A DNA stretch of 64,000 nucleotides from positions 136,898-200,897 of the forward strand of contig CAZKCV010000001.1 of assembly GCA_964551605.1 (NCBI GenBank), given 5' to 3'. Positions 1 through 64,000 of this stretch are shown here, piece by piece (the stretch's first letter is position 1; each line of letters begins with the position of its first letter). Source of the DNA: an uncultured Gammaproteobacteria bacterium. Lineage in GTDB: Bacteria > Patescibacteriota > Microgenomatia > Daviesbacterales > UBA10151. The notes beneath the pieces were generated by a model. The model was not told where the DNA came from, searched no databases, and saw only the letters and a list, made by a program, of their open reading frames with translations. The position numbers and the translations under genes were made by a program.

Positions 1-73
1 GTATAGTGTATAGAGTATAAAGGGTAGTTCGCGCTACACCATTATACTTGATACTTTATACATTATACTTATT

Positions 74-670
74 TTAGTATTCTTTCCTTCCTTCCAGTGC
101 CCTGGAAAGAGTTGTCTCATCTGCATATTCTAAATCAGATCCCACCGGCAGTCCCCTGGCAATCCTCGTTACTTTCACCCCCAAAGGAGCAATTAACCTT
201 TGGATATACATAGCTGTAGCCTCTCCTTCCATTGTCGGATTTGTTGCCAAAATTATTTCCTTAACACTGCCATCCTTTAATCTTGGCAGTAGCTCCTTAA
301 TATGAATTTCCGACGGCCCGATATTTTCTAAAGGTGAAATAACTCCGTGTAATACATGATATAGACCCTTAAAATTTGCTTTTTCTAAAGCCAGTACATC
401 CAACGGATTTTCCACCACTGCAATTACTTCTTTGTCCCGGTCCTGATCTAAACAAATCTGGCAGGGATCAACTTCCCCGATATTAAAGCAAATAGAGCAG
501 ATTTTAGTTTTTTCTTTCATTCCCAGTGCTGCATCAGCTAAAGCCCTGGCTTCTTCAATGGGAGCATGTAGTAAATAATAAGTTAACCTCTGGGCTGTTT
601 TCGGCCCAATACCAGGTAATCTCTCAAAAGCTTCTATTAAACTTTGTACTGATTTGGGGGCTTGCGCCAT
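74..670 (-). CDS. recR: Recombination protein RecR (Cys4 zinc finger plus Toprim)
   Basis: 198 aa. CxxC...CxxC motif and C-terminal Toprim-like region. Conserved neighbour of ybaB. Confidence 0.85.
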
Positions 671-686
671 TGCGTGGCAAATTGTA

Positions 687-965
687 TCACATCCCCGGCA
701 TACCCATACCGCCCATTAAACTTTTCATTTCATCCGCAGCAACCTTTTGAGACTGTTTTAAGGCCTCATTGACAGCTTCCGTAACTTTATCTAAATCATT
801 GTCGCCGGAAATAGCAACTACTTTCTGATCACCAGTCATTACTACCGTGACACCTTTGTGCTCCACAGTAATCTTTATGGCAGCTAATCTTTTTTGTACT
901 TCCATTGCCTGGTCTCTCATCTTCTTGAGATCACCAAGCTGTTTTAGTCCATCCATTAATCCCAC
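687..965 (-). CDS. ybaB: Nucleoid-associated protein YbaB/EbfC
   Basis: 92 aa, typical YbaB length, with a Gly/Met-rich tail. By my count the start is a GTG about 1 nt away from the track end. Confidence 0.8.
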
Positions 966-1040
966 GTTTTTAAATCCTCCTTAAAAATATAACTGCCTTT
1001 GATTTGAAAAGGCAAGGTTCTTCGAAACGAGCAGTAAAAT

Positions 1041-1053
1041 CCGGCGAAGCCGG
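1041..1053 (-). terminator. Candidate intrinsic terminator after folD (ccggcGAAgccgg hairpin plus U-rich tract)
   Basis: GCGAAGC-type mini-hairpin extended to a 5-bp stem, followed on the minus strand by auuuua. Confidence 0.35.
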
Positions 1054-1083
1054 ACTGCGAGCAAGAAGGTCCTTATAGAAATA

Positions 1084-1932
1084 TTATAACGTATTTGACT
1101 GAGTTCGTCTAGCTGAATCAATTACATTCCGGAGCAAACTGACAATTGTCAAAGGCCCGATTCCGCCCACTGTCGGACAATATAATTTGACAATTTTGCT
1201 GATTTCCTCTTCATTGATATCTCCATAGATCTCCTGTTTACCATCAACAGTTTCCCTACCTACTCCTACCCCGATTACATATGCCCCCTTTTTAACATTT
1301 GACCCGTTCACAATATTTTTTACTCCGGTGGCAGAAATTACTATATCCCCGCTTTTAATTTTTGTGTCCGGATCCTCTGTATCACTGGCAATTACTGTCA
1401 CTTCAAATCCGTAACTTTCCAGAAGCTCCCTGACAGGCCTTCCAGCAGTCTTACCCCGGCCTAAAACTACAATTTTTTTGCCTTTTAAAAATTCTTCTGT
1501 CTTGGAAAATCCTTCCAAATACGTAAAAGCTGTCAGCATTTCCCAAACAGCCATTGCAGTTGCTTTATCATATGGTGATTCCTCACTAAAACCGTCTACA
1601 TCTTTTTTAGGATCAACTTTCCCGATCAATTCATCAAAATTCCAACTGTCATATATCGGGTACTGAATAATCATCCCATGGACATTTTTGTCAGCATTTA
1701 ATTTTTCAATAGTTTTTATACACTCATTAAATTGATCTTTAGAGAATTCAAAAAAAATTACTTTAACCCCGATTTCTTCTGCGCGCTTAATCTTAAAGTT
1801 TACATAAATCCTGGAAGCCGGGTCTTCACCTGCAAGGATAATGGCAAAGGTCGGTTGAATCTTTAATTTCTTAACCTCCTCCTGGAGTTTTTTGGCAATT
1901 GCATCTGCCACTTCTTTACCGGATACTTTCAT
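1084..1932 (-). CDS. folD: Bifunctional methylenetetrahydrofolate dehydrogenase/cyclohydrolase
   Basis: 282 aa with Rossmann GxGxxxG (VLGRGKTAGRP). Sits in a folD-glyA pair. Confidence 0.85.
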   Translation of the reverse strand: MKVSGKEVADAIAKKLQEEVKKLKIQPTFAIILAGEDPASRIYVNFKIKRAEEIGVKVIFFEFSKDQFNECIKTIEKLNADKNVHGMIIQYPIYDSWNFDELIGKVDPKKDVDGFSEESPYDKATAMAVWEMLTAFTYLEGFSKTEEFLKGKKIVVLGRGKTAGRPVRELLESYGFEVTVIASDTEDPDTKIKSGDIVISATGVKNIVNGSNVKKGAYVIGVGVGRETVDGKQEIYGDINEEEISKIVKLYCPTVGGIGPLTIVSLLRNVIDSARRTQSNTL

Positions 1933-1937
1933 GGAAG

Positions 1938-3257
1938 CTACTTATCCACCCCTGGCACCGGAAACTTTCCGGCAAATCTTTCTACTTCTTTTCTGATTAA
2001 CTTCAAATTATTATTTCTGTGAATCTTTATTTTTACCTCCTTTAAGAAATCTCTTCTTTTTTCCGGTTCTTTAGGTAAATCCAATCCTTTTATCTCTTCC
2101 AGTACTCTTTTAATCCAAACTGCAATTTTTACCATATCCTTTTCTTTCATTCCCCTTGAAGTCAGCGCCGGTGTTCCTAGACGAATACCCGATGGATAAA
2201 AAGGCGAAGCCGGTTCCCCGGGAATCGTATTCTTATTGACCGTAATCCCTGCTTCCTCTAGCGCATATTGGGCCTGGTACCCCATTCCGTATCCATATCT
2301 GGTTAAACTTAAAAGTATTAGGTGCGTTTCCGAAACAGTCCCGAGTTCTTTTGCTAAAACTGCTGCATTTTTGGCCACTTGAATTGCATATTTTTTAAAT
2401 AAAGGGTTTGAGGCTTCTTCTAAACTCACAGCAATAGCTGCTGTTTGGTGATTGTGAGGACCGCCCTGAATCCCCGGAATTATTGCCCTTTCAATCTTAC
2501 TTCTTATTTCCGGATCTCTTTTCATCCCCCGTTCAGTGACCAAGATTATCGCTCCCCTGGGACCTCTTAAAGTTTTATGTGTAGTAGTCATAATGATATC
2601 AACATAAGGAACCGGTGATTCATGTACACCGCCTATGATTAAACCGGTTATATGGGAGATATCTGCCACCAGGGTTGCATTTACCATGTCGGCAATCTTC
2701 CTGAATTTGCTATAATCTAACTTAAAAGGGTAAGCAGTTGTCCCTACCCAGATTAATTTTGGCTTGTTTTTTTTGGCCAAGGTTTCCAGCCCATCAAAAT
2801 CAATTTTCCAGTCCTTGCCAACATTGTAATTAACAGCTTTATAAAAAATACTGGAGAAATTTAAGTTGGCACCGTGTGTTAAGTGCCCACCGGAAGATAA
2901 CGAGAGCCCCATCACCACATCTGCGGGGTTGCAGACTGCCATGGTGATCGCCATATTAGCCGGAGAACCGGAATATGATTGCATCAGCGCAACCGGCACA
3001 CCGAATAATTTTTTTGCTAAATCACTGGCATAATTCTCAATCTTGTCTATAACTTCATTCCCACCGTAATACCTTCTGCCCGGAAAACCTTCCGAGTATT
3101 TGTTGGTAAGAATGGAACCCAAGGCTCTTAATACATCTGCAGAAACATAATTTTCCGAGGGGATCATTTCCAAGCCATACTTTTGACGACGGGCTTCTTC
3201 AGAAATCAGCTTAAATACTTTTTTTGTAGCAACGTGTAATGCCATAGAAAAACCCAT
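1938..3257 (-). CDS. glyA: Serine hydroxymethyltransferase
   Basis: 439 aa with the PLP-lysine region TTTHKTLRGPRG. Confidence 0.9.
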   Translation of the reverse strand: MGFSMALHVATKKVFKLISEEARRQKYGLEMIPSENYVSADVLRALGSILTNKYSEGFPGRRYYGGNEVIDKIENYASDLAKKLFGVPVALMQSYSGSPANMAITMAVCNPADVVMGLSLSSGGHLTHGANLNFSSIFYKAVNYNVGKDWKIDFDGLETLAKKNKPKLIWVGTTAYPFKLDYSKFRKIADMVNATLVADISHITGLIIGGVHESPVPYVDIIMTTTHKTLRGPRGAIILVTERGMKRDPEIRSKIERAIIPGIQGGPHNHQTAAIAVSLEEASNPLFKKYAIQVAKNAAVLAKELGTVSETHLILLSLTRYGYGMGYQAQYALEEAGITVNKNTIPGEPASPFYPSGIRLGTPALTSRGMKEKDMVKIAVWIKRVLEEIKGLDLPKEPEKRRDFLKEVKIKIHRNNNLKLIRKEVERFAGKFPVPGVDK

Positions 3258-3303
3258 TGTTAATCAGTAAGAGTTAATTGTCAATAGTAAAGAGTGCTTT
3301 CCC

Positions 3304-4023
3304 TTGCTAAAAATTTTTATTTACCATATCATCTTAGGAGTAATGCTACTTAGACTTGTTGATAAAATAAAAGAAGCAGAAGATGTTACCTCATTTATCT
3401 TTAAGCCGGAAATGGCTTTTCCCTGGAAAGCGGGGCAGTTTTTACACTACACCCTCCCTCATCGAAATTTTGATGAACGTGGTCTTGAGCGTTATTTTAC
3501 GATTGCTTCCGCTCCACATGAGCAGGTAATCTACATAACTACCCGATTTGCTAAAGAGAAAGGCAGCAGTTTTAAGAAAGCCTTAAGATCGTTAAAATTA
3601 AACGATACCACAGAAGCTGTTGGCCCTGATGGAAATTTTACAGTAGATGATCCAAACCAAGAAATGGTCTTTATTGCCGGGGGAATCGGCATAACTCCTT
3701 TTAGAGCTATTCTGTTGGATCTTGAACATAAAAAAATATTCCCTAAGATTACCCTTCTATATTCCAATAAAACACCTGATTTCCCTTACATAAAACTTTT
3801 AGGTAAACTAATGAGACTCAACAGGAATTTAAGAATACATTATTTTATCGGCCCCAAAAGAATAAATGAAGACTCAATTAGGAAGATTGTTGAGAATTTA
3901 AAGAAGCCAATTTTTTATGTCTCCGGCCCCGGAGGCATGGTCAAAAATTTAAGTAATCAGCTAAAAGAAATCGGCGTACCAAAAGAACACATTAAGCAGG
4001 ACCTCTTCCCCGGCTATGATTAA
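3304..4023 (+). CDS. FAD/NAD(P)-binding oxidoreductase (ferredoxin-NADP reductase-like dehydrogenase module)
   Basis: R-YFTIAS FAD-binding motif and GGIGITP NAD(P) motif. Confidence 0.7.
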   Translation: MLKIFIYHIILGVMLLRLVDKIKEAEDVTSFIFKPEMAFPWKAGQFLHYTLPHRNFDERGLERYFTIASAPHEQVIYITTRFAKEKGSSFKKALRSLKLNDTTEAVGPDGNFTVDDPNQEMVFIAGGIGITPFRAILLDLEHKKIFPKITLLYSNKTPDFPYIKLLGKLMRLNRNLRIHYFIGPKRINEDSIRKIVENLKKPIFYVSGPGGMVKNLSNQLKEIGVPKEHIKQDLFPGYD

Positions 4024-4028
4024 TTAAA

Positions 4029-4637
4029 ATGAAATCATTCATCAAGGTTTTTATCTTAATCTTTCTTTTATTTATACTGATCGTGCCTATCATATTAATA
4101 AACCAGGAGCTTAGCTTTAAGAAAACTGCCGATCTATTATTTTTTATCCACCGTGGTTTAGGCTTATATGCTTTTTCCCTGATTTTTTTGGCATTAGTAA
4201 TGGGATCAACTATAACTTTACTGGACAGGCTTTTTACACCGGGTAAAGCTTTTGTCATTCATCAGGTAATTGCATCTTCAGGTTTTACCTTAGCAATTCT
4301 TCATCCGGTATTTTTGTTTAGCACTTATCTTTTAGAAGGTAATTTAAGTTATGTGATTCCCTTTTTATCAGGTATAAATCTTTTCTATTTTTTACTGGGA
4401 ATTTTTGCTTTGTTGCTACTTATATTAACTGTAACCTCAGCACTGTTACGCTTCAGGCTCGGCCCTCAATGGCTTTTTATCCACCGCCTCAACTACTTGG
4501 TATTTTGGTTAATTTTTTTCCATGGCTTAAACTTAGGCACCGATACCCAAACATATTTTGCCCGAATAATATTTTTAGCTTATGGATTAATTGTAAGCGC
4601 TATTACCATCCGTAGGCTCTTAGTTTACCGTATCTGA
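4029..4637 (+). CDS. Ferric-reductase-like transmembrane heme-binding protein
   Basis: 202 aa, about 6 TM helices with His residues spaced inside helices (IHR, ILHP, IHR, FHG). Starts 5 nt after the FNR-like gene. Confidence 0.55.
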   Translation: MKSFIKVFILIFLLFILIVPIILINQELSFKKTADLLFFIHRGLGLYAFSLIFLALVMGSTITLLDRLFTPGKAFVIHQVIASSGFTLAILHPVFLFSTYLLEGNLSYVIPFLSGINLFYFLLGIFALLLLILTVTSALLRFRLGPQWLFIHRLNYLVFWLIFFHGLNLGTDTQTYFARIIFLAYGLIVSAITIRRLLVYRI

Positions 4638-6368
4638 ATTAAATATTTCTGCTGCTGCCCGGATAATTTCATCATCTGCTGCCAGCTCTAAATTGGCAAT
4701 ATCTTCCCTTCTTTCCGGACGGCTACCCAATGCTGTGGAAACCCTGATGCCTCTGCCTAAGACGTCGGAAAAAACCCCTTCTAAAAGATCCCTATTCTTC
4801 GGCGCCTCCAGGATTCTTTGATGAAATGAATACGGAACCTCCAGTATGACGGTGTTCTCCGTGCACTTTCTAATACTAATGGACCTAAGTAATGCTTCTA
4901 ATGAATAATTAAAAGAACGCACTGTTTCCAATACAAAAGTCCACTTCTCTTTTAACTTAAAAATATCCAAAGAATCGGATGAGACAGTTGAAAACTCTGA
5001 TTGCTCCTTATTACTATGGGAATCTTCTCCTTTCAAAACTTTCTCAACCTCTTCCTGTCTTCTTGAGCTACTAGCATCGTCATTGCGAGGAGTCCCGACT
5101 TCAGTCGTGGACGACAAAGCAATCTTGGTGGGAATTTCTTCCGGACTAGATTGCTTCCCCCGGATCAAGTCCGGGGTCGCAATGACGGAAAAGGAAGTAC
5201 AAATTTCTACCACTGCCAGCTCCAGCGGTAATGACGGAATGGAAGCGAACTTTAATTTTTCCAGAGCTTTTTGCAAAATATCCAGTGCTTTAACTAAATC
5301 CCGACCGGATAAATTCTCTGACAATATTACCATCTGCTCATACTTATCTTCAGTAAGTTGAGGTTTAACCAACTGCCCTCCTACCTTATTTTTAATCAAC
5401 ATCAAGTTTCTTAAGGTATCCATTAAGGAAAGCGTTAATTCCCGAACATCTGCTCCATGCTCCAGCTGCCCTGATACATTCAGTAAGCTTTTTGCCGAAT
5501 CTTGCCTGAAAAGGTCTTTTACTAAATCCACAAGGTCATCAAAGGGGGTGGATTGAAGATTTTCCTGTAAATATTTAATTGTAACCTTAACTTTAGCAGC
5601 ACTTACCTGATCCAATAACTTGATGCCATCCCTAAAACTCCCTTCCGCTTTCTTTACTAAAAGCTTGAAGGCTTCCGGCTCAATATCAATTTGTTCTTCC
5701 TGAATTATTTTTTCAAAGGCGGCTGAGATCTCGCCCGGAGCAGCTAACTTAAAATCCAACCTTTGTACCCTGGATAGAATCGTCTGCGGGATTTTCCCCA
5801 GTTCGGTGGTTGCCAAAATAAACAACACATGTGCAGGAGGCTCCTCCAGAGTCTTAAGCAAGGCATTAAAGGCTTCCGTGGTTAACATATGTGCCTCATC
5901 AATGATGTATACTTTTTTCTTAAGAGAACTGGGTGAAAGCTTAATTTTTTCCCTTAGCGACCTAATGTCTTCAATTCCCCGGTTGGAAGCGGCGTCAATT
6001 TCAATAAGGTCCAAATTAGATCCGTCAGTAATGGAGATACACGTTGCGCATTTGTTACATGGGTAGTCATTAGTCTTCAGTATCGCTTCGCTCTCAGCTA
6101 TCAGACTTTTTTTGTCTTTGTCTGACGACTGACGACCGGTACCAATCGAAGATTGGTGGACTGACGACTTCTTCTCACAGTTAACCATCTTAGCTAAAAT
6201 CCGGGCGGTAGAAGTTTTACCTGTTCCCCTGGGGCCGACAAAAAGATAGGCGTGGGATAATTTATTGTTTTGAAAAGATGAAAGAAGAGTTTTTTTTACA
6301 GCTTCCTGACCCATTAGTTCTTGTAAAGTTTGAGGGCGGTACTTTAGATAATAAGCTATATTTCCCAT
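4620..6368 (-). CDS. dnaX: DNA polymerase III subunit gamma/tau
   Basis: Walker A GPRGTGKT, zinc module CNKCATC, tau linker. Contains two in-frame repeat-derived insertions. Confidence 0.9.
   Translation of the reverse strand: MGNIAYYLKYRPQTLQELMGQEAVKKTLLSSFQNNKLSHAYLFVGPRGTGKTSTARILAKMVNCEKKSSVHQSSIGTGRQSSDKDKKSLIAESEAILKTNDYPCNKCATCISITDGSNLDLIEIDAASNRGIEDIRSLREKIKLSPSSLKKKVYIIDEAHMLTTEAFNALLKTLEEPPAHVLFILATTELGKIPQTILSRVQRLDFKLAAPGEISAAFEKIIQEEQIDIEPEAFKLLVKKAEGSFRDGIKLLDQVSAAKVKVTIKYLQENLQSTPFDDLVDLVKDLFRQDSAKSLLNVSGQLEHGADVRELTLSLMDTLRNLMLIKNKVGGQLVKPQLTEDKYEQMVILSENLSGRDLVKALDILQKALEKLKFASIPSLPLELAVVEICTSFSVIATPDLIRGKQSSPEEIPTKIALSSTTEVGTPRNDDASSSRRQEEVEKVLKGEDSHSNKEQSEFSTVSSDSLDIFKLKEKWTFVLETVRSFNYSLEALLRSISIRKCTENTVILEVPYSFHQRILEAPKNRDLLEGVFSDVLGRGIRVSTALGSRPERREDIANLELAADDEIIRAAAEIFNSDTVN
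5079..5186. repeat. Palindromic element, family A (gtcattgcgagg...cctcgcaatgac), in frame inside dnaX
   Basis: About 108 bp. Its 3' arm is identical to the copy at 40278-40317. Confidence 0.8.
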
Positions 6369-6826
6369 TAATTATGATGAACTCCCAAAAGATGATTTAC
6401 GCCGTGCTCTACCAAATACTTAACTTCTTCATCTACAGAAATACCGTCAAGTGAAGCATCCTCAATTGCCTGCGGATAGGAGATAACAATGTCTCCGAGC
6501 CGGAGCCATCTATCCGGGGAGGCTACAAAGCCCACCCGGGGAATATGTTGCAGACTGGCAGGGTGGGAATCCTCCAAAGCAAAAGATAAAATATTAGTGG
6601 TCGCATCTATCCCCCGGTACTTCTGATTAAGTTCATGCATCTTTCTGTCACCTACAATGCTAATCCCCAGTTCAATGCGGCCGGAAATACGGAATTTTGT
6701 GAGAATTGCTGCAACAACAGCCTTAATTGCTGACTTATTAATATTATATCTGGGATCGGAATTAACAATTATATTTATCATATTAGTTATTTCTTCTTCA
6801 TGACCCATGCAACCTTTCTTTAACAA
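6368..6826 (-). CDS. ybeY: rRNA maturation endoribonuclease YbeY
   Basis: 152 aa with C-terminal H..H...H metal motif (HGVNHLLGVHH). Confidence 0.7.
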   Translation of the reverse strand: MLKKGCMGHEEEITNMINIIVNSDPRYNINKSAIKAVVAAILTKFRISGRIELGISIVGDRKMHELNQKYRGIDATTNILSFALEDSHPASLQHIPRVGFVASPDRWLRLGDIVISYPQAIEDASLDGISVDEEVKYLVEHGVNHLLGVHHN

Positions 6827-7244
6827 TACTACTTACTTGACCACCTTCCGCTCTTCCTTTAACTTTACCTATGACCACCCCCATCACCTTCCCCATCTCC
6901 GAAAACGATGTTGCCCCTAATTCATTTATAGTCTCCTCAACTATTTTAGTCAATTCCTCATTACTCATCTGAGCAGGTAAATAACCTTCAAGGATCTTCG
7001 CTTCTAACTCTTCCTTTGCTGCGGACTCTTCCCTGCCGCCCGCCCGAAAGCTATCTGCTGCTTCTTTTCTTTTTTTTACTTCCCTTGAAATCACGGAGAC
7101 TATATCTTCATCAGATAAACTTTCACCCTTGGAAATTTCTTTATTTTTAGCTTCGGACAAAAGCAGTCTGAGGGTGGAAACTTTAACCTCATCACGGGCC
7201 AACTGAGCATCTCTTAAATCAGTTTGCAGTTGATCTAATAACAT
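6798..7244 (-). CDS. yqeY: GatB/YqeY domain protein
   Basis: 148 aa, helical, YqeY-like. Adjacent to rpsU as in Firmicutes. Confidence 0.7.
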   Translation of the reverse strand: MLLDQLQTDLRDAQLARDEVKVSTLRLLLSEAKNKEISKGESLSDEDIVSVISREVKKRKEAADSFRAGGREESAAKEELEAKILEGYLPAQMSNEELTKIVEETINELGATSFSEMGKVMGVVIGKVKGRAEGGQVSSIVKERLHGS

Positions 7245-7248
7245 AGGG

Positions 7249-7446
7249 TTATCTGCTGTATCTCCTGGCCCGCATGATTTTTCTTCGTTTCTCAGCCAAA
7301 TACTCCTGACGGAGTTCGGATGGTTTCCGGTAAACAGACCGTTCCCTGATTTCCTGGACTATTCCTTCTGCCACGGCCTTTTTTTGAAATTTTCTGATCA
7401 CTGAATCCGTGCTGTCGCCCGGACCGGCTTTTACAACAATAGACAT
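7249..7446 (-). CDS. rpsU: 30S ribosomal protein S21
   Basis: 65 aa, basic, with the KRRKIMRARRY tail. Confidence 0.85.
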   Translation of the reverse strand: MSIVVKAGPGDSTDSVIRKFQKKAVAEGIVQEIRERSVYRKPSELRQEYLAEKRRKIMRARRYSR

Positions 7447-7474
7447 AAATGTAAAAACACCTCCTTTTATTTAA

Positions 7475-7807
7475 CTAGACAAACTTCTTCCATTGTCCAC
7501 CCAGAAGATGGAAATGTAAATGAGGTACATGTTGTGCTTTTCCCCCATTTACGACCACCCTGTATAAATCATTTTCCAAATTTTTCTCTGCCACCAATGT
7601 ATTTACAGCCTGGTAAACTTCTGCCAGTAAATCACCATAACTGCCTCCGAGATCTTTAATCCCTCCGATATGTTCTTTCGGTACTATCAGGGTATGAACT
7701 TCTGCCGAAGGATTAATATCATCAAAGGCTACCAGTTTCTCAGACTCATAAGCCAATTCTTTTGTAATCTCACCACTAATAATTTTGCAAAAGATGCAAT
7801 CATTCAT
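7475..7807 (-). CDS. HIT family hydrolase
   Basis: CIFCKII N-terminus and the histidine triad HLHFHLLGG. Confidence 0.85.
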   Translation of the reverse strand: MNDCIFCKIISGEITKELAYESEKLVAFDDINPSAEVHTLIVPKEHIGGIKDLGGSYGDLLAEVYQAVNTLVAEKNLENDLYRVVVNGGKAQHVPHLHFHLLGGQWKKFV

Positions 7808-7846
7808 AAATTTTTACTAGGAGAATTATACTCCGAAGATTATACT

Positions 7847-8926
7847 TCAGGCAACCATCTTTTTTAGTAAATCCAAGGTCCTGGTTTGCCTTAAGGCATG
7901 CCTTAAATGCAGACGGGGCTCCTGTGCTTCAAATTGCTGCTTAATCTTTGCATCCTGTATTTTATCCACTTCTGCCTGCAGTTCGCCGTCAGAAATTGTC
8001 ACATTCTCCAACCTGGCCACTTCAGCCAGTCCCAGCTCCATCCGGACATTTTTCTCAGCCTGTACCCGCCACTCTTCCTTGATTTGTTCTAAAGTCTTAC
8101 CCTGGCTTTTTAGGTAATCTTCCAGCAAAAGCCCCATATCCGCCACCCTTCTCTGAAGTGAAACCAGCATCCGGTTTAGCTCATCCTGGATTAAAATTTC
8201 CGGCAACTCCACAGTGGTCATTTTCTCTACTTCCTGCAAAATTGCCTCTTCAAAATCCAATTCATTGTTGTAAGAAACATTGGATTCCAGATCTTTCCTG
8301 ATTTTGGATTTTAGGTCAGTAAGACTTAACGCACCCATGGCCCTGGCAAATTCTTCATTAGGTCCGGCTTCGCCGGATTGACTGCCCTGGAAGTTGATTG
8401 AACCAGCTTGCCCTCCTGCGGTCTGCTGTCCACTGTCACCTGTAACCTGTACACCTGCTTTCGCTTTCCATCTTTTATACAAGTCATCAATTACCTTCTG
8501 CACCTCCTCTTCAGTTACGGCTTTGGGGGTAGACTTTGTAACTTTAATGGTTTTGTAATCACCGACAGCAACAGCAGGTCTGTTGGTAATGGTTGCCTTA
8601 AATTGAAGTTGATCACCTTTTATAAAACTTAGCAGGTCATACTTAGGATAATCAATCGGGATAATATCGCTGCCTTTCAATGCTTCAATCAGGAAATTAG
8701 GCATGGCAGCTTTCAAGACTTCATCCTGAAGTCTCTGCCCCAGCTGCTGTTCTACCATCGGAAGAGGCGCAGCCCCTTTTCTAAAACCTGAAAGCTCCAC
8801 ATCAGCAGCCATCTTCTGCAAAGTAGCATCCCAGGTAGCCTGTAAATCCGTCCAGGGGACAGTAATAGTGACTTCAATTATTGATTTTGGCTGTTTGTTG
8901 ATATTTTTGTTTATCATAATATTCAT
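7847..8926 (-). CDS. tig: Trigger factor (short form)
   Basis: GFRKGAAP signature of the ribosome-binding domain. 359 aa, so the PPIase domain is reduced. Confidence 0.7.
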   Translation of the reverse strand: MNIMINKNINKQPKSIIEVTITVPWTDLQATWDATLQKMAADVELSGFRKGAAPLPMVEQQLGQRLQDEVLKAAMPNFLIEALKGSDIIPIDYPKYDLLSFIKGDQLQFKATITNRPAVAVGDYKTIKVTKSTPKAVTEEEVQKVIDDLYKRWKAKAGVQVTGDSGQQTAGGQAGSINFQGSQSGEAGPNEEFARAMGALSLTDLKSKIRKDLESNVSYNNELDFEEAILQEVEKMTTVELPEILIQDELNRMLVSLQRRVADMGLLLEDYLKSQGKTLEQIKEEWRVQAEKNVRMELGLAEVARLENVTISDGELQAEVDKIQDAKIKQQFEAQEPRLHLRHALRQTRTLDLLKKMVA

Positions 8927-9040
8927 ATCCTTCGAACGAAGTGAGAAGTTTCCTTAAAAGTATTAATAATTCTTAAGGTAAGTTCTCTCTAACCGCTCGA
9001 ACAATAATCCAAGGTAATGTACCAGAAATAAGCTTCAAAA

Positions 9041-10282
9041 TCAATGAGAATCCTTAGCTATCTCCAATAGCTGCTTAAAATCAACGAATTTAGTTTCCTT
9101 TTCTGACCTTTTCTTCACTTCCAGTTTTTCTCCTGTCTTCTTGGAAATCACAACTCTATAAGGTATTCCTATTAGATCAGCGTCTGCAAATTTGGCCCCG
9201 GCTGAAACACCAATCCGATCATCAAACAAAACTTCCACCCCTTCTGCCTGCATCAATTTATAAGCCTTATCCGCCATTTCCATTGCCTTTTTATCTTCCA
9301 GATCCAATCCCACTATATGGACTTGGAATGGAGCTATACTTCCGGGCCAAATAATTCCCCTCTCGTCATGCAAAACCTCTACAATTGCTCCCATTACCCT
9401 AGAGATGCCTAAACCATAACATCCGGCAGAAACAGTCTTTTTTTCTCCATCTTTATCTGTAAAACTTAAATCAAAAACTTCCGCATATGACCGCTTCAGT
9501 GGAAAAATATTTCCTACTTCAATCGCTTTTTCCTCTTTTAACTCCCCGCCGCATTCAGGACATTTTTTGTTTTCTGCAATTTCTTTATTGATAGCATCAC
9601 CGCATTTTTGACAAACATAAATCAAATCTTCACCGGAAGGAGTCAGGACTTGAAATTCTTCAGACAAATCAGAAAAAGTTCCGCCGGAAGCTTTTGTTAC
9701 CAATGCCGGTATTCCTAACTTTTCGAAAATTCTTAAGTACGACTCTCTTACCTTTTTGTAATACTCATTCCTCTCTTCATCATTAGCATGAAAAGCATAG
9801 AGATCTTTCATCAGAAATTCCCTGGTACGCAGCAAACCAGCCTTAGCCCGCGGCTCATTACGAAGTTTTGTCTGAATCTGATATAAATAAAACGGCAAAT
9901 CCTTGTATGACTTTATATACTCAGCCAGTAAGGGATAAATTATTTCTTCGTGGGTCGGCCCCAGTACCAAATCCTTATCTCCGGCTCCCTTTAATTTATA
10001 TAAAACATCAAAACTGTTGAACCTGCCGGTTTTCTTCCAGTTTTCACCGGGCTGAAGAACCGGCATGAACATTTCCTGTCCCCCAATTTTATCCATTTCA
10101 ACTCTGACAATATTGGAAATTTTATCCAGTACTTTCCAGCCAAGCGGGAGGTGTGTATAAACCCCAGCCATTTCCTGATGGATAAATCCGGCTCTAATCA
10201 AGAGTTGGTGGTTTATAGATTCAGCTCCAGTTGGAACTTGTTTTAAAGTTTTAGGAAACAGTCTTGAGTATTTCATGGTCAT
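9041..10282 (-). CDS. proS: Proline--tRNA ligase
   Basis: Class II aaRS motifs and ProRS-like N-terminus. Cys4 cluster CQKCG...CPECGG. Confidence 0.8.
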   Translation of the reverse strand: MTMKYSRLFPKTLKQVPTGAESINHQLLIRAGFIHQEMAGVYTHLPLGWKVLDKISNIVRVEMDKIGGQEMFMPVLQPGENWKKTGRFNSFDVLYKLKGAGDKDLVLGPTHEEIIYPLLAEYIKSYKDLPFYLYQIQTKLRNEPRAKAGLLRTREFLMKDLYAFHANDEERNEYYKKVRESYLRIFEKLGIPALVTKASGGTFSDLSEEFQVLTPSGEDLIYVCQKCGDAINKEIAENKKCPECGGELKEEKAIEVGNIFPLKRSYAEVFDLSFTDKDGEKKTVSAGCYGLGISRVMGAIVEVLHDERGIIWPGSIAPFQVHIVGLDLEDKKAMEMADKAYKLMQAEGVEVLFDDRIGVSAGAKFADADLIGIPYRVVISKKTGEKLEVKKRSEKETKFVDFKQLLEIAKDSH

Positions 10283-10627
10283 TTAATATAGTTTAGCACT
10301 AAGTTGAACTTTTTGATCCGGCACCACCAAAATACATTGTCCTTTTGCATCTGAGATTCCAAGAGTCAAAAATTCAGAGGTAAATGGCCCTATTTGTTTT
10401 GGAGGCATATTGATAAGACCTAAAATCAGTTTATCCTGCAAATCTTCTTTTTTATAAAGATGGGTCGCGCCAACTGCTGAGTTTTTTATTCCAACTTCTT
10501 CTCCAAAATCAACCGTAATTTTATAAAGCGGTTTTCTAGCTTCCGGAAAATCTTCGACTTTGATAACCTTTCCCACTCTGATATCCACCTTATCAAAATC
10601 CTCATAACTTATTTGCGGTTTTACCAT
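10283..10627 (-). CDS. tRNA-binding domain protein (CsaA/Trbp111-like OB fold)
   Basis: 114 aa. VDIRVGKV...FPEARKPLYKITVD is typical of the MetRS C-terminal-like tRNA-binding domain. Confidence 0.75.
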   Translation of the reverse strand: MVKPQISYEDFDKVDIRVGKVIKVEDFPEARKPLYKITVDFGEEVGIKNSAVGATHLYKKEDLQDKLILGLINMPPKQIGPFTSEFLTLGISDAKGQCILVVPDQKVQLSAKLY

Positions 10628-10720
10628 TAAAAGATTATATCATCCTTTGTTCCACTTTCCGGTTACATTGAGTCGCTATAGCGACTGATGTAACCATTCA
10701 TTCACTCTATATGGGATCAC

Positions 10721-11389
10721 TCAACGGCTAACCTGCAGCAACGGTAAAACTTGTGTATATTCCGGCAATACTGTTATATCTACAGATTGTTCAAAGAGTG
10801 CATTATTATTGGCTTTATCTTTTACTCGCATTGTGACATGCTCTTTCCCTACTCCCCGTACGGCTTCTATCCTTGTAATAGAATTCTCTTCGATCAAACC
10901 CACTCCCCGAAGGCCTAATGCTGCCGTGCCAACTGGAACACTGACATCCAGGGGAGCTTTAATGGTGCAATCTATATTTGGGGGCAGAGTGCAAGCCTTC
11001 GCCTCCACTCCTGTGGTCTGCACTATGGTTTCCACAATAAGCTCAGCAGGGTAACTTTCTTCCTTATTTACCACGTAGATCCTAACTGCTGGTGTAACCT
11101 GATCACCCAAATTAACCTTAGCATCCTCAAGCGGTAACTCATCTAAAAGATTTTCAGGTCTATTCGGGAAACTACCTAAAAGGTAAAGTCGGATATCCAA
11201 ATTAGAGTTAATTGTGCTTATTTCTTGGGATGGCATGAAGCCGGGTACAACCACTGTACGATCAGATGCTGACTGCCCGACTGCTTCTACTAAAACACTA
11301 TTCACAGGTATTGAATGCGAAATAATAATTGCCGCTGCACTCATTACCATTTTTTCTGCCAAATTAAAAAACTTTCTTTCAATCATCAA
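10721..11389 (-). CDS. Hypothetical secreted/membrane-anchored protein
   Basis: N-terminal hydrophobic segment. No recognisable motifs. Confidence 0.4.
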   Translation of the reverse strand: MMIERKFFNLAEKMVMSAAAIIISHSIPVNSVLVEAVGQSASDRTVVVPGFMPSQEISTINSNLDIRLYLLGSFPNRPENLLDELPLEDAKVNLGDQVTPAVRIYVVNKEESYPAELIVETIVQTTGVEAKACTLPPNIDCTIKAPLDVSVPVGTAALGLRGVGLIEENSITRIEAVRGVGKEHVTMRVKDKANNNALFEQSVDITVLPEYTQVLPLLQVSR

Positions 11390-11395
11390 AATCCC

Positions 11396-12499
11396 CTATG
11401 GTAAAAGCTTGCGGATGTCGGAGAAGGTAATAAGAAGGGCAAGAGCCAAAAGAATGATAAAACCTACCTGGTGGACCATTTTTTCAATATCACCTCTCAC
11501 TTTTCCACCGCTTACTGCTTCAATTACCAGGAACAATAACCTACCGCCATCCAAAGCCGGTACAGGCAAGACATTAAAAATGGCTAAAGTTAAAGAAATA
11601 ACCCCCACCAGCCACAAAAATGTTAAGGCAGCAGCCCAGCCGGCAGATAAAATCGTACCGGTAACTACAGCTAACCCTACCGGGCCGGCTACTGATTGTG
11701 AAGCTTTTCCAAAATCTCCGGTAATTAGGTCTTGAAATAAATTGCCTAGACCCGCAAAAGTTACTTTGGTTAAATCCCAAGAATAAGTAATTCCGGAAAA
11801 TATTTTTTCTGCAGGGGTTTTATATTCCCTGAATGGAATCGGGCTGAAAATAACTCCGATTAATGCATCTTCACCAGGACCCTTTTTAGGAGTTACTCTC
11901 ACTGTCCTTAATCTGTTCCCGTCAGCATCTGATAGTTGTAAACTCAAGGGCTGCTCGCCTTTTGACCTAATCAGCTGTCTGGCGTTGTCAATATTCTCGA
12001 CTTTTTGGTTATCAATGGAAATCAGTTTATCTCCAACCTGTATTCCAGCCTTCTCTGCCGGGAAGTTTTGTTCCAGTTTGGCAATATAAACGGCCGGCTC
12101 CAGCGTCGGATAAATAACCCTGAAATTTTGTGAAGCTATAACAGTATAAAAGAGCACCCAAGCCAACACTAAATTCATAACTACTCCGGCTACCACTACT
12201 ATAATTCTTTTACTCACCGGCTTAGTCCTAAAATCCCTGCTGTTCTCCGAACCTTTTCTCTTAATTGCCAAATCACCCTGTTCATCTTCTCCCAACAATC
12301 GGACAAAACCTCCGAAAGGCAACCAATTAAGAGAATAAATTGTTTCCCCGATTTTCTTTCCCCAGATTCGGGGCGGAATACCAAAGCCAAATTCTTCGAC
12401 TTTAATGCCGAAACGCTTGGCCATGATAAAATGCCCGAATTCGTGGATCAGGACTAAAACTAAAAGGGTAATGATGAAAATAATAATAGAAAATATCAT
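11396..12499 (-). CDS. rseP: RseP-like site-2 zinc metalloprotease (M50) with PDZ domain
   Basis: HEFGHF zinc motif in TM1, central PDZ, C-terminal LDGG motif. Confidence 0.85.
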   Translation of the reverse strand: MIFSIIIFIITLLVLVLIHEFGHFIMAKRFGIKVEEFGFGIPPRIWGKKIGETIYSLNWLPFGGFVRLLGEDEQGDLAIKRKGSENSRDFRTKPVSKRIIVVVAGVVMNLVLAWVLFYTVIASQNFRVIYPTLEPAVYIAKLEQNFPAEKAGIQVGDKLISIDNQKVENIDNARQLIRSKGEQPLSLQLSDADGNRLRTVRVTPKKGPGEDALIGVIFSPIPFREYKTPAEKIFSGITYSWDLTKVTFAGLGNLFQDLITGDFGKASQSVAGPVGLAVVTGTILSAGWAAALTFLWLVGVISLTLAIFNVLPVPALDGGRLLFLVIEAVSGGKVRGDIEKMVHQVGFIILLALALLITFSDIRKLLP

Positions 12500-12601
12500 A
12501 ATAGTCGTCAGCCATCAGCTGTCAGTCATAAGCTAAGCTTGCGAGCTTCGCTCTTCAGACAAATCAGAAAAGTCTGAAAGCTGAAGACTGAGGACTGAAG
12601 G

Positions 12602-13156
12602 CTATATCTGTATCAGTTCTTCTTCCTTGGCTTTACCTAATTGTTCAATTTCAGCCACCTTTTTATCTATCAGCTCCTGCAGAATTTTTTCCCTTCGGAA
12701 AAATTCATCCTCACCGAATTCCCCATCTTCGGAGGCTTTTTTCCAGCCATTTCTAAAATCCTGCCTGATTTGTCTGATCACCACATGAGCTTCTTCCTGT
12801 TTATGATGTAACAATTTTCTAAACTCTTCCCTTCTTTCCGCTGTTAAGGGAGGAATCGGTAAACGGATTAAGGTGCCTTCATTAGAAGGATTCAAACCCA
12901 AGTTTGCTTCCTGAATGGACTTGATCACCTTATCTAAAATTGAAGCATCCCAAACCTGCACTGTTAAAAGCGAAGGTTGGGGAGCAGAAATATTTCCCAC
13001 CTCATTAAGCTTCATATGGGATCCATATGCTTCCACCGGAATATTTTCTATTAAAGCGGGATTAGCCCGGCCGGCCCTGATTCCGGCAATTTCCGCCTTA
13101 AAATGGTGCAGTGCAGCATCAATCTTGTTGTTTGGTTCTGTTAATACAGGATCCAT
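12602..13156 (-). CDS. frr: Ribosome recycling factor
   Basis: 184 aa, RRF-like throughout. Part of the frr-tsf-rpsB cluster. Confidence 0.85.
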   Translation of the reverse strand: MDPVLTEPNNKIDAALHHFKAEIAGIRAGRANPALIENIPVEAYGSHMKLNEVGNISAPQPSLLTVQVWDASILDKVIKSIQEANLGLNPSNEGTLIRLPIPPLTAERREEFRKLLHHKQEEAHVVIRQIRQDFRNGWKKASEDGEFGEDEFFRREKILQELIDKKVAEIEQLGKAKEEELIQI

Positions 13157-13611
13157 TATTCTCCAAGAGCTATTCTTTCAAACCGACCAATCTGAATATT
13201 TTCTCCCACTTTACCAACTACTCCTTTTATCAACAAATCTACAGTCAAAGAGTTGTCTCTTATATATTCCTGTGACAGAAGGTCTTCAACGCTGGAGGGG
13301 TTCATTGAGGCAATCTGCAAAGTAAGCTCATGGGCTAAATTTTTGAAATCTTCGGTCCTGGCTACAAAGTCCGTCTCACACAAAAGCTCTACCAAAACTC
13401 CCACTTTACCGGCATGGGAGTATGTTTCCACTATTCCGGCCTTCACTTCCCTTTCCGCCTTAGAAGAAGCTTTATCCAGCCCTTTTTTCTTTAGCCACAC
13501 TTTAGCCTTTACCATATCCCCGTCAGACTCTTTTAAGGCCTCCCTGCAGTCAGCAATTCCTGCCCCAGTTTGCTCTCGGAGTAATTTGATATCTTCAATC
13601 TTTATGTCCAT
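13156..13611 (-). CDS. tsf: Elongation factor Ts (short form)
   Basis: UBA-like N-terminus LLREQTGAGIADCREAL, conserved TDFVART motif. 151 aa. Confidence 0.8.
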   Translation of the reverse strand: MDIKIEDIKLLREQTGAGIADCREALKESDGDMVKAKVWLKKKGLDKASSKAEREVKAGIVETYSHAGKVGVLVELLCETDFVARTEDFKNLAHELTLQIASMNPSSVEDLLSQEYIRDNSLTVDLLIKGVVGKVGENIQIGRFERIALGE

Positions 13612-13640
13612 AAAGCTTTATATAAATCCTAATGAATTTT

Positions 13641-14465
13641 CTAAACAACTCTCTCTGACTCTTTTACTGTTTCCTTCTCTACCATCTCCTCTGCAGCTGC
13701 TACTTCTTCTTTTAATTCCTCCGGTAGCATATCTTCCTTTTTAGCTGCTGCTTTTTCTGCCTTTTCAGCTTCCTTACCAGCTTCCTTCTTCCCTTCGCCA
13801 TAAGCCGAAGCCACAGCCCCCACTAAAACTTTAATAGATTTTATGGCATCATCATTGCCGGGAATTGGGTAATTTATTTCCGTTGGGTCGGAGTTTGAAT
13901 CCGCGATAGCCACAACTTTAATCTTAAGCCGGTTCGCCTCCCTGATTGCAATGTTGTCTGAAACTGCATCCACCACAAACAAGGCATCAGGAAGTTTCCC
14001 TAAATCCATTACTCCGGCAAAGTCTCTTTGCAGTTTGCTCATTTTCCTCTCCAGGAGCAAATTTTCTTTTTTAGTATATTTGGATAGCTCTCCTTTTTCT
14101 TTTTGATCCAGGTACTCCTTGAGGATTTTAATATTTTTCTGCATCTGCTCAAAATTCGTTAAAAATCCGCCCATCCAGCGTGCTACTAAAAACGGGGCTT
14201 TAAGCTCTTTACAAATTTCCTCAATGATAGGCTTAGCTTGTTTTTTGGTTCCCACAAAAAGCAGGACTTTACCGGATTTTCCCATTTCATAAACAAACTC
14301 ACAAGCTTCTTTTAAGTATTTTTCAGATTGGGTTAAGTCAATAACATGAACACCTTCACGGGCGCCATAAATATAAGGCTTCATCCGGGGATGACCGCGC
14401 CTGACCTGGTGCCCAAAATGGACTCCAGCTTCTAATAATTCCTGTAAACTAGGTAATTTGTACAT
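13641..14465 (-). CDS. rpsB: 30S ribosomal protein S2 with Lys/Glu-rich C-terminal extension
   Basis: LLEAGVHFGHQ core. Start trimmed to the Met of MYKLPSLQELL. The 42-codon track extension reads through a 5' UTR motif. Confidence 0.8.
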   Translation of the reverse strand: MYKLPSLQELLEAGVHFGHQVRRGHPRMKPYIYGAREGVHVIDLTQSEKYLKEACEFVYEMGKSGKVLLFVGTKKQAKPIIEEICKELKAPFLVARWMGGFLTNFEQMQKNIKILKEYLDQKEKGELSKYTKKENLLLERKMSKLQRDFAGVMDLGKLPDALFVVDAVSDNIAIREANRLKIKVVAIADSNSDPTEINYPIPGNDDAIKSIKVLVGAVASAYGEGKKEAGKEAEKAEKAAAKKEDMLPEELKEEVAAAEEMVEKETVKESERVV

Positions 14466-14600
14466 GTTTTCCTTGTTCCTCTCTACCAGCAGTATAGTTT
14501 CAGGAAAACCTAAGCAAAGCTTGCGAGCTTCGCTCTTAAACTGATAGATGTTTAATGCTGATATTTTATCAGGAACAAACGTATAAAGCAATACCTACTA

Positions 14601-15104
14601 CTATCTTTCCAATTCCAGAAACCTGTACTTAAACCCGTCTGATTCCTGTTCTTCTGACTGCCAGACTACTTTTTTAAAATCAGAGTAGTCAGGAAAAAAG
14701 GTATCTCCTTCTATTTCCTGATCAATTACTGTCAGATACAGTTTATCTGCTAAAGGCAAGGCCTGTTTGTAGATTTCACCACCACCGATTACAAATACTT
14801 CTTCGCTGCCAGGTTGATTCTTTGCCATCTCCAGCGCCTCCTCCAAAGAATGAGCAACTATTATACCCTCTGTCTGATAAGATGGATCCCGACTGATCAC
14901 AATATTTGTTCTACCAGGTAACACCCTTCCGATCGATTCATGGGTTCTTCTCCCCATTATAATCGGATGTCCCATGGTAATTTCTCTAAACCTTTTCAGC
15001 TCTTCCGGAATATTCCAGGGCATGCCGCCCGCTCTGCCGATTACCCGTTTGCTTCCGGCTACAGCTACGATAATACTAATTTTGGGCTTTTCCATAATAT
15101 CCAC
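14601..15104 (-). CDS. folA: Dihydrofolate reductase
   Basis: IIVAVA...GMPW...IMGRRT motifs. Confidence 0.85.
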   Translation of the reverse strand: MDIMEKPKISIIVAVAGSKRVIGRAGGMPWNIPEELKRFREITMGHPIIMGRRTHESIGRVLPGRTNIVISRDPSYQTEGIIVAHSLEEALEMAKNQPGSEEVFVIGGGEIYKQALPLADKLYLTVIDQEIEGDTFFPDYSDFKKVVWQSEEQESDGFKYRFLELER

Positions 15105-16068
15105 CTGCCACAGTTAACTCTGCTTTAATTACCGGATGCGGATTGTAGTTTTCTAAAGTCACCAGTTCCGGCTTAAAATCATCAATCGTTTTTAAGCTTT
15201 TATCTATTTTTACAGTTGGGAAAGGCTTTGGTTTTCTTCTAATCTGTTCTTTAACCTGAGCTATATGGTTTTCATAAATATGAACATCACCAAAGGTATG
15301 AATAAATTCCCCCGGTTCATAGCCGGTGATCTTAGCCAAAACCACAGTTAATAAAGCGTAACTGGCAATATTAAAAGGCACCCCCAAGAAAACATCACAA
15401 CTTCTGTGATAAAGCTGCAGCGACAGCTTTCCTCCTCTTTGATTAACCTGAAACATATTGTGGCAAATCGGGAAATGGGAAGTATCTTCATAGGTGGCCA
15501 TTGAATAAAGGTATTCCGGATTCCAGGAGGTGACAATTAAATTCTTGGCATCCGGATCTTCTTTTAGCTCCCGGACTATCCATTTTAACTGGTCAATAGT
15601 CCGGGAGCTTCTGGTGGGCCATTTCCTCCACATCTCTCCGTAAATCCTCGGCAACTCCCCCCATTTTTTTGCAAATTTCTCATTCGTCCTGATTTTTTCT
15701 ATAAACTCTTCTTTAGATAAGAGTCTAGTATTTGTTTTCCTTAACTCTAGATTCTTGACTCTTGACTCTTCTTTAAGCTTATACATCTTATACGGATAAT
15801 CATCCCAGATATGAACATTGCGGTCTACCAGATACTTAATATTAGTTTGTCCGGAAAAGAACCAATACAACTCTTCCAAAACTCCTTTCCAGTAAACTTT
15901 TTTGGTAGTTAAAAGCGGAAAACCTTTAGAAAGATCAAATCGGATTTGGCGGCCGAAAACACTATACAGCGCCACATCAGTCCCCCGGTCAATTTTTTTA
16001 ACGCCATTTTTAAGAATGTCTTTTAGTAAATCCAGATATTGATATTCTTGATGCCTTACCCTTGCCAT
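15076..16068 (-). CDS. thyA: Thymidylate synthase (ThyA type)
   Basis: ThyA N-terminus and catalytic-Cys region. 330 aa with a Lys-rich insertion encoded by a cttgact tandem repeat. Confidence 0.85.
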   Translation of the reverse strand: MARVRHQEYQYLDLLKDILKNGVKKIDRGTDVALYSVFGRQIRFDLSKGFPLLTTKKVYWKGVLEELYWFFSGQTNIKYLVDRNVHIWDDYPYKMYKLKEESRVKNLELRKTNTRLLSKEEFIEKIRTNEKFAKKWGELPRIYGEMWRKWPTRSSRTIDQLKWIVRELKEDPDAKNLIVTSWNPEYLYSMATYEDTSHFPICHNMFQVNQRGGKLSLQLYHRSCDVFLGVPFNIASYALLTVVLAKITGYEPGEFIHTFGDVHIYENHIAQVKEQIRRKPKPFPTVKIDKSLKTIDDFKPELVTLENYNPHPVIKAELTVAGGYYGKAQN

Positions 16069-16230
16069 AAGTTCCTATTCTAACAGAACAGCGAAGTTTA
16101 GGTCAGTCAAAAAATGTTGAGGATTTTGTGCTGACTATCTCGATGACTTACCTTTGGTATCCACAAAATTCTCACAAGCGAGCAAGTCTCTACCGTGCGA
16201 ACGCTTTTTTGCGACCAAACGAGCTGTTCA

Positions 16231-16800
16231 TTATACTTGTCTCTCCTCCTTTTTCGGGCTGACCCTGCCGCCCTGGTGCTGACCCCGGTAGGAGACAGTT
16301 TTACCTTTTATTTTATGAAAAATAATATTACAAATCCTGGCTCCCAGCTGCAGTTTAACCGGAAAAGGGCTTAAGTTAGTTAAACCCATGGTCAGCTGTC
16401 CGCTGTAACCGGGATCGGTTTTTGAATTTAAAAGCAACAGTCCGGCCCGGAAAAGCGAAGTCCTGGTGTGCACTATCGGCATTAAATCCAAAGGCGTGTT
16501 GATTATTTCTACAGTCTGAGCTAAATAATATTCTCCGGGTTTTATTACAATCCAGGGTTGCTCTTCTTTTTCCTGCTGAAATTTAGCTACCTCTTTTGTC
16601 TTAACTCCCTTTCTACTGCCTAGTGCCTGTTGCCTGTCGCCTTCAATAAATGCTCCTCCTTTTATGATCTTATGAACAGCTCCTAAACGAAGGTCAATCC
16701 CCACCCCTTCCGGATTTTTCAAATCCCGGTGGCCCAAATTCTTAATTAGGGAATGTTTTTTTATTCTTTTGTGAATTTCATCTAACCCGAGTACGGACAT
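16231..16800 (-). CDS. dCTP deaminase/dUTPase-fold protein (paralog 2)
   Basis: DPGYSGQLT...GARICNIIF motif of the Dcd/dUTPase trimer fold. Confidence 0.6.
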   Translation of the reverse strand: MSVLGLDEIHKRIKKHSLIKNLGHRDLKNPEGVGIDLRLGAVHKIIKGGAFIEGDRQQALGSRKGVKTKEVAKFQQEKEEQPWIVIKPGEYYLAQTVEIINTPLDLMPIVHTRTSLFRAGLLLLNSKTDPGYSGQLTMGLTNLSPFPVKLQLGARICNIIFHKIKGKTVSYRGQHQGGRVSPKKEERQV

Positions 16801-17425
16801 TTTTTCTCCCCATGATATTTGATACTTCCGGCATCTTACTTCCCCCGTATCTGTTATTAGGACTCTTTTTGTAAGATCTTTCTACCGGAGCTGCCAGCTT
16901 TTCAAAAGAAAAGGCACAGATCGGACTGCCTTCATAAATTACTAACTTCTTGCCTTTTAAGAAAGTACCGAATTCCAAAACCGGATGACCATCCCAGCCC
17001 GGATCAAACCTGGCAGCAGTTGAATGCACAACTACCCCTAATCTAGCCAGGGAACTTTTTCCATGCAGGTGTCCGACAATATTATCCGGTAAAGTTAACC
17101 TTTCATAAGTCGTGGCAATTACAAAATCATGCTCTGTCAGAATAAAGGGTTGGCCTGGTTTTAACTCCACTAACCTCATCATAGATTCCATATCTTCTTT
17201 GGTAGCATACCTGGTATCGATAGTATTTAACCCTTCATCAGTAAAAACCCGCAGTTTATTACCAAGGTGGAAATCCACTGTCACCTCATCTACGCAATCT
17301 TCCCAGTCTTTTGGTAGCGGGTCTATTTTAATAATTCCCTTTTTTATATGTTCCCTTAAAGCCCAGTCAGGAAGGGTGCCTAAAATATCCAAATCCGCAG
17401 ATCTTTTAGAAGTTTTCTTTGGCAT
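16778..17425 (-). CDS. dcd: dCTP deaminase
   Basis: GKSSLARLGVVVHSTAARFDPGW motif. Overlaps its downstream paralog by 23 nt. Confidence 0.7.
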   Translation of the reverse strand: MPKKTSKRSADLDILGTLPDWALREHIKKGIIKIDPLPKDWEDCVDEVTVDFHLGNKLRVFTDEGLNTIDTRYATKEDMESMMRLVELKPGQPFILTEHDFVIATTYERLTLPDNIVGHLHGKSSLARLGVVVHSTAARFDPGWDGHPVLEFGTFLKGKKLVIYEGSPICAFSFEKLAAPVERSYKKSPNNRYGGSKMPEVSNIMGRKNVRTRVR

Positions 17426-17458
17426 AAGCTAAGATCCTAATGAAATTAGACCCTTTTT

Positions 17459-17932
17459 TCAAGTGGGAAGATTTGAAGGATTCATTACCGCACCCATTGT
17501 AGTTCCATACGCAGATAGCTGCTCCGGGGTAGGAGGACCATTATTTTCCCAAGAGATGCCTCGACCGCCACGTAAACTGTAAATATTGGCAACAATCCCA
17601 TCTTTTCCTGGATCTAATCTGAGATATCGACTGCTCTGCTCTCCTATAAAAATCAACATTCGTGATTCCGACAGTGGTCTGCGGCCAATCGCAACAACAA
17701 AAACGTCCTTTAACTCTTTACTCCGGGCTTGAGTTCTTTCCCATAACGAAAGGTGGTTTTCATCGATCAATTTAGCAATGAGATCCCAAACTAACGGTTT
17801 AATACCCAGAGTCAAAATACTAACACGTATTCTTTCCCTCCGCCCCCACTTCGGCACTCCTATTTCTACCCCCGCCAATAACTTAGCGCTATCACTATGT
17901 AAACTACGTAGTATCTCTGTTTCTGCAATCAT
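17459..17932 (-). CDS. Hypothetical protein embedded in the dTMP-synthesis cluster
   Basis: 157 aa, no recognisable motif. Confidence 0.4.
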   Translation of the reverse strand: MIAETEILRSLHSDSAKLLAGVEIGVPKWGRRERIRVSILTLGIKPLVWDLIAKLIDENHLSLWERTQARSKELKDVFVVAIGRRPLSESRMLIFIGEQSSRYLRLDPGKDGIVANIYSLRGGRGISWENNGPPTPEQLSAYGTTMGAVMNPSNLPT

Positions 17933-17980
17933 TTATGAAAAAAATACTATAAGTTTAACTGTTTGTCAAGTGGAGAGATT

Positions 17981-18631
17981 TTATTTTATCTCTTCCAATA
18001 TAGACAGTAATTCTTGCTGAATTTCTTCGGGAGACTTCATTTCCCCTTCTTTCATACAATCAACAACATGCCAATTTGTTTCTTTTTTAGATAATTCTAA
18101 ATAGATTTTATTTGCCTCTTCCAGGTGCTTGATGCTTTCTTCATGAAGATCAGATAATCTGCTGGCAACATTTTTTTGTCCGGTCTTAGGAGCAACCTTT
18201 AAAAGAATCGTTAAGTCTTCTCTTGGCATCCGGTTGGTTTGGTATTCCAATGTGTCTAACCAGGAAATAAATTCTTCCCTTTGATTCCCGGCCAGAATGG
18301 CCCCCATGTGAGCTTTATTGGCAGAAACATACCTGTTAGCCAAAACTATATTTCCTTCATTTAGCCATTTTTCAATCTCAGGTTTTGCCAAAAGCCGGTC
18401 CCCGGCAAAGGCTAAAGAGATAAGGTAGGGATTTACTTCCTTAAGGGAACCAAATTCACCTTCCAGGTATCTTGTCACTAAATCCGCATAAATATTATCT
18501 CCGTATCTGGGAAAACTGACAGCCTCCCAGGCGACGCCTTGCGAGGCTAAATATTCTTTTAACAACTCAACCTGGGTACTCTTGCCTGATCCGTCAATCC
18601 CCTCCAATACAACTAAGGATCCTTTTTTCAT
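17981..18631 (-). CDS. tmk: Thymidylate kinase
   Basis: P-loop LEGIDGSGKST and the dTMP-kinase lid region. Confidence 0.85.
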   Translation of the reverse strand: MKKGSLVVLEGIDGSGKSTQVELLKEYLASQGVAWEAVSFPRYGDNIYADLVTRYLEGEFGSLKEVNPYLISLAFAGDRLLAKPEIEKWLNEGNIVLANRYVSANKAHMGAILAGNQREEFISWLDTLEYQTNRMPREDLTILLKVAPKTGQKNVASRLSDLHEESIKHLEEANKIYLELSKKETNWHVVDCMKEGEMKSPEEIQQELLSILEEIK

Positions 18632-18647
18632 CTGAGGCGGGTATAAA

Positions 18648-18911
18648 TTATGAGTAAGGAGAAAAACCCTCTGCTGTTATATCTCCTCTGACACCATTTT
18701 GGGTTCCTATCATACACAAATCTCTCTTCATGTATTCACTCCGCTCGTCCAAATTCACTGGACAGCTATCCTTTTTGTCACAAGGCAGGCAAAATTGCTC
18801 AAGTCGTTTTTCTAATTTATTTCCGGGTAGCCCAATTGACCTGGCAAATCTGCCTCCTCCTGAAACCAAAACTCCTCCAACTAATCTGCTGTCCCGCTCT
18901 TGTGTTGGCAT
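18648..18911 (-). CDS. Hypothetical small Cys-rich protein (may be non-coding)
   Basis: 87 aa with a CLPC...C cluster. Lies in the 320-bp tmk-pyrG spacer. Confidence 0.25.
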   Translation of the reverse strand: MPTQERDSRLVGGVLVSGGGRFARSIGLPGNKLEKRLEQFCLPCDKKDSCPVNLDERSEYMKRDLCMIGTQNGVRGDITAEGFSPYS

Positions 18912-18950
18912 AGTGAGATTATACTATCAGACACCTTTATTTGTCAAAAA

Positions 18951-20586
18951 TCAGCTGATCTTTATCTTAGAAGCGGCTTTAATAAACCCTAAAAACAGCG
19001 GATGCGGGGAAAGCGGCCGGGATTTTAGTTCCGGATGGAACTGGGTCCCTATGAAAAACGGATGGTCTTTCAGTTCAATTATCTCCACCAACTTTCCGTC
19101 CGGTGAAGTTCCGGAAATGGTTAAACCTTTTTTCATAAATTGTTCTAAAAAGTCATTATTAAACTCAAACCTGTGCCTGTGACGTTCCGAGATTTCCGGC
19201 TTGCCATATAAACTGCGAACCAGCGACCCTTCTCTTAGCTTACAATCCCAGGCTCCTAATCTCATGGTGGCTCCGTATTCCCGCTTTAACATTTTCTTCT
19301 CCTGATCCGGCATGATGTGAATAACCGGATATTTGGTCTCCGGATCTATTTCCGTGGTGTGGGCTCCCGGAAGATCCAAAACATCCCGGGCATATTCCAC
19401 TACTGCAAGTTGCATGCCGTAACAAAGGCCAAAATAAGGAATGTTATTTTCCCTGGCATATTTAATTGCCTCAATTTTTCCTTCAATATCTCTTGACCCA
19501 AAACCTCCTGGCACAATAATCCCGTTAAATTGACGCAGGATATCAACATTATCCAGAATTTTGCCCGAATCGAGCCAGGTAATTTCCGGTTTTAACCCCA
19601 GAGTCCAGGATGCATGCTTAACTGCTTCAATTACAGAAATATATGAATCGGCTAAGGTGAAAGCTCCGGTAGAGAAGTACTTACCCACTATAGCAATCTT
19701 TACAATCTGTTTACCCTGAGCTTGTCGAAGGGCAGAATCAATTTTCCTGACAAACTCTTTCCATTCTTTCATATCCTCATTTTTCCTCTTTAACCCCAAT
19801 TTATCCAGCAACCTTTGGGCTAAATTCTGTTCATCAAATCCCAGCGGTACTTTATAAATACTGTCCACATCGGGAGCGGAAATAATGTCCGCCGGCTCCA
19901 GGCCGGTAGACATAGACAATTTTCTGATTCTCTGCTGATCCAGCGGCTTCTCAGACCGGGCCAAAAGTATATCCGGTTGGATACCCATGGCATTTAAGTC
20001 CCTAACAGACATCTGGGCCGGTTTGCTTTTCATTTCACCAATCGAGGCCGGAATAGGCAAATAAGTAATATGGGCATGGAGGACATCTGCCGGGTTTTTT
20101 AATTTCATCAGCCGGTTGGCTTCTAAAAACAGGATGTTTTGGTATTCTCCGGTAGTACCCCCGATTTCTATGACTACCACATCAGCATTACCAGCCCGGC
20201 CGGCTTCTTTAATTCTTTTGATAATTTCTTCGGTGACATAAGTCACCACATCCACGCATTCCCCGTCATATTCTAAGTTTCTTTCACGCTGGATGACTGA
20301 AAGATAGATTGATCCTTGAGTAGCAATGCTGTTTTTATTTAAGGATTCATTTAAAAACCGCTCATAATGACCTAAATCCTGATCAGTTTCCGTGCCATCA
20401 TCTAACACAAACACTTCACCATGCTCAATCGGATTCATGGTCCCGGCATCGACATTCAAATAGGGATCCATCTTTATAGGAGTTACTTTATAACCTGCTG
20501 ATTTTAAAAGGAGCGCAATCGAAGAGGTAGCAATACCTTTTCCAATACCACTAATAACACCACCTGTGACAAATATATACTTCATA
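18951..20586 (-). CDS. pyrG: CTP synthase
   Basis: Start trimmed to MKYIFVTGGVISGIGKG. The 23 track codons upstream read through a palindromic repeat. The C-terminal half is a GATase (class I glutamine amidotransferase) domain, inferred from position. Confidence 0.85.
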
Positions 20587-20597
20587 GCTGATTCTAG

Positions 20598-20658
20598 AGA
20601 TTGCTTCACTACGTTCGCAATGACGTCATTGCGAGGAGCAAAGCGACGAAGCAATCTG
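20598..20658. repeat. Family A element, rearranged half-copies, intergenic between pyrG and topA
   Basis: agattgcttc...cgcaatgac followed by gtcattgcgagg...gacgaagcaatct. Confidence 0.7.
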
Positions 20659-20701
20659 TTTACGGGGGATTTTTGAGGCCCTCAATATAATACCAAGAAG
20701 G

Positions 20702-22786
20702 CTACCGGATTGCAAGTATTGTTTCAGGAGCAACAACTTCTTTCTGATCTCCCTCAGGAACGACTGGCTTGGGTTTGGTCCAGCTGGCAAATTTACAGAC
20801 GGGCCAGTTTTTGCAGCCGTAGAAAGTTTTGCCCCTTTTAGTTCTTCTCACTACAATATCCCCGCCATCCTGGGGACATTTGGCGTTGACCTTTTCTTCC
20901 AAAGATTCCGTATGTTTACATTCCGGAAAACCGGAACAAGCCAGGAACTTCCCGAATCTTCCTACCCTAACAATTAATTCCTTACCGCAGTCGGGGCACT
21001 TTTTACCGGCAAATTGAACTTCCATTTTCACTTTCTGGGCTTCTTTCTTAGTCTGTTCTACCTTTTTCTCAAACGGTTGGTAAAAAGCCGCAATTGTGGG
21101 ACGCCACTGCCTTTCACCCCTGGCTATTTCATCTAATTCATCTTCTAAACTGGCCGTAAAAGTGTAATCTATAATATCAGAAAAATTTGCCATCAAAAAA
21201 TCAATTACCGTCATACCTAAAATAGTAGGTATAAATTTTCTATTTTCTTTTTCTACATAAAACCGCTCCTGAATGGTAGAAATTATCGGGGCATATGTTG
21301 AAGGCCGGCCTATACCCAGCTCTTCCAGCTTTTTAATTAAAGAGGCTTCATTATATCTAGGCGGAGGTTCGGTAAAATGCTGAGACGGTAAAAGCTGCAC
21401 CAAAGCAAGCAACTGACCCTCAGATAAAGTAGGCAAAACTTGCTTTTTTTCCTCCCCTTCTTCCTCCGCCTCTTTTCCGAAGAGCTTAAGCCAACCATCA
21501 AATCGAATCACGCTGCCGGTTGCCCGAAGTAAATATCCGTCATTGCGAGGAGTCTGCGACGAAGCAATCTCTTGATTTTCCGAGGAAGATTGCTTCGCTT
21601 CGCTCGCAATGACGTCGATGGTTGTTTGGTCCATAACCGCCTCATTCATCTGGCACGCCACAAACCTTTTCCAAATCAGATCATATAACCGTACATGGTC
21701 TTTATTGAAATTTCCCTTCCCCCTTAACCCTTCACCCTTTTCCCTTATGTCTGTTACCCGAATCGCCTCATGCGCTTCCTGGGCATTTTTTGATTTAGAC
21801 TTAAAAACCCTGGCAACAGAAGGCAAATAAGTTTTACCGATAAAATTCTCTATGTATGTTCTGACAGCCCCGATTGCCTGAGTTGATAAATTAACGGAAT
21901 CTGTTCTCATATAAGTGATCAGTCCGTGTTCATACAAGGCCTGGGCAAGCATCATGGTCTTTTTGGCTGACATTCCCAATTTATTAGCCCCGGCTTGCTG
22001 CAGGGTTGAAGTTGTAAAAGGCGGGTATGGGTAGCGGCGGACTTCTTTTTGTGTAATTTTGGAGATGTTATACTGAGCCTTTTCCAGATTTTTGACATGC
22101 CCATCCGCTTCTTCCTTATTTTTGATTTCCAGCTTTTTGCCATCTTTTTCTATTAAATTGGCAATGAAACTGTTGCCTGTTGCCTGTTGCCTGTTGCCTT
22201 CCAGCTCTACCTCAATATTCCAATATTCCTCCGGCTTAAAGGCCTTTATCTCCCTTTCCCGTTCCACTATCAGCCTTAAAGCTACTGATTGAACCCGGCC
22301 GGCAGATAAGCCCTTTTTAACCTTTTCCCATAAAAGCGGTGAGAGTTTATAACCCACTAATCTATCTAAAACCCGTCTGGCCTGCTGGGCATCAACCAGT
22401 TTAAGATCAATAGGCCGGGGGTTTTCAAATGCCTCTTTAATGGCATCCTCAGTAATTTCATGAAAAACCACCCGCTTGGTATCTTTAGAATCATTTAATA
22501 CACCGGCTAAATGCCAGGCAATTGCCTCTCCTTCCCGATCAGGGTCTGTGGCTAGCCATAAAGACTCCGCTCTCTCAGCTACCTTCTTTAATTCATTAAC
22601 CCTTTTTTTCTTATCACGGGGAATAATGTATTTAGGATCAAAATTATGCTCAACATCTATTCCAAGCTCGGATTTCGGCAAATCCCGGATATGGCCCATT
22701 GAAGCCTCAATTTGATATTTATCACCCAGAAACTTTTGAAGTGTTTTCGCCTTAGTCGGTGATTCAACAATTACTAAATTCTGCAT
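20702..22786 (-). CDS. topA: DNA topoisomerase I with C-terminal zinc ribbons
   Basis: Toprim N-terminus and multiple C4 zinc ribbons. Carries in-frame repeat insertions. Confidence 0.9.
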   Translation of the reverse strand: MQNLVIVESPTKAKTLQKFLGDKYQIEASMGHIRDLPKSELGIDVEHNFDPKYIIPRDKKKRVNELKKVAERAESLWLATDPDREGEAIAWHLAGVLNDSKDTKRVVFHEITEDAIKEAFENPRPIDLKLVDAQQARRVLDRLVGYKLSPLLWEKVKKGLSAGRVQSVALRLIVEREREIKAFKPEEYWNIEVELEGNRQQATGNSFIANLIEKDGKKLEIKNKEEADGHVKNLEKAQYNISKITQKEVRRYPYPPFTTSTLQQAGANKLGMSAKKTMMLAQALYEHGLITYMRTDSVNLSTQAIGAVRTYIENFIGKTYLPSVARVFKSKSKNAQEAHEAIRVTDIREKGEGLRGKGNFNKDHVRLYDLIWKRFVACQMNEAVMDQTTIDVIASEAKQSSSENQEIASSQTPRNDGYLLRATGSVIRFDGWLKLFGKEAEEEGEEKKQVLPTLSEGQLLALVQLLPSQHFTEPPPRYNEASLIKKLEELGIGRPSTYAPIISTIQERFYVEKENRKFIPTILGMTVIDFLMANFSDIIDYTFTASLEDELDEIARGERQWRPTIAAFYQPFEKKVEQTKKEAQKVKMEVQFAGKKCPDCGKELIVRVGRFGKFLACSGFPECKHTESLEEKVNAKCPQDGGDIVVRRTKRGKTFYGCKNWPVCKFASWTKPKPVVPEGDQKEVVAPETILAIR
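21539..21613. repeat. Family A element in frame inside topA
   Basis: About 75 bp. Encodes VIASEAKQSSSENQEIASSQTPRND. Confidence 0.8.
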
Positions 22787-22832
22787 CTTACTTAATTAAC
22801 TCTCGAATAATTGTAAGGGAGTTGTCAATACA

Positions 22833-23090
22833 TCAAGTTTCAAAATCCTCATCCAGCACCTCCGGGTTAACTGAATCAAGTTCCTTTTGCAAATCAGTGT
22901 TACTGTCATATTTAATCTCTTTTGGTGGATTGAGCCTGGAAGATGGGAAAGGGGAAGTTTGTTGAAGAGAATCTTTTGAGGAAATAGGGCTTATTAAAGG
23001 CAAATGTTTCTGATTAGTGACAAAAAACACCACGATCGTTGTAAAAATTGTCAATACCAATATTATTAAAAAGGTCCTATTGTTTTTCAT
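22833..23090 (-). CDS. Small membrane-anchored hypothetical protein
   Basis: 85 aa, single N-terminal TM. Confidence 0.4.
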   Translation of the reverse strand: MKNNRTFLIILVLTIFTTIVVFFVTNQKHLPLISPISSKDSLQQTSPFPSSRLNPPKEIKYDSNTDLQKELDSVNPEVLDEDFET

Positions 23091-23091
23091 T

Positions 23092-23463
23092 TTATAGCGC
23101 CTTCCCCACTTCTCCTTTAGCTTTCAGGATTTTACCTCTTAGAACTCCTAAGCTACTTCGAAGTTGACTTTCTGATGAAAACTTTTGGGCTCGCTGAAAG
23201 GCCAAGGCTTCTGCCGCAAAAGTTACCTGGTAATCAGCGCTTTTTATCTTTGTGTCCACCCCGCCAAAAGCTACCCTGGTTTCCGTAATCCCTTCTCTCC
23301 TGCGAAGTTCTTCCATAATAGCTGCCAATTTTAAAACATCCCCCTCAAATCGATCACAAACTTTTTGATTGATTTGATCAAGGGAATTTGTTTGCGGAGT
23401 ACTTGCAAAAACAGTCACCGGCAGAAAAACTGCCAGTACCACAAACAGGAGAATCATCTTCAC
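23092..23463 (-). CDS. Secreted hypothetical protein (signal peptide)
   Basis: 123 aa. Signal peptide MKMILLFVVLAVFLPVTVFAS. Confidence 0.45.
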   Translation of the reverse strand: MKMILLFVVLAVFLPVTVFASTPQTNSLDQINQKVCDRFEGDVLKLAAIMEELRRREGITETRVAFGGVDTKIKSADYQVTFAAEALAFQRAQKFSSESQLRSSLGVLRGKILKAKGEVGKAL

Positions 23464-23535
23464 TTCTCTAGCATACCATTTTTCAACTTTCCTGTTCCTA
23501 ATCCGCCTTCTGCCTTTTCGCTCTTCCCTTTCCGT

Positions 23536-26043
23536 TTAGAGTAACTCTACCCCGGCCTTAAACAGATTCCCCTTTGTAAGCTGGTCCTGCAGAATTAACC
23601 TGGAAAGTTTGGCTTCCAGGGTATCCTGCAGCAAACGGCGCATGGGGCGCGCCCCCAGCACCGGATCAAAACCCTTTTTGGCAAATTCTGCCACCAGCTT
23701 TGGATCAAATTCCACCAAATACCCTTTTTCTTTCATCTGTTTTTGTAAACCCGCCAATTTAATGGTAACTATCTTTTGCAGGTCTTCCGAAGACAGCGGC
23801 TTAAACAATATGACATCATCAAACCTGTTGATTAGTTCCGGCTTGAAAATTTTCAGCAGCTCATCATTTACCTGTTTATCTATTGCTGCCAAATTCTTCC
23901 CGGATTCCAAGCCCTCAGCAATGCTCAAACTGGCAGCATTGGAAGTAGCTATTATAATGGTATTGGTAAAATCCACTGTCCGGCCGCTTGAATCCGTTAA
24001 CCTGCCGTCTTCCAACACCTGTAAAAATAAAGTTAAAATTTTCTGATCGGCTTTCTCAAACTCATCTAAGAGCAAAAGCGCGTAAGGACGTTGCCGGACA
24101 GCTTCTGTTAGCTGACCTTCCTGTCCCAACCCGCCGATCAACCGATTCACTGATTCACTGTTTTGGTATTCAGACATGTCAAACCTGATAAATGCCCCTG
24201 CTCCCTTAAAGTAGATATCCGACAGTATTTTAGCCAGTTCTGTTTTACCCACTCCGGTAGGACCAATAAACAAAAATGATCCGATCGGCCTGGCCTCTTC
24301 CCGAAGTCCGGTGGCACTGCGTCTGAGGGCATCTGCCACTGCCTTGACCGCCTGCTCCTGATCTATCAATCTCTGATGTATCTCTTTTTCTAAGTTTAGT
24401 AGTTTGCTTTTGTCGGTATTGCCGACCTCCATTAAAGGAACCTTGACCCGCTGAGAGATAATCCTTCTGATTACTTCTTTAGTTACCCAACCATTCACGG
24501 ATCCGGTATATGATTCATTTAAGATACTGATCGCAGAATCGGGTAAAACCCGATCATGGATCAGCTTTTGCGCTAAAGCAACTGTTGTCTTCAAAGCAAT
24601 AAAGGTAACTTTGACTTTTTCTTTTCTTTCTGACTCTATGGCTTTATCTTCCAGGATAGTAAGGGTATTTTCCGGGGTAGCCGGAGGGATCTCTACCTTA
24701 ATAAATAACCTGGCCAGCGCCCCGTTTTTTTCCAAGGTCCGGTTGTAATTTTCAATTTCGGTCGTGGCAATAAATTGGAATCTTTCAGATTCTAGATACG
24801 GCAACATCAAGGAATAGATATTCAAACTGCTTCCGGCTTCACCCTCTCCCAAGGTCTGAATTTCCTCAACCGCAATAATAACATTGCCCGTAGCCTCAAC
24901 CTCTTCAAAAACTGTCTTAATACGGTCTGCCAACTCCCCTTGTGTCCTTATGCCTGAGAGGAGTCTGGTAGGTTCTAAAATAACCAGCCTTTTGGTAGCT
25001 AAACTTTCCGGAGCATCGCCTGTGACGATTTGCTTTGCCAGAAATCGAAGCAGAGCTGTTTTACCGGAACCGGGCGGACCAACCAGGATGACATTTTTGT
25101 TTCCTGGTTGAGAAAGCACAGAGATAATCTGCTCTAACAAAGCAGTGCCACCAATAAAGTCAGAAAAACCTACCATAGCAGCAGTTTTTGTTAGATCTTC
25201 CGCTACAATATCTAAAGTTGGTGTAGGCACCCCCAGCCAGCCCCTGTTTACTCCTTTCAAGTGGCGGACTGAAAAGTCATCATCCCAGATATAAATTCTC
25301 CTCCAGATATTTCTTTTCTTTTCCAGATAAAACAATGCCTCCTTAAAATCATCCGTAGTTAATTCAAATTTGGCTAAATATTGATCTATATGAGGCACTG
25401 CCGGTAAGGCGGCAACAAAAAAATGGGCCGGGCTTAAATACTCACTCCCGCAAAACTTACCCAGCTCCCATGCCTCTTTAATTAATGCTTCTTTATCAGT
25501 AATTTCAAATACAGGAAAACCGCTTAGCTGAATCTCTAAATTGGCCAGTAGTGAAATTACTTCCCGGGATTCCAAGATTTTCATGAAGATTAATTCCTCC
25601 GGCTTGATTAACGAAGCATGCCATATAGCCGCCGGATTTTTACTGATTTGCCATAGTTTTTTATGGGGGTTAAAAAATATTTCCAAAAAGAATAAACCAA
25701 TGCCGCTAAATAATAATATTCTGCTAAAAAATTGTGGTAAATCCAAAAAAGCCAGAGCAGGTAGCGCAAACCAGAATAATGCCAATAAAAACAAGACTAA
25801 AGTTACCATCAAAAAGGCAAACAGTCCCATTACAATACGGCTTAAGCGGAAAATTAAACTTAAAGCCCTGCCGACAATTGTAGAATCATGAAAAAGCGGG
25901 GTAAAAAGCAACTTCCACATAAGTCCTACTGCTAAATCTTCCTCCAGCAGCAAAATCAAATTCTTCCAGGACCTGATAAAAAAACCTATTGCTTCCGGAT
26001 ACCAGAATTTTAATAAGCTAATTGGCAATGTTAGATACTTCAT
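23536..26043 (-). CDS. Membrane-anchored ClpC-like double AAA+ ATPase
   Basis: About 130-aa N-terminal multi-TM region, a Clp_N-like repeat, D1 (GPPGSGKT with Walker B VEEIQ) and canonical D2 (GPTGVGKT, LLLDEFEKA, ATSN, GARPMRR). Confidence 0.75.
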   Translation of the reverse strand: MKYLTLPISLLKFWYPEAIGFFIRSWKNLILLLEEDLAVGLMWKLLFTPLFHDSTIVGRALSLIFRLSRIVMGLFAFLMVTLVLFLLALFWFALPALAFLDLPQFFSRILLFSGIGLFFLEIFFNPHKKLWQISKNPAAIWHASLIKPEELIFMKILESREVISLLANLEIQLSGFPVFEITDKEALIKEAWELGKFCGSEYLSPAHFFVAALPAVPHIDQYLAKFELTTDDFKEALFYLEKKRNIWRRIYIWDDDFSVRHLKGVNRGWLGVPTPTLDIVAEDLTKTAAMVGFSDFIGGTALLEQIISVLSQPGNKNVILVGPPGSGKTALLRFLAKQIVTGDAPESLATKRLVILEPTRLLSGIRTQGELADRIKTVFEEVEATGNVIIAVEEIQTLGEGEAGSSLNIYSLMLPYLESERFQFIATTEIENYNRTLEKNGALARLFIKVEIPPATPENTLTILEDKAIESERKEKVKVTFIALKTTVALAQKLIHDRVLPDSAISILNESYTGSVNGWVTKEVIRRIISQRVKVPLMEVGNTDKSKLLNLEKEIHQRLIDQEQAVKAVADALRRSATGLREEARPIGSFLFIGPTGVGKTELAKILSDIYFKGAGAFIRFDMSEYQNSESVNRLIGGLGQEGQLTEAVRQRPYALLLLDEFEKADQKILTLFLQVLEDGRLTDSSGRTVDFTNTIIIATSNAASLSIAEGLESGKNLAAIDKQVNDELLKIFKPELINRFDDVILFKPLSSEDLQKIVTIKLAGLQKQMKEKGYLVEFDPKLVAEFAKKGFDPVLGARPMRRLLQDTLEAKLSRLILQDQLTKGNLFKAGVELL

Positions 26044-26408
26044 TTTGCTCTTATCAAATTTCCTTCAGGATCCAATTCAACAAAATGTTCGGCTCTTCCT
26101 TCCCGGTATGCAGGACACTGATTTTCCGGCAGGTCATCGGTGGGTAAACGAGGACTGTGGGCAATATCGGCCACCCACCCCGGCATTAAAGCATCCGAGA
26201 GACAGGGGCCAACTGAGAAATCTTCACCCCGATCTCTTCTCTGACGGTAAACATGTTGAGCCTGATTAACAGCCGTATCTATCTCGCCTTTAGGGGTGGT
26301 TTTCAGGGCAGTATTATTTAGAATTAGTGTGAAAACAGCAGTAATAATTATTACAGTTAAGGCAATAATAAGCAGGATTAATTTAGGCATAGTTATTACT
26401 AAGCTCAC
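26040..26408 (-). CDS. Small TM-anchored hypothetical protein (GC-rich)
   Basis: 122 aa with N-terminal TM. ATGA overlap with the Clp-like gene. Confidence 0.45.
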   Translation of the reverse strand: MSLVITMPKLILLIIALTVIIITAVFTLILNNTALKTTPKGEIDTAVNQAQHVYRQRRDRGEDFSVGPCLSDALMPGWVADIAHSPRLPTDDLPENQCPAYREGRAEHFVELDPEGNLIRAK

Positions 26409-27487
26409 TTCTTGCAGTATATCCCAGCTCCCAAGCTCTCCACAAGTCCTGAAATCTCCATTTTTAACAAGAGGGCGGAAATTTTTGGGGAAGGAAATTT
26501 GAGTTCCCTGCCAATCTCGTCAATATGCCGGTTTTCATTCTCTAATGCAGCTAAAACTTTTCTCTCCTCTTCCGAAAGATCTCTTTCGTTCTTGACTCTA
26601 GACTCCAGACTCTTGATTCTATTAATTCCCAGCTCCTCCAAAATTTCATCCGGGCTAAAGACGGCTCTGGCCCCTGCTTTAATTAAATCAATCGGGCCTT
26701 TTGATAAATGTGAAGTAATTGGACCGGGGACGGCAAACACTTCGCGCCCCTGCTCCAAGGCTAACCTAGCAGTAATAAGCGAGCCGGAATCCTCTGCTGC
26801 TTCGATTACTAACACGCCCTGCGATAAACCGGAAATAATCCTGTTCCTGGCCGGAAAGTTACCCGGCAAGGATGGGTAATCCGGTGGAAACTCGGAAATA
26901 ACTGCACCGAAACCCTCCGCAATTTTTGCGGCTAGATTGCGGTTTTCCGGAGGAAAAACATTATTTAAGCCTCCACCCAAAACGGCAATTGTCTGCCCTT
27001 GTTGAGCAACAGCTGTGGCGTGGGCTTTGGCATCTACCCCGCGGGCCAGTCCTGAAACTATAGTCAAACCCGCTTCTACCAACCCTCTGGTAAATTGCTC
27101 CGTGGCCACCCTGCCGTAACCGGTTATTTTCCTGGTTCCCACCACCCCGATCGCTTTTTTATCCCAATCCGGTTCGCCTCTATAAAAAATTACCACCGGT
27201 GGATCATAAATTTGGGCCAATAATTTTGGGTAACTCTTATCAAAAATGGTTACCCACTTGATTCCGCTATCAGCAATCTTCTCGGCATAACTTTCCGGCT
27301 CCAACTTCCTCCGTGTTTCCACCAGCAAATTGACTGTGTTCCTGAAAATCCCCAACTTCAGTAACTCCTCCCCATTAGCTTCCCAAGCCAACTTGGGGTC
27401 TTTGAAATATTCTAGAACTGCCCGGAGCCTAATCGGCCCTAAACCATTAATAGAGTGCAAAGCTAAAAGGTATGGAATATTATTCAT
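26405..27487 (-). CDS. dprA: DNA processing protein DprA/Smf
   Basis: GLARGVDAKAH..., GGGLNNVFPPEN and NFPARNRIISGLS Rossmann-like motifs. Confidence 0.85.
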   Translation of the reverse strand: MNNIPYLLALHSINGLGPIRLRAVLEYFKDPKLAWEANGEELLKLGIFRNTVNLLVETRRKLEPESYAEKIADSGIKWVTIFDKSYPKLLAQIYDPPVVIFYRGEPDWDKKAIGVVGTRKITGYGRVATEQFTRGLVEAGLTIVSGLARGVDAKAHATAVAQQGQTIAVLGGGLNNVFPPENRNLAAKIAEGFGAVISEFPPDYPSLPGNFPARNRIISGLSQGVLVIEAAEDSGSLITARLALEQGREVFAVPGPITSHLSKGPIDLIKAGARAVFSPDEILEELGINRIKSLESRVKNERDLSEEERKVLAALENENRHIDEIGRELKFPSPKISALLLKMEISGLVESLGAGIYCKK

Positions 27488-27513
27488 AAACTATTCATAA
27501 ATACCAATCATAT

Positions 27514-29385
27514 TTATTCTCCTAAGCTTTTTCCAGACTCTGTAGCTTGAGTATAAGCAGAGCTTGCGGCTTCGCCTAAAACATCCTTTATTAAATTACT
27601 TTTATCAGGAGAAAAATAGTAGCGGTAAGCTTCCTTGGCAATCGGGGCTGCCACTGAAGAACCTTCTCCTCCGCCTTCTATTAAAATAGTCAGGACAATT
27701 TTAGGATCATCAACCGGGGCATATGAGGTATACCAGGCATGAGTACGGTTTTTCGGATCACCAAACTCAGCCGTACCGGTTTTGCCGGCTGTCTGAATAG
27801 GAAAAGTAAAAAACGGCCAGGCTGTCCCGCCCTCCTTCGGTACCAGGATCAATCCCTTTTTCACCAGCCCAACCTTTTCTTTTGAGATCAAATATCCAAC
27901 AAGCACTTGTTGCTTTTCTGAAAGCAATAGTTGTGGTTTATATAAAATGCCGTCCGTGGCAATATAACTGGTAATCCCCAAAATCTGCAAAGGCGTAGTC
28001 AAAACAAACCCCTGGCCTATTGCCATGTGAAGAGTATCTCCCGGATACCAGGGCAGGTCATAAGTTTTTTGTTTCCAAGCATCATCCGGCACCAACCCTT
28101 CAACTTCACCGGGCAAATCAATGTTAAGCTTGGAGCCTAAGAATAATTTCCTTGACCATTCAGTTAATGATTGTTCCCCGATCAACCGGGCAACTTCATA
28201 AAAATAAATGTCATTCGAGCGCTGCAGCGCCTTTACCAAATTTACCGCACCCTCTGTCTTACCATACTGGTTAAAGTACCAATTACTGAATTTATACGGC
28301 CCCAAGTACAATACTCCGTTATCCTGAAAGGTAGTCTTTTCGCTGACTTTTCCGGAGTTGAGTGCAGCCAGGGATGAAATAATTTTATAGGTGGAACCGG
28401 GCGGGTAAGTGCCTCCGATCACCCGGTTGAGAACCGGGGCAGCAGGATTTAGGAAAATTTCACTAATAGCCCGGTCATCAGGGTTTTTAGTAAATATATT
28501 AGGGTCAAAAGAAGGCAGGGATAAAAGTGCCAAAATTTTTCCGTTACCCGGATCTGCGGCCACAGCCGCCCCGCAGCAGCTGTTGGTTTTTTGTAAGGCC
28601 TCTTTCATTAAATCAAAAAGCCGCTCCTGTAGGGCTGCATCCGTAGATAAGTAAACATTTTGTCCGGGTATTGGCGGTTTCATCCGCAAGGTCCGGATTT
28701 TGCGGCCTAAAGAATCTACCTCAATAATTTCCCCGCCATCTATTCCGCGTAAAGTTTTTTCATATTCGGCCTCTATCCCCATCTGTCCCACCTGATCTCC
28801 CTGGCGGTAACCCTGATATTCTTTATTCTTTAATTGTGTTTCCGAAATCTCCCCCAAGAAACCAATCACGTGGGCAAATTTTTCTCCCAGCGGATAGTCT
28901 CGGACATTATCAACCTCCAGGCTTTGAGCCCGGGGATCTTTTTTGACCTCCCATTCCATAGCTTCTTCTCTGGTTACCAACCTGACTTTATGTCCGGCAG
29001 ATGCCGGATCAGTAAAACGAAAAGCCGGTGAGTTGGCTGCCAGGATTTTGCCGTTACGGTCAAAGATCACCCCCCGGGGAGCGTGAATAGTTTTGACTTG
29101 AATCCGGTTGCCATCTGCCAAATTCCTGTTTTCGCTGCCCCGGACAATTTGTAGGTGAAAAAGCCGCACAAAGATAACAAAAAAAGATACTAAACAAGCA
29201 ATGAAGAAAAATATTATCCTCCAGGTGTTTTCATCCAGTTTGTGTTCTTTTTCCGGATGGAAATTCGGTAACAAAAAATCAATCCAGTCAGCGGATGGTA
29301 CGTTTTGAAAATGTCCGGCTTTAGCCGTCACTTTTGCTATTTCTTCAGAAAAACCAGGGCCTAAATTTCGTTTTCTGCGGACCAT
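27514..29385 (-). CDS. mrdA: Penicillin-binding protein 2 (elongasome transpeptidase)
   Basis: N-terminal TM. STYK (SxxK) and GKTGTAE (KTG) motifs. Directly downstream of mreCD. Confidence 0.85.
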   Translation of the reverse strand: MVRRKRNLGPGFSEEIAKVTAKAGHFQNVPSADWIDFLLPNFHPEKEHKLDENTWRIIFFFIACLVSFFVIFVRLFHLQIVRGSENRNLADGNRIQVKTIHAPRGVIFDRNGKILAANSPAFRFTDPASAGHKVRLVTREEAMEWEVKKDPRAQSLEVDNVRDYPLGEKFAHVIGFLGEISETQLKNKEYQGYRQGDQVGQMGIEAEYEKTLRGIDGGEIIEVDSLGRKIRTLRMKPPIPGQNVYLSTDAALQERLFDLMKEALQKTNSCCGAAVAADPGNGKILALLSLPSFDPNIFTKNPDDRAISEIFLNPAAPVLNRVIGGTYPPGSTYKIISSLAALNSGKVSEKTTFQDNGVLYLGPYKFSNWYFNQYGKTEGAVNLVKALQRSNDIYFYEVARLIGEQSLTEWSRKLFLGSKLNIDLPGEVEGLVPDDAWKQKTYDLPWYPGDTLHMAIGQGFVLTTPLQILGITSYIATDGILYKPQLLLSEKQQVLVGYLISKEKVGLVKKGLILVPKEGGTAWPFFTFPIQTAGKTGTAEFGDPKNRTHAWYTSYAPVDDPKIVLTILIEGGGEGSSVAAPIAKEAYRYYFSPDKSNLIKDVLGEAASSAYTQATESGKSLGE

Positions 29386-29400
29386 AAATTGAATTTGTAA

Positions 29401-29844
29401 TTAAAGTTTTAATTTGATCTCTTTTTGAATAATGAATCTTTCCTCCCAAAGCCTGACCAGAAAAAGTATGGGCAAAGACAATAAAGAAGCTAGAATGAGC
29501 TTGGTGATTTCAAAGATACCCTGATTTGTAACGGAGTTGGCTAATTGATTCAGAGAAAGAAAAATGAAACTCATCGGTATTATAAGTAAGGGATTGCCGG
29601 CTAATCGGATTTTAGACAAGCTCTCTGTTGCCTGGATAAAAAGCAGATAAAGCAAACTTTGTAGTCCTAAGGGGCTTAGGTTAAGGTGTGAAGTCAGCAG
29701 CCCAAATCCAAAGGCTAAATAAAGATTTGTTCTATCTGACCGGATATAGGCCCGGCAAATTAAGATTAACAGCACAAGATCTACAGGCAAAATGGTAGTC
29801 TGCAGAAATGATGCAATGATTAAGATAATGATTAAAGTTTTCAT
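29401..29844 (-). CDS. mreD: Rod shape-determining protein MreD
   Basis: 147 aa polytopic membrane protein between mreC and PBP2. Confidence 0.6.
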   Translation of the reverse strand: MKTLIIILIIASFLQTTILPVDLVLLILICRAYIRSDRTNLYLAFGFGLLTSHLNLSPLGLQSLLYLLFIQATESLSKIRLAGNPLLIIPMSFIFLSLNQLANSVTNQGIFEITKLILASLLSLPILFLVRLWEERFIIQKEIKLKL

Positions 29845-29846
29845 AA

Positions 29847-30635
29847 TTATTCCCCAATTACAAATACTAATTCCAAATCTCTGATATCAAAAACCGGCTG
29901 AACTTTAGCTTGTTTAAATACTTCATTGGTCCGCTCCAGTATTTTTGTCACCCGGCCCAAAATTAAACCTCTGGGCAAAAATCCCTCCAAGCCTTCTGAA
30001 TAGACTAGATCCCCTTCGCTAATTTTTTCTTCATGTAAGATTTTATCCATTAGAATTTCCGTCCCAAACTGTCCTAGCAGGACTCCTTTTGCCTTGCCTT
30101 CCTTATTGACTGAAAATGCTGCTATTTTTGAATTGGGATCAGCCAAAAGCTCTATATTGGAAGCAACAGGGGTAACGGCAATTATCTTACCTATAAAATT
30201 ATCTTCAAAGATTACGGCCTGGCCGACTCTAATATTAGAATTTAGACCCTTGTCAATTTTTAAATGCCTGCCTAACCCAATCGGCCGGGCCGGTAAAAGG
30301 TTATAAGTATCCGGATCGAGGTGTTTTTCCTGGGAAACCAAAGCCTGTGTTTCTCCCAAGCTTTTCCGCAGTTCTGCGTTTTCCGAAAGCAGCTTTCCGA
30401 TTTGCTCTTTTAAGGCTTTATTTTCCTGAGCTGCAAACCGGGCCTGAAATATAAAATGAAATTGCTTGCCGATATTTCTGTTAGTATTATAGATCCCAAA
30501 AGAAACAGGATTGGTAATAAAATAAAGTAGCTGCTTTGGTAAATTTAACAGTTTAATCGTGTCCAAAAATAAGACCAGTAAACTAAAAACACCTAGAATT
30601 AAAAATATTTTAATGCCGGGGATAACTTTTGTCAC
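29847..30635 (-). CDS. mreC: Rod shape-determining protein MreC
   Basis: N-terminal TM, coiled coil, beta domain, and operon position. Confidence 0.75.
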   Translation of the reverse strand: MTKVIPGIKIFLILGVFSLLVLFLDTIKLLNLPKQLLYFITNPVSFGIYNTNRNIGKQFHFIFQARFAAQENKALKEQIGKLLSENAELRKSLGETQALVSQEKHLDPDTYNLLPARPIGLGRHLKIDKGLNSNIRVGQAVIFEDNFIGKIIAVTPVASNIELLADPNSKIAAFSVNKEGKAKGVLLGQFGTEILMDKILHEEKISEGDLVYSEGLEGFLPRGLILGRVTKILERTNEVFKQAKVQPVFDIRDLELVFVIGE

Positions 30636-30693
30636 TGCCGATCAATATACCATAGCTTGTTTAAGCAAACAAACCTTTATATAATAAAGCGAC

Positions 30694-31533
30694 ATGGCTG
30701 CAGATCAAACTTTTCTAGATAAATTAAAGGCTAAATGGAAACAAAACAAATTCGTCTGCGTGGGTCTGGATAAGCAAAGCTTGAGATCTAAAGATCTTAA
30801 GCAAAGCTTGCCATCTAGCGATGGTAAAGGCAATTTTGAGTTTTACAAGAATATTATCGACCAAACTTTTGACCTGGTACTCGCTTATAAACCGAATATC
30901 GCATTCTACGAAGCTGAAGGCACTGCCGGCTTGGAAACCCTGAAAAGAACCGTCCAATATATCCGGGAAAAAGATTCGGAAATGCCGATAATTTTGGATG
31001 CTAAAAGAGGTGACATCGGCAGCACCAATGAAGCCTATGTGAAAGCCATCTTTGATGATTTAGGGGTTGACGCAGTCACTATTCACCCGTATCTGGGTAA
31101 AGAAGCAGTAGAGCCGTTTTTGCGCAGAACTGATAAAGGAATTATCGTTTTAGTCAGAACATCAAACCCCGGGGCCGGAGAATTCCAGGATTTAGAAGTT
31201 TACCCTGAGCGAAGTCGAAGGGGAAAACCACTTTATCAGGTTGTGGCTGAGCATGTAGCCAAAGGATGGAATCAAAACAACAATTGTGCCGTGGTGGTTG
31301 GAGCTACGTATCCTGATGAAATCAAAAAGGTCCGTGAGATTATAGGAGACATGCCGATTTTAGTACCGGGTATTGGAGCCCAGGGCGGAGATTTAGAAAA
31401 TACCCTCAAAAACGGCCTAAACAGCCAAAAACAGGGTTTAATTATTTCCTCCTCCAGGGGAATTATTTTCGCTCCCAACCCCAGGGAAGCTACTTTAAAA
31501 CTACATCAGGATATAGTATCTTTACTCTCATGA
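30694..31533 (+). CDS. pyrF: Orotidine 5'-phosphate decarboxylase (type 2)
   Basis: ILDAKRGDIGSTNEAY active-site region. 279 aa. Confidence 0.8.
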   Translation: MAADQTFLDKLKAKWKQNKFVCVGLDKQSLRSKDLKQSLPSSDGKGNFEFYKNIIDQTFDLVLAYKPNIAFYEAEGTAGLETLKRTVQYIREKDSEMPIILDAKRGDIGSTNEAYVKAIFDDLGVDAVTIHPYLGKEAVEPFLRRTDKGIIVLVRTSNPGAGEFQDLEVYPERSRRGKPLYQVVAEHVAKGWNQNNNCAVVVGATYPDEIKKVREIIGDMPILVPGIGAQGGDLENTLKNGLNSQKQGLIISSSRGIIFAPNPREATLKLHQDIVSLLS

Positions 31534-32177
31534 ATAACACCTCAGAACAAGTTGCCAAAATCTTACTAGACCTGCACGCAATTTCCTTAAACTCCCAGGA
31601 GCCATTCAGATATGACTCAGGAATTTTGAGCCCGGTTTATATTGATAACCGTATCCTAGTTAGTTATCCAAAACAAAGACAAACGATCCGGGATCTATAC
31701 ATAGATGCCATGAAATCCACGGGAGAACATTTTGATTTAATTGCCGCCACTGCCACAGCCGGCATTCCTCACGCGGCCTGGATTGCCGATAAACTAAATC
31801 TACCAATGGTATATGTCAGAGGCAAAGCCAAAGACCACGGAAAAAGAAACCGAGTGGAAGGTATTGTTGAAAAAGGGGCCAATGTAGCAGTAATAGAAGA
31901 TTTAATTTCTACCGGAGAATCATCTATTGAAACTGCTGAAGCAGTCAGGCAGGCCGGTGGAAAAGTTTCCTATATTTTTGCCATCATCACATATGACATG
32001 GAAAAATCCAAAGAGAATTTTCAGAAAAACAAACTCAAATTAATCCCTTTAACCACCTTTAAAGAGGTTTTAAACTTGGCCCAAAATTTAGGTAAAATCT
32101 CCCAAAAAGAAAATGAAATAATCCTGGATTGGACTAAAGATCCCGAGTCCTGGGGCAAAACAAACGGGTTTAAGTAA
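31530..32177 (+). CDS. pyrE: Orotate phosphoribosyltransferase
   Basis: PRPP-binding VAVIEDLISTGES motif. Overlaps pyrF by 4 nt. Confidence 0.8.
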   Translation: MNNTSEQVAKILLDLHAISLNSQEPFRYDSGILSPVYIDNRILVSYPKQRQTIRDLYIDAMKSTGEHFDLIAATATAGIPHAAWIADKLNLPMVYVRGKAKDHGKRNRVEGIVEKGANVAVIEDLISTGESSIETAEAVRQAGGKVSYIFAIITYDMEKSKENFQKNKLKLIPLTTFKEVLNLAQNLGKISQKENEIILDWTKDPESWGKTNGFK

Positions 32178-33264
32178 TTTTTTCTTTGACCCCTTTGGCC
32201 AAATAGGGGTTCCACATGGCTCCGGTGGCACTCATTACAGCATCTGCTCCGGCATTTTTGAATTCAAAATAATCCTCAGCCTTAGTTACGCCTCCGACAC
32301 CAATTATTTTTATATCAGCCTCGGCTTCCTGTCTAAATTTAGCCAACCTTTCTACCATATCCAATCCCGCCCATTTAATGGCAGTTCCGCAAACTCCTGA
32401 CCGGAGCCTATTTTTTCCCGGTAACGCCTGATTACCCACCTGGTCCACCACTTCTGCAGAAATAGTGTTAATAGCTGCAATTCCCTGGGCATACTTACCG
32501 GCTATCTCTATTAGCCTCTTTAAATCTGCATCATTTTGGTAATAACCCACTTTTAAAATCAACGGAATATCCCCGATTTCTTTTCTAATGGCCTTAGCCA
32601 CCTTTTCCGTCATTTCCAGGTTATAGCAAACTAAACCTTCGTTGCCGATATTAGGGCAGGATAAATTAGCTTCCAGCAACTTGGCACCGGTTTCAGCTGA
32701 TAATTTGGCAGCCAGGGCATAATCAGCCACAAATTCTTCCGGAGTTTGATTTTCCCTGACAGTTCCCATAAAGCTCAGCACTAAAACCTGGCCTTTGCCG
32801 GCATAAGTAATGGCCGCTTTAACATCTTCCTGCCAGACACTTGGCTCTTTGGAAGGCACCCCAAAGGAGTTAGTAATGGATAGAGGCTCAGAGTAATTAT
32901 TATCTGCAATAAGCTTAGTTTGAGCTTTTGCAGGGGTCAAATCACCTTCGATTTTTACAGCCAAAATATTGGGAAAAGGGTGACAGGGAAAGGTGCTGCT
33001 TCTGACAGTTTTATAAACACAAATATCAAAGCCTTTTTGAAAAGCGCTCTTGCAAAACTTAGCATTTATCAGTGGACCTGCCGGAATTCCGAATGGAGTA
33101 AAAACTTTTTGCCCTAAAAAATCCTCTGTTGGTTTACCCTGAGTCCCTCGACTTCGCTCGGGATCTTCGGCTTCGCCTTCGGCAAAAACTCCAAACGGCC
33201 CCTGGTCATAATTTTCTTCATAGCTTCTATTAGGATCATAAAAGGGAGTTTGCAACATGATCAA
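32170..33264 (-). CDS. pyrD: Dihydroorotate dehydrogenase (class 1-like, Cys active site)
   Basis: LSCPNIG active-site region, C-terminal TIM-barrel FMN motifs IGVGGV. Confidence 0.75.
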   Translation of the reverse strand: MIMLQTPFYDPNRSYEENYDQGPFGVFAEGEAEDPERSRGTQGKPTEDFLGQKVFTPFGIPAGPLINAKFCKSAFQKGFDICVYKTVRSSTFPCHPFPNILAVKIEGDLTPAKAQTKLIADNNYSEPLSITNSFGVPSKEPSVWQEDVKAAITYAGKGQVLVLSFMGTVRENQTPEEFVADYALAAKLSAETGAKLLEANLSCPNIGNEGLVCYNLEMTEKVAKAIRKEIGDIPLILKVGYYQNDADLKRLIEIAGKYAQGIAAINTISAEVVDQVGNQALPGKNRLRSGVCGTAIKWAGLDMVERLAKFRQEAEADIKIIGVGGVTKAEDYFEFKNAGADAVMSATGAMWNPYLAKGVKEKIT

Positions 33265-33283
33265 ATTTTAACATATAAAAATC

Positions 33284-33374
33284 GTCATTGCGAGGAACGA
33301 GTCATCGAGTGACGTGGCAATCTTGATGTGGGATTCATCCGACCTAGATTGCTTCGCTAATCGCTCGCAATGAC
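33284..33374. repeat. Family A element, intergenic between pyrD and mreB
   Basis: gtcattgcgaggaacg...agattgcttcgctaatcgctcgcaatgac. Confidence 0.8.
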
Positions 33375-33393
33375 GTAAGGCAATAACTTTGGT

Positions 33394-34458
33394 CTACCTT
33401 AATCCACCTGTTACTTTCACCTTAGAAAGCAAATTCAGGTTATCCAAGACTTCTCCGCAGCCGCGGACTACTGTAGTCAGCGGATCATCGGAAACATAAA
33501 CCGGCAGCTTGGTTTCTTCAGCAATTCTTTTATCCAATCCCCGCAGGAGTGCCCCACCGCCTGCCAGAAATATTCCTCTCTCTACTATATCCGTTAAGAG
33601 TTCCGGCGGAGTTTCTTCTAAAATTTCCTGGACACCGGAAATCATCTGGGTAATTGTAGGGGTCAAAGCTTCCCTGATTTCAGCAGCAGAAACTTTTATT
33701 GATTTAGGTAATCCTGTTGAAAGATCCCGGCCACGGATGACTGTAGCACTATCCTCTTTATCCTTACCGGGATAGGCCGAACCTATTTCTATTTTGACAT
33801 CTTCGGCAGTCCGCTCCCCGATCAACATTCCATACCTGATCCGCATGTAATTTATAATCTCTTCATCCAGCTCATCTCCGGCAATTCGGAGCGACCTATT
33901 AATTACCATTCCGCCTAAAGATATAATTGCCATTTCTGTGGTCCCTCCGCCAATATCTACAATCATCACCCCCTCTGGATCTTCAACCGGAAGTTTTGCA
34001 CCTATTGCCGCAGCCATTGGTTCTTCAATCAGATAAGCTTCCCTGGCTCCGGCTGATAAACAGGCATCCTGCACTGCCCTCCTCTCAACAGGGGTTACAC
34101 CCGAAGGAATGCCTACTACTACCCGGGGCCTGGGGATCTTTGGCAACGAAAAAATCCCGCTCCCCGGATTATTATGAACTTTCTGGATAAAATAACGAAG
34201 CATGGCTTCGGTAGTGTCAAAATCAGAAATTACTCCATCCCGCAAGGGCCTGACTGCCTCTATTGCTGCCGGGGTCCTGCCTAACATCCTTTTGGCTTCC
34301 CGCCCGATTGCTAAAACCTGCCGGGTTTTTTTATGAAGCGCTACAACAGTAGGCTCCCGGATGACAATACCCTTACCTTTGACCAACACCAGAGTATTAA
34401 CAGTACCCAAATCTATACCAATATCATAGGAGAGAAGCTGCCAGATTTTCCCAAACAT
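33394..34458 (-). CDS. mreB: Rod shape-determining protein MreB
   Basis: Actin-fold motifs DLGTVNT, VVIDIGGGTTE, FLAGGGALL. Confidence 0.9.
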   Translation of the reverse strand: MFGKIWQLLSYDIGIDLGTVNTLVLVKGKGIVIREPTVVALHKKTRQVLAIGREAKRMLGRTPAAIEAVRPLRDGVISDFDTTEAMLRYFIQKVHNNPGSGIFSLPKIPRPRVVVGIPSGVTPVERRAVQDACLSAGAREAYLIEEPMAAAIGAKLPVEDPEGVMIVDIGGGTTEMAIISLGGMVINRSLRIAGDELDEEIINYMRIRYGMLIGERTAEDVKIEIGSAYPGKDKEDSATVIRGRDLSTGLPKSIKVSAAEIREALTPTITQMISGVQEILEETPPELLTDIVERGIFLAGGGALLRGLDKRIAEETKLPVYVSDDPLTTVVRGCGEVLDNLNLLSKVKVTGGLR

Positions 34459-34477
34459 GATGGGAGTTTAACATATC

Positions 34478-34972
34478 TTAAACTTTTAAGAAATTGCCCA
34501 CTATTAAACCTATGGCGGTGGCCAATCCTCCAATCACTAACATCTCGGAGGCGCTCCGGAAGGCTTTCTCCTGAACAATTTTGCCCTTAAAATAACCTAC
34601 TGCAAAAAGGGCTACCAGGGCACCTATTACACTGACAAACCTGGCTATTTCTACCGGTAAAATGATAAACGGCATAATCGGCACCATGCCGGCCAGAAAA
34701 TAGGAAACAAACATTAAAACTGCATCCATTAATAAATCGTCTTTATGCCTATGCCTTTTATCCATCTGGTGAACTGCTTTCTCGGAAGAATATTCACCGG
34801 CTGCCATGGAAGAAGCTTCCACGGAAATGGCTACGAAAGAAGCCAAAATAATAACTGCCTGGTTAGGGGCCCCGACTGAAATACCCACCACCACCCCAGT
34901 GGTGGAAACCAGCCCGTCCTGCAGCCCAAATATCACACTTCTTAAATAATCTTCATCTAATCTAATTTTCAT
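34478..34972 (-). CDS. VIT1/CCC1-family membrane protein
   Basis: GLQDGLVSTTGVVVG signature. Confidence 0.7.
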   Translation of the reverse strand: MKIRLDEDYLRSVIFGLQDGLVSTTGVVVGISVGAPNQAVIILASFVAISVEASSMAAGEYSSEKAVHQMDKRHRHKDDLLMDAVLMFVSYFLAGMVPIMPFIILPVEIARFVSVIGALVALFAVGYFKGKIVQEKAFRSASEMLVIGGLATAIGLIVGNFLKV

Positions 34973-35272
34973 TTAACTAGGATTAAACCTGAATTGCACT
35001 TGTAAAGAAGCTCCCAGAACCTTAGCTAACCTTTTGAGGAAGGAGAGTGAAGGGATTGTTCTGGCATTTTCCACCCGGGAAATCACTGATTGCTTGGTTT
35101 TCATCCGTTTAGCAATTTGAGCCTGAGTTAGACCTTTTTCAAGTCGCGCTTTAATAAGCGCATGAGCTATTTCAAATTCAAGCCGCGTTTCTTCAGCAGC
35201 TTCCTTGAACCCTGGTCTTTGCAATAGCTCCTTTTCAAAATCTTCCCACTTAACATAATTCAGCTTTTTCAT
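34973..35272 (-). CDS. HTH-XRE antitoxin-like regulator (HigA-like family)
   Basis: WEDFEKELL...KGLTQAQIA...TKQSVISRVE...PSLSFLKRLAKVLG. Paralog of the gene at 46533. Confidence 0.7.
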   Translation of the reverse strand: MKKLNYVKWEDFEKELLQRPGFKEAAEETRLEFEIAHALIKARLEKGLTQAQIAKRMKTKQSVISRVENARTIPSLSFLKRLAKVLGASLQVQFRFNPS

Positions 35273-35278
35273 AATTTG

Positions 35279-35307
35279 ATATTATCACAATTTTGCTATA
35301 ATTGCAA
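35279..35307 (-). promoter_or_regulatory. Sigma70-like promoter TTGCAA-N17-TAATAT placing the TSS at the start codon (leaderless mRNA)
   Basis: -35 at 35302-35307 and -10 at 35279-35284 on the minus strand. The start codon is about 7 nt downstream. Confidence 0.4.
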
Positions 35308-35419
35308 TAATCTAATTCGTCTTTTATGGTCTACTAATCTTTCTTCTGCTATCCTAATCTCTTTAGACAGAATCTGCCACTTTTCTCCCATAACCCCAGT
35401 ATATCAGGAAGAATTTTGA

Positions 35420-36853
35420 TTATTCTTTCTGATCTTCTCTATCAAGTATACCGGGATAAACAATGCTCGCTTGGAAGAAATTATCAACTTCCCTTTGACT
35501 AATTCCTTTCCTGCGGGCATCTAAAGAAATTATTCCGTAAGTTGCTAAAACAGCGGCATAAACAAAGGGCGTTGCAGCAATATTGATTAAATCCTCCCCT
35601 CTTCTTTTGATCTTATTATGCAATTTATTAAAATTTTTCAACCAAGCTTGTGATTCTTCTATCTCGCTTTGAGGAACTGTTATTACTTCGGAAGCATCTT
35701 CAATAGTTCTTTTCCCCAACATCCTGGCTAAACCAGCATGGCCTGATTTTATCAAAATCATAGGTACCAGCGTTCGCAGATCATCCCTGAAAGCAGGATT
35801 TTGACATCGGAAGTAACAACTGTATAAACAACCAGGACATCCTTCAACAGCTTCCTCTTTTTTCTTTCTCCACTCCTGACTTTTTAAACTCACACCCGTT
35901 TCAAAACCAGTTCTTATTTCTGAACAAACACCTACCTCTCCTTTTTCTCCTAATGCCCGTATATGGATAAACTGATCTTGCACCGAATCACATTTCCACA
36001 ATTTATCACTAGGATTCATAACCCTTTCTAAATAATTCCAGCCGTCAATTAGAAAACCTCCTTTTCTTAGTGGTTCCAATTTTTGACAAACCATTTTTAT
36101 TTGCTCTAAAGTAGGGACATTACTCTTAGTAGGCGCTGTCGAAAATCCCTGGCCGATTTCTTGAACTATTGATGTGCTAAAGAATACTCCATTTGCCGCA
36201 CAAGTCTTTGCTACTTTAGGAATAATATCAACTCTATCCTTGGTAAAAACAACGCTCACTGTTGGAACAATTCCCTCATTAGCTGCAGCTCTTGCCTTTC
36301 CTATAATACATCTTATACCAGCTTCAGTAGGAGAATGCAGGGAAAAGATTAAAAAATCCAATCCTACCTTTTTAAGTCTTGAGAGGTAAATTAAATTATC
36401 TAAATGATCTCCATTAGTGATGATGCTAGTAATCATACCTGAATTAGAAGCATGACCGATGATTTTTAATGCGTGATCTACGTAAGTATTACCTTCTTCT
36501 GTAATAAATGGGTCTAAGTTTTTCCTAAAATCTACGTACATTAAATTTGCCCCATTCAGGCACATTTGGTATCCCCCCTGACGTACTCCACCATCAAATT
36601 GACATCCTGCGAGAGATTCTCCCCCAACATATTGAAGAAACCTAAAACCCTCATCGTGTGCCCAATCTACTTGCTTTAAAGACTCAGCCACAGTAGAAAA
36701 TCTGCCAGTATTTTGCCTATTGTGCACATTGCAATAGCTACACGCTCTATTGCAGTTTGTAGGGCCTTCCATTATTGCCAAGCTGTGTCCATTTTTAGCA
36801 GCTTCATATGCTCCCCAGACTTTAGACACACCCTTTAAAACTTCTCTTAACAT
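35420..36853 (-). CDS. Radical SAM / SPASM-domain protein with C-terminal hydrophobic helix
   Basis: CNRACSYC (CX3CX2C) motif. C-terminal Cys cluster W-KC...GVC...GCPGCLYSCYFRC. Putative TM IAATPFVYAAVLATYGIISL. Confidence 0.7.
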   Translation of the reverse strand: MLREVLKGVSKVWGAYEAAKNGHSLAIMEGPTNCNRACSYCNVHNRQNTGRFSTVAESLKQVDWAHDEGFRFLQYVGGESLAGCQFDGGVRQGGYQMCLNGANLMYVDFRKNLDPFITEEGNTYVDHALKIIGHASNSGMITSIITNGDHLDNLIYLSRLKKVGLDFLIFSLHSPTEAGIRCIIGKARAAANEGIVPTVSVVFTKDRVDIIPKVAKTCAANGVFFSTSIVQEIGQGFSTAPTKSNVPTLEQIKMVCQKLEPLRKGGFLIDGWNYLERVMNPSDKLWKCDSVQDQFIHIRALGEKGEVGVCSEIRTGFETGVSLKSQEWRKKKEEAVEGCPGCLYSCYFRCQNPAFRDDLRTLVPMILIKSGHAGLARMLGKRTIEDASEVITVPQSEIEESQAWLKNFNKLHNKIKRRGEDLINIAATPFVYAAVLATYGIISLDARRKGISQREVDNFFQASIVYPGILDREDQKE

Positions 36854-36947
36854 AGAGGCTATTATCCCATAACAACAAAACTACCGCAAATAAAACTACT
36901 TGCCCCTATCTACCTCTCTCTGTTAGGATAGAAACGAATACAAGCCA

Positions 36948-39098
36948 ATGGTTAACATTATTCTGGATAGAATCATTCCCTACTCTTTTTATGCCCTCTT
37001 TTTCTTAACTCCCCTGGTTTGGTCATCTGCCAATCATGAGCTTTTTGAATATAACAAAATGATTTTAACTTATGGCCTCACTGTCATTATTGTAGGAGCC
37101 TGGCTACTTAAAGCGATTAACGAAAAACGATTAACGATCAAACGAACTCCCCTAGATATTCCACTTTTATTATTTTTGGGAGCCAATATCCTGTCTACTA
37201 TATTTTCAATTGATCCCCACACTTCTATTTGGGGCTATTATTCCCGTTCAAACGGCGGGCTTTTATCCATCATCTCCTACCTATTATTATATTGGGCGTT
37301 TGTTTCCAATATGGACTTTGAGAGAGTTAAACTTGCCTTAAAATTTGGCCTGACTTCCGGTTTTATTATTTCCCTGTGGGCAATTTTTGAACACTTTGGA
37401 GTTTCTCCGTCCTGTGTAATTTTAAGGGGGGAGTTTAATGCTTCCTGCTGGATACAGGATGTCCAGGCCCGGGTTTTTGCCACTTTAGGCCAACCCAACT
37501 GGCTGGCAGCCTATTTGGCTATGTTAATTTTCCCCACTTTGTATTTTGCTTTAACTGCTTCCCATAAACTATACGCTATACGCTATACGCTTATCGCTAT
37601 TATCTTCTACCTGGCTTTTACCTTTACTTATTCCCGGGGACCCACACTGGGACTGATTGGAGGAATGGCGGTATTTATTATTGGCTACCTCTTCTGGCAT
37701 CCTGAGGGCAAAGCCCGAAGGATCTCTGCTCTACGAAGTACTTATTTTGTAACATTTATTTCAGACCCTCACATTCGTGAGAGATTCTTCACTACGTTCA
37801 GAATGACAAAGCTAGGAGGTATTTTAATCTCTTTCTTAATAATCAACCTCCTCTTTGGCTCAGCCTTAACTTCATTTAGATTAATTTCCAAATTTGCTGC
37901 CCCGGCCAGGCCCGGGATAGCTCTCCCAACCTCAAGCGGCACCCAACTGGAGAACGGCGGTACCGAATCCGGTCAAATCCGATTTATTGTCTGGAAAGGT
38001 GCCCTGGAAATATTTAAACATTACCCGCTTTTCGGCTCAGGAGTGGAAACCTTTGCCTATGCCTATTACCAGTACCGGCCGCCGGAACATAATCTAACCT
38101 CTGAATGGGATTTTCTTTACAACAAAGCGCATAATGAATATCTGAACTACCTGGCTACCACCGGAATTGTCGGCTTTGGGACTTATTTGCTGGTGATTGG
38201 AACATTCATTTATTGGTGTATTAAAAAAATTTCTAAATCCGAATTACTAATTTCTAATCAAATCCCAAATCCTAAACCCCAATTAGGTCAATTAGAAATT
38301 AGATCAATTAGAAATTTAGTTCTTGCACTCCTTGCTGCCTATATCTCCTACTTAATCTATAACTTCTTTCTTTTCTCCGTTGTCATTATTGCCGTCTTTT
38401 TCTATCTACTTCCGGCCCTGGCCTTTGTTGCTGCAAATTCCACTATACCCTATACCCTATACCCTATACCCTACCTCTACCGGAGACCACTATATACCCG
38501 GGTAGCTAAAGGTCTGGTGATTTTTTCCATCATCTATCTTCTATATTCTATATTCCAGCTTTGGTATGCCGATACTTTATTTGCCAAAGGTGAAAAAGCT
38601 ACTGATGCCGGTAGACTGAGTAAAGCCTATGAGTTTTTAACCAGAGCCTCGGATATTAACAGGGCTGAACCGCTTTATCAATCAGAACTGGGTTTTGTAC
38701 AGGCACAGGCAGCTGCGGCTTTAAAAGATACTGATGCTTCCGCATCCGCCGATTTTAAGGACGATGCGGTTTCCCTAACTGAAAATGTCTTAGAAAAAAG
38801 TCCCCAAAATATTTCATTCTACCGGACAGCAGTCAGGACCTATTTTGAGCTTTCCCTGACAGACAATGCCTTCATCGATAAAACCCTGCAAACACTGGAT
38901 CAAAGCATAAAACTGGCTCCCACTGATCCTAAACTTTATTATAATAAAGCCTTAATTCTTGAAAGCATCGGCAAAAAAGAAGAACAAATTAGAGCTTTAG
39001 AAAAAGCCCTACAGTTAAAACCAAATTATCTGGAAGCACTGGCTCTTTTAAAAGAGGCTACCGGATCAGCCCGCCTGCCGGACGGGCAGGCTAAATAA
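36948..39098 (+). CDS. O-antigen ligase (Wzy_C)-domain polytopic membrane protein with C-terminal TPR repeats (PglL/WaaL-like)
   Basis: SRGPTLG and LFGSGVETF...HNEYLNYLATTGIVGF motifs, at least 10 TM helices, TPR-like tail. Confidence 0.7.
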   Translation: MVNIILDRIIPYSFYALFFLTPLVWSSANHELFEYNKMILTYGLTVIIVGAWLLKAINEKRLTIKRTPLDIPLLLFLGANILSTIFSIDPHTSIWGYYSRSNGGLLSIISYLLLYWAFVSNMDFERVKLALKFGLTSGFIISLWAIFEHFGVSPSCVILRGEFNASCWIQDVQARVFATLGQPNWLAAYLAMLIFPTLYFALTASHKLYAIRYTLIAIIFYLAFTFTYSRGPTLGLIGGMAVFIIGYLFWHPEGKARRISALRSTYFVTFISDPHIRERFFTTFRMTKLGGILISFLIINLLFGSALTSFRLISKFAAPARPGIALPTSSGTQLENGGTESGQIRFIVWKGALEIFKHYPLFGSGVETFAYAYYQYRPPEHNLTSEWDFLYNKAHNEYLNYLATTGIVGFGTYLLVIGTFIYWCIKKISKSELLISNQIPNPKPQLGQLEIRSIRNLVLALLAAYISYLIYNFFLFSVVIIAVFFYLLPALAFVAANSTIPYTLYPIPYLYRRPLYTRVAKGLVIFSIIYLLYSIFQLWYADTLFAKGEKATDAGRLSKAYEFLTRASDINRAEPLYQSELGFVQAQAAAALKDTDASASADFKDDAVSLTENVLEKSPQNISFYRTAVRTYFELSLTDNAFIDKTLQTLDQSIKLAPTDPKLYYNKALILESIGKKEEQIRALEKALQLKPNYLEALALLKEATGSARLPDGQAK

Positions 39099-39358
39099 TG
39101 AAACGCCTTGCCAAAGCTATAGCTGAAATTAAATTTAAGGATAGGCCTAAAAATATCTCAACTGAGTTTCAAATGTACGGCGTTTACCTGGCAGAAAGTT
39201 TGCAGGATACCAAACATTATTCACTGTATATCAAACTGGCCAAAGAGGTGGACCGCAGAATCCTGGAAGAAACCTTAAATTTCACCAAAGGCTATTACGG
39301 AGCAAAATCGAAAGCAAAAATCTTTATGTGGAGATTGCAACAATTGAAGCAAGAGTGA
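39098..39358 (+). CDS. Hypothetical protein
   Basis: 86 aa. Start overlaps the upstream stop. Confidence 0.35.
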   Translation: MKRLAKAIAEIKFKDRPKNISTEFQMYGVYLAESLQDTKHYSLYIKLAKEVDRRILEETLNFTKGYYGAKSKAKIFMWRLQQLKQE

Positions 39359-39361
39359 AAA

Positions 39362-39667
39362 TTACACTAGTGTCATTATTTGCTTACCGGGTAAGCGGAA
39401 CATAGGGATAGCGGCATTTTCACATTGCCGACGTACTTCTTCCAAGTCATCAGTCATGGATGTTATCATTTTAAGAAAAAGTGGCTTACTAACTTTAGAT
39501 CTTGTCCTGGTGTAGAAATTCGGATCTAGGACCAATCGCACTGACTGATAACTCACTCCGGCACGCTTTGCTAGCTGGGCTATATTTACCCCCTTTTTTT
39601 CCATAAAAGCAGCAAATCCGGCCGCTAATTCTGGAGTCCTGGGAACATAATATTCTTTGTAGCTCAT
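39362..39667 (-). CDS. Hypothetical HTH-like protein
   Basis: 101 aa. VNIAQLAKRAGVSYQSVR helix-turn-helix. Confidence 0.4.
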   Translation of the reverse strand: MSYKEYYVPRTPELAAGFAAFMEKKGVNIAQLAKRAGVSYQSVRLVLDPNFYTRTRSKVSKPLFLKMITSMTDDLEEVRRQCENAAIPMFRLPGKQIMTLV

Positions 39668-39703
39668 TTTTAAATTATAACAAATAAATGTTACAATTCC
39701 CTC

Positions 39704-40222
39704 ATGATATCTTTAGTTAAAGCGCCTGATCCCAGGTTAAGAGTTCAAACTAAACCGGTGAAAAAGATTAACCCGGCCCTAAAAAATACCCTAAAAGAAA
39801 TGGTTAAATTAACCAAAACTTTCAAAGACCCTGAGGGCGTAGGCTTAGCTTCCACCCAGGTAGGATTGGACGGCAGCTTCTTTGTAGCTAAAGACACCAA
39901 AAAGTTTCTTTCTGTTATCAATCCCAAAATAATTTCTGCCGGCAAAAGAACAAAGCAGTACTTTGAAGGCTGTTTGTCTGTCCCAAATATGTGGGGGGAG
40001 GTCAGAAGAGCCACTAATATTAAAGTTACTTACCAAAATGGGGAAGGAAAAACCGTTACTGTACCATTAAAAGGAGTTCTCGCTTGGATCTTCCAACATG
40101 AAATAGATCACCTAAACGGAACCTTATTTTCAGACCGGGTGCTGGAGCAAAAAGGGAAGTTCTATAAATTCACCGGCAAAGATAAAACCGGCACGGACAC
40201 GTTTCAGGAGGTGACAATATAG
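39704..40222 (+). CDS. def: Peptide deformylase
   Basis: GVGLASTQ, EGCLSVP and HEIDHLNG motifs. Confidence 0.9.
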   Translation: MISLVKAPDPRLRVQTKPVKKINPALKNTLKEMVKLTKTFKDPEGVGLASTQVGLDGSFFVAKDTKKFLSVINPKIISAGKRTKQYFEGCLSVPNMWGEVRRATNIKVTYQNGEGKTVTVPLKGVLAWIFQHEIDHLNGTLFSDRVLEQKGKFYKFTGKDKTGTDTFQEVTI

Positions 40223-40223
40223 C

Positions 40224-40317
40224 GTCATTGCGAGGAACGAAGTGACGAAGCAATCTTGGTAGTGATTAAACATTAACTAGATTGCTTCCCCCGGATCAAG
40301 TCCGGGGTCGCAATGAC
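40224..40317. repeat. Family A element, intergenic between def and fmt
   Basis: gtcattgcgaggaacgaagtgacgaagcaatct...agattgcttcccccggatcaagtccggggtcgcaatgac. Confidence 0.8.
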
Positions 40318-40328
40318 GAAATAAAAAA

Positions 40329-41045
40329 ATGACAATAATGAAAATTATCTTCTTGGGTACTCCGGATTTTGTTCAACCTATTAAAGATACCCTGGCCAAA
40401 CATTACACTTTAGTAGATTCATTAAATGAAGCCGATTTGGCAGTTGTGGCAGCTTTTGGAAAAATTCTCACCTCCGAAGAGCTTAATGCCCCAAAATATG
40501 GATCTGTTAATGTCCATCCGTCACTCCTGCCCAAATACAGGGGTCCGTCTCCCATCCAGGCAGCCATATTAAACGGGGATAAAACCTCCGGCATTAGCAT
40601 AATTAAAATGGACGAGGAAATGGACCATGGGCCAATAATATACCAAGAAGAAATAGAGCTTTCAGATAAGGATACTTTTGACAGTTTGAGTAAAAAAATG
40701 TTTCAGCGTGCAGCAGAGGTTTTACCGAAAGTTTTAGAAGATTTTATACAAAGAAAAATCCAACCCCGGTTACAGAGACACGCTATAGCGACTTATTGTA
40801 ACCTGCTTACCAAAAACAGTGGTTATTTTGATATTAACCAGCCGCCGTCACCAAAACATCTGGACCGCATGATCAGAGCTTATTACCCCTGGCCCGGTGT
40901 CTGGACTAGATGGAAGAGTAAAATTGTCAAGCTACACCCCAAGGGTGCAATCGGAGAAAGGTTAATCCAATTGGAAGGCAAAAAAGCTATACCCTTAAAA
41001 GATTTCCTAAATGGCTACCCTGATTTTCCAATCAAAACTCTCTAG
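40329..41045 (+). CDS. fmt: Methionyl-tRNA formyltransferase (short)
   Basis: Formyltransferase N-terminal domain motifs (HPSLLPKYRG). 238 aa. Part of the def-fmt pair. Confidence 0.75.
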   Translation: MTIMKIIFLGTPDFVQPIKDTLAKHYTLVDSLNEADLAVVAAFGKILTSEELNAPKYGSVNVHPSLLPKYRGPSPIQAAILNGDKTSGISIIKMDEEMDHGPIIYQEEIELSDKDTFDSLSKKMFQRAAEVLPKVLEDFIQRKIQPRLQRHAIATYCNLLTKNSGYFDINQPPSPKHLDRMIRAYYPWPGVWTRWKSKIVKLHPKGAIGERLIQLEGKKAIPLKDFLNGYPDFPIKTL

Positions 41046-41053
41046 AAGATTTT

Positions 41054-41479
41054 TTGTATAATTATTGGTTAATAAATATAAATATGTCACAGATTGAGCG
41101 ATCCACACCCGAATGGTTACAAGCAGTGAGCAGGGTCCGTCGTCAGATAGAGACTTTAACTGTCAACCTGGAAACAGGTCGGGGCGAACTACCGGAGCAT
41201 TGCTTTGCTTTTGCATATGACAAGGAGACAGGGGAAGGATTTGGTGCTTTAATACAGCGCGACTTTGAGTATATTGATGTACGCCATTTGCCAAAAGCTC
41301 CCCCGGAAGTTGTTGTCGATATCTTAATGAAAGTCTTCCCTATAGTGCCTCTTGTCTGTAACCGGCAAATCGCAGAACAACTATCTAAAAACCCCCGATC
41401 TGTCGAATGGCTAAGGGAAGATAATGGCCGGTTAATCAGTAGATCTGAGGGGACAATGATTGTTTACACTCCTCTATAG
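41054..41479 (+). CDS. Hypothetical protein (GC-rich)
   Basis: 141 aa. The true start is probably MSQIER near 41084. Confidence 0.35.
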   Translation: MYNYWLININMSQIERSTPEWLQAVSRVRRQIETLTVNLETGRGELPEHCFAFAYDKETGEGFGALIQRDFEYIDVRHLPKAPPEVVVDILMKVFPIVPLVCNRQIAEQLSKNPRSVEWLREDNGRLISRSEGTMIVYTPL

Positions 41480-41528
41480 TCCCATAGTTTGATTATTGAT
41501 CCTTTTTATATTATAATGTCAGATATAT

Positions 41529-42254
41529 ATGTTTCTGGAAAAATATCTACAGAACCCAAAACTGAGGGAACTCGTGGAAGAACGGGGCTATCAATCAGAT
41601 TTACCCTTAAACATACAGTTTTTACAAAAGGTTGGGCTCATAGAAGCGACCGGAATTATCCAACCAGGCACAAGAATCCTGGAAATCGGTTGCGGCGCAG
41701 GAGCCATGGCTGCGGAATTAACCCGCCGTGGTGGAACTGTAGCTGCACTTGAGTTAAACCTGGATGAACTTAAGAAGGGACGGGCGCGCTACCCGGAGGT
41801 AAATTTTGTCAACGCAGACGCACACACTATCCCATTTCCCGATAGCTTTTTTGACTGGATTGTCAGCTTTGATGCTATGGAACATTTGATTAACCTGCCA
41901 GGATATCTTACTGAAGCCCGGAGGGTGCTTGTTCCGAATGGATTAACAGCGTTTGGAATTCCCAACAAACCGGTTTCACGATTATGGGAATGGGCTAAAG
42001 GCAATTCATTTAAGCTCCAACAGACTTATCACCCCAGTGTGCAAACATACCGGGGTTTACAAAAGCTTTTCAGGGAAGCCGGCTTTGCTAAACCGCAATT
42101 TTTCAAAATGCCCTTCATGGATAGCAAAACATTAGATGAGATACAGATAACCGCCCTCGCCCCTGCCACCGGATTATTACAGCTTATACCCTGGAATCAT
42201 TGGCCGCAACCTCTTTATCCGATGTTTCATGCCGTGGCTCAAAAATCGGATTAA
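41529..42254 (+). CDS. Class I SAM-dependent methyltransferase
   Basis: ILEIGCGAGAMAAEL motif I, with downstream motifs. Confidence 0.75.
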   Translation: MFLEKYLQNPKLRELVEERGYQSDLPLNIQFLQKVGLIEATGIIQPGTRILEIGCGAGAMAAELTRRGGTVAALELNLDELKKGRARYPEVNFVNADAHTIPFPDSFFDWIVSFDAMEHLINLPGYLTEARRVLVPNGLTAFGIPNKPVSRLWEWAKGNSFKLQQTYHPSVQTYRGLQKLFREAGFAKPQFFKMPFMDSKTLDEIQITALAPATGLLQLIPWNHWPQPLYPMFHAVAQKSD

Positions 42255-42453
42255 GTTTTTTAACTATTCTCAAACATGAAGTACAGTATTTTTGGCCCTT
42301 AAACCTGTGAAGATTTGGCCGTTGTATCCTTTTATGAATCGGAGCGCGCAAAGCCCAGGTTCCGCCGGCTCCGGAAGAACCTTTCTTATGCCTGGAGAAA
42401 GCCACTGTATTCTTACCTTTTCCACACCGAAAACAAACTAACATGTGGTACAC
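42184..42453 (-). CDS. rpmB: 50S ribosomal protein L28 (zinc-ribbon type)
   Basis: C-RCGKG...SRH...PNLHRF...CTSCLR pattern. Confidence 0.55.
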   Translation of the reverse strand: MYHMLVCFRCGKGKNTVAFSRHKKGSSGAGGTWALRAPIHKRIQRPNLHRFKGQKYCTSCLRIVKKLNPIFEPRHETSDKEVAANDSRV

Positions 42454-43107
42454 TATAACATAATGGACCCGCAGTTACTAGTTGCCCTATCCCAAGCCGT
42501 CCCGTTAATTGTGCTTCTGTTTTCAGTCATACTTCACGAGGTAATGCATGGCTTTGTGGCCAAAAAATTCGGGGACAATACTGCCGAGCGGGCCGGCAGG
42601 CTAACCTTAAACCCTATCCCCCACATTGACCCGGTCGGCACCATACTCTTACCTCTTGCTTCCCTATATCTGGGAGGGATTCTCTTTGGTTGGGCAAAAC
42701 CAGTGCCGGTAAACCCGTTAAACTTTTCTAATTTAAGAAAGGGGGAGCTGATGGTTTCAGCAGCCGGCATACTGGCTAATTTTGGCCTGGCAGTGGCGGC
42801 AGCTTTAGTTTTTCGCCTACTGGACGGGCTGCCGCAGACATTCCCGGCTCTTTTAGGCGGCATCCTTAGTTTCACGGTATTGATTAACCTGGTCCTGGGG
42901 ATTTTTAATCTGCTGCCAATCCCGCCGCTTGACGGATCAAAAATATTGCTCTCCCAGTTGCCTTCTAAATTGGCAGCCGAGTACCAGAAAATAGAATCCT
43001 ACGGATTCATCATTTTATTATTACTACTTTTTACGGGCATGCTGGGGTTTGTTTTTAATATCGCCAGACTTTTGACCGCTGTTTTACTCGGTACCGGAGG
43101 TTTCTAA
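42445..43107 (+). CDS. Site-2 protease family (M50) membrane metalloprotease
   Basis: LHEVMHG HExxH motif in a TM helix. 220 aa. Confidence 0.75.
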   Translation: MVHYNIMDPQLLVALSQAVPLIVLLFSVILHEVMHGFVAKKFGDNTAERAGRLTLNPIPHIDPVGTILLPLASLYLGGILFGWAKPVPVNPLNFSNLRKGELMVSAAGILANFGLAVAAALVFRLLDGLPQTFPALLGGILSFTVLINLVLGIFNLLPIPPLDGSKILLSQLPSKLAAEYQKIESYGFIILLLLLFTGMLGFVFNIARLLTAVLLGTGGF

Positions 43108-44282
43108 TCCCGGAAAAAATTTCTGATTTGGACTACAAAAATCAAAGTCAAAAGAATTAATACTGCGGAAACAGTAAAGGGTGAGTGAAAATCAAAGTTA
43201 GCAAACAGCCAGCCGCCCAGGATCGGCCCAAAGATCCGGCCTAAGGATTCAAAGGAAGCAAAAATTCCCATGGTAGTCCCCTGTCCCTCCCTGGTTTTTT
43301 TGGAAACCAAGGTAGCCACTGTCGGCCGCGTGATGGATGAACCCACAGTCATCAGCACCATAAAGAGAAGCAGGAAAATACCGTCTTTGGCAAAAGGCAC
43401 CAAAAACAGCCCCACAGCCATCAGCGTCAGGCCCAATACTACCGCCTTGTGTTCACCGATTATTTTCGTCACCCTAAATACTATCAGAGCCTGCATGAAC
43501 ATGGCCAAAAACCCCTGGATGGAGAAAAAATAACCGATATTGGAAACTGATAAATTAAGTTTCTCCAAACCAAAAAGCGGCACTGCCACTTCATTATTAG
43601 TTAGGGCAAAAGACCACAAAAATGTCAGGATAAAAAATGACCCCAGCTCCCCTTTTAAGCCGGAATACATATGTTTTACATTAAAAAGGCCTTCTTTAAG
43701 GGTGAGGATTTCCGCTTTCTTGCTTAAAGATTCAGGCAGGAATTTAAGTACTAACAGAAAATTAATCAGGGCTAAAATGCCGGCTGCAAAAAAAGGGAAG
43801 GATAAATTTATGGAAGACAACACCCCGCCAATTCCGGGACCAAAGATAAAACCGGCTGAAAAAGAGGCTCCCAAATTACCCATGCCTTTAATCCGCTCCT
43901 CCGGAGTAGTCACATCAGAAACATAGGCATGGACAGAAGAAATAGCTGCAGCAGAAAAAATTCCCTGCAAAATCCTGGCTGCAAACAGCCAGAACAAGCT
44001 GTTGGCTAACCCGAACAGCACAAACGAAACACCTAGGCCTAAAAGCGAAATCACAATAATCGGCTTTCGGCCGTACCGATCGGATAGCCTGCCCCAAAGC
44101 GGTGCTAAGAAGAATTGGGCTATGGCATAACTGCCTGCCAAAAGACCCACCGTCCACTCTGTAGCATTAAAATGCCGGGCATAGAAAGGCAGCAGGGGAA
44201 AAATCATCCCAAAGCCAACTATGGTAATAAAAACCGTAGCATAGAGAAAGACAAGTGGCGGCTGTTTTCTAATTTTATCCAT
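43104..44282 (-). CDS. MFS transporter
   Basis: 12 TM helices and the GRLSDRYGRKP motif-A loop. Confidence 0.8.
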   Translation of the reverse strand: MDKIRKQPPLVFLYATVFITIVGFGMIFPLLPFYARHFNATEWTVGLLAGSYAIAQFFLAPLWGRLSDRYGRKPIIVISLLGLGVSFVLFGLANSLFWLFAARILQGIFSAAAISSVHAYVSDVTTPEERIKGMGNLGASFSAGFIFGPGIGGVLSSINLSFPFFAAGILALINFLLVLKFLPESLSKKAEILTLKEGLFNVKHMYSGLKGELGSFFILTFLWSFALTNNEVAVPLFGLEKLNLSVSNIGYFFSIQGFLAMFMQALIVFRVTKIIGEHKAVVLGLTLMAVGLFLVPFAKDGIFLLLFMVLMTVGSSITRPTVATLVSKKTREGQGTTMGIFASFESLGRIFGPILGGWLFANFDFHSPFTVSAVLILLTLIFVVQIRNFFRD

Positions 44283-44302
44283 CCGGATAGTATAACTTAA
44301 AA

Positions 44303-44992
44303 TTGCTTACGATTGACAACCAAAAGATTAATTGCTACCCTACTAGATCAGGAGGCTGCTTACTCTTAAAATTAATGAGTGAGAGAGATAAAAGTAATCT
44401 TTTAGAAATCAGGCGCCTTGTAGCAACAGGTATTTTTGATAATACCATCCTCAAACGGGCCGAAAATATTGTTGCAAAACGCAAAGATGATGGCTTAGGC
44501 TACCGGGAGCTTCAAACTGAACTTACCCTGCGCAGTCTCTCGCTTTACAGCTCTAGAGCCTTGTCTAGAAGAAATGGCGGTCTGGAATTTTTTCTGGCTG
44601 ATTGCCTGCCACCACGCAGCAACCTTAAATTAATTACCAATGGCACCTCTGTTGAGGAATTTTTTGCAACTGCTGTGACCGGGACTCTGGAAAGACTCTG
44701 GGAGGCGGCAAGGGAGAAATTCGACGGCGCTGACAATAAAAAAATAGGGTGGATAGTAGATGAGCAGTGGTGGGGAGTTACGGACAAAACGAGTGGTTAT
44801 TCAGCCAAGGAGTGGCAGATTATGACCAGGTGCGCTACGCTTCAGCGAAATAAAGGCAACCTGGGGACTGTAATCAAAACCATCTGTTACTGTTTTGCCA
44901 CACCCGCCCCTGAAAGGTATCAGGATGCACCAATATGGATTCCTAAGCCGAAACAAAGGAAAGGTCACCACCGCAAGAGATACCTGCCATAA
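44303..44992 (+). CDS. Hypothetical protein (GC-rich)
   Basis: 229 aa, no motif. Basic C-terminal tail. Confidence 0.35.
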   Translation: MLTIDNQKINCYPTRSGGCLLLKLMSERDKSNLLEIRRLVATGIFDNTILKRAENIVAKRKDDGLGYRELQTELTLRSLSLYSSRALSRRNGGLEFFLADCLPPRSNLKLITNGTSVEEFFATAVTGTLERLWEAAREKFDGADNKKIGWIVDEQWWGVTDKTSGYSAKEWQIMTRCATLQRNKGNLGTVIKTICYCFATPAPERYQDAPIWIPKPKQRKGHHRKRYLP

Positions 44993-45000
44993 GGAAAAGT

Positions 45001-45984
45001 ATGGAAAGATCTATCGAAGGATACCATAGAAAATGTGTCCCGCTAAACAAAGGGGGACTTTTTGCAGAAAATCCCTTAACGCCGGCCGAGCAAGACATAC
45101 TGCGCCTGCGCCGGGATGGTGCTAACACTGACAAGGCTATCGCGGAAGAACGCAATTGTTCTCTTTCAACTGTAAAAGGAATTCTTACCAATATTAGAGA
45201 AAAACTGCGTGAAGACGGATTTATAATTCGCAACACTGCTGATGTTGTTTGTATTGCTACCTCAAAAGGTTGGATCTCTCCTGACACAGGCTTGACAGCA
45301 AGAGAAGAAACCTATAAAATCCGTCCCATGACAGAAAATGAGCCTGCTTCATTAATACAGATTAGTGCACAGATTGAAAAAAGAACCAGCTGGCTTGAAC
45401 AGAGACAAAGTATGGTTAACAAACCAGGCGGCCCATATTGGCCGGAACACTTGCGGATTGGGGTTTTGCAGCAAATCCCAGATGCTGATTATTTGGATAA
45501 AGCGGTAGAGTTTGGGCACAGGTTAGAGAGGGCAAGAGATATTATGGTTACAACCACTATTCCCCGCTTAGAAACAAGGATCAAAGAACTTGCCTGTCAA
45601 CGCGCGGTTCTGGCAGAGTCCAGATTGGCGGCGGTAGAAGAGTTCGCTGACGTGTTAGGGAAAGACGCTTTAGATCGGGCCAAAGGAGTAGTTGAAAAAT
45701 GGCGACAGGAGTGTGGTTTAGTCAGTTTACCGCCGCAAACAGTGGAAGAAACTGGAGAAAGTAGCCCTAAACAACATTACACTACCGAGGATGTTGCTGC
45801 GGCAAAGGGGGTTGATCCGAATGATAAACGGGCATTCAATGGTCTTCAAGTCAAGATTTCCGTTCTTTTAAGAACACACCAGATCGCTCCTGAGCGCGGC
45901 AAGCGAAACCGAATCCTTTTTAATCCTGAGCAATTTCAGGAGATGGTAGAACTACTCTCAGGCCGCCCAGCTTCAACAACTTGA
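45001..45984 (+). CDS. LuxR/GerE-type HTH regulator with unknown C-terminal domain
   Basis: LTPAEQDILRL...AIAEERNCSLSTVK N-terminal HTH. Confidence 0.5.
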   Translation: MERSIEGYHRKCVPLNKGGLFAENPLTPAEQDILRLRRDGANTDKAIAEERNCSLSTVKGILTNIREKLREDGFIIRNTADVVCIATSKGWISPDTGLTAREETYKIRPMTENEPASLIQISAQIEKRTSWLEQRQSMVNKPGGPYWPEHLRIGVLQQIPDADYLDKAVEFGHRLERARDIMVTTTIPRLETRIKELACQRAVLAESRLAAVEEFADVLGKDALDRAKGVVEKWRQECGLVSLPPQTVEETGESSPKQHYTTEDVAAAKGVDPNDKRAFNGLQVKISVLLRTHQIAPERGKRNRILFNPEQFQEMVELLSGRPASTT

Positions 45985-46333
45985 CAAACTTTTAAGTTTA
46001 GTACTACAATTAAACTATCCTAAAGGACATTTGTAGATGGCCTAAAGGTGTCCCTACCTAGCACGTTAAAAGCCAAAATATTTTTCTTCACTGATTTGAT
46101 ACTTTACGGGAATCCGGAGTGTGTTAAAGCTTCTGCCCAAACACCAGGATACCCACCTTAGCATTGCTGAGGAAGAAATTTGGCTATCGGCTATCGTAGG
46201 GAGGAATTATTTTCTTTCTGACCTGATTGATAATTCTAAAAATTCATTAAGATGGGCTAAAAAAGTCCATTTGCTTCTGTTATTTAATTTTCCACTAACT
46301 TTTTATATCTAAACTTGATAAAATATACCTTGT

Positions 46334-46408
46334 GCCGAAGTAGCTCAGCTGGCCTAGAGCGCCACTTTTGTAAAGTGGATGTCGTGGGTTCAAATCCCAC
46401 CTTCGGCT
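46334..46408 (+). tRNA. tRNA-Thr (anticodon UGU)
   Basis: Cloverleaf with 7-bp acceptor gccgaag/cttcggc, anticodon loop tTTGTaa, T-loop ttcaaat. The CCA end is not encoded. Confidence 0.7.
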
Positions 46409-46414
46409 CAGAAC

Positions 46415-46489
46415 GCCGACATAGCTTAGTGGTAAAGCACTTCATTGGTAATGAAGAGACCGTGGGTTCGATCCCCACTGTCGGCTCCA
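46415..46489 (+). tRNA. tRNA-Thr (anticodon GGU)
   Basis: Acceptor gccgaca/tgtcggc, anticodon loop ttGGTaa, T-arm gtggg-ttcgatc-cccac, encoded CCA. Confidence 0.7.
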
Positions 46490-46532
46490 ACGAACATAGA
46501 CATCAGTATAACATCTATGTTATACTATTTTT

Positions 46533-46805
46533 ATGAGTAAATGGGAAGATTTAGAAAAAGAATTATTATCCGATCCAAAGACAAAAAAGGAGTATGACAA
46601 ACTTGCTCCCCGTTACGCAGTAATCTCGGCTCTAATTGATGCCCGTACCAAAAAGGGATTAACTCAAAAAGAACTTGCCCAAAAGATTGGTACCAAACAA
46701 TCTGCTATAGCAAGACTGGAATCAGGTAGCGTTAACCCCTCACTCGAGTTTCTGCAAAAAATCGCCCAAGTCATGGGGTATAAATTAACTATCCAACTCC
46801 GATAG
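46533..46805 (+). CDS. HTH-XRE antitoxin-like regulator (HigA-like family)
   Basis: MSKWEDLEKELLSDPKTKKEY...KGLTQKELA...TKQSAIARLESG..PSLEFLQKIAQVMG. Confidence 0.7.
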   Translation: MSKWEDLEKELLSDPKTKKEYDKLAPRYAVISALIDARTKKGLTQKELAQKIGTKQSAIARLESGSVNPSLEFLQKIAQVMGYKLTIQLR

Positions 46806-46826
46806 CATGTATTTCCCGCTCTCAAT

Positions 46827-47738
46827 TTACGGGGTTTCTACTTCTACCTGGATATATTTTACTTCCGGCACTTTACTTTTAATTTCTGCCTTGATCCTAT
46901 CCATGATTTTTTCAATATCAGTAGTAGTTAAATTCCTTTTTAAGTTTACTTCCGCATTTACCAGCAGCTTTTCCGAGCCTATATGAATGGTTTTTAGCTC
47001 CAGTACTTTCTTAACTTCCGGGGCCATCATAATAGCCCGGCGGATTTTATTTTCCACCTCCTCAGAAGCGCTTTGCCCAATAATCAACTCCCTGATCGGC
47101 ATCATCAGCAACACTCCAAAGACGGCCAAAAGTCCGCCGATCACCATGGCTCCCAGCCCATCAAACAACAGATTCCCGGTAATTTGATAAAAGACTAAAG
47201 CTGTCAAACCTGATACTGCAGCCAGGGCACCCATCAAATCCAGCACAAAGGCAGTTTTTGTTTCAATTAAAGGAGAATTAACAAAGGCTTGCCTGATTTT
47301 TAAGATACTTTTACCCTTTAATAATCTTCTGGAACTTAAGGATAAAGCATAACCATTGGTCATGGTGCTTAAAACCAAGATGCCGAAAGCCAGGTAGATA
47401 TTGTTGATCGGCAATGGGCTAAGAAACCTCTGCCAACCAAAATAGAACGAGAGTGTAGAAGTTACGCCTAAAATCAGTACGCTGGCCAGCATGGTCCAGA
47501 AATACAGTTCCAAACCATATCCAAACGGGTGCTTTTTATCCGAAGGCTTACGGGAACGGACTAAACCAATTAGCAAAAAGCCGGCTGCTGCTAAATCTGC
47601 CAAACCCTGCAGTGTTTCAGCTATCATGACCACGCTGCCGGAAAGAATAGCCACCGTAAAATTGGTTAAAACATCCAGCAGGTCAACCAAAAAGGAAGTA
47701 ATTATGACTCTACCGGCAGAAGGGGCTGATTGCATCAC
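46827..47738 (-). CDS. Cation diffusion facilitator family transporter
   Basis: 6 TM helices plus a C-terminal cytoplasmic domain. Confidence 0.8.
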   Translation of the reverse strand: MMQSAPSAGRVIITSFLVDLLDVLTNFTVAILSGSVVMIAETLQGLADLAAAGFLLIGLVRSRKPSDKKHPFGYGLELYFWTMLASVLILGVTSTLSFYFGWQRFLSPLPINNIYLAFGILVLSTMTNGYALSLSSRRLLKGKSILKIRQAFVNSPLIETKTAFVLDLMGALAAVSGLTALVFYQITGNLLFDGLGAMVIGGLLAVFGVLLMMPIRELIIGQSASEEVENKIRRAIMMAPEVKKVLELKTIHIGSEKLLVNAEVNLKRNLTTTDIEKIMDRIKAEIKSKVPEVKYIQVEVETP

Positions 47739-47946
47739 TTAAAATTATAATATATAATCCCCTGATATGGCGAAAAAGGGGAATAGACAATTATTTATCT
47801 TCCAGTGTTCTGTTTGCAAAAACAGGAATTATACTGCCACAAAAAACACGGTCAATATAAAAGAAAAACTTACTTTGAGTAAATTCTGTAAACACTGCCG
47901 CAAGACCACGGAACACAAAGAAATCAAACTCTAGCCATTTACTTCA

Positions 47947-47980
47947 TGTCATTCTGAGCGTAACGAAGAATCTCAAGATT
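47947..47980. repeat. Family B element (partial) upstream of the HTH/endonuclease-like gene
   Basis: gtcattctgagcgtaacgaagaatctcaagatt. Confidence 0.5.
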
Positions 47981-48052
47981 TAATTCACATTTACCTATTA
48001 ATTTAATTATTGACGAATATAAATCGAACCATGTAGTATGGTTATATAACAT

Positions 48053-48715
48053 ATGGCTTACAAAATGGAACTTAAGGGGAGGGCTATAAACTTAAGAGAA
48101 CAGGGTTATTCCATCAAAGAAATTGCAAAACTTCTCAGTATTGCAAAAAGCACTTCATCTGCATGGCTCAGTAATATTATGCTGTCCCCTAAGGCACAGG
48201 AAAGATTAAAGTCTCGTAGAATTTTAGGACAATACAAATCTATAGAAATCGCACGTAAAAAAAGGGTTGCGCAACAGCTAATATTAACAAATGAGGCTAA
48301 CCAACTTTTATCGAAAGTCTCAATCAATCCAGCAATATGTAAATTATGTTGCGCCCTACTCTTTTGGTGTGAAGGTGCTAAAACCAATACTCTAGTGAAA
48401 TTCACAAATTCAGACCCATCTCTAATAAAATTATTTCTTGATTTACTAAGAACAGGGTTTAAAATTGATGAATCAAAACTAAGAATCCTTATGCATTTAC
48501 ATGAATATCATGTGGAAGAGAAGCAAAAAATATTTTGGAGAGAGATCACTAAAATTCCCCTAGAACAATTCCACAGATCATATCTAAAACCTCACACAGG
48601 GAAACGGAAACATCCGAATTATCCTGGCTGCATTTCTGTAACATATTACAATGCTAAAGTTGCAAAAGAGTTAGCTACAATCTACAATACTTTTGTACAA
48701 AGGGGCGTCCGTTAA
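48053..48715 (+). CDS. HTH-domain protein, possible homing-endonuclease-like. Its 3' end overlaps tRNA-Trp.
   Basis: N-terminal HTH LREQGYSIKEIAKLL. C-terminal region is weakly LAGLIDADG-like (ALLFWCEGAK...LIKLFLDLL). The last 5 codons lie inside the tRNA acceptor stem. Confidence 0.4.
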   Translation: MAYKMELKGRAINLREQGYSIKEIAKLLSIAKSTSSAWLSNIMLSPKAQERLKSRRILGQYKSIEIARKKRVAQQLILTNEANQLLSKVSINPAICKLCCALLFWCEGAKTNTLVKFTNSDPSLIKLFLDLLRTGFKIDESKLRILMHLHEYHVEEKQKIFWREITKIPLEQFHRSYLKPHTGKRKHPNYPGCISVTYYNAKVAKELATIYNTFVQRGVR

Positions 48716-48772
48716 CTGGTAAACGGTTTCTCTCCAAAAGAAATCCTGCAGGTTCGAGTCCTGCCGCCCCTG
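48701..48772 (+). tRNA. tRNA-Trp (anticodon CCA)
   Basis: Acceptor aggggcg/cgcccct, anticodon stem tttct/agaaa with loop ctCCAaa, T-arm gcagg-ttcgagt-cctgc. Confidence 0.7.
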
Positions 48773-48785
48773 CATTATTATGAAT

Positions 48786-49175
48786 TCATTTAGCGGTGAG
48801 TTTATGGAGATCTTTGTCAAAAGTGAAAAGTTCTGCTTTTTCAATCTCAGCTTTTGAAAATAAAAAAGAATCAACAAAACTAACGTCTTCTTTTTCATAA
48901 AGAGTAAGCGCTTTGCTAAAAATATCCCGTGATTCAATATTTATATATTTTGTAGCAACTAACGGTTTTAGCTGTTTAATCACTACGGATTTATTATAAA
49001 GATAATATTTACGTAGGATGAAATCTAATTCAAAAATAGTCGCCTGGGCAACACAAAGCTTAATCTCATTACGCTTTGCTCTATTTAGTAACTGTTCACA
49101 GGCTTCTTTCTGTTGGGGAATATCATTGAGGAGAAAATGGAGTAAGACATTTGTGTCAACAATTATTGACTTCAT
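48786..49175 (-). CDS. vapC: PIN-domain toxin VapC
   Basis: IIVDTNVLL N-terminus and conserved acidic residues. 4-nt overlap with the antitoxin gene. Confidence 0.8.
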   Translation of the reverse strand: MKSIIVDTNVLLHFLLNDIPQQKEACEQLLNRAKRNEIKLCVAQATIFELDFILRKYYLYNKSVVIKQLKPLVATKYINIESRDIFSKALTLYEKEDVSFVDSFLFSKAEIEKAELFTFDKDLHKLTAK

Positions 49176-49435
49176 TTTACTTTCTCAAGTTTTTTTTCGT
49201 ATTCTTCTGCAATAGTTTTTCCTACAAAATCGTCAAGCTCTTGATTAGATAATGGTCTTTTATTCGTTTTCAGTGATCCTGCAAGTTCCAAAAAATCTTT
49301 TACCGGTTCAATAATCAACTTTTCACCCTCCAGGGAAACCAGGGCTTTTTTACCTTTATTTAATCCTAACTCCCTTCGGAATCCGGCCGGAATACTTATT
49401 TGACCCTGGGATGTAATGGAAACTGTATATGTCAT
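49172..49435 (-). CDS. vapB: AbrB/SpoVT-family antitoxin VapB
   Basis: 87 aa with a swapped-hairpin N-terminus. Upstream partner of vapC. Confidence 0.7.
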   Translation of the reverse strand: MTYTVSITSQGQISIPAGFRRELGLNKGKKALVSLEGEKLIIEPVKDFLELAGSLKTNKRPLSNQELDDFVGKTIAEEYEKKLEKVK

Positions 49436-49492
49436 ACATTAAATTTATCATAGTATATTACATTTGTCAATATACATTAACTTCGATAAGAT

Positions 49493-50215
49493 TTAAAAGT
49501 TTACCTTAATCCGGGCTGATTGGACAAACAATTGCTTTCCCTGACTGGACTTGACCTGGATGGTATAGGTTTTTTGGCCACCGGGAAGCTTAAAAGTACC
49601 GGAAGTTTGCAGGCTAAAAGTATTGCTGGTGGTGGAAACTTCCGAAGAGATGGCGCTGCCCTCAGTTACATTGTATAACCGGACATAACCGGTGCCGGCA
49701 AGCTCAGTCAGCCTCAGATTCACCTCCAGCTGCATACTGGTATAACCGGCATAACTGTCAGGATTTATGGAAGCCTGATATTCATTTAAGGTATTGTAGT
49801 CCTGGTCTGTCCAGGGCCCCCCTCCGGCGCCAAGCGGGATATACAGGGGCGACTTGGAAACGCTGGCAGGAGCCGGGGAGGCTTTCTCCAGGCTCGAAAC
49901 CCGGGCCTTTAGCTCTGTGACTGCAGATTCAAGATCCTTGACCTTGGAATCCAGGGAACCGGTTGTGGTATCGGATTTTGATGGCTTAAGGTTATTAACC
50001 TTTGATGCCAATTTGGCGACTATATCTTCCAGACTTTTTAGTCTATCTTCTGCGGTTGCCTCAGGCAAGGTCTTGGGGACCTCTATCGGGCCTTTGTCCG
50101 CTACTTGTTCTGTCTTGGCGGAAGGAGAACCGGGCTTACTTCCGGTAAGCCGCCAGTAACCAAGCCCGGCCACTATTAAAACAGGCACCAAAATAAAGGG
50201 CAGCAGTTTAATCAC
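49493..50215 (-). CDS. Membrane-anchored coiled-coil/beta-rich hypothetical protein (GC-rich)
   Basis: N-terminal TM, coiled-coil region, beta-rich C-terminus. Confidence 0.45.
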   Translation of the reverse strand: MIKLLPFILVPVLIVAGLGYWRLTGSKPGSPSAKTEQVADKGPIEVPKTLPEATAEDRLKSLEDIVAKLASKVNNLKPSKSDTTTGSLDSKVKDLESAVTELKARVSSLEKASPAPASVSKSPLYIPLGAGGGPWTDQDYNTLNEYQASINPDSYAGYTSMQLEVNLRLTELAGTGYVRLYNVTEGSAISSEVSTTSNTFSLQTSGTFKLPGGQKTYTIQVKSSQGKQLFVQSARIKVNF

Positions 50216-50239
50216 AAATTAATCATAACATATCCTCCT

Positions 50240-50959
50240 TTGCTTGACTTTAGAACCCATAGTATGATAAAATACGCACTTTGTACCAATATGAAAAAAC
50301 CTATACAATTTTTTGCCCTTATTCCTCTCACTCTTAGTTCCCTGTTAGGGTTTGACGCTAATCAGCAGCTTCTCAATCCTCTGGAGAAGAATCATTTGTT
50401 GGCTTACCGGGAGATGTCTTTGGATAACCGCCAGCCTGACAGGTTTGTTAATGATGTGTTTAAGAAAAACATCCTGCTGAATATGGCTTACCTGAGAGGC
50501 CGGGTAACCAAAGCGGCTGATATTAAATGGGAAGAGATGGAAAAACCATTTCAATATGAGTTTAAACTGGAGCCTAATAAGACCTTTGCCTTTCATTCAG
50601 ATGTAAAGGCTGAGTATCAGGAGCTATTGGTCAAAACCACTAATGCCCATTTTAATGCTGCTGAAGGATTTAAGACAGACGGCTATCTTTTTGGTGACGG
50701 AGTCTGTCATTTGGCTTCCATAATCAATTGGGCTGCCCGGGATGCCGGACTTTCAGTAGAAGCCCCCACCAGCCATGACTTTGCCGCGATTCCGGATGTA
50801 CCCAGGGAATACGGGGTATCTATTTACTCAAATCCCGCTGCCAAGGGCTCCAATATCCGACAAAACCTTTATATTACCAATAATAAAAGTAAGCCTATTT
50901 CCTTTAAGTTTGAGTATCGGGATAATAAACTCAAGGTATCAGTAGTTGAGCTAAATTAA
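50240..50959 (+). CDS. VanW-like family protein
   Basis: YLFGDGVCHLASIINWAARDAGL matches the VanW G-GVCQ..S..Y.A...AGL signature. Probable signal peptide starting at MKKPIQFF. Confidence 0.55.
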   Translation: MLDFRTHSMIKYALCTNMKKPIQFFALIPLTLSSLLGFDANQQLLNPLEKNHLLAYREMSLDNRQPDRFVNDVFKKNILLNMAYLRGRVTKAADIKWEEMEKPFQYEFKLEPNKTFAFHSDVKAEYQELLVKTTNAHFNAAEGFKTDGYLFGDGVCHLASIINWAARDAGLSVEAPTSHDFAAIPDVPREYGVSIYSNPAAKGSNIRQNLYITNNKSKPISFKFEYRDNKLKVSVVELN

Positions 50960-50994
50960 GTTATGTCAACTACATTCAGTTTACATGAACGTAG

Positions 50995-51501
50995 TCAACG
51001 GCCCACATTATCAGATTCAATTACCAACACCCAATCACCAATATCCAGTTCTTTTATTAGACTGCGGAGTTTATCTGTAACATTTTTCTTGGAGGCCCAG
51101 ACACTCTTTTGCCAAAGCTTAAAATCCCACATTTTTAATCTTCTCCGCAAAACATCACGCACCAACCGTTTGCTCTCAGGTACATCAAAGACCACAATCC
51201 TCCACTTTCCATCCCATTTAATTTCATCTTCAGGCTTTGAAAACAAAAGAAATTCCCGGCCGGCTTCTGTTAACCTTAAAATAATTTTGCCTGCATCTTT
51301 TTCTGTAGCTTGCTCTATAAACCCTTTCTCTCTTAACCTCTTAAGGGCCTGGGCTAAAGAAGCCTTTTTGAGTTCCGGAGCTCCATAATGGTAACGGTAG
51401 TGATGGTAAGCAAAATCCTCTAACCTGACATAACCATCAACCGCTTTTTCCAAAGCCAACAGGACTAATTTCCCAATACTTTCTTTTTTCCCCATATACA
51501 A
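50995..51501 (-). CDS. PaaX-family transcriptional regulator
   Basis: Winged-helix N-terminus plus the PaaX_C signature WDGKWRIVVFDVPESKRLVRDVLRRRL...VWAS. Confidence 0.65.
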   Translation of the reverse strand: MYMGKKESIGKLVLLALEKAVDGYVRLEDFAYHHYRYHYGAPELKKASLAQALKRLREKGFIEQATEKDAGKIILRLTEAGREFLLFSKPEDEIKWDGKWRIVVFDVPESKRLVRDVLRRRLKMWDFKLWQKSVWASKKNVTDKLRSLIKELDIGDWVLVIESDNVGR

Positions 51502-51574
51502 AACATACCACGATCGTTGTATATCTTGTCAATAATGCTTTACAAATGTGTATACTCTATCCTAATATGAAACT

Positions 51575-52909
51575 ATGCCTCAAAAAAGTACCATACCAGT
51601 AAATCCCCACCAGGAACACCATGACCACAAGACCCTAAAATTCCCGGACGGGTTTTTATGGGGCTCAGCCACCAGTGCCCATCAGGTAGAAGGTAATAAT
51701 GTATACAGTGACTGGTGGCGGTGGGAATCCCTCCCCGGCCATGCCAGGTCAGGACAAGCATGCAATCAATATGAGCTTTACGAACAGGACTTTGACCTGA
51801 TTAAAAGCTTAAACCACAATGCCCACCGGCTTTCCCTGGAATGGGCAAGAATCGAACCAAAAGAAGGTGAATTTGACTTTAGCGCCATTGAGCACTATAA
51901 ACAGGTCTTTTCAGCCCTTAAAAAACGGGGCTTAAAGGTCATGTTGACTTTATGGCACTTTACCCTGCCACAATGGGTAGCAGATAAAGGCGGCTGGGAG
52001 TCCGGCAGAACCGTGAAATACTTTGAGCGGTTTGTTAAAAAAATTGTCCCGGAGATAGCCGGATATGTTGATTTCTGGATTACCCTTAACGAACCCGGAG
52101 TATATATCTATGAAACATATATAGCAAGAATCTGGCCTCATTCAAAAAAAAGCCGGTTCGGACAGCTTAAAACTTTCCTAAACCTGGTGACTGCCCATAA
52201 AAAAGTCTATAAATACCTGCATTCAGCCACCAAGGCCCCGGTGGGAATTGCCAACAATATCCTCTCTTTCCAGTCTTATCATAAACATTCTTTTAAGGAG
52301 CAGATTGCCGTCTCAATTAATGACCTGTTTGTAAACCATTTGTTTTATATGTTTACCAAGGGCAAACATGATTTCCTGGGGATCAATTATTACTTTCATA
52401 TCCGTTTTAAGAATGATGACTTAATAGCCAGGGAGGAGCATCTGGGTGAACAGGTCCGCGAGGTTTCGGATCTCGGATGGGAGATTTATCCCGAAGGGAT
52501 TTTTGAAGTGCTGACTGACCTGGCTGACGGTATTCCTATTTATATTACCGAATGCGGAATTGCCTCTACCAATGATGACAGAAGAAACCGCTTCCTGATT
52601 TCGTACCTCCAGGAAGTAGCCAGGGCTATCAGATCCGGGGTTAATGTCAAAGGCTTTTTTTACTGGTCACTTTTGGATAATTTTGAATGGCACTTGGGGT
52701 TTGAACCTAAGTTTGGCCTGGTAGAGGTGGATTTTAAGACCCAGGCCAGGAAAATTAGGCCTTCCGCCTTAGTGTATACAGATATTATTCAACATAACGG
52801 AATTCCCCATTCCCTGCTGAGATTTCTCGGGCACACCATCCAGGCAGAAGAGGTGTTGGAAAAGAGGCTTAAAGAGATAGAAAAAGAGATTGATTTGAAA
52901 ACTAAATAA
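51575..52909 (+). CDS. Glycoside hydrolase family 1 beta-glucosidase
   Basis: FLWGSATSAHQVEGNN motif, acid/base TLNEP, nucleophile ITECG. Confidence 0.85.
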   Translation: MPQKSTIPVNPHQEHHDHKTLKFPDGFLWGSATSAHQVEGNNVYSDWWRWESLPGHARSGQACNQYELYEQDFDLIKSLNHNAHRLSLEWARIEPKEGEFDFSAIEHYKQVFSALKKRGLKVMLTLWHFTLPQWVADKGGWESGRTVKYFERFVKKIVPEIAGYVDFWITLNEPGVYIYETYIARIWPHSKKSRFGQLKTFLNLVTAHKKVYKYLHSATKAPVGIANNILSFQSYHKHSFKEQIAVSINDLFVNHLFYMFTKGKHDFLGINYYFHIRFKNDDLIAREEHLGEQVREVSDLGWEIYPEGIFEVLTDLADGIPIYITECGIASTNDDRRNRFLISYLQEVARAIRSGVNVKGFFYWSLLDNFEWHLGFEPKFGLVEVDFKTQARKIRPSALVYTDIIQHNGIPHSLLRFLGHTIQAEEVLEKRLKEIEKEIDLKTK

Positions 52910-52916
52910 AATTATT

Positions 52917-52984
52917 GTCATTCTGAGCGAAGCGAAGAATATAACTTAATGATTATATCCTTCGGCTAATCGCCTCAGGATGAC
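52917..52984. repeat. Family B palindromic element (gtcattctgagcgaagcgaagaat ... cgcctcaggatgac) at the GH1/EamA junction
   Basis: Imperfect terminal inverted repeat gtcattctgagcg / cgcctcaggatgac. A related copy lies at 47947-47980. Confidence 0.6.
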
Positions 52985-53957
52985 AGGGATTATGAATCAT
53001 TTACCATTTACCCTTACTGCCTACCTTTTGAATGCCCTGGCGGTTTTAGCCAATAAATTTTTGCTTAATAAAGCCATCCCCGACCCTTTAGTGTATGTTT
53101 TTTATATCAGCGTTGTCTCTTTATTTGCAGTTTTAGTCCTACCCTTTACCAATACCCCGGCCCTTTCCACTTTTTATCTGGCATCAGTTTCTACCGTTCT
53201 TTGGACGCTGGGTGCCTATTTCATGTTTAAAGCCCTAAAATTAGGCAATGTTTCGCGGGTGATTCCGATTATCGGTACCCTGATTCCCCTGTTTTTGCTT
53301 ATCTTTGCGGTGGGAACCGGAACTATTACTACTACTCAAACCTGGGCAGTCTGGTTTTTGGTAGCCGGTATTGTATTTTTAACTATTACAGATTGGCAGG
53401 CCCGCCTGCCAGCGCCTGAGCGCCCGCCTGCCACGACTGTGGCATGTCGGGCAGGCAGCGATGGCGGGCAGGGGAAATTCAGTATCAGGGAAATTGTATT
53501 TGAACTGCTTTCAGCCGGCCTTTTTGCCGTCTCCTATGTTTTCTTAAGACAGGCTTATTTAAGCTTGGACTTTTTCTCAGTCCTGATCTGGTCCAGATTG
53601 ATCCTGCTGCCTCTTTGTTTAATTATGCTGATTATCCCGGCTTTAAGAAGAAAAATTATCACCTCAAATGGCCTAAAAATTAACTTTTTTTCTAAACCCG
53701 GCTTGGTGTTCCTGGGCGGACAATTAAGCGGCGCCTCCTCAGAGTTTCTACTGCTCTTTTCCATTTCCTTGGCTAACCCAGCCTTAGTCAATTCCCTACA
53801 AGGCACCCAATACGTCTTTTTACTGATCTTTGCTTTAGTCTTAGGCCGGGAATACCCAAAAGTTTTTGAAGAAAAATATACCTTCAAAGAGTTAATAGTA
53901 AAAGTTATCGGGATTGGACTTCTGAGCTTTGGGATCTACCTGCTGGCCGCTACTTGA
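52980..53957 (+). CDS. EamA/DMT-family transporter with a GC-rich in-frame palindromic insertion
   Basis: 10 TM helices in two EamA-like halves. The central loop ARLPAPERPPATTVACRAGSDGGQG is encoded by a GC-rich palindrome. Confidence 0.6.
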   Translation: MTGIMNHLPFTLTAYLLNALAVLANKFLLNKAIPDPLVYVFYISVVSLFAVLVLPFTNTPALSTFYLASVSTVLWTLGAYFMFKALKLGNVSRVIPIIGTLIPLFLLIFAVGTGTITTTQTWAVWFLVAGIVFLTITDWQARLPAPERPPATTVACRAGSDGGQGKFSIREIVFELLSAGLFAVSYVFLRQAYLSLDFFSVLIWSRLILLPLCLIMLIIPALRRKIITSNGLKINFFSKPGLVFLGGQLSGASSEFLLLFSISLANPALVNSLQGTQYVFLLIFALVLGREYPKVFEEKYTFKELIVKVIGIGLLSFGIYLLAAT

Positions 53958-54117
53958 CATAAAAGTGATACAATTATGTAATGAAAAATCCCGCTCCAAG
54001 GCAGAAATAGCAAAACTCATGAAGAAACTGGATAAGATCGCGGCAGAGAATGCCAAATATACAAAAGGTTTTGATTCTGTTAAAGCCTTAAGGGAAATAC
54101 GCTATCAAGACCAATGA
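53958..54117 (+). pseudogene. Antitoxin-like small ORF (remnant TA module)
   Basis: About 33-52 codons. ATGA overlap with the downstream PIN fragment. Confidence 0.3.
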
Positions 54118-54233
54118 TTATAGCCGTATACGCAGTTTTGGCAAAAGAGAAAAAATGTCCTTTGATCACAGCTGATGAAAAGTTTGTCGGTGCTGTCAAA
54201 TTATCCTTTGTCAAAAACCTGCAGGATTATTAA
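54114..54233 (+). pseudogene. PIN-domain toxin C-terminal fragment
   Basis: 39 codons. AVLAKEKKCPLITADEKF resembles the C-terminal strand/helix of VapC. Too short to be functional. Confidence 0.4.
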
Positions 54234-54234
54234 C

Positions 54235-54528
54235 TTATGGAAAGTCCGGTTTGGGGTTTAGTTTCTGTCTGAGAGCTTCGCTTTCCGCCTTATCTTGCGC
54301 TGTTTGAACTTCTTGAGCTTTAACTCTTTGGTCTCTTAAATTCATCAATCCAGAACTTTCTTGTGATGGGATGCCGGCTGAACTGGCACCCAAATCGCGG
54401 TTATCTAAGTCTGCTAAAGCACCGGCGACTGCTTTTATTCCGAATGCGCTCGCTAATATAAACAAAACTACAAATCCCGCTCTAATAAGTTTTTCTTTTG
54501 TGTCCGGTCCAGGTTTCAATCTTTCCAT
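54235..54528 (-). CDS. Small membrane-anchored hypothetical protein
   Basis: 97 aa, one TM. Confidence 0.35.
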   Translation of the reverse strand: MERLKPGPDTKEKLIRAGFVVLFILASAFGIKAVAGALADLDNRDLGASSAGIPSQESSGLMNLRDQRVKAQEVQTAQDKAESEALRQKLNPKPDFP

Positions 54529-54567
54529 TAGAATAATATTCTACACTATGGGACTTTGCTTGTCAAG

Positions 54568-55815
54568 TCAATCGCTATATTTAACTCCGAACTTATTGGA
54601 AAACCTGTTGGCAGATCCAAGAACCGTATTTACTTGGGTAGCATCACCATTCCATTTAGCCAAGGATTTCCTCCTAAAATCAACTGTTACCGGTTCCTTT
54701 CCCACTGTGTATCCTATCCGCCAATCCCCGTTGCCTAAATTTTCGCTTTGGGCTATATGCACTTCTGAACCGATGGCTCCCCAGGTCACATGAAACAAAA
54801 TAAAGTCCTCTTTGACGTCCTTTAATAAATTTATCATCTCCAACGCTTTCCCAGGCATAAATTGTGGTCCGATGGCTCCTCCACTGATTGTGCCAGGAAC
54901 ATCCCGAGGCCATGTGGAGCCCGGAATGTTAGCAGCCATATATTTTAACCCCCCTGTCATCTTCTCTTGTATTCGGCAAATTTCCTCAAGCTGTTCTTTG
55001 GCACCACTGAAAACATCGTAATTAATTTGAGATAAAGCCGGTAAAGTACCAATATTGGTAAATCCGACTGTCTCATACATCATAAGCTTTGCTAAACCAC
55101 CTACATTCATCATTAAATCTTCCGCTCTCGGATTGCCTCTTAACCTATCTGGTATATCCAACGGATTTTCAGGATCAAAGAGATCCGGCCTAAACTTTTC
55201 CCCAGATTTATCAAGCAGCTTTTGGATAATATCTCTGGCTCTTTTGTAGGCATCAAGAGAAATTCCCATTACCTCTGGGTAAATACCCTCCTCCTTACAC
55301 CAAGCCAGGAGCTCCTCGGGCACCTTAGCCAAACGTTTATCAACCCCTGATTGCCGAATTTCATAACGCTTATTTAGCAGGTCAATCCTCAAATCAGGAT
55401 CAACTACTACCCACAAACCCCGGTCTACTTGTTCCAAAGTCTTAGCTCTTTCGGAATAAACCTGCTCAGTCTTTTCCCTTTCCGGTGTGCCTAGCGGTAA
55501 ACTAAGAGTCTTATTAAGAAAGTCTGTATCGGAAAGAGTCTCCAGGCCGGTTGGTTTTTCCTGTGTTTGAACTTGTTTTGGAGACGTTATGGCAGTAGGT
55601 TTTTGGGCTTCAGGAACTCTAGGATTCTTTCCCTCCTTAGAGCCAGCTTGTATAGCGGTTGTTAAAACAAGTCCCGCACCAGCCATCCCGAGTAACCCCA
55701 CAAGTCCCCTTCGGCTTATTCTGCCCCGTTCGTCAAATGATCTCTTCGGCAAAGCGGCTTTGGGAACAGACTGGGGGCGGTCCGGACTATCCTTCATAAG
55801 ACTACGATACCACAA
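54568..55815 (-). CDS. Secreted hypothetical protein with Tat-like signal
   Basis: SRRGLVGLLGMAGAGLV twin-arginine-like N-terminus. No catalytic motif recognised. Confidence 0.45.
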   Translation of the reverse strand: MWYRSLMKDSPDRPQSVPKAALPKRSFDERGRISRRGLVGLLGMAGAGLVLTTAIQAGSKEGKNPRVPEAQKPTAITSPKQVQTQEKPTGLETLSDTDFLNKTLSLPLGTPEREKTEQVYSERAKTLEQVDRGLWVVVDPDLRIDLLNKRYEIRQSGVDKRLAKVPEELLAWCKEEGIYPEVMGISLDAYKRARDIIQKLLDKSGEKFRPDLFDPENPLDIPDRLRGNPRAEDLMMNVGGLAKLMMYETVGFTNIGTLPALSQINYDVFSGAKEQLEEICRIQEKMTGGLKYMAANIPGSTWPRDVPGTISGGAIGPQFMPGKALEMINLLKDVKEDFILFHVTWGAIGSEVHIAQSENLGNGDWRIGYTVGKEPVTVDFRRKSLAKWNGDATQVNTVLGSANRFSNKFGVKYSD

Positions 55816-56017
55816 TCTTCCCTCTTGTGGATAATAAATAAATCTTTTACAATGCGGCTAGAATCTGTCTGCTGTCCTTTAAGCTAAAAAATTTATGCCC
55901 GGGGGACGAAAGAAAAAAACTACTGTTATACCACTGCTATCCCTTATTCTTTCTTTGGTTAAAATTATCCTGGTTAAAATAGGTAACGTGCCGCTTCGTG
56001 TGCTTCAATTTATAATT

Positions 56018-56105
56018 TACAATGTACAATGTACAATTCAGATCCTTCCAAAAATTCTACATTCTACATTCTACATTCTACATTTTGTGCGGCACAGCCG
56101 CACAA
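56018..56105 (+). promoter_or_regulatory. Heptamer tandem repeats (tacaatg)x2-3 and (ctacatt)x4 plus a 9-bp-stem hairpin overlapping the PBP1A GTG start
   Basis: ttataatttacaatgtacaatgtacaat ... ctacatt x4 (56058-56085), then ttgtgcggc-aca-gccgcacaa (56085-56105). Confidence 0.5.
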
Positions 56106-58159
56106 GAGGCCGGCCCAAAAAATTCCGCTTATCTTCCCGGGTTAAAATTGCCCTGGCAGGAGGCCTTTTTGCCGCTTTTGTTTTCTCCTATACCTTTTTT
56201 ATCCTGGCAGCTGCCTATCAGTTGCCCACTCCGACCAAGCTGACAGCTCCCAATAAATCCCTTACCACCGAAGTCTATGACCGAAACGGCATCCTGTTGT
56301 ACCGGTTTTACGAGGGCAGCAACCGCACCCTGGTTAACTTAAGTGATATTCCGGACAACATGATTCGGGCCACTATTGCCATTGAAGACCAGAATTTCTA
56401 CCACCATATCGGCATTGACATCCCGGCCATCATCCGGGCCGTTTATAGAAACGCCACCACCGGCAGCAGGGAAGGAGCTTCTACTATCACTCAGCAGCTA
56501 ATTAAAAACTCACTGCTGACCCCGGAGCGGACTTATGTCCGGAAAATCCGGGAAATGACCCTGGCGCTTTGGACAGAACGGATTTATTCCAAAGAAGAAA
56601 TCCTGCAGATGTATTTTAATGAAACCTCCTACGGCGGGGTTAATGTCGGCATCGGGGCCGCCGCCCGCACTTATTTCGGCAAAATCCCCAAGGAGCTAAC
56701 CCTGGCGGAGAGTGCTTACCTGGCCGGGCTGCCGGCTTCCCCCACCCAGTTTTCCCCTTACGGCTCGCGGTCAGACCTGGCTAAAATGCGGCAAAAACAG
56801 GTCCTGGACCGGATGGTGGAGGAAAAATATATTACCAAAGCTAAAGCTGATGAAGCCTTTACCCAAAAATTAAACATTAAACCGCTGGCAAGTAACATCC
56901 TGGCCCCCCATTTTGTCTTTTATGTCAGGGATTTACTGATAGAGCGGTTTGGCGCCCGGCTGGTTTCACAGGGAGGCTTAAAGATTTATACCAGCTTAGA
57001 TTTGGGACTGCAGGAAAAAGTAGAGGAAATTGTCAGAAAAGAGGTTGACCAGTTAAAAGGCTTAAATGTCACCAATGGCGCGGCCATGGTGATGGACAGC
57101 CAAACCGGGCAGATCCTGGCTATGGTGGGCTCCCGGGATTACCACTATCCCGGCTACGGCAATTACAATGCCACCTTAGCGCTTCGCCAGCCCGGCTCTT
57201 CCATCAAACCGGTCACTTATGCAGTGGCCCTGTCCAAAGGCTACAACCCCGGCAGCATTTTATTGGATACGCCGGTAGTATTTAAGGATGAGTGGGGCAA
57301 TGCCTATGCGCCGGTTAACTATGACGGCCGCTACCGGGGACCGGTCACCTTAAGGCAAGCTTTGGGCAGCTCACTTAATACCCCGGCAGTCAAAGTCCTG
57401 GCCGCAGTCGGCATTGATGAGTTTGCCAAAACTGCCCGGGATTTAGGTCTTACCACGATTGATAACCCGGAACGTTTCGGCCTGGCTTTGACATTAGGCG
57501 CAGCTGAAGTCAAGATGATTGAGATGATGGGCATGTACGGAACCTTTGCCGCAAACGGCCGCTACCGCGAACCAACCGGCATCCTGAAAGTAACCAACTC
57601 AGATGGCCAAACCCTGGAAGAATACCGGGACCACCCGCGCCAGGCCATTGACCCGGAAATTGCCTATACCATTACCAACATTCTGGCTGATGATGAGGCC
57701 AGGAAATTGGCTTTTGGCCCTAAATCCCTGCTGTATATTCCGGGTTATGAGGTACCGGTTAAAACCGGCACTTCGGATTGGAAAAGGGATAATGTCACTT
57801 ACGGCTATACCCCCAAATATGTAGTCGGAGCCTGGGTGGGCAATCCGGATAATCAACCGGCCAACCAGGCACTGACCTCCGGTATCACCGGGGCGGCCCC
57901 GATCTGGAATAAAATCATGCATGAGCTTTTAGACGGAACAACACCCCTAGCTTTTCAGAAGCCGGACGGAGTGGCTGATATTACAGTCTCCGGAAAAAAG
58001 GACCTGGAACTTAAGAAGAAAGTCCCTAAAGAAATGGTCCGGATTAAAAAGGATAAAGACCAGGTTATTTTCCAGGATAAATACTCCACCTATGCCACTT
58101 CCGCCGCCCAACCGGATCAGCAGGCTAATCAGGCTATTCCAGAACAACCCAACCTCTGA
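56087..58159 (+). CDS. Penicillin-binding protein 1A (GT51 transglycosylase plus transpeptidase), GC-rich
   Basis: Transglycosylase motif RATIAIEDQNFYHHIGID and transpeptidase motifs SSIKP, SLN, KTGT. Start placed at the in-frame GTG 56087 before the canonical basic-TM N-terminus. Confidence 0.8.
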   Translation: MRHSRTRGRPKKFRLSSRVKIALAGGLFAAFVFSYTFFILAAAYQLPTPTKLTAPNKSLTTEVYDRNGILLYRFYEGSNRTLVNLSDIPDNMIRATIAIEDQNFYHHIGIDIPAIIRAVYRNATTGSREGASTITQQLIKNSLLTPERTYVRKIREMTLALWTERIYSKEEILQMYFNETSYGGVNVGIGAAARTYFGKIPKELTLAESAYLAGLPASPTQFSPYGSRSDLAKMRQKQVLDRMVEEKYITKAKADEAFTQKLNIKPLASNILAPHFVFYVRDLLIERFGARLVSQGGLKIYTSLDLGLQEKVEEIVRKEVDQLKGLNVTNGAAMVMDSQTGQILAMVGSRDYHYPGYGNYNATLALRQPGSSIKPVTYAVALSKGYNPGSILLDTPVVFKDEWGNAYAPVNYDGRYRGPVTLRQALGSSLNTPAVKVLAAVGIDEFAKTARDLGLTTIDNPERFGLALTLGAAEVKMIEMMGMYGTFAANGRYREPTGILKVTNSDGQTLEEYRDHPRQAIDPEIAYTITNILADDEARKLAFGPKSLLYIPGYEVPVKTGTSDWKRDNVTYGYTPKYVVGAWVGNPDNQPANQALTSGITGAAPIWNKIMHELLDGTTPLAFQKPDGVADITVSGKKDLELKKKVPKEMVRIKKDKDQVIFQDKYSTYATSAAQPDQQANQAIPEQPNL

Positions 58160-58165
58160 GGTCTT

Positions 58166-61100
58166 TTAAGATGGAATAACCAATACGGCATTGTTCATGG
58201 GAGTATAACGCTCAAAATAAGAAATATCGCCCCCCAGACTGTCGCTGTATTCGTAAGGGTTAAAGCTTTGGGGTATAAAAATCTGGACATCTTTTGTCTC
58301 ATAGCGGAATCCGTTTTTCTTGGCTTCAGTTGACAAAAACGGGATGGTATGCGAATGATCCGAACCGCTTCCCACCATTTGTTCACCGCTGACCACCAAG
58401 ACCGCTCCGGTTGCCCGGGCTTTAGCCAAGGCCATCCGAACCACTAAATTATATACCTGCGATATTTCAGACGTGGTGTAAATAGGTTCCAATAAAATAG
58501 CCGGTTTTTGGCCGCCTTCTACTTGAAGGTTAGTCAATTTAATCACGGAGCGTGCCAAAATTTCTTTATTGTTACCTTCTACATTAATAACCCGCTTATT
58601 GGCATCGGCAACGTAAGCAGGCAAACAGTAATTATGGCTTCCTGCCCTCCAGCTTTGGCAGGTTTCTCTAGGTTCAACACCGACGTTTAAAAGAACAAAA
58701 GGGTCATCGCTGTCATAAGCTTTCAACTCCTCAACTCTAGCCAATTCTTTTTGGGTCGTTAGAACCTGTGATATCTGATCCAAATCTTGTTGGGCCTGCT
58801 CAAGGTTGCCCAAGGAATTTAAGGCATTTTTTGTTCTGCTGATAATTTCTAAAATTTTAACCGGTTGCAACTGGTCCGGAGAAAGAGATTCCAACCCGAT
58901 CATCCCCTCTAAAACTTGTAGCTCCAAATCAACTGAGTGCTTCTTCATACCCAGCTCTTTTTTTGCTTCTATATCCACTGGTCCATCCTTAAGGTCTTTG
59001 ATTAATTGACTGCGCGTCAGTTGCAATACCCTTATCCTGTCTTCGGAAAAATCCAGCCTGTAAACTTCTGCAATATGGGCTTTAGATTCCTGGACAATTC
59101 TTTTAATAGCCTCAACCGCGCCTTTTCTTGCTTCTTCTTGCTTTTGCATTTTTATTGTTACCCGCAACTCTTCAACAGGTTCTAACCACGCCTGCCTTTT
59201 GTCCTCTGGAAGAGCAGCAAGTTGGGCTACTGACGTTGGCAGGTTATTTCTCCACTCTTTAAAATCACCCAAAATAATGTGCCTGCCAATCTCCCGGGCC
59301 GCATGTTTGGTATTATCCTCTCTTTTTTCGTATTGAGCTAAAAGAGCCGGAATTATTTCAAAAGTCTTATTTTCCAAAAGATAAGGAAGCCGTTCCCGCA
59401 AGGATGGTAACTCTTCCTCGGAAATTTCCATTTTTTCTTTGGCTGCCTGAACAGCCTTTTCTTTAAGATCGGCAATAATTTCATTCAAGCTTCCCCTTAC
59501 TTCAAAACCAAAAACGCCGAAAGCATCCAAAGAACGCATCCATTGGAAGATTTCCTTGATTCGCGCGGGATCTTCTCTGGTCCCGCGGGCCACATTTAGG
59601 ATGGACCCCAAAATTCCCCCGCCGTTTTCCTTGGTAGTGAGGAATAAAAGTCCTTCTGCAAAGCTGGCGCGGGCAAAAAAACCTTTTTGCAAGTCTTTTG
59701 ATTGATAAATTAAGGCAAGTTTTTCTAAAGATTCAGGCTTTAAAGATAATCCTTCGCGGGCAATCAAACTGGGAAAGGAAAAATAGTTTTGATCTTTCGG
59801 GCTAACTAAGGCATTAAAAAGAAGCGGGTTAGTCATCCTCCAGTCAACCAATTTACTCTTGGCCATTGTTGTTACGACTTCGGGAAGGTTTTGAAGAAGC
59901 AGTTGGTCGATTTGTTCTGTTTGGCTCCACTCACCAAAGTTTCCTAAAAAATAAGCCTGTAAAGTTCTTTCGTCAAGTTTTACTCCTGAAGTCTCGGCTA
60001 TTCTAGCAGCCAGTTTTACAAGTTCCCCGTAAGCCAGATGGCTTTCAGCGCTTTGAATACAGAGTGCCATAGTATAGCCATCGTTACCTTGAAGGGCTTG
60101 CTTTATTACCGGAGCCGAATTTATAAACCATTCATTAACAACACGCCTCTCCAAAAGAGGCAAGCCTGCTAGAACTTCACTTAGTTCTTCTTTAGAAAGA
60201 GGTTCCTTGACAATAGCAGAAATAGTTTTTACCACTACCGCACTGGTATGGCCTGACCCAAACATCCTTAGGTGTTTAATTAAACCAGGAATGGCCCGGG
60301 GGTCTTTCAGTGAATAAAAAACACTGGCAACTCCTGAACCATCCCAGCTTTCACGGCCGCCCTCATATAGCTGCTCAAAAAACCTTTTTTCAACTACATC
60401 ATAAAGCGTGTGCGTCTGGTCCAGGGTCGCATCAATCCTATCCCACTCTTCCCATTGTTCAGAATTAAAACTCCGCCGTACACTCTCAATTGCCCCATTA
60501 AGATAATAATCGTCAGAAGCAGTATCAACAATCTTTGGAAAATTCGGCAGATAGACTCCATCCCTGGATAAACTATAGGAATCATGATAAAAAGGATTAA
60601 CCAATGCTTGGTATTGGTTTCGCAAAGCAGGATCTGCGGTTACTACTGCCAATTCTCTTAAACTTTTAAGAAGATCGTTCGGCTTACCGGAAACTTCAGG
60701 ATCAGTTTCTTTGTATTTGATCGGTAAATTTGTTCTGGCCAGTGCGTCTTCTTCAAAAAGCCTCGCCCCTTCTCTTGCTATCCAGTATTCCAGGATGTTT
60801 TGGGAAAGCCTGGAAGTCTTTTGTGTTAACTTCAACAATCCAGCGCTTTTTTCTTTGTCTTGAGGAGAGATGATTTGGTTTAAGAAAAGTTCAAGAAGAT
60901 ATAGGTCTTTAAAGTCTTTTTCCGCGCTTGCCAGTTGCTCCTCTATTTCATCGGACGTAAAATTGGCATCTAATGCATTTTTCTTTTCTTCAAACATACC
61001 GCCCAAAAGTGCAGTCAGCTTCTCTTCATTCACCCGATATCCTAAGCCTGCAGGAGAAACCATATCCTGGGGAACAAGATTATGTCTTCGGAAGACTTCG

Positions 61101-61243
61101 TTCATTTCATCACGGTTGACTAATTGCGGGTGTGACTCAATATTTCTGTATCCAGCAATTATCCCGTTCAATCTTGCCAGATTGTTGGTCAGTGGAGGTT
61201 GTTCTTGCTCGTGATTAGCACCATCAAAACCTGCTTCAGCCAT
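58166..61243 (-). CDS. Large hypothetical cytoplasmic protein (1025 aa)
   Basis: Long uninterrupted ORF, predominantly helical, no TM and no recognisable catalytic motif. Confidence 0.5.
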   Translation of the reverse strand: MAEAGFDGANHEQEQPPLTNNLARLNGIIAGYRNIESHPQLVNRDEMNEVFRRHNLVPQDMVSPAGLGYRVNEEKLTALLGGMFEEKKNALDANFTSDEIEEQLASAEKDFKDLYLLELFLNQIISPQDKEKSAGLLKLTQKTSRLSQNILEYWIAREGARLFEEDALARTNLPIKYKETDPEVSGKPNDLLKSLRELAVVTADPALRNQYQALVNPFYHDSYSLSRDGVYLPNFPKIVDTASDDYYLNGAIESVRRSFNSEQWEEWDRIDATLDQTHTLYDVVEKRFFEQLYEGGRESWDGSGVASVFYSLKDPRAIPGLIKHLRMFGSGHTSAVVVKTISAIVKEPLSKEELSEVLAGLPLLERRVVNEWFINSAPVIKQALQGNDGYTMALCIQSAESHLAYGELVKLAARIAETSGVKLDERTLQAYFLGNFGEWSQTEQIDQLLLQNLPEVVTTMAKSKLVDWRMTNPLLFNALVSPKDQNYFSFPSLIAREGLSLKPESLEKLALIYQSKDLQKGFFARASFAEGLLFLTTKENGGGILGSILNVARGTREDPARIKEIFQWMRSLDAFGVFGFEVRGSLNEIIADLKEKAVQAAKEKMEISEEELPSLRERLPYLLENKTFEIIPALLAQYEKREDNTKHAAREIGRHIILGDFKEWRNNLPTSVAQLAALPEDKRQAWLEPVEELRVTIKMQKQEEARKGAVEAIKRIVQESKAHIAEVYRLDFSEDRIRVLQLTRSQLIKDLKDGPVDIEAKKELGMKKHSVDLELQVLEGMIGLESLSPDQLQPVKILEIISRTKNALNSLGNLEQAQQDLDQISQVLTTQKELARVEELKAYDSDDPFVLLNVGVEPRETCQSWRAGSHNYCLPAYVADANKRVINVEGNNKEILARSVIKLTNLQVEGGQKPAILLEPIYTTSEISQVYNLVVRMALAKARATGAVLVVSGEQMVGSGSDHSHTIPFLSTEAKKNGFRYETKDVQIFIPQSFNPYEYSDSLGGDISYFERYTPMNNAVLVIPS

Positions 61244-61293
61244 ATCTTAACCATAGCAAAACCATTTACTAAAAACAAACTTTCAGGGAAATC

Positions 61294-61689
61294 TTATCTT
61301 TCCAGCACAACCCAACCTCTGAGGTCTGTTTTTTTGATTTTAATAGGAGAAGTAATAAAGCGGGATGAATCTCCGATGAAAATCAAGGTCGCATATCTAC
61401 AATAAGACCTATTAGACCAATAAGTCTTATCAACAGCCAAATCTCGCCCGTATTCTTTCTTAATCCGGGCCAGGTCTTCTCCCGAAAGGCCGTCATAAAA
61501 GATCACTTTTTTTACCCGAAACTGGCCGATTATTTCTTTGCCGGAAGGCTTTATATAAACCAAATCTCCCCGGGAAATTAAGCCGAAAGGCGGATTTTTG
61601 ACCCGGGAAAAACGGGACTCAATGGTTTTTTTACCGGATAATATCCACTCCCCCGCTTCCCCCTTAAAAATAGCCAGATGTCTTTTCAT
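61294..61689 (-). CDS. ASCH (PUA-like) domain protein
   Basis: ILSGKKTIESRF...GDLVYIK matches the ASCH beta-barrel N-terminal pattern. Confidence 0.5.
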   Translation of the reverse strand: MKRHLAIFKGEAGEWILSGKKTIESRFSRVKNPPFGLISRGDLVYIKPSGKEIIGQFRVKKVIFYDGLSGEDLARIKKEYGRDLAVDKTYWSNRSYCRYATLIFIGDSSRFITSPIKIKKTDLRGWVVLER

Positions 61690-61860
61690 TAAAGTAACTT
61701 TCTTCTGTCATCCCCCGATTAAATCGGGGGATCCATACAAATAATTGGTATAGATTCCTGCTTTCGCAGGAATGACAACGGAATTTTTCATTATTGCAAT
61801 TATACTACTACCTTTGTTATACTTGATACGTTCATGTAAACTGAACGTATCTTGACAAAT

Positions 61861-61887
61861 GGGTCTAAATATAGACCCTTTTTTTAT
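61861..61887 (+). terminator. Hairpin gggtcta-aata-tagaccc followed by T7 run, immediately 5' of the secE start
   Basis: Perfect 7-bp stem plus TTTTTTT. Could be a terminator or attenuator-like element ahead of secE-nusG-rplKA. Confidence 0.35.
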
Positions 61888-62080
61888 GCCTAATATATTT
61901 GGATTTCTAAATGAAGTTAAAGAAGAATTAGCTAAGGTAACCTGGCCCAGCCGGGAAGAAACTGTCCGTTATACGGTTCTGGTTATCCTGGTCGCGGCTG
62001 TGGTTGGTTTGTTCTTAGGTGGCCTGGATTATATCCTAACCAGCATTACCACCTTTATAATAGGAAACTATGGACGATAA
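61886..62080 (+). CDS. secE: Preprotein translocase subunit SecE
   Basis: 64 aa. TWPSREETVRYTVLVILVAAVVGLFLGGLDYIL single TM. Start trimmed to MPNIFG. Confidence 0.8.
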   Translation: MPNIFGFLNEVKEELAKVTWPSREETVRYTVLVILVAAVVGLFLGGLDYILTSITTFIIGNYGR

Positions 62081-62987
62081 AAATCAAAAAACAGAAGAAA
62101 AAGTTTCAGAAGTAACAGACGCTTCTGAGGAACCTGTTGTAGAAGAAACCACTGAATCAAATCAGCCGGAAGAGGCTTCCTCTCCTGTCATTGCGAGTGA
62201 AACCGAAGGTGAAACGAAGCAATCTTCCACGGATGAAGAAGATCGCCACGTCGTCCCGCAAAGCGGGACTCCTCGCGATGACGAAGAAATAAACAAAGAC
62301 GAAGCCGTAGTAGAAGAATCTACAAAAGAACCTGAAGCGCAAGTAAACGAACCAGGTGAGACTCCAGCTGCCGAAGAACCAACTACATCCGATGAGCCTA
62401 CTCCAGCCACCCACGAGTCGACTGAACCACAAGAATCCGCCTCCCCTACCAAAAATGATAATCCTAATGCCAAATGGTATGTTGTTCATACCTATTCCGG
62501 CCATGAAAACAAGGTGGCCCATACCTTAAAACAGCGGGTAGAATCCGAGCATCTGGAAGAGAAAATCCTGGAAATCCTGGTTCCCATGCAGGATAAAATT
62601 GAAATCAAAGGCGGCAAAAAGGTTAATGTCAAGGAAAAAATCTTCCCCGGCTATATTTTGGTCAAGATGGTCCTGGATGATATCTCCTGGCTGGTTGTCA
62701 GGACTACCCAGGGAGTAACTGCTTTTGTCGGTATAGGCAATAAACCCACTCCAATTTCTGAGGCTGAAGTACAAACTATTGTTAAATTTACCCAAACAGA
62801 AGCTCCAATGTACAAACAAGTGTTTGCCGTATCTGATGCGGTTAAAATCGTAGACGGCCCGTTTGCTGATTTTATTGGTAAAATCGACAGTGTTGATGAA
62901 GAAAAAGGTAAAGTCCGGGTCCTGGTTTCCATCTTTGGTAGGGAAACCCCGGTTGAGTTGGACTTTTTGCAAGTTCAGAAATTATAA
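62070..62987 (+). CDS. nusG: Transcription antiterminator NusG with ~125-aa acidic N-terminal extension
   Basis: NGN domain KWYVVHTYSGHENKV and KOW domain KIVDGPFADFIGKI. The extension contains a palindromic repeat in frame. Confidence 0.85.
   Translation: MDDKNQKTEEKVSEVTDASEEPVVEETTESNQPEEASSPVIASETEGETKQSSTDEEDRHVVPQSGTPRDDEEINKDEAVVEESTKEPEAQVNEPGETPAAEEPTTSDEPTPATHESTEPQESASPTKNDNPNAKWYVVHTYSGHENKVAHTLKQRVESEHLEEKILEILVPMQDKIEIKGGKKVNVKEKIFPGYILVKMVLDDISWLVVRTTQGVTAFVGIGNKPTPISEAEVQTIVKFTQTEAPMYKQVFAVSDAVKIVDGPFADFIGKIDSVDEEKGKVRVLVSIFGRETPVELDFLQVQKL
62187..62282. repeat. Family A element in frame in the nusG N-terminal extension
   Basis: About 96 bp. Encodes VIASETEGETKQSS...SGTPRDDEE. 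Confidence 0.75.
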
Positions 62988-63026
62988 GTAACCTAAGTCA
63001 CTTGAGTTACTTAAGAAACTTAAACT

Positions 63027-63452
63027 ATGGCTAAAAAGGTTAAAACATTGATTAAATTAAATATTCCGGCCGGTGAGGCAACTCCGGCTCCCCCGGTTGG
63101 CCCGGCCTTAGGCCAACACGGCTTACCGATCATGGAATTTGTCAAAGCTTACAATGACAAAACTCAGGATAAAAAAGGCAATATTTTACCGGTAGTGATT
63201 ACGGTTTATGAAGACCGGACTTTTTCATTTTTTACTAAAGAGCCGCCGGTGGCGGAAATGATTAAAAAAACTCTAAGCTTAGAAAAAGGTTCCGGCACAG
63301 CCATGAAACAGCCGGTTGGCACTTTATCTTTAGCTCAAGTAAAACAGATAGCAGAAGCCAAACTACCGGATTTGAACACAAAAGATGTTCAGGCTGCCAT
63401 GAAAATTGTCGAAGGCACTGCCAAAAGTATGGGAGTGAAAATTAGTGGGTAG
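63027..63452 (+). CDS. rplK: 50S ribosomal protein L11
   Basis: [23 protein letters not shown] motif. Confidence 0.9.
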
Positions 63453-63508
63453 GTTTTAGGTGATAGGTTATAGATTAAAACTATAAGCTACAACCAAAGG
63501 GAGCACAA

Positions 63509-64000
63509 ATGGGACGACCAAGATTAAAAATTATTGATGATGCACAGGAAGAAACTGAAGAGAAGCTTTCCAAAAAGAAAGCTAAAAAGCCGGAAATAAA
63601 GACTGAAGCATCAATTCCAGACGTCATTGCGAGCGACGCCGAAGGCGGAACGAAGCAATCCAACTCGGAAGAAACTCCCACCCAGATTGCTTCGTCGCAG
63701 ACTCCTCGCAATGACAAAGAGAAGAAAGCCCGAAAACCCGGCAAAGCCAAGCCCCGATCCAAAAAGTATCAAGAAGTTGTCAAAGACCTGGACAAAACCA
63801 AGGCTTATCCCCTTTCCGAAGCAGTTGAGCTGGTTAAGAAACTTTCCTACTCTAAATTTGATGGTAGTCTGGAAGCCCATGTCAACACTGCACAAACCGG
63901 AATCCGTGGTTTAGTCTCCTTGCCCTATGCTGCCGGTAGGAAACTGCGCATCTTGGCTTTTGGCAAAGGAGCGGAAACTTCAGGGGCTGACACGGTTGGT
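63509..64000 (+). CDS. rplA: 50S ribosomal protein L1 (partial at 3' end, with ~80-aa Lys-rich N-terminal extension)
   Basis: Core SKKYQEVVKDLDKTKAYPLSEAVELVKK...LPYAAGRKLRILAFGKG. Runs off the window. Not in the ORF track because no stop codon is reached. Confidence 0.8.
   Translation, partial: MGRPRLKIIDDAQEETEEKLSKKKAKKPEIKTEASIPDVIASDAEGGTKQSNSEETPTQIASSQTPRNDKEKKARKPGKAKPRSKKYQEVVKDLDKTKAYPLSEAVELVKKLSYSKFDGSLEAHVNTAQTGIRGLVSLPYAAGRKLRILAFGKGAETSGADTVG
63623..63715. repeat. Family A element in frame in the rplA N-terminal extension
   Basis: Encodes VIASDAEGGTKQSNSEETPTQIASSQTPRND. Confidence 0.75.

Follow-up and report, generated by a model that had tools for sequence, protein, structure and literature searches.

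The closest described counterparts of the repeats analysed here are four systems of short bacterial repeats. The Rickettsia palindromic elements (RPE; Ogata et al. 2000, summarised in PMC10969869) measure ~150 bp. Among the REPs of the CGTC- and GTAG-tagged super-families, some are intragenic and lie in genes for replication and repair; for the CGTC REPs no dedicated transposase is known, and their canonical members have a loop of 4-5 nt and a CCA tail (Di Nocera et al. 2013, PMC3733652). Beggiatoaceae, Cyanobacteria and Bacteroidetes carry TAACTGA heptamers as direct repeats, with a single indirect repeat among 170 sets (MacGregor 2015, PMC4679880). Finally, bacterial MITEs with in-frame insertions, such as ERIC and QMITE1, have been reviewed (PMC10969869).

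We analysed a stretch of 64,000 nucleotides (hereafter the window), which carries on its minus strand, at 4620-6368, an intact open reading frame of 582 aa that we assigned to dnaX, the DNA polymerase III tau/gamma clamp-loader ATPase, on the basis of the ORF list, Pfam, phmmer against PDB and Foldseek. Two different hairpin repeat families supply the two in-frame insertions of this gene, one in the linker and one in the zinc module. This confirms an earlier sequence-only reading, in which dnaX was said to carry two independent repeat-derived in-frame insertions; these belong to the families denoted A and B, and each is missing from some close orthologues. Pfam recognised DNA_pol3_delta2 (4.7e-41), DNAX_ATPase_lid, DNA_pol3_gamma3 (residues 279-400) and DnaX_C (residues 471-550) in the protein, phmmer against PDB aligned it to E. 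coli gamma/tau with an E value of 1e-55, and the best Foldseek matches of its AF2 model to E. coli clamp-loader chains yielded target-normalised TM-scores up to 0.86-0.90. The protein thus has the AAA+ module with Walker A, the lid, domain III (the collar) and the tau domain at the C terminus. An identical protein is public as P0001, whose relatives are named Candidatus Daviesbacteria, a lineage of the candidate phyla radiation (CPR).

The Walker A box, GPRGTGKT (residues 45-52; 6213-6236, minus strand), was located in the translation and falls on invariant columns of the homologue alignment. Cys64 (NCE; 6177-6179, minus strand), the first zinc ligand, aligns to E. coli Cys64, and ligands two to four, Cys104-x2-Cys107-x2-Cys110 (PCNKCATC; 6039-6059, minus strand; pLDDT ~90), align in the phmmer comparison to E. 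coli C73/C76/C79. Across the 115 homologues aligned, no variation was seen in the four cysteines, in Walker A or in the other motifs. We take C64, C73, C76 and C79 to be the zinc ligands of E. coli domain I, as in the gamma-complex structures. The four-cysteine zinc module is present in DnaX, with metal binding putative; the spacing between its first and second cysteine is 39 residues here versus 8 in E. coli. The difference is accounted for by insert 2, a family B hairpin element with 7-nt-periodic arms, which spans about 6066-6170 on the minus strand (105 nt or 35 codons; residues 67-101, KSSVHQSS...LKTND). With its immediate neighbours it encodes the peptide EKKSSVHQSS...KTNDY (residues 65-102; window positions 6063-6176), and the phmmer alignment to E. 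coli breaks exactly around it, into query segments 8-66 and 102-258. Alignment to E. coli and to relatives thus bears out the insertion itself and moves its location: the element had been placed between Walker A and the zinc module, and lies instead inside the module, from C64 to PCxxCxxC, in the Cys1-Cys2 loop of the N-terminal ATPase domain. The earlier estimate of about 40 aa also has to be lowered, since the element comprises 35 codons and its net gain over the basal loop is ~32 aa.

To assign insert 2 we used a nucleotide profile built from 82 family B copies of other genomes, which matched it at 6057-6138 with an E value of 1.9e-14. In the window this profile matched one further site only, an intergenic copy between an rseP-like gene and frr at 12500-12606, or 12500-12615 in the wider delimitation (nhmmer E 4.3e-19), which shares 59 nt at 73% identity with insert 2 (blastn) and has no open frame. 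By eye, the flanks of this rseP-frr copy resemble those of copies in L079, L032, L090 and L099. A third candidate, a heptad-motif match at 39446-39552, was rejected as ordinary coding sequence of a small ORF. The suggestion that the 6062-6180 segment is repeat-derived therefore stands, through its significant similarity to family B; the possibility that it is a degenerate family A copy was dropped, as no family A cores were found in it. Inspection of the sequence and an inverted repeat search placed the centre of the hairpin, TCAGAC, a 13-nt A-rich loop and GTCTGA, at 6101-6125. The hairpin MFE of 6062-6180, which spans insert 2, is -32 kcal/mol, and a single one of the six reading frames of the insert, the one in use, is free of stops. 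A family B element occupies the identical site in dnaX of the orthologous loci L001-L004. Sequence comparison revealed, in the left arm of insert 2 at 6137-6158, a nested small palindromic piece of ~22 nt that contains CCAATCTTCGATTGG and encodes about HQSSIGTG; it is missing from the L001-L004 copies, and no second copy of CCAATCTTCGATTGG was found in the window or in the relatives' loci (837 kb examined). Analogous nested mini-hairpins were seen in L011 and L085.

Family B has the general form (TCAGnnn)n-TCAGAC-loop-GTCTGA-(nnnCTGA)n. A scan with the hairpin-centre pattern, taking one genome per species, returned 103 matches against ~21 expected by a rough estimate, and at least 71 of the 103 carry heptad arms; the armed copies reside mostly in Daviesbacteria MAGs, with many per genome; the genome STD1_94 (JAQUSJ01) alone holds at least 17 copies of family B. 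Stops in all six frames were found in 65 of the 82 profile copies. In-frame copies elsewhere lie in gyrA, atpA, a radA-like gene, tgt and topA, and are read in the same frame as the dnaX copy; by eye, many copies adjoin start codons. RNAalifold on the 82 copies recovered the hairpin centre alone, which the scan pattern had fixed, and its result on arm covariation is uninformative because the MAFFT alignment lost the register of the arms.

Such periodic arms could also have been built in place, by 7-nt tandem slippage and template switching, with no dispersed element involved. The number of arm heptads does vary among orthologues (L001 and L003 have four CAGTCGT units, the present gene has fewer), and in L106 the array, (AGTCAAG)x4, is on one side only. 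Moreover, growth or collapse in situ is conceivable because the short loop of L104, GAAGATCAGGATAAGGCG, contains CAG and GATAAG, as do the ends and loop of the element in L001. We nevertheless consider this origin very unlikely for insert 2. Its non-heptad right-arm part, GAGCGAAGCGATACTGAAGACT, and its whole architecture match unrelated loci elsewhere: a right-arm-only family B profile, covering a region outside the pattern used for the scan, matched 6053-6102 with an E value of 6.9e-9. Its 13-nt loop, AAAGACAAAAAAA, is identical to that of the in-frame copy in the radA-like gene of L029. Finally, more than 70 armed family B copies are dispersed at many loci, and the complete element recurs at many sites within single other genomes.

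Insert 1, the family A copy, was correctly placed at 5079-5186 in the linker by the sequence-only reading. Inverted repeats and cores define a palindromic element of 108 nt or 36 codons on the minus strand (residues 395-430, VIATPD...TPRND; translation VIATPDLIRGKQSSPEEIPTKIALSSTTEVGTPRND), which sits in the disordered linker from DnaX domain III to the C-terminal domain. Perfect 11-nt terminal inverted repeats, CGTCATTGCGA/TCGCAATGACG, lie at 5078-5088 and 5177-5187 and enclose an inner hairpin formed by 5117-5134 and 5139-5156; the MFE of the insert is -57 kcal/mol. At the DNA level, the orthologue in L005 has a family A copy at the identical linker position and likewise shares the 3' flank GATGCTAGT; because of this common position and flank, the linker event probably predates the present genome. 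The linkers of L001-L003, L006 and L007 are without the GTCAT...ATGAC element. A repeat-family search delimited a 46-nt module of insert 1 at 5145-5190, consisting of the small hairpin CCCCGGATCAAGTCCGGGG and the terminal repeat, that is 98% identical to an intergenic family A copy at 40276-40321. This near-identity, together with the absence of the module from the orthologous linker copy of L005, points to an exchange of sequence between family A copies within the genome.

Family A is built as CGTCATTGCGAG...GAAGCAATCT-loop-AGATTGCTTC...CTCGCAATGACG, and small hairpin modules lie between its stems. Its core GTCATTGCGA occurs 15 times in the window as against 2.4 expected (the expectations for the 15 core occurrences being 2.4 and 6.1), and the window holds six complete copies and, at 20598-20657, two half units arranged head to head. 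All four intragenic copies, in dnaX (108 nt), topA (75 nt), nusG (96 nt) and rplA (93 nt), are in frame, and all four use the hydrophilic frame VIA[ST]..KQS..PR[ND]D, which ends in PRND in three of them and in PRDD in nusG. The intergenic copies, of 91 and 94 nt, have 0-1 open frames. The pyrG ORF of the window shows a false N-terminal extension that stems from a repeat-encoded peptide. Literature searches on GTCATTGCGAG and on the peptide VIASEAKQS returned unrelated primer matches only, and searches on CPR bacteria together with in-frame palindromes found nothing specific.

The loop that holds insert 2 differs widely among relatives. The spacing there had been called normally tight, which is true of E. 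coli and of 68 of 120 close homologues, whose Cys1-Cys2 loops measure 5-8 aa, and fails for the part of the clade that carries inserts, with loops of at least 14 aa in 38 of the 120 homologues and loop inserts in 46 of 144 cluster representatives. In L005 (P0003) the zinc loop is empty (CEKPDSTPC). At the DNA level, it contains a family-A-like element in L006, a GTCATTCTGG..CCAGAATGAC element in L007 and other heptad hairpins in L008, L105 and L106. Between L001, with family B in the loop, and L104, with only EDQDKA there, the flanks are 98.5% and 96.2% identical. In an NJ tree without support values, the carriers of family B are not mutual nearest relatives. Orthologues without the element exist for both inserts, and linker and zinc loop are both occupied in many lineages. 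In the related genomes, both dnaX sites are hot spots where insertions recur and change quickly. A diversity-generating retroelement was dropped as a source of this variation: neither a reverse transcriptase nor a template repeat was seen, and whole cassettes are replaced, in contrast to adenine-specific substitution. In L001 and L004, dnaX has a bAvd-like gene in its vicinity.

The relatives are MAGs, so that the present sequence, too, appears to come from a metagenome assembly, and repeats are classic sites of assembly error; misassembly in a metagenome-assembled genome, or decay of dnaX into a pseudogene, therefore has to be considered. The ORF is intact, however, with all motifs kept, and both inserts are exact multiples of three. 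Family B at the zinc loop recurs at the same site in independent NCBI, ENA and JGI assemblies, Logan assemblies have other hairpin elements there, and L005 has a family A copy at the identical linker position. Against this body of evidence an artefact or a decayed gene is extremely improbable.

In the AF2 monomer model both inserts form loops of low confidence, and the catalytic and zinc motifs on either side of them are fully conserved and confidently folded. Predicted pLDDT falls to 56-65 over residues 71-100 of insert 2 and below 50 over residues 397-463 around insert 1, and is at least 90 in the flanks, a pattern consistent with exposed loops. Within insert 2 a helix is predicted at residues 86-96. 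We infer that the insert peptides are translated, from the conservation of the frame and the frame bias of the intragenic copies.

Could the inserts be functional acquisitions, providing a new interaction surface of the clamp loader, or hairpins in mRNA or DNA that regulate dnaX, for instance one at the boundary of domain III that works like the stimulator of the gamma/tau frameshift in E. coli? Both positions are filled in many lineages, insert 1 lies shortly after domain III and its hairpin is very stable, insert 2 has a predicted helix, and the intragenic copies always use the hydrophilic frame. The end of domain III is the place where E. coli makes gamma by frameshifting. A programmed frameshift at the insert 1 hairpin was discarded, as reading by eye revealed no in-phase slippery heptamer of the type X XXY YYZ upstream of it. 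Functional acquisition nevertheless seems unlikely to us: the occupants are unrelated between lineages and are missing where the flanks are 96-98% identical, pLDDT is low in the inserts, and spacers and many unrelated proteins contain these repeats as well. Some function of the insert peptides is possible, given the predicted helix at 86-96 and the constant use of the hydrophilic frame.

We regard it as likely that the inserts are selfish or neutral hairpin DNA of two families, kept only where a copy is in frame, free of stops and in a permissive loop. On this selfish or neutral reading, families A and B would be short dispersed hairpin repeats that were absorbed into the coding sequence of dnaX and are translated as extra loop peptides. 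The repeats would spread as selfish or neutral DNA, and selection would purge genic copies except those that keep the frame, lack stops and lie in permissive surface loops. If only tolerated copies persist, the clamp loader would work despite the inserts and not because of them. Copying might proceed by transposition in trans, by hairpin-targeted insertion, or by recombination or gene conversion between copies. Recombination, or insertion into resident hairpins, would be favoured because modules are shared and one family replaces another at a fixed site; no transposase, target-site duplication or other mark of mobilisation was found in the flanks of the six family A copies. Copies at matching sites in different genomes were noted in the dnaX linker of L005 (at the DNA level) and, with flanks compared by eye, in the rseP-frr spacer and at the topA site. 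Recurrent copies at the same site fit old vertical inheritance as well as active mobility.

A bolder extension, possible although we consider it doubtful, is that the zinc-loop hot spot, together with comparable points such as the topA site between DQTT(I/V)D and YLLRATG and the def-fmt spacer, are landing pads at which hairpin families are inserted, nested and replaced faster than the gene diverges. If true, insertion in CPR bacteria would be directed by structure as opposed to being random and followed by selection, and there would be a continual remodelling of surface loops in essential replication proteins. A hairpin-recognising enzyme of the HUH/Y1 type, or replication template switching between hairpins, would be candidates for such directed insertion. 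If the hot spots arise by targeted insertion, they would point to an undescribed mechanism for mobilising hairpin DNA in CPR bacteria.

The zinc module of an essential replication ATPase thus tolerates being split by 30-40 repeat-encoded residues, and such splitting has recurred in CPR bacteria despite their small, otherwise streamlined genomes. Pairs of near-isogenic genes that differ in the presence of an insert offer a natural experiment on which loops tolerate foreign peptides in the clamp loader, in topoisomerase I, gyrase and ATP synthase, and in other proteins. Repeat-encoded peptides also inflate apparent divergence and create false N-terminal extensions in annotation.

Each known system shares some of these properties. 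Like MITEs, the elements are small non-autonomous repeats with terminal inverted repeats (perfect over 11 nt in family A) and in-frame fusions (PMC10969869); no direct repeat of the kind expected from target-site duplication flanks the six family A copies, and those of family B show no evident one. Family A resembles CGTC REPs in its ends, where CGTC...GACG leads into a stem of 8-9 bp whose first letters are AT (ATTGCGAG; PMC3733652), in the head-to-head units at 20598-20657 and in the intragenic position of some copies in genes of DNA metabolism. Of six copies, five have a C before the GTCATTGCGAG end and five have a G after the other end, and in four CGTC...GACG is complete at both ends. Unlike CGTC REPs, family A lacks a CCA tail, and its outer stems are 53-86 nt apart, a stretch that holds further hairpins; because its loop and tail depart from the canonical ones, its membership in the CGTC REPs is not established.

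Family B recalls the TAACTGA repeats (PMC4679880). Heptads of the form nnnCTGA / TCAGnnn make up its arms. Read forward, the arrays have stops in each of the three frames; read in reverse, they yield an LSVISYQ-like peptide (here SVVSRQS). Copies adjoin start codons (by eye for family B). However, family B uses heptads such as CAGTCGT and CAGCTAT, with only CTGA/TCAG in common, and is built of two opposed arrays around a hairpin centre, with frame-compatible variants inside essential genes.

With RPE and with intragenic REPs the elements have in common a multi-copy family, a palindromic hairpin, a length that is a multiple of three, the absence of stops, a preserved host frame and empty sites. 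As summarised in PMC10969869, RPE are likewise short palindromic repeats, in frame in unrelated and often essential genes of small genomes, translated and thought to be tolerated where the position is permissive; the sequences are unrelated, and the copies here measure 75-108 nt against ~150 bp. They differ further in that there are two families here, one of them with 7-nt periodic arms, in a CPR host, and in that different families occupy one and the same loop in close relatives, which argues for rapid turnover at fixed sites.

The 582-residue product of the minus-strand ORF at 4620-6368 is DnaX. It comprises the Pfam domains DNA_pol3_delta2, DnaX ATPase lid, gamma/tau domain III (residues 279-400) and tau C-terminal domain (residues 471-550), and a phmmer comparison with E. 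coli gamma/tau structures gave E ∼1e-55. The best matches of its AlphaFold2 model (mean pLDDT 82) were E. coli clamp-loader chains, with target-normalised TM-scores up to 0.86-0.90. An identical protein is present in the public database, and proteins related to it at 57-72% identity carry the name Candidatus Daviesbacteria, which belongs to the candidate phyla radiation (CPR). The upstream order yqeY-ybeY-dnaX, in which the ybeY stop overlaps the dnaX start at 6368, is shared with four loci of related genomes (L001, L002, L004 and L007). On the 3' side, the relatives carry glyA-folD-ybaB-recR; the window has a membrane protein gene and an oxidoreductase-like ORF on the opposite strand (4029-4637 and 3304-4023), which points to a local rearrangement. 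L001 (8796-9167) and L004 (14178-14606) have a bAvd/23S-rRNA-IVP-like four-helix-bundle gene separating ybaB from recR, within a few kb of dnaX; no reverse transcriptase is among the genes listed near it.

The first insert in dnaX (5079-5186, 108 nt) carries a perfect inverted repeat of 11 nt at its two ends (CGTCATTGCGA and TCGCAATGACG) and a further hairpin inside, GAAGCAATCT..AGATTGCTTC. Both cores of this palindromic repeat (family A, with GTCAT...ATGAC ends), terminal and inner, are strongly over-represented in the window, with 15 matches against 2.4 and 6.1 expected, and further full copies lie at 21539-21613 (topA), 33284-33374, 40224-40317 (def-fmt spacer), 62187-62282 (nusG) and 63623-63715 (rplA). 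In DnaX the insert encodes residues 395-430 (VIATPDLIRGKQSSPEEIPTKIALSSTTEVGTPRND), which lie at the beginning of a disordered stretch (397-463, AlphaFold2 pLDDT <50) that separates domain III from the C-terminal domain. The sequence-only reading had placed a family A copy in the tau linker, and the inverted repeats, cores, frame and disordered stretch all agree with it. Two family A half units, arranged head to head (..TCGCAATGAC against GTCATTGCGA..), lie between topA and pyrG at 20598-20657. The mechanically called pyrG ORF (TTG start at 20654) begins within this repeat (MLRRFAPRNDVIAN..), and the true start is probably the methionine of MKYIFVTGG; such repeats thus produce false N-terminal extensions.

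Insert 2 (6066-6170), which reads AGTCGTCAGTC[CACCAATCTTCGATTGGTACCG]GTCGTCAGTCGTCAGAC-AAAGACAAAAAAA-GTCTGATAGCTGAGAGCGAAGCGATACTGAAGACTAATGAC on the coding strand, has no family A cores. It is a hairpin with one arm made of TCAGnnn repeats and the other of nnnCTGA repeats, each 7 nt long; within the window, blastn with permissive settings recovered a single related sequence, at 12503-12601, intergenic between an rseP-like gene and frr. Scanning one genome per bacterial species with a hairpin-centre pattern (TCAGAY, 3-15 nt, AAGTCTGAHAGCTGA) yielded 103 matches in 95 stretches, compared with ∼21 by chance according to our own estimate; at least 71 had heptad arms. MAGs of Daviesbacteria and other Patescibacteria contributed most of the matches, and individual genomes contain many copies (JAQUSJ01 has at least 17). 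When 82 of the scanned copies were made into a profile, it matched the 64-kb window only at 12500-12615 (E 4e-19) and 6057-6138 (E 2e-14), and a profile of the right arm only, which lies outside the scan pattern, matched 6053-6102 at E 7e-9. Since both profiles match, insert 2 is, by its sequence, a true member of a second dispersed family, B. The earlier proposal that 6062-6180 derives from a repeat is therefore upheld by significant similarity, but its family assignment had to be corrected. Construction of insert 2 in place by heptad slippage is contradicted by its non-heptad arm and loop, which match copies at unrelated loci.

The family B copy in the rseP-frr spacer (12500-12606) seemingly occupies the same site in L079, L032, L090 and L099 (flanks compared by eye), and in the window it carries an additional segment, AAGCTAAGCTTGCGAGCTTCGCTC, nested in its left arm. 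MAGs titled 'uncultured Gammaproteobacteria' (L011, L013, L016, L022, L032 and others; CAYQAW01, CAYNFQ01, CAZFZP01) hold many family B copies, some of them, by eye, in the same spacers as in Daviesbacteria genomes; either this label is probably wrong, or the host range of the repeat is much wider. In the loop of insert 2, the coding strand of an essential gene has seven consecutive A residues (6107-6113, GACAAAAAAAGT), which are not an in-phase slippery heptamer but are a potential slippage site.

The phmmer alignment consisted of two blocks, the first pairing query residues 8-66 with E. coli gamma 8-66 (ending in LNCET) and the second pairing query 102-258 with gamma 71-227 (beginning with TPCGVCDNC). 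The blocks place C64 before insert 2 and C104, C107 and C110 after it; these four cysteines are invariant in 115 homologues. The insert, which had been located between the Walker A box and the zinc module, is accordingly inside the module, after C64, and 39 residues separate zinc ligands 1 and 2 versus 8 in E. coli. AlphaFold2 pLDDT was 56-65 over residues 71-100 and ∼90 on both sides, with a weakly supported helix predicted at residues 86-96. That this spacing is normally tight holds for E. coli and for 68 of 120 close homologues, in which the Cys1-Cys2 loop has 5-8 residues; however, longer loops are common (9-13 residues in 14, 14-43 in 38), and the insert is not unique. Among 144 representatives of 50%-identity clusters, with the loop counted one residue longer, 83 had at most 9 residues and 46 had 15-49.

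In DNA comparisons, L001, L002, L003 and L004 share this family B element at the identical dnaX site. The zinc loop of L006 holds a family-A-like element (GTCATTCCGAG...CTCGCAATGAC), that of L007 a third element type (GTCATTCTGG...CCAGAATGAC) and those of L008, L105 and L106 other heptad arrays; in L005, among the closest relatives, the loop is empty (CEKPDSTPC). The nearest relatives of family B carriers are not each other. The most telling pair is L001, with family B and a loop of 31 residues, and L104, in which the loop is EDQDKA plus Pro: their dnaX flanks are 98.5% and 96.2% identical. L004, L105 and L106 combine flanks of 90-98% identity with three different loop cassettes. Near-identical flanks with different loops indicate that the zinc loop turns over faster than the gene diverges. 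Both sets are near-isogenic dnaX alleles whose sole difference is the zinc-loop cassette. The short L104 loop (GAAGATCAGGATAAGGCG) has CAG and GATAAG in common with the end and loop of the L001 element; it may be what is left of a collapsed element, not a site that was always empty. Misassembly is an unlikely source of the inserts: the same family B element is found at the same site in independent NCBI, ENA and JGI assemblies, and Logan assemblies have other hairpin elements at this loop.

The same holds for the linker site. At the position of insert 1, L005 also has a family A copy, with an identical GATGCTAGT after it; different GTCAT...ATGAC elements are present there in L004 and L008, and in many homologues the linker starts with heptad-type peptides such as CGEQSSVVS. 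The window and L005 copies differ mainly by extra small hairpin modules in the former. One 46-nt module of insert 1 matches the intergenic copy (40276-40321) at 98% identity, which suggests exchange between family A copies within the genome. The topA site is another fixed site with occupants from different families, a family A copy in the window and a family B copy in L062 and L075. The def-fmt spacer, with a family A copy in the window, has a family B copy in L020, L022, L023 and L056; in these related MAGs the def stop codon shares bases with the left end of the copy, ATAG, and the fmt start codon directly follows its right end.

The four intragenic family A copies of the window measure 108 nt in dnaX, 75 in topA, 96 in nusG and 93 in the N-terminal extension of rplA. 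The topA copy (ORF 20702-22786, minus strand) lies in frame between ..DQTTID and GYLLRATG (VIASEAKQSSSENQEIASSQTPRND); the nusG (ORF 62070-62987, plus strand) and rplA (start ∼63503, running off the window) copies are part of the reading frames of NusG and L1, within long acidic extensions at the N-terminus. All four use one hydrophilic frame, VIA[ST]..KQS..PR[ND]D, despite other open frames, ending in PRND in three copies and PRDD in nusG; the intergenic copies (91 and 94 nt) have at most one open frame. Family B copies have stops in all six frames in 65 of 82 cases and exactly one open frame in the other 17, as expected because three forward nnnCTGA heptads put TGA in every frame. In dnaX a single frame of the copy is open, the one in use, because the non-heptad segment AGCGAAGCGATA resets the phase. 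In-frame family B copies elsewhere (gyrA, ATP synthase alpha subunit, a radA-like ATPase and tgt at L016, L026, L029 and L036; also topA) always adopt the frame ..QSSVVSRQ..SLKADSEAILK... The L029 peptide (NQSSVVSRQSSDKDKKSLIADSEAILKADDS) is almost identical to that of the window dnaX insert, and the radA-like copy follows the Walker A helix, a position analogous to that in dnaX. Such frame constraints would be pointless if the inserts were cut from RNA or protein, and we infer that they are translated. A functional role, as new surface or as an RNA hairpin that controls dnaX, is the less likely reading, since the occupants are diverse in sequence and come and go among nearly identical genes; by eye, no in-phase slippery site was seen ahead of the hairpin in insert 1.

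Taken together, the two in-frame insertions in dnaX are confirmed and their derivation from repeats is supported, with corrections on family, exact position and uniqueness. The best-supported explanation is that the hairpin repeats would spread as selfish or neutral DNA, intragenic copies persisting only if in frame, stop-free and in a permissive loop. We found no target-site duplications at the element flanks. Family replacement at one site, modules common to copies and nested mini-palindromes (6137-6158 in the window; L011; L085) hint that resident hairpins may attract or recombine with others.

In-frame palindromic repeats are of an already known kind. The same persistence logic has been proposed for Rickettsia palindromic elements (as summarized in PMC10969869) and for intragenic REPs, many of which lie in replication and repair genes according to Di Nocera et al. 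(PMC3733652). Family A resembles the CGTC REP super-family in its CGTC tag and AT-initiated 8-9-bp stem, but lacks the short loop and tail and is therefore not assigned to it. Family B resembles the TAACTGA repeats of Beggiatoaceae and cyanobacteria (PMC4679880) in its nnnCTGA heptad and coding properties, but its sequence is different and it takes the form of a hairpin of opposed arrays. As far as a limited search of the literature shows, the novel points appear to be the occurrence in CPR bacteria, the family with heptad arms, a zinc module split by an insert, and replacement that is both recurrent and rapid at fixed sites.

Follow-up and report, generated by a model that had tools for sequence, protein, structure and literature searches.

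The dispersed palindromic repeats in the window (the whole stretch of DNA analysed, 64 kb in length) are most probably dimers of CGTC-tagged REP units of the type described by Di Nocera, De Gregorio and Rocco (2013, BMC Genomics 14:522; PMC3733652), copied within the lineage and tolerated as in-frame insertions in protein genes, a reading to which we give a probability of roughly 0.8. As a kind, the element is already described; new here are a CPR host for CGTC-tagged REPs and the distinct unit ATTGC-GA…GAA-GCAAT. By its TopA and DnaX homologs, the window originates from a member of Candidatus Daviesbacteria (CPR/Patescibacteria) with a small genome.

Repeat units in the window

The unit census, covering 64 kb of the genome, resulted in 21 REP units at 11 places (Table 1). 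The terminal 12-mer GTCATTGCGAGG was matched 11 times with at most one mismatch compared to 0.23 expected, which none of 100 shuffles equalled, and the internal arm GACGAAGCAATCT was matched 12 times with at most two mismatches compared to 1.3 expected. All seven of the copies (at least seven) that the first-pass annotation had claimed were detected at their places (5079-5186, 20598-20657, 21539-21613, 33284-33374, 40224-40317, 62187-62282 and 63623-63715), three of them intergenic (pyrG/topA, pyrD/mreB, def/fmt) and four within the open reading frames of dnaX, topA, nusG and rplA as it had said. It had missed four places, the dimers at 37695-37808, 52916-52985 and 61706-61777 and the single unit at 47947-47973. 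Its view that all copies are of one element type held for six; that at 20598-20657 is two half-units tail to tail, which overlap by the CG common to both CGTC tags. The terminal inverted repeat it described is present, with a palindrome longer by 1 nt at either end (CGTC...GACG).

Pfam analysis also confirmed CTP synthase, DHODH, MreB, Def and Fmt, the CTP_synth_N match beginning at residue 25 of the long pyrG ORF. The rplA fragment had no Pfam match and was identified because it follows rplK and its core was matched by tblastn in ~60 syntenic loci.

Table 1. Repeat places and repeat-bearing genes (z, predicted fold compared to shuffled sequences).
Feature	Position	Strand	Details
dnaX (DNA polymerase III tau/gamma)	4620..6368	-	Pfam
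Head-to-head dimer in dnaX	5078..5187	-	48 + 40 nt arms, 22-nt spacer; in frame, start of tau linker, aa 395-430, VIATPDLIRGKQSSPEEIPTKIALSSTTEVGTPRND; DNA fold -35.2 kcal/mol, z -7.5
Tail-to-tail unit pair, topA/pyrG intergenic	20598..20657	.	28 + 34 nt; 45 nt past topA stop, 12 nt before pyrG ATG at 20585
topA (topoisomerase I)	20702..22786	-	Pfam
Head-to-head heterodimer in topA	21538..21614	-	33 + 28 nt arms, 16-nt spacer; in frame, aa 392-416, beta-hairpin turn, domain D2; z -5.7
Head-to-head dimer, mreB/pyrD intergenic	33283..33375	.	19 nt past mreB stop, upstream of pyrD; GTC..GAC length 91 nt (1 mod 3); z -5.1
Wzy_C/TPR membrane protein gene	36948..39098	+	
Sister-family dimer in Wzy-like gene	37695..37808	+	TGGC-ATCCT... 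and TGTC-ATTCT... units, 56-nt spacer; z -1.5
Head-to-head dimer, def/fmt intergenic	40223..40318	.	1 nt past def stop, ends 10 nt before fmt ATG; length 94 nt (1 mod 3); 3 stops in VIA frame; z -8.0
Single unit TGTCATTCTGAGCGTAACGAAGAATCT, intergenic	47947..47973	+	
Head-to-head dimer, ATTCT + ATCCT units, intergenic	52916..52985	.	overlaps first candidate ATG (52980) of downstream ORF; z -5.9
Head-to-head dimer, classical-looking CGTC-type units, intergenic	61706..61777	.	upstream of secE-nusG; z -5.8
nusG	62070..62987	+	Pfam; NGN domain from aa 135
Head-to-head dimer in nusG	62186..62283	+	in frame, acidic N-terminal leader, aa 40-71; z -4.1
rplA (L1), N-terminal leader	63509..64000	+	runs off window end
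Head-to-head dimer in rplA	63622..63716	+	in frame, basic N-terminal leader, aa 39-69; z -5.7

A CGTC/TGTC tag is joined in each unit to an AT-initiated stem of 5 bp, an internal loop rich in purines (GA / GAA) and a variable inner mini-hairpin, and two inverted units around a spacer make up a dimer, a palindrome of 70-115 nt. Nine of the ten dimers are oriented head to head, spacers measure 12-56 nt, and the spacers of different copies are related to each other. The 14 units of the main family (family A) are tagged CGTC (11) or TGTC (3), those of the sister families TGTC or TGGC. Stems of family A have no more than 5 continuous Watson-Crick pairs, along with purine mismatches, and are followed by the GA/GAA internal loop and the inner hairpin; among the window dimers, stems of 8-10 bp were found only at 61706-61777, where both units (TGTC-ATCCCCCGAT-TAA-ATCGGGGGAT-CC and TGTC-ATTCCTGC-GAAA-GCAGGAAT-CT) have perfect stems and fold independently. 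Stem variants are compensated on both sides (ATTGC/GCAAT, ATCGC/GCGAT, ATTCT/AGAAT, ATCCT/AGGAT), including the right arm of the nusG copy (ATCGC...GCGAT). A 32-nt arm is 100% identical between two copies (topA left arm, rplA right arm) and a 46-nt right arm has a 98% identity between the dnaX copy and the def/fmt spacer copy, which suggests that copies spread or were exchanged recently. The family-A unit was found in viral contigs as well as in 15 or more phyla.

As single-stranded DNA or RNA, a dimer could fold back into one long hairpin. The folding check proposed for the first-pass hairpin yielded z values of -4.1 to -8.0 for nine of the ten dimers, with a weak fold for the dimer in the Wzy-like gene and no stable fold for the lone unit by itself. 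Such strong predicted hairpins, together with the location of the three intergenic family-A copies, all between unidirectional genes and 1-45 nt past the upstream stop, a location typical for REPs (Di Nocera et al., 2013), would also suit chiefly host-functional structures under selection (mRNA 3'-end stabilisers, attenuators or DNA protein-binding sites), the coding copies being incidental. We consider this unlikely as the principal account, as the spread into five unrelated coding regions is left unexplained, no T-tract is present, and presence at the same spacers is polymorphic among close relatives, one of which (L121) is devoid of all of them, the tail-to-tail pair of its topA-pyrG spacer included. 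A host function can nevertheless coexist with the CGTC-tagged REP reading, and would not replace it.

Relation to known repeat systems

CGTC-tagged REPs comprise four families (CGTC-1 to CGTC-4), whose units have an unpaired terminal CGTC (variants TGTC, CCTC), an 8-9 bp stem that begins with complementary A and T, and a 4-5 nt loop; the type takes in Rickettsia RPE-4 (CGTC-4), RPE-6 (CGTC-1) and Neisseria dRS3 (CGTC-1), has no known associated transposase and has Proteobacteria, Chlorobi, Bacteroidetes, Spirochaetes and Thermotogae as its recorded host phyla (Di Nocera et al., 2013). Window units have in common with them the CGTC/TGTC tag, the AT-starting stem and a short 3' tail, as well as multi-copy dispersal. 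The published units mostly form head-to-head dimers, often heterodimers, with 20-100 bp spacers and one large hairpin, which the window dimers resemble, and intragenic in-frame copies encode 20-30 aa, the window copies being likewise in frame. The 40-nt window units, with a CTTGA loop and ATTGC...GCAAT ends, resemble the coding sequence of the R. palustris CGTC-3 peptide VIAGLDPAIH (GTC ATT GCC GGG CTT GAC CCG GCA ATC). The classical form of the dRS3 repeats/NIMEs is matched by the 61706-61777 dimer (TGTC-ATTCCTGC-GAAA-GCAGGAAT), although Neisseria units lie mostly in large clusters (Di Nocera et al., 2013) and are not known for in-frame insertion into essential genes.

The main window family differs from the published units in its 5-bp stem with a GA/GAA internal loop and variable inner hairpin compared to a continuous 8-9 bp stem, in its CT compared to CCA tail, and in a CPR/Patescibacteria host compared to the five phyla above. 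Its peptides (VIASEAKQS...PRND) had no counterpart among the intragenic REP peptides of the supplement to PMC3733652. Family A was compared with CGTC families 1-4 by description rather than consensus sequence, and is assigned to no single one.

A different source of mobility is offered by the REPIN/RAYT systems reportedly described by Bertels and Rainey in 2011, whereby the repeats would be non-autonomous doublets moved by a RAYT, an HUH tyrosine transposase that is IS200/IS605-like, encoded in single copy elsewhere in the genome. REPINs are likewise dispersed, many-copy, inverted doublets of REP hairpin units with a conserved spacer and no target-site duplication, and the flanks of the seven family-A copies displayed no shared duplication (TCC..GAT, GAC..GGA, CCT..GAA, GAC..AAA and so on). 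The inner mini-hairpins are of the GCGAAGC type, which is known to be very stable in single-stranded DNA. REPINs, however, are GTAG-tagged and need a RAYT flanked by REPs, whereas the window tag is CGTC/TGTC and tblastn with six query proteins detected no RAYT/TIRYT homolog in the window and 201 loci (1.25 Mb of related and element-bearing sequence in total). No neighbouring gene family recurred around the units in 240 loci, nor did the 2013 survey encounter a RAYT with CGTC repeats on its flanks (Di Nocera et al., 2013), making a REPIN origin distinctly improbable. A scan of ten unassigned window ORFs gave no transposase domain beyond a weak HTH match. A classical MITE was also rejected, as terminal inverted repeats are present with no target-site duplication and no parent IS seen.

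Coding copies and their orthologs

The copies in dnaX, topA, nusG and rplA are 108, 75, 96 and 93 nt long and each starts at codon phase 0; the multiples of 3 and the related peptides noted in the first pass were thus both recovered, with one frame (VI…ND) read throughout (dnaX VIATPDLIRGKQSS...GTPRND, topA VIASEAKQSSSENQEIASSQTPRND, nusG VIASETEGETKQSS...GTPRDD, rplA VIASDAEGGTKQSNSEETPTQIASSQTPRND). The dimer in the Wzy-like gene is a fifth in-frame copy; it lies within the Wzy_C domain and uses another frame than these four (WHPEGKARRIS...FFTTFRMT). Across the window and 81 Microgenomates loci, a length of 0 mod 3 and phase 0 were observed in 14 of 14 coding dimer calls, equivalent to ~12 independent elements because two pairs overlap, while the 11 non-coding dimers were distributed 2/5/4 over mod 0/1/2. 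Two coding dimers in unrelated low-GC MAGs kept the same rule. This strict rule, by which coding dimers are 0 mod 3 in one phase (VI…ND) and non-coding dimers display no such bias, is new here.

The rule bears on whether the coding copies might be removed before or after translation, in the manner of introns or inteins, to leave mature proteins free of the segments. The palindromes could form long RNA hairpins open to RNase cutting, and insertions in rRNA genes are a known trait of CPR bacteria. There were, however, no intein or intron hallmarks and no Rfam family match even at E <= 10. Excised copies would not have to keep to 0 mod 3 or to one phase, nor to be free of stops, so the adherence of all 14 coding dimer calls to the rule, which non-coding dimers do not follow, counts against excision; we regard it as highly improbable.

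At the insert site the nearest TopA orthologs have 2-4 residues; the syntenic DNA of a relative is likewise empty there, and alignment of the window TopA with E. coli TopA (4RUL) leaves a 21-residue gap between TVGAGD and FRLKARG. The insert was modelled as a coil between two strands (AF2 model, low confidence, mean pLDDT 47). The segment is missing from the nearest L1 and from many NusG leaders, DnaX orthologs are polymorphic for it with many linkers lacking it, and the nearest Wzy homologs are without the ~35-aa segment, other homologs bearing other REP peptides in that loop. Different REP families occupy the same TopA, DnaX and Wzy sites across lineages. The closest orthologs of all five host genes thus have no such segment while relatives carry other repeat-derived peptides there, indicating lineage-specific insertions at permissive hot spots, as first suggested for termini and loops of DnaX, TopA, NusG and L1; the wider locus sample (L122-L201) was centred on nusG-rplKA, itself a hot spot. 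By this comparison the peptide segments are insertions and not ancestral. That they are instead ancestral, lineage-typical low-complexity linkers whose DNA likeness arose from convergent composition is almost certainly wrong, for although the tau linker and the NusG and L1 leaders are variable and of low complexity in all relatives, the same 11-12 nt termini and arms also occur between genes, the sites of the closest orthologs are empty at protein and DNA level, and the topA and rplA copies have an identical 32-nt arm.

Proposed spread and kinship with Rickettsia elements

Under the CGTC-tagged REP reading, whole dimers, spacer included, would have been copied to new places in the Daviesbacteria lineage. 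Intergenic copies would settle just past the 3' end of the upstream gene, the usual REP position. In genes, selection would retain only multiples of 3 nt and only the stop-free hydrophilic frame GTC ATT GCG ... AAT GAC (V I A ... N D); being a palindrome, the element offers this frame in both orientations. Retained coding copies would fall at permissive sites, namely the TopA beta-hairpin turn, the DnaX tau linker, the NusG/L1 N-terminal leaders and the Wzy inter-helix loop. From these sequence constraints we infer that they are most likely translated, as tolerated, probably disordered segments of 25-36 residues rich in Ser/Glu/Lys/Gln/Thr, and the inserts may well be neutral. Presence/absence polymorphism and near-identical copies point to a selfish, mobile nature. 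The evidence for mobility is comparative, the analysis having turned up neither a mobilising enzyme nor target-site duplications nor excision products.

Rickettsia palindromic elements (RPE-1 to RPE-8 or more), reportedly described by Ogata et al. in 2000 and 2002, are alike in that they are palindromes inserted in a reduced genome, in frame with housekeeping genes and tolerated in surface-exposed parts. The window copies have the same trait of in-frame insertion with the ORF kept and orthologs without the insert. The five insert peptides had no match at E <= 10 in NCBIfam and Pfam, which presumably include Rickettsia RPE domain models. In this test of likeness at the peptide level, the R. conorii CGTC-1/CGTC-4 peptides (VIPAKAGI, SFLRKQES...DSRFRGND, AIPRLDRGI; PMC3733652, supplement 3) were also unlike those of the window. 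RPE-1 is longer (~150 bp) and unrelated to the window element, and the host phyla differ. The first-pass annotation knew of no precedent other than RPEs, but in-frame CGTC and GTAG REPs had already been reported in replication/repair genes of several species (Di Nocera et al., 2013). Its proposal of an RPE-like nature fared better, as the units bear CGTC, the defining tag of the REP type in which Di Nocera et al. (2013) placed R. conorii RPE-4 and RPE-6, and through this common CGTC-tagged REP type the comparison with RPEs is closer than had been supposed.

Repeat units in the window and their type

The terminal 12-mer GTCATTGCGAGG occurred 11 times in the window with at most one mismatch, against 0.23 expected, and the internal arm occurred 12 times against 1.3 expected. 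All seven copies listed by the first-pass annotation were present at their coordinates, and its host and neighbour genes (DnaX, TopA, CTP synthase, NusG, DHODH, MreB, Def and Fmt) were borne out by Pfam matches. The rplA fragment had no match in Pfam; its identity rests on its place after rplK and on the many syntenic loci in which tblastn matched its core. The copy between topA and pyrG had been correctly placed as intergenic, as the real pyrG start is downstream of it (within the long ORF, the CTP_synth_N match begins only at residue 25), but it is not a standard element, consisting of two half-units tail to tail. For the inventory, the search pattern was the tag plus an adjoining 5-bp stem that opens with AT and is closed by its complement, and only units of recognisable sequence families were counted because the loose pattern alone gives a chance background of ~10 matches per 64 kb. 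This resulted in 21 units at 11 places. Coding sequence makes up ~93-95% of the window and 5 of the 11 places lie inside genes, so genes hold fewer of the elements than their share of the window, yet are far from free of them.

Repeat elements and adjoining features (window coordinates; family A, ATTGC/GCAAT-stem units)
Position	Feature	Location	Detail
5079-5186	Family-A dimer	dnaX	108 nt
20598-20657	Family-A half-units, tail to tail	topA-pyrG spacer
21539-21613	Family-A dimer	topA	75 nt
33284-33374	Family-A dimer	intergenic
40224-40317	Family-A dimer	intergenic	three stops in VIA frame
62187-62282	Family-A dimer	nusG	96 nt
63623-63715	Family-A dimer	rplA	93 nt
37695-37808	Dimer of sister families (ATCCT + ATTCT stems)	Wzy_C/TPR membrane protein gene	ORF left open; frame differs from VIA...ND
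47947-47973	Single unit
52916-52985	Dimer
61706-61777	Dimer		perfect 8-10 bp stems
6066-6170 (minus strand)	Second in-frame insert	dnaX, aa 66-101	about 32 aa
16617-16644	TGCCTGT array	ORF 16231-16800
22174-22201	TGCCTGT array	topA, aa ~196-205
48053-48715	ORF	~80 nt downstream of single unit	220 aa
48701-48773	tRNA-Trp	overlapped by 3' end of ORF 48053-48715
52980-53957	ORF		first candidate ATG at 52980

All units carry CGTC or TGTC followed by AT and pair head to head around a spacer, an anatomy that, in sequence, matches the CGTC-tagged REPs of Di Nocera et al. 2013 (PMC3733652). These REPs, reported from five phyla and without an associated transposase, include R. conorii RPE-6 (CGTC-1) and RPE-4 (CGTC-4) and Neisseria dRS3 (CGTC-1), and when inside genes, often those for replication/repair, their dimers encode 20-30 aa (PMC3733652). 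Some of their peptides, such as VMAGLDPAIHP...NPRVKPAGD in R. palustris DNA polymerase I (supplement of PMC3733652), share a common VI...ND logic with those of the window. The main family of the window differs in detail, with a 5-bp ATTGC/GCAAT stem and a GA/GAA internal loop. Its inner hairpin is variable (e.g., GC-GAA-GC or CCCCGGA-CTTGA-TCCGGGG), and stem variants are compensated on both sides. The hairpin predicted by the first-pass annotation was recovered for the dimers, which as single-stranded DNA fold into one long hairpin (z -4.1 to -8.0 vs shuffles), but a single unit was not stable. Rfam returned no families at gathering thresholds over the whole window and, at E <= 10 over 20500-21700, only two meaningless lncRNA matches, and thus the element does not belong to the curated RNA families; the insert peptides matched nothing in Pfam or NCBIfam. 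A hammerhead-like or K-turn-like nature of the GA-rich internal loop was dropped, as the motifs misfit and Rfam gave no support.

The host is, by protein homology, a CPR genome, since the best named TopA and DnaX homologs belong to Candidatus Daviesbacteria, Microgenomates or Patescibacteria MAGs. Genes lie almost all on the minus strand from 1 to 39.7 kb and mostly on the plus strand thereafter, with GC skew moving at ~39.7 kb from between about -0.15 and -0.2 to near -0.03, a switch that may mark a replication-related boundary. In ORF 52980-53957, the first candidate ATG comes from the REP dimer end GGATGACA, with a second ATG 12 nt downstream, and a repeat-supplied ATG of this kind is a likely source of start-codon miscalls beside such repeats. 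ORF 48053-48715 contained a weak N-terminal HTH alone (HTH_Tnp_IS630, HTH_7, E about 1e-5), and the domain scan detected no catalytic transposase domain in it.

Reading frame and insertion sites of the coding copies

As the first-pass annotation had claimed, the four family-A coding copies are multiples of 3 in length, begin at codon phase 0 and translate to related peptides, which read VIA...(P)R(N/D)D. Across the window, the topA-pyrG locus of a relative (L121) and the rplK-centred metagenome loci (L122-L201), 14 of 14 head-to-head dimer calls in long ORFs (about 12 independent elements, as two pairs overlap) had a GTC...GAC length of 0 mod 3 and phase 0; the 11 non-coding dimers of the same loci were distributed 2/5/4 over mod 0/1/2. 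Dimers from other phyla (n=58, among the matches listed) were almost all intergenic with lengths in all three mod classes, and the two clear coding dimers of that set, from low-GC MAGs, were 0 mod 3 in phase 0. Being palindromic, the element has an identical VIA...ND frame in either orientation; the peptide from this frame is hydrophilic and rich in Ser/Glu/Lys/Gln. For lengths divisible by 3, the third frame terminates in TGA. The second frame (SLRG...LAMT) stays open, yet was used by none of the 14 coding dimer calls, and this absence is read as selection acting on the encoded peptide. Other frames are used in some orthologs (VILG...ARMT) and in the Wzy copy. The combination of a length of 0 mod 3 with a single reading phase is a clean selective signature for intragenic copies and counts toward their translation.

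Judged by comparison with orthologs, the coding copies in all five host genes are insertions. The closest TopA, L1 and Wzy orthologs and many DnaX and NusG orthologs were without the peptide segment, as expected from the first-pass proposal. In the closest TopA orthologs (about 80% identity), 2-4 residues (TAGN, TADS) separate DQTT(I/V)DV from YLLRATGS, and L121, the syntenic locus of one of them, has an empty site in its DNA (GAT GTG ACG GCC GGT AAT TAT), with units absent throughout its 22 kb, topA-pyrG spacer included. Compared to E. coli TopA (4RUL), the window protein has 21 extra residues exactly at the turn TVGAGD|FRLKARG, which is part of domain D2. An AF2 model of TopA (27-sequence alignment) was poor (pLDDT 47) and was used only for secondary structure near the insert, which it predicts with low confidence as coil between two strands. 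Sequences spanning the insert junctions are TTIDVIASEAK and TPRNDGYLLR in TopA and IPDVIASDAEGGTK in L1. At L121 12006-12359 a 23S_rRNA_IVP/bAvd-like gene lies between topA and pyrG, where the window holds only the REP pair.

Among the 80 metagenome loci around rplK used for L1 and NusG, the nearest relative (L122) has an L1 leader of 45 aa without the segment, and in most loci the L1 and NusG leaders have no such segment either. A few loci are different: L125, L126, L130 and L164 have their own VIA...PRND segment in the L1 leader, and L130, L136 and L153 in the NusG leader. The DnaX linker directly after ELAVVEIC is hypervariable; some orthologs (P0123, P0140, P0168) contain VIAS...PRND, others VIPS...QDD or VILS...QND, and many no segment at all. 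The nearest homologs of the Wzy-like protein are without about 35 residues, and in two other homologs that loop holds different REP peptides. Different lineages therefore have different repeat families at shared permissive sites, a pattern that favours recurrent insertion under a selective filter, or possibly a site preference.

Other in-frame repeats were noticed as well. The second DnaX insert lies in the zinc-module loop (CEKK SSVHQSSIGTGRQSSDKDKKSLIAESEAILKTND YPCNKC), where most orthologs have 5-6 residues; its DNA contains GTCGTCA-type short repeats, small palindromes and an AATGAC end, and this insert seems to represent another repeat family. At the same site, DnaX orthologs P0130, P0150 and P0162 have a related peptide, SSVVSRQSSDK.SLKADSEAILKT.S, and peptides of this type also occur at the TopA hot spot of P0007 and P0049. 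The two arrays of the heptamer TGCCTGT (3-4 tandem copies), 89% identical between the sites, lie in frame in unrelated genes and encode GNRQQATGNS and GDRQQALGS; GNSGQ(A/V)TGDS-like strings occur in TopA orthologs at the site of the array and at C-termini. L1 in this clade (window 63509-63760; L122-L201) has a basic N-terminal leader of ~40-125 aa before the conserved core (MG(K/R)..(V/I)K..., often with ...GLKGGERV...) and NusG an acidic leader of 9-150 aa, both very variable in length. The peptide GDGEEG..R.VAAVSE..EDARR.TEPAGP was found in related Microgenomates contigs, L123 (L1 and NusG leaders) and L127 (L1 leader). Its presence in the leaders of both L1 and NusG suggests yet another repeat family, one with no relation to the CGTC units.

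Distribution and mobility

An exact scan for GTCATTGCGAG-N4-30-GAAGCAATC in one genome per species matched at least 120 loci, covering at least 15 phyla by record titles among the matches listed. These comprised Alpha-, Gamma- and Deltaproteobacteria, Myxococcota, Chloroflexota, Bacteroidota, Ignavibacteriota, Cyanobacteria, Melainabacteria, Patescibacteria, Zixibacteria, Planctomycetota, Omnitrophota, Latescibacterota, Gemmatimonadota, Armatimonadota, Firmicutes and Campylobacterota. The commonest unit lengths among these matches were 26 and 32 nt, and the two were often joined in 32 + 26 heterodimers, exactly the arrangement of the topA copy. The 20-nt core pattern was also present in at least 120 IMG/VR viral contigs (L202-L321), with 4-6 copies all on one strand in L216 and L237 (among the matches listed) and a tandem array of 33-nt period in L247; genes adjoining the viral units include phage portal, capsid and tail proteins.

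Presence of the element is polymorphic between close relatives. A 32-nt arm is identical between the topA and rplA copies, a 46-nt arm is 98% identical between the dnaX and def/fmt spacer copies, and spacers are related among the dnaX, rplA and mreB/pyrD copies, as seen in the peptides SSPEEIPTKIA and SNSEETPTQIA. No target-site duplication was visible at the seven family-A copies or in the topA empty-site comparison. No RAYT/TIRYT homologs were detected by tblastn with six query proteins over 1.25 Mb, ten unassigned window ORFs had no transposase domain beyond the weak HTH, and neighbour-gene clustering of 240 loci gave no recurrent enzyme beside units, only phage structural proteins (at most 9 loci). 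We give a probability of roughly one in five to the reading that the ATTGC-GA...GAA-GCAAT unit is one nearly invariant hairpin module spreading through at least 15 bacterial phyla and many viral contigs without a dedicated transposase. Such spread would proceed via a universal host process acting on single-stranded hairpins, or via phage carriage between phyla, and in CPR bacteria insertion would be so frequent that the same loops of essential proteins are repeatedly remodelled.

Implications for CPR genomes

CGTC REPs, RPE-type in-frame insertions and the preference of these for replication genes are already known. Rickettsia palindromic elements had been named as the only precedent; the RPE-type in-frame insertion stands, but CGTC REPs were already described in replication genes (PMC3733652). 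In-frame palindromic repeats in replication genes have been known since 2000 and 2013, so the current picture is unchanged. The novelty lies in the host phylum, in a distinct unit variant that is spread very widely across taxa, in the hot spots within core CPR proteins and in the clean signature of length and phase. Literature searches on palindromic elements or MITEs in CPR/Patescibacteria found nothing relevant, the element sequence string returned only unrelated primers in full text, and a 2024 MITE review and a 2025 REP survey leave CPR/Patescibacteria unmentioned.

CGTC-tagged REPs are extended to a host phylum with ~1-Mb genomes. For annotation, length variation and "lineage-specific inserts" in CPR core proteins (TopA, DnaX, NusG, L1, Wzy) can stem from REP dimers and are then not to be taken for functional domains, and ORF starts adjoining REPs can be miscalled. 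The host phylum, the intragenic signature and the 20-nt core in many phyla and viral contigs sharpen the question of how CGTC REPs move without a transposase. If spread without a dedicated transposase were true, the CGTC REP mobiliser, a question outstanding since 2013, would best be sought in a ~1-Mb Daviesbacteria genome, where candidate enzymes are very few.

Follow-up and report, generated by a model that had tools for sequence, protein, structure and literature searches.

Heptanucleotide tandem arrays within housekeeping genes of Candidatus Daviesbacteria

A 64-kb stretch of DNA from Candidatus Daviesbacteria (CPR), hereafter the window, carries tandem heptamer arrays of a known bacterial kind, yet in CPR and mostly inside housekeeping ORFs, where they encode variable loops. 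The excess of such arrays is not peculiar to the window but characterises the entire Daviesbacteria lineage and, more weakly, other CPR. On balance, and with considerable doubt, these arrays are read here as self-homogenising heptanucleotide microsatellites of the STRR/LSSR kind, accompanied by tiny mobile hairpins and restricted by selection to permissive loops, lineage-wide in Daviesbacteria.

A first-pass annotation of this DNA had drawn attention to in-frame 7-mers and shared motifs in several genes. The repeats, genes, and peptides that it named can all be found, no more than a few bases from where it placed them. Its central proposal, that peptides shared by unrelated enzymes stem from repetitive DNA and not from convergent protein evolution, is borne out by periodicity at all codon positions, copies in non-coding DNA, concerted evolution, indel hot spots, and a dispersed hairpin that encodes PERSR.

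Period-7 excess in the window and the lineage

Exact period-7 tandem repeats of at least two copies number 19 in the window, against means of 4.6–5.3 (maximum 11) in Markov simulations of order 1, 3, and 5; repeats of at least three copies number 4, against 0 in every such simulation. Among periods 4–15, period 7 is conspicuous. The tandem-repeat search that had been proposed finds an excess (19 versus about 5), but one that TRF reveals to be lineage-wide and not window-specific: strong arrays (TRF score at least 40) occur per 100 kb at 10.9 in the window, 6.4 in Daviesbacteria (measured over 0.85 Mb of loci), 4.2 in other CPR, and 0.4 outside CPR. In the collections searched, the window's genome is a singleton; all sequences compared are metagenome-assembled, and Pfam confirms the gene identities.

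In the 1.1 Mb surveyed, perfect arrays show a tail of up to 37 nt in period 7 only; those of periods 5 and 6 end at 16 nt. Most arrays are about 30 nt (4.3 units), with a sharp mode at 30–32 nt in coding and non-coding DNA. Truly non-coding arrays show this mode too (16 of 55), so selection on the frame cannot alone explain it. Units are diverse: the 272 arrays comprise 133 canonical units. ORFs hold about 70% of arrays, always in frame and always stop-free; density is greater in intergenic DNA. Arrays are periodic at every codon position, and are present in non-coding DNA as well. Soluble enzymes carry polar units, and membrane proteins carry units rich in Tyr, Leu, Ile, and Pro.

Arrays in genes of the window

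Array sites are the few indel-tolerant places: surface loops, inter-domain linkers, membrane-segment borders, and intergenic spacers. The topA gene contains three such features:

22170–22199, minus strand: topA hot loop 2, CTGTTGC ×4.3, copies 100% identical (GGCAACA on the coding strand), encoding EGNRQQATGNS (aa 196–206)
21711–21747, minus strand: topA hot loop 3, degenerate AAGGGNN ×5 (TRF period 7 and 14), encoding REKGEGLRGKG
21538–21614, minus strand: topA hot loop 4, palindromic element of about 77 nt (CGTCATTGCGAG...GAAGCAATCT...), an in-frame insertion encoding ...SSENQEIASSQTPRNDG

The array loops of topA fall where the alignment to E. coli TopA shows gaps. The 47 Daviesbacteria topA genes hold 66 arrays, 58 of them in four loops, and in all 47 the alignment stays in one frame across essentially the whole query, passing through as many as four arrays per gene. 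Hot sites cluster likewise in the thyA, dprA, and wzy loops. Hot loop 2 is 4 aa longer than its E. coli counterpart; orthologs carry other units (GAGTCAA, GGGGAAA) or degenerate GGCAACA at the same place, and perfect arrays in some species correspond to degenerate versions of the same unit in relatives. At hot loop 3, the DNA of 40 orthologs contains arrays of CAGTCGT, CAGGCAA, CAAATGT, or AAGGGNN. In basal Daviesbacteria this loop is non-repetitive and its length is unchanged; in L011 the CAAATGT unit equals its own flanking codons. Hot loop 4 accounts for 21 aa without counterpart in E. coli TopA (by alignment to 4RUL and to orthologs). Its element, which was picked up in a k-mer census, has a folding energy of −26 kcal/mol (z = −6.6) and occurs in topA and dnaX.

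Three further genes carry arrays:

15719–15771, minus strand: thyA element, one copy, truncated, of a palindromic family that is dispersed and has heptamer-array arms (AGAGTCA/AGAATCT ... loop AAAACAAA ... CTAGACTCT)
26588–26620, minus strand: dprA inter-domain linker, degenerate four-unit array AGAATCA AGAGTCT GGAGTCT AGAGTCA, encoding RIKSLESRVKN
16624–16642, minus strand: dcd-like gene, TGCCTGT ×2.7 (coding GGCGACA GGCAACA GGCACTA), encoding EGDRQQALG

The thyA repeat comprises 2.6 exact copies of TCTTGAC at 15753–15770, or 4.4 imperfect copies from 15740, and encodes ESRVKN (aa 101–106). The element as a whole encodes EESRVKNLELRKTNTRL and adds about 9 aa compared with close orthologs, in a loop that by our reading lies within the L. 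casei-type ThyA insert. It differs from the left-arm and loop pattern of the palindromic family at 2 of 28 positions, and about 50 nt can be aligned to intergenic copies in L042 (three copies), L104, and L010; in the window the right arm is lost and folding is gone (z = 0.4). The dprA array, situated between the Pfam domains DNA_processg_A (aa 72–276) and DprA_WH (aa 299–354), likewise encodes ESRVKN (aa 295–300). A hexapeptide shared within 64 kb is not significant alone; support comes from DNA periodicity and family-level tests. The dcd-like array is no insertion, as its length equals that of 18 orthologs; its DNA is identical in L042.

The gene for the Wzy_C ligase-type protein contains several arrays:

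37114–37138, plus strand: CGATTAA ×3.6, also period 14 (TRF)
37569–37600, plus strand: transmembrane segment, CTATACG ×3.3–4.6 (×3.3 exact at 37569–37591), encoding LYAIRYTLIAI
38228–38316, plus strand: long loop insertion of adjoining arrays AATTTCT, CAAATCC, and AATTAGA, encoding KISKSELLISNQIPNPKPQLGQLEIRSIRNL
38443–38473, plus strand: perfect array, CTATACC ×4.4, encoding TIPYTLYPIPY
38533–38555, plus strand: TCTATAT ×3.3, encoding IYLLYSIF

Among the matches listed, 45 of 45 orthologs have the same length at the 37569 site, many with repeat-like peptides (for example, SLYILHFTLLI), and the insertion at 38228–38316 is common only to P0014 and P0036. At the 38443 site, peptides of the orthologs are either identical or of a related repeat-like type (LYPIPYTLYPI, ILHSTFYILHF), and in most orthologs the stretch is longer. 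The suggestion that each repeat-encoded stretch is a lineage-specific insertion applies to topA (about 4 aa over E. coli), thyA (+9 aa), and pyrF (+6 aa, described below), but not to Dcd, DprA, or Wzy aa 208–218 and 499–509. At these latter sites the array stretch is as long as in orthologs or shorter, and the orthologous stretches are array-encoded too.

Other arrays lie elsewhere in the window:

1–70, plus strand: two heptamer arrays in inverted orientation (GTATAGA, TTATACT), which form a long hairpin downstream of ORF 74–670 (folding z = −3.8)
6122–6136, minus strand: dnaX, CTGACGA ×2.1
8433–8457, minus strand: trigger factor linker, CTGTCAC ×3.4
12507–12600, no strand assigned: intergenic spacer, almost wholly period-14 and period-7 arrays
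56006–56084, plus strand: 5' end of a class A PBP ORF, TACAATG ×2.9 and ATTCTAC ×4.4 (perfect)

The dnaX unit (canonical ACGACTG) forms four-unit arrays in topA of 8 other genomes. The PBP arrays are coding if the start is the ATG at 55895, and belong to the 5' leader if it is the GTG at 56087.

Homogenisation, sharing, and turnover

Units of the dprA linker are 1.33 of 7 positions apart within a genome, compared with 3.46 of 7 between orthologous units of different genomes and 3.48 between non-orthologous units; flanks differ by 1.78 of 7. This pattern is concerted evolution. At orthologous sites generally, different species have different units, whereas register and length are kept; drift changes the unit by 1–3 substitutions, applied to all units. 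The peptides at a single site can be entirely different across species while DNA periodicity is retained.

Arrays are also indel hot spots between close relatives: in pairs that are 93% identical, 12 of the 34 indels spanning at least 4 nt fall at arrays, which cover 1–1.6% of the DNA. Orthologs with and without an array mostly differ in length by 24–33 nt, typically about 30 nt. Unit pairs at a distance of at most 1 make up 10.3% within genomes versus 5.9% between genomes, a value reached in 0 of 500 permutations. An inverted partner array accompanies 19 of 96 arrays (20%), versus 3–7 in controls.

Small hairpin elements

A further set of features is found in pyrF and pyrD:

30772–30822, plus strand: pyrF N-terminus, a third small element in two tandem copies (AAGCAAAGCTTG plus a variable 5-bp hairpin), encoding KQSLRSKDLKQSLPSSDG
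31201–31223, plus strand: pyrF hairpin, 18-nt in-frame insertion, stem CCCT/AGGG, loop GAGCGAAGTCGA, encoding YPERSR
33144–33163, minus strand: hairpin in the pyrD N-terminal region, second copy with the GAGCGAAGTCGA loop, stem TCCC/GGGA, encoding PERSR

The exact 12-mer GAGCGAAGTCGA is common to pyrF (31207–31218, plus strand) and pyrD (33148–33159, minus strand), and PERSR is encoded in both. The 18-nt pyrF insertion (+6 aa) is found, among aligned orthologs, only in L006. Hairpins of the PERSR class are 18–24 nt, with a conserved GAGCGAAGTCGA loop, precisely inserted in frame; complementary flanks of varying sequence enclose the loop in 77% of 22 copies, versus 2.3% in controls. Orthologous sites either have them or lack them, and the boundaries are exact. 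The pyrF N-terminal element (folding −11.9 kcal/mol, z = −3.7) also occurs inside the topA array of L010 and L006. A precise 27-nt insertion interrupts an otherwise perfect array (L010 versus L022), and a 24-nt hairpin insertion is present in L002 but not in L005.

The PERSR and KQSLR stretches are a component apart from the heptamer arrays: structured mini-elements of 18–27 nt, inserted precisely and in multiples of 3 nt, often into arrays, and without visible target duplication. The first-pass annotation had instead joined the pyrF and pyrD motif to the other repeats through a GCGAAG core. Bare GCGAAG is not over-represented (28 found versus 20.6 ± 5.0 expected), and in place of one repeat kind throughout there are at least two unrelated classes, heptamer arrays and the GAGCGAAGTCGA-loop hairpin. 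The 19-mer quoted for both genes, ccctgagcgaagtcgaggg, blends two different sequences, CCCTGAGCGAAGTCGAAGGGG of pyrF and TCCCGAGCGAAGTCGAGGGA of pyrD. The pyrD motif is real and encodes PERSR, but lies at about 33144–33163, not 33125–33150.

Origin of the arrays

Self-homogenising microsatellites could arise as follows. Out-of-register slippage or template switching, with a 7-nt step, would re-copy one unit over its neighbours. Copying might occasionally take place between arrays at different loci, and small palindromic elements with array arms may occasionally carry arrays along. Purifying selection would discard products with a frameshift, a stop, or a disturbed fold. The survivors in genes would be arrays of about 30 nt in permissive loops, and therefore 7-residue periodic peptides (GNRQQAT, SQESRVK, KVQSAKC, YPIPYTL) would recur in unrelated enzymes. 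The array peptides are tolerated by-products, for which a function at the protein level is unnecessary. Single-unit steps shift the frame, so in-frame transitions in essential genes presumably need multi-unit or length-neutral events.

Slippage gives no reason for a step of 7 over one of 4, 5, or 8, and the ortholog differences of 24–33 nt speak against it, as 21 nt would be expected from three-unit expansion of a resident unit. Dispersed palindromic elements clearly carry some of the arrays as their arms, which fits a transposition-like process equally.

Such a process is a possible, though doubtful, alternative: the arrays would be discrete mobile modules, four-heptamer blocks of about 30 bp, single or as arms of palindromic elements of about 75 nt, inserted and replaced by a dedicated element-encoded or host enzyme, so that genic arrays would be whole or half elements. 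The sharp 30–32-nt mode in coding and non-coding DNA alike fits this account, as does the typical 30-nt difference between orthologs with and without an array. Also in its favour are the array-armed palindromic family dispersed in several genomes (and once within thyA), the inverted partners, unit sharing within genomes, and precise insertion by other tiny elements of the same genomes. Against it stand the very high unit diversity, arrays that lack conserved termini and target duplications, and the L011 unit that matches its local flank. Moreover, constant register and length, with drift across all units, is a prediction of homogenisation and not of repeated insertion.

It is unlikely that the arrays are functional nucleic-acid signals, selected even in genes as sites for a four-heptamer reader (an OB-fold, cold-shock-type, or tetrameric regulator) or as RNA or DNA structures. 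Four units are preferred regardless of coding status, in other phyla also (PMC4692102); CspB reportedly binds direct repeats of heptamers, with a single protein on each unit (PMC4679880); and intergenic inverted pairs form stable predicted hairpins adjoining gene ends. However, the units are too diverse for a single reader protein and drift freely between species at a fixed site, single arrays lack predicted structure (z = −0.7 for the topA array at 22170–22199), and most arrays lie mid-ORF in housekeeping genes.

Very unlikely are contingency loci, in which genes are switched by phase variation when the copy number of a unit not divisible by three changes. The heptanucleotide repeats upstream of Haemophilus hmw are of this type (PMC8262952), being slippage-prone with a non-multiple-of-three unit as here, and some Daviesbacteria arrays do lie in envelope genes (Wzy_C, the PBP 5' end). 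Unlike those at hmw, most arrays lie mid-ORF in essential or housekeeping genes (topA, thyA, dnaX, tig) and their length is constant across species; no frame-shifted orthologs were seen, the 47 topA genes all keeping one frame.

Protein-level convergence, by which selection for flexible or hydrophilic peptides would yield the same motifs in unrelated enzymes, seems highly implausible. Unit composition does track soluble versus membrane proteins, which indicates a protein-level filter; yet the identity covers every codon position and follows an exact 7-nt period, non-coding DNA contains these units too, and site peptides differ wholly between species where periodicity is kept. An assembly or binning artefact is hardly credible, for although the sequences are all metagenome-assembled, dozens of independent assemblies, produced by different projects with different assemblers, have in-frame arrays at orthologous positions.

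Comparison with known systems

Among the long SSRs of many bacteria, the heptanucleotide class is the most abundant, and polymerase slippage has been proposed to explain it (Mrazek 2007 via PMC4679880). Prokaryotic long SSRs (Mrazek et al. 2007 via PMC4679880, PMC4692102) and the Beggiatoaceae TAACTGA repeats (PMC4679880) resemble the arrays described here in favouring heptanucleotide units, in the slippage proposed, and in their 2–6 copies per set. The surveys, as relayed there, describe multiple-of-three units as those that genes tolerate, whereas in Daviesbacteria genes the 7-nt unit prevails. TAACTGA also differs in being one unit, mostly 5' of start codons (PMC4679880).

The cyanobacterial STRR (short tandemly repeated repetitive) sequences and the Xanthomonas and Nostoc repeats GGGNATC and GGGGA(C/T)T (PMC4692102) are, like the Daviesbacteria arrays, dispersed tandem 7-nt units with period 7 over-represented. 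Both groups are denser in intergenic DNA and prefer about four units, a preference reported in Xanthomonas and Nostoc by Rehm et al. (2015, PMC4692102). Daviesbacteria units are not G-rich, so G-quadruplex formation cannot account for this preference. Daviesbacteria belong to another phylum (CPR) and have many unit families instead of one to three; about 70% of their arrays lie in ORFs, including those of essential enzymes, whereas the published repeats are under-represented in coding DNA (PMC4692102). The window contains no tandem repeats of the canonical STRR, GGGNATC, or TAACTGA units.

The small dispersed repeats (SDR) of Nostoc are said to be structured, about 20–27 nt, present or absent at orthologous sites, and associated with tandem heptamers. 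In Daviesbacteria, 18–27-nt hairpin elements inside arrays of L010, L006, and L002 are similar, in a handful of cases; they differ from SDR in sequence and phylum, and their insertions are in frame within ORFs. Rickettsia palindromic elements (RPE) reportedly insert in frame into housekeeping genes, adding a peptide at permissive surface positions without inactivating the protein; they are said to be about 100–150 nt and not made of heptamer arrays. The thyA element, the 77-nt topA/dnaX element, and the pyrF hairpin resemble RPE in this behaviour.

Borg repeats within ORFs reportedly have unit lengths divisible by three. With a 7-nt unit, by contrast, the reading frame passes through all three phases of the unit. 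Borg tandem repeats create disordered protein regions (PMC9879509), and they share with the Daviesbacteria arrays the character of fast-evolving tandem repeats in ORFs that add lineage-specific peptide segments.

Period-7 arrays in the window and in related genomes

The first-pass annotation described short tandem heptamers, and small motifs shared between unrelated genes, in the window. Every one of these repeats is present in the sequence (listed below); the gene assignments all agree with Pfam; and translation yields the peptides EGNRQQATG, EGDRQQALG, YTLYPIPY, ESRVKN (twice), and PERSR (twice), as had been claimed. Some details needed amendment. The pyrD motif exists but lies about 15 nt from where it had been placed, and the 19-mer described as common to pyrF and pyrD is a composite of two real sequences.

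Heptamer repeats and shared 12-mers in the window
22170-22199, topA: CTGTTGC x4.3, perfect
16624-16642, dcd-like gene: TGCCTGT x2.7
37569-37591, Wzy_C gene (O-antigen-ligase type): CTATACG x3.3
38443-38473, Wzy_C gene: CTATACC x4.4
15753-15770, thyA: TCTTGAC x2.6
26588-26620, dprA: degenerate four-unit array
31207-31218 (+), pyrF: 12-mer GAGCGAAGTCGA
33148-33159 (-), pyrD: 12-mer GAGCGAAGTCGA

The period-7 excess in the window is statistically clear. Exact repeats of at least two copies number 19, versus 4.6-5.3 (maximum 11) in Markov-chain simulations; those of at least three copies number four, versus none. Among periods 4 through 15 compared in the window, none but 7 shows such an excess. 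Tandem Repeats Finder (TRF) reports 23 period-7 arrays, with exact runs of up to 31 nt.

A TopA scan of species-representative genomes placed the nearest relatives in Candidatus Daviesbacteria (Microgenomates, CPR), with 60-81% amino acid identity and conserved synteny. The syntenic flanks of the TopA matches supplied orthologs of topA, thyA, dcd, dprA, and pyrF; loci from these genomes are denoted by L-numbers. No same-species relative emerged from exact-sequence cluster look-up or from a TopA metagenome scan, the best match having 80-81% amino acid identity. Many of the loci (L001, L004, L006, L008, L014, and numerous others) come from metagenome-assembled genomes whose TopA is 70-81% identical to that of Daviesbacteria and which share synteny with them; these TPA records are titled "uncultured Gammaproteobacteria bacterium", and the title appears to be wrong.

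Period-7 arrays are a property of the whole lineage. At a TRF score of at least 40, every 100 kb holds on average 10.9 arrays in the window, 6.4 in Daviesbacteria (0.85 Mb of loci), 4.2 in other CPR, and 0.4 in non-CPR genomes; period-14 arrays contribute a further 4.8 per 100 kb in the Daviesbacteria loci. An exact-run detector applied to 1.1 Mb of Daviesbacteria DNA finds a long tail for period 7 alone, which peaks a second time at 30-31 nt; for periods 5 and 6, no run exceeds 16 nt. ORFs of at least 150 codons hold 167 arrays, versus 55 in clearly non-coding DNA; about 70% of arrays are in long ORFs; per base, the non-coding DNA (about 10% of the total) has roughly three times the array density of coding DNA. 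The 272 arrays comprise 133 canonical units. Identical unit pairs make up 2.1%, compared with 0.16% for random 7-mers; array units are therefore more alike than chance predicts.

Protein loops encoded by heptamers

The 47 Daviesbacteria topA genes contain 66 arrays, 58 of them within four loops. Alignment to solved structures shows that each of the four (loops 1-4) is a gap or a variable loop in comparison with E. coli topoisomerase I. Loop 2 has different units in different genomes. The window carries a perfect (GGCAACA)4.3, a unit found in degenerate copies in L042 and L021; L022 carries a perfect (GAGTCAA)4.3, with degenerate GAGTCAA in L001, L008, L017, L036, and L067; and L012, L007, and L016 have units of the GGGGAAA type. 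In non-CPR topoisomerases this loop has six residues and is non-repetitive. Loop 3 is likewise non-repetitive in basal Daviesbacteria, and crown-group members have arrays of the same length made of CAGTCGT, AAGGGNN, CAGGCAA, or CAAATGT; in L011 the unit is identical to the adjacent conserved codons.

Other enzymes present variations on this theme. The thyA loop is array-encoded in nearly all orthologs, and in the window it is about nine residues longer than in close orthologs. By our reading, this loop lies in the "small domain" insert of the L. casei type; the ThyA Pfam match is about 45 residues longer than the profile, and the protein was also aligned to long-form ThyA structures. The dprA inter-domain linker contains a four-unit array, constant in register and length, in all genomes examined, with units that differ among genomes: AGAGTCA, AAAGTGC, AAAGTTA, AAAAATC, AACAGGC, and AGGGTAC. 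The Dcd array takes the place of a loop, the length of which is unchanged. In the Wzy-type protein, residues 208-218 and 499-509 are not insertions, and similar repeat-like peptides occur in many orthologs; the sole long insertion, residues 427-457, is shared with two relatives. Comparison with orthologs thus limits the proposal that the repeat-encoded stretches are lineage-specific insertions: it holds for topA, thyA, and pyrF, but not for dcd, dprA, or the two wzy sites.

Homogenization, sharing, and length

The dprA linker shows textbook concerted evolution. Units within one genome differ at 1.33 of 7 positions, versus 3.46 for orthologous units between genomes, which is no less than for non-orthologous units (3.48); flanking codons show 1.78 differences per 7 nt. 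Units also are shared among loci: 10.3% of comparisons between loci of one genome are at distance 1 or less, versus 5.9% between genomes, and none of 500 label permutations attains the observed value. This puts into numbers the earlier remark that topA and dcd share one motif, and thyA and dprA another. The two closest Daviesbacteria pairs among the loci (L002/L005 and L036/L101; 93% identity) differ by 34 indels of 4 nt or more, and 12 of these fall at arrays, which cover 1-1.6% of the DNA.

The lengths of coding and non-coding arrays alike peak sharply at 30-33 nt (4.3-4.7 units). The mode is seen also in arrays with stops in all frames, so selection on reading frame is not its sole cause. 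For the same reason, and because length differences between orthologs are mostly 24-33 nt, expansion of a resident unit by 21 nt (three units) combined with frame selection fails as the sole explanation.

In-frame mini-elements

Three further classes of small repeat are inserted in frame. The first, the "PERSR" class (named, like the second, for an encoded peptide), is a hairpin whose 12-nt loop, GAGCGAAGTCGA, is conserved and includes a GCGAAG[T/C] core. The hexamer GCGAAG, considered as a common denominator, is not enriched; the conserved unit is the 12-nt loop itself. In 77% of its 22 copies the flanks pair perfectly over 3 bp or more, with sequences that vary from copy to copy, versus 2.3% in controls. 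The hairpin structure predicted for the mini-elements is thus backed by covariation. The two PERSR copies in the window individually are weak folds (z = -1.1 and +0.9); larger mini-elements have z-scores of -2.8 to -6.6. The pyrF copy is an exact 18-nt insertion, shared among aligned orthologs only by L006, and a 24-nt copy within the dprA array of L002 is absent from L005, which is 93% identical.

Some GAGCGAAGTCGA-loop hairpins lie directly 5' of a -35-like ATTGACA motif; in three loci this is a short distance upstream of topA. These copies (L006:9864, L030:9844, L039:12020, and L093:9941) are about 60-160 nt upstream of topA, except that in L039, which is just downstream. Further copies downstream of topA (L007:13222, L011:13157, L015:4559, L042:12592, and L084:12015) lie within strongly conserved sequence, ggggagatctatagtcct...aggattttgaggccctcaatataat, that perhaps belongs to an unannotated RNA or regulatory site. 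An Rfam search of the window at gathering thresholds yielded three tRNAs and nothing else.

The second or "KQSLR" class consists of AAGCAAAGCTTG, then a 5-bp stem of variable but compensating sequence, then CTTAAG-like bases; it has 13 copies.

Copies of the AAGCAAAGCTTG element
30772-30822, pyrF N-terminus: two tandem in-frame copies
14512-14545: one copy
Relatives: L010:10604, L010:19526(-), L032:15291, L090:6610, L004:20261, L104:6687(-)

This element splits the topA heptamer array in L010 and L006. Loop 2 of L010 consists of the perfect L022 array and exactly 27 nt of the element; no duplication accompanies it. The absence of an extra unit rejects, for this one clean case, the idea that arrays are insertion or excision scars of an element with a 7-bp target duplication.

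Elements of the third class are palindromes with heptamer arrays as arms. An inverted partner lies within 70 nt of 19 of the 96 strong arrays, versus 3-7 in controls. One such family, AGAGTC[AT]AGAATCTAGAGTCTAGG-AAAACAA-CTAGACTCT..., has six copies: three are intergenic within the 22 kb of L042, and others are in L104 and L010. The nine-residue insertion in the window thyA is a right-truncated copy of this family that has lost the fold. Filled and empty orthologous sites, with exact boundaries and intact ORFs, are documented for pyrF (18 nt), L002/L005 (24 nt), L010/L022 (27 nt), and thyA (nine residues).

Entire palindromic units, each made of a heptamer array, a short loop, and an inverted array, also are found in frame in topA of other species, adding 10-40 residues. 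In loop 3 of L028 (11060-11140), AAATTCG arrays occupy both sides of the hairpin; in loop 4 of L002 and L011, AGTCGTC arrays lie in inserted palindromic units. The most abundant dispersed repeat of the window is a palindrome of about 77-100 nt, CGTCATTGCGAG..., with the sequence CGTCATTGCGAGGAG ... GACGAAGCAATCT / AGATTGCTTCG ... TCGCAATGACG, present at seven sites.

Copies of the CGTCATTGCGAG palindrome in the window
5078-5190: in dnaX, in frame, ...TPRNDD
20598-20660
21538-21614: in topA loop 4, in frame, 77 nt
33283-33375
40223-40320
62187-62230
63620-63715

The topA copy adds 21 residues that E. coli TopA lacks (...EIASSQTPRNDG); its predicted folding energy is -26 kcal/mol (z = -6.6).

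How the arrays might arise

The periodicity is a feature of the DNA, regardless of codon position, and the arrays are confined to permissive sites. They undergo concerted evolution, share units within a genome, and behave as indel hot spots; the mini-elements insert precisely and in frame. We infer a mechanism in which replication slippage or template switching in 7-nt steps, out of register, would homogenize the arrays, and at times would copy between arrays or move them on palindromic elements. Products with a shifted frame, a stop, or a broken fold presumably would be removed by selection. Such a mechanism agrees with the polymerase slippage proposed for heptanucleotide simple sequence repeats (Mrazek 2007, in the account given by PMC4679880).

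In the leading alternative, a dedicated enzyme inserts the arrays as discrete modules of 30 bp. The length mode, the family of palindromic elements, and the differences of about 30 nt between orthologs all speak for such insertion, but it sits poorly with the diversity of units and with the way orthologous arrays drift while keeping their register. A more specific proposal, which we regard as unlikely, is that heptamer arrays originate as discrete modules of some 30 bp (four-plus units) by a specific mechanism that acts in cyanobacteria and Xanthomonas too, and that in CPR these modules routinely colonize and overwrite loops of essential proteins. Candidates would be a polymerase or primase "stutter" with a built-in ruler, or the enzyme of new miniature palindromic mobile elements with heptamer-array arms. 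If this were true, then the four-unit preference seen elsewhere would be a mark of the generating mechanism rather than of G-quadruplex selection.

Slippage or template switching has weaker competitors. Phase variation suits a unit length that is not a multiple of three, yet most arrays lie in the middle of ORFs (topA, thyA, dprA, dcd, dnaX, and tig), envelope genes are represented by the wzy and PBP arrays alone, and all 47 Daviesbacteria topA orthologs align in one frame over essentially the full query; these data contradict it. Convergence at the protein level, already discounted in the first-pass annotation, and assembly artefact likewise are contradicted by specific data.

Relation to known heptamer repeats

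Bacterial heptanucleotide repeats have been on record since 1990, and have been described as mainly intergenic. To our knowledge, no explanation has been given of how they originate or of why the unit is 7 nt long. The canonical cyanobacterial units are STRR1, CCCCAGT; STRR2, TTGGTCA; and STRR3, CAACAGT. Daviesbacteria arrays resemble these and the Xanthomonas and Beggiatoaceae repeats in their 7-nt unit, genome-wide excess, and four-unit preference. The topA unit CAACAGG is one base from STRR3, but no tandem dimer of the STRR1-3 units, GGGAATC, or TAACTGA occurs in the window. Unlike the published repeats, Daviesbacteria arrays are mostly in ORFs. The searchable literature yielded no relevant report of heptanucleotide repeats in CPR/Patescibacteria.

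In Xanthomonas and Nostoc, the four-unit preference of G-rich heptamers has been attributed to G-quadruplexes (PMC4692102). Daviesbacteria units are not G-rich; a four-unit preference thus is possible without G-quadruplexes. The mini-elements seem to behave like Rickettsia palindromic elements (RPE) and like Nostoc SDRs.

In dozens of species, then, Daviesbacteria heptamers write variable loops of topoisomerase I, thymidylate synthase, DprA, Dcd, and an O-antigen-ligase-type protein. The notable feature is a microsatellite, with a unit that is not a multiple of three, shaping loops of essential enzymes throughout a lineage. Arrays in orthologous "hot loops" of conserved genes form a natural time series: the divergence of the flanks serves as a clock for array birth, homogenization, unit turnover, and element insertion, which makes the old question of heptamer-repeat origin directly tractable. 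Some lineage-specific insertions of CPR proteins thus have a mutational source. Repeat-derived peptides in these proteins, among them ESRVK, RQQATG, KVQSAK, and PERSR, are no sign of homology or function, a point that matters for annotation and alignment.

Further arrays in the window

The trigger factor gene (7847-8926, minus strand) encodes 359 residues, with Pfam N- and C-terminal domains and without the PPIase domain; a low-complexity linker at the junction is partly heptamer-encoded (AGVQVTGDSGQQTAGGQAGSINFQGSQSGE). Arrays of TACAATG (x2.9) and ATTCTAC (x4.4) occupy the 5' end (55895-56090) of the class A PBP ORF, for which there are two candidate starts, ATG at 55895 and GTG at 56087. 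The peptide ILHSTFYILHF, encoded by these arrays, is found also in P0021, an ortholog of the Wzy_C protein. A spacer of about 100 nt between two minus-strand ORFs (12500-12601) is made almost entirely of two arrays, one of period 14 and one of period 7 (AAGACTG x4.4). At positions 1-80, inverted heptamer arrays (GTATAGA and TTATACT) form a long predicted hairpin (z = -3.8), directly 3' of the stop of ORF 74-670 and followed by a T-rich run; this structure may be a terminator.
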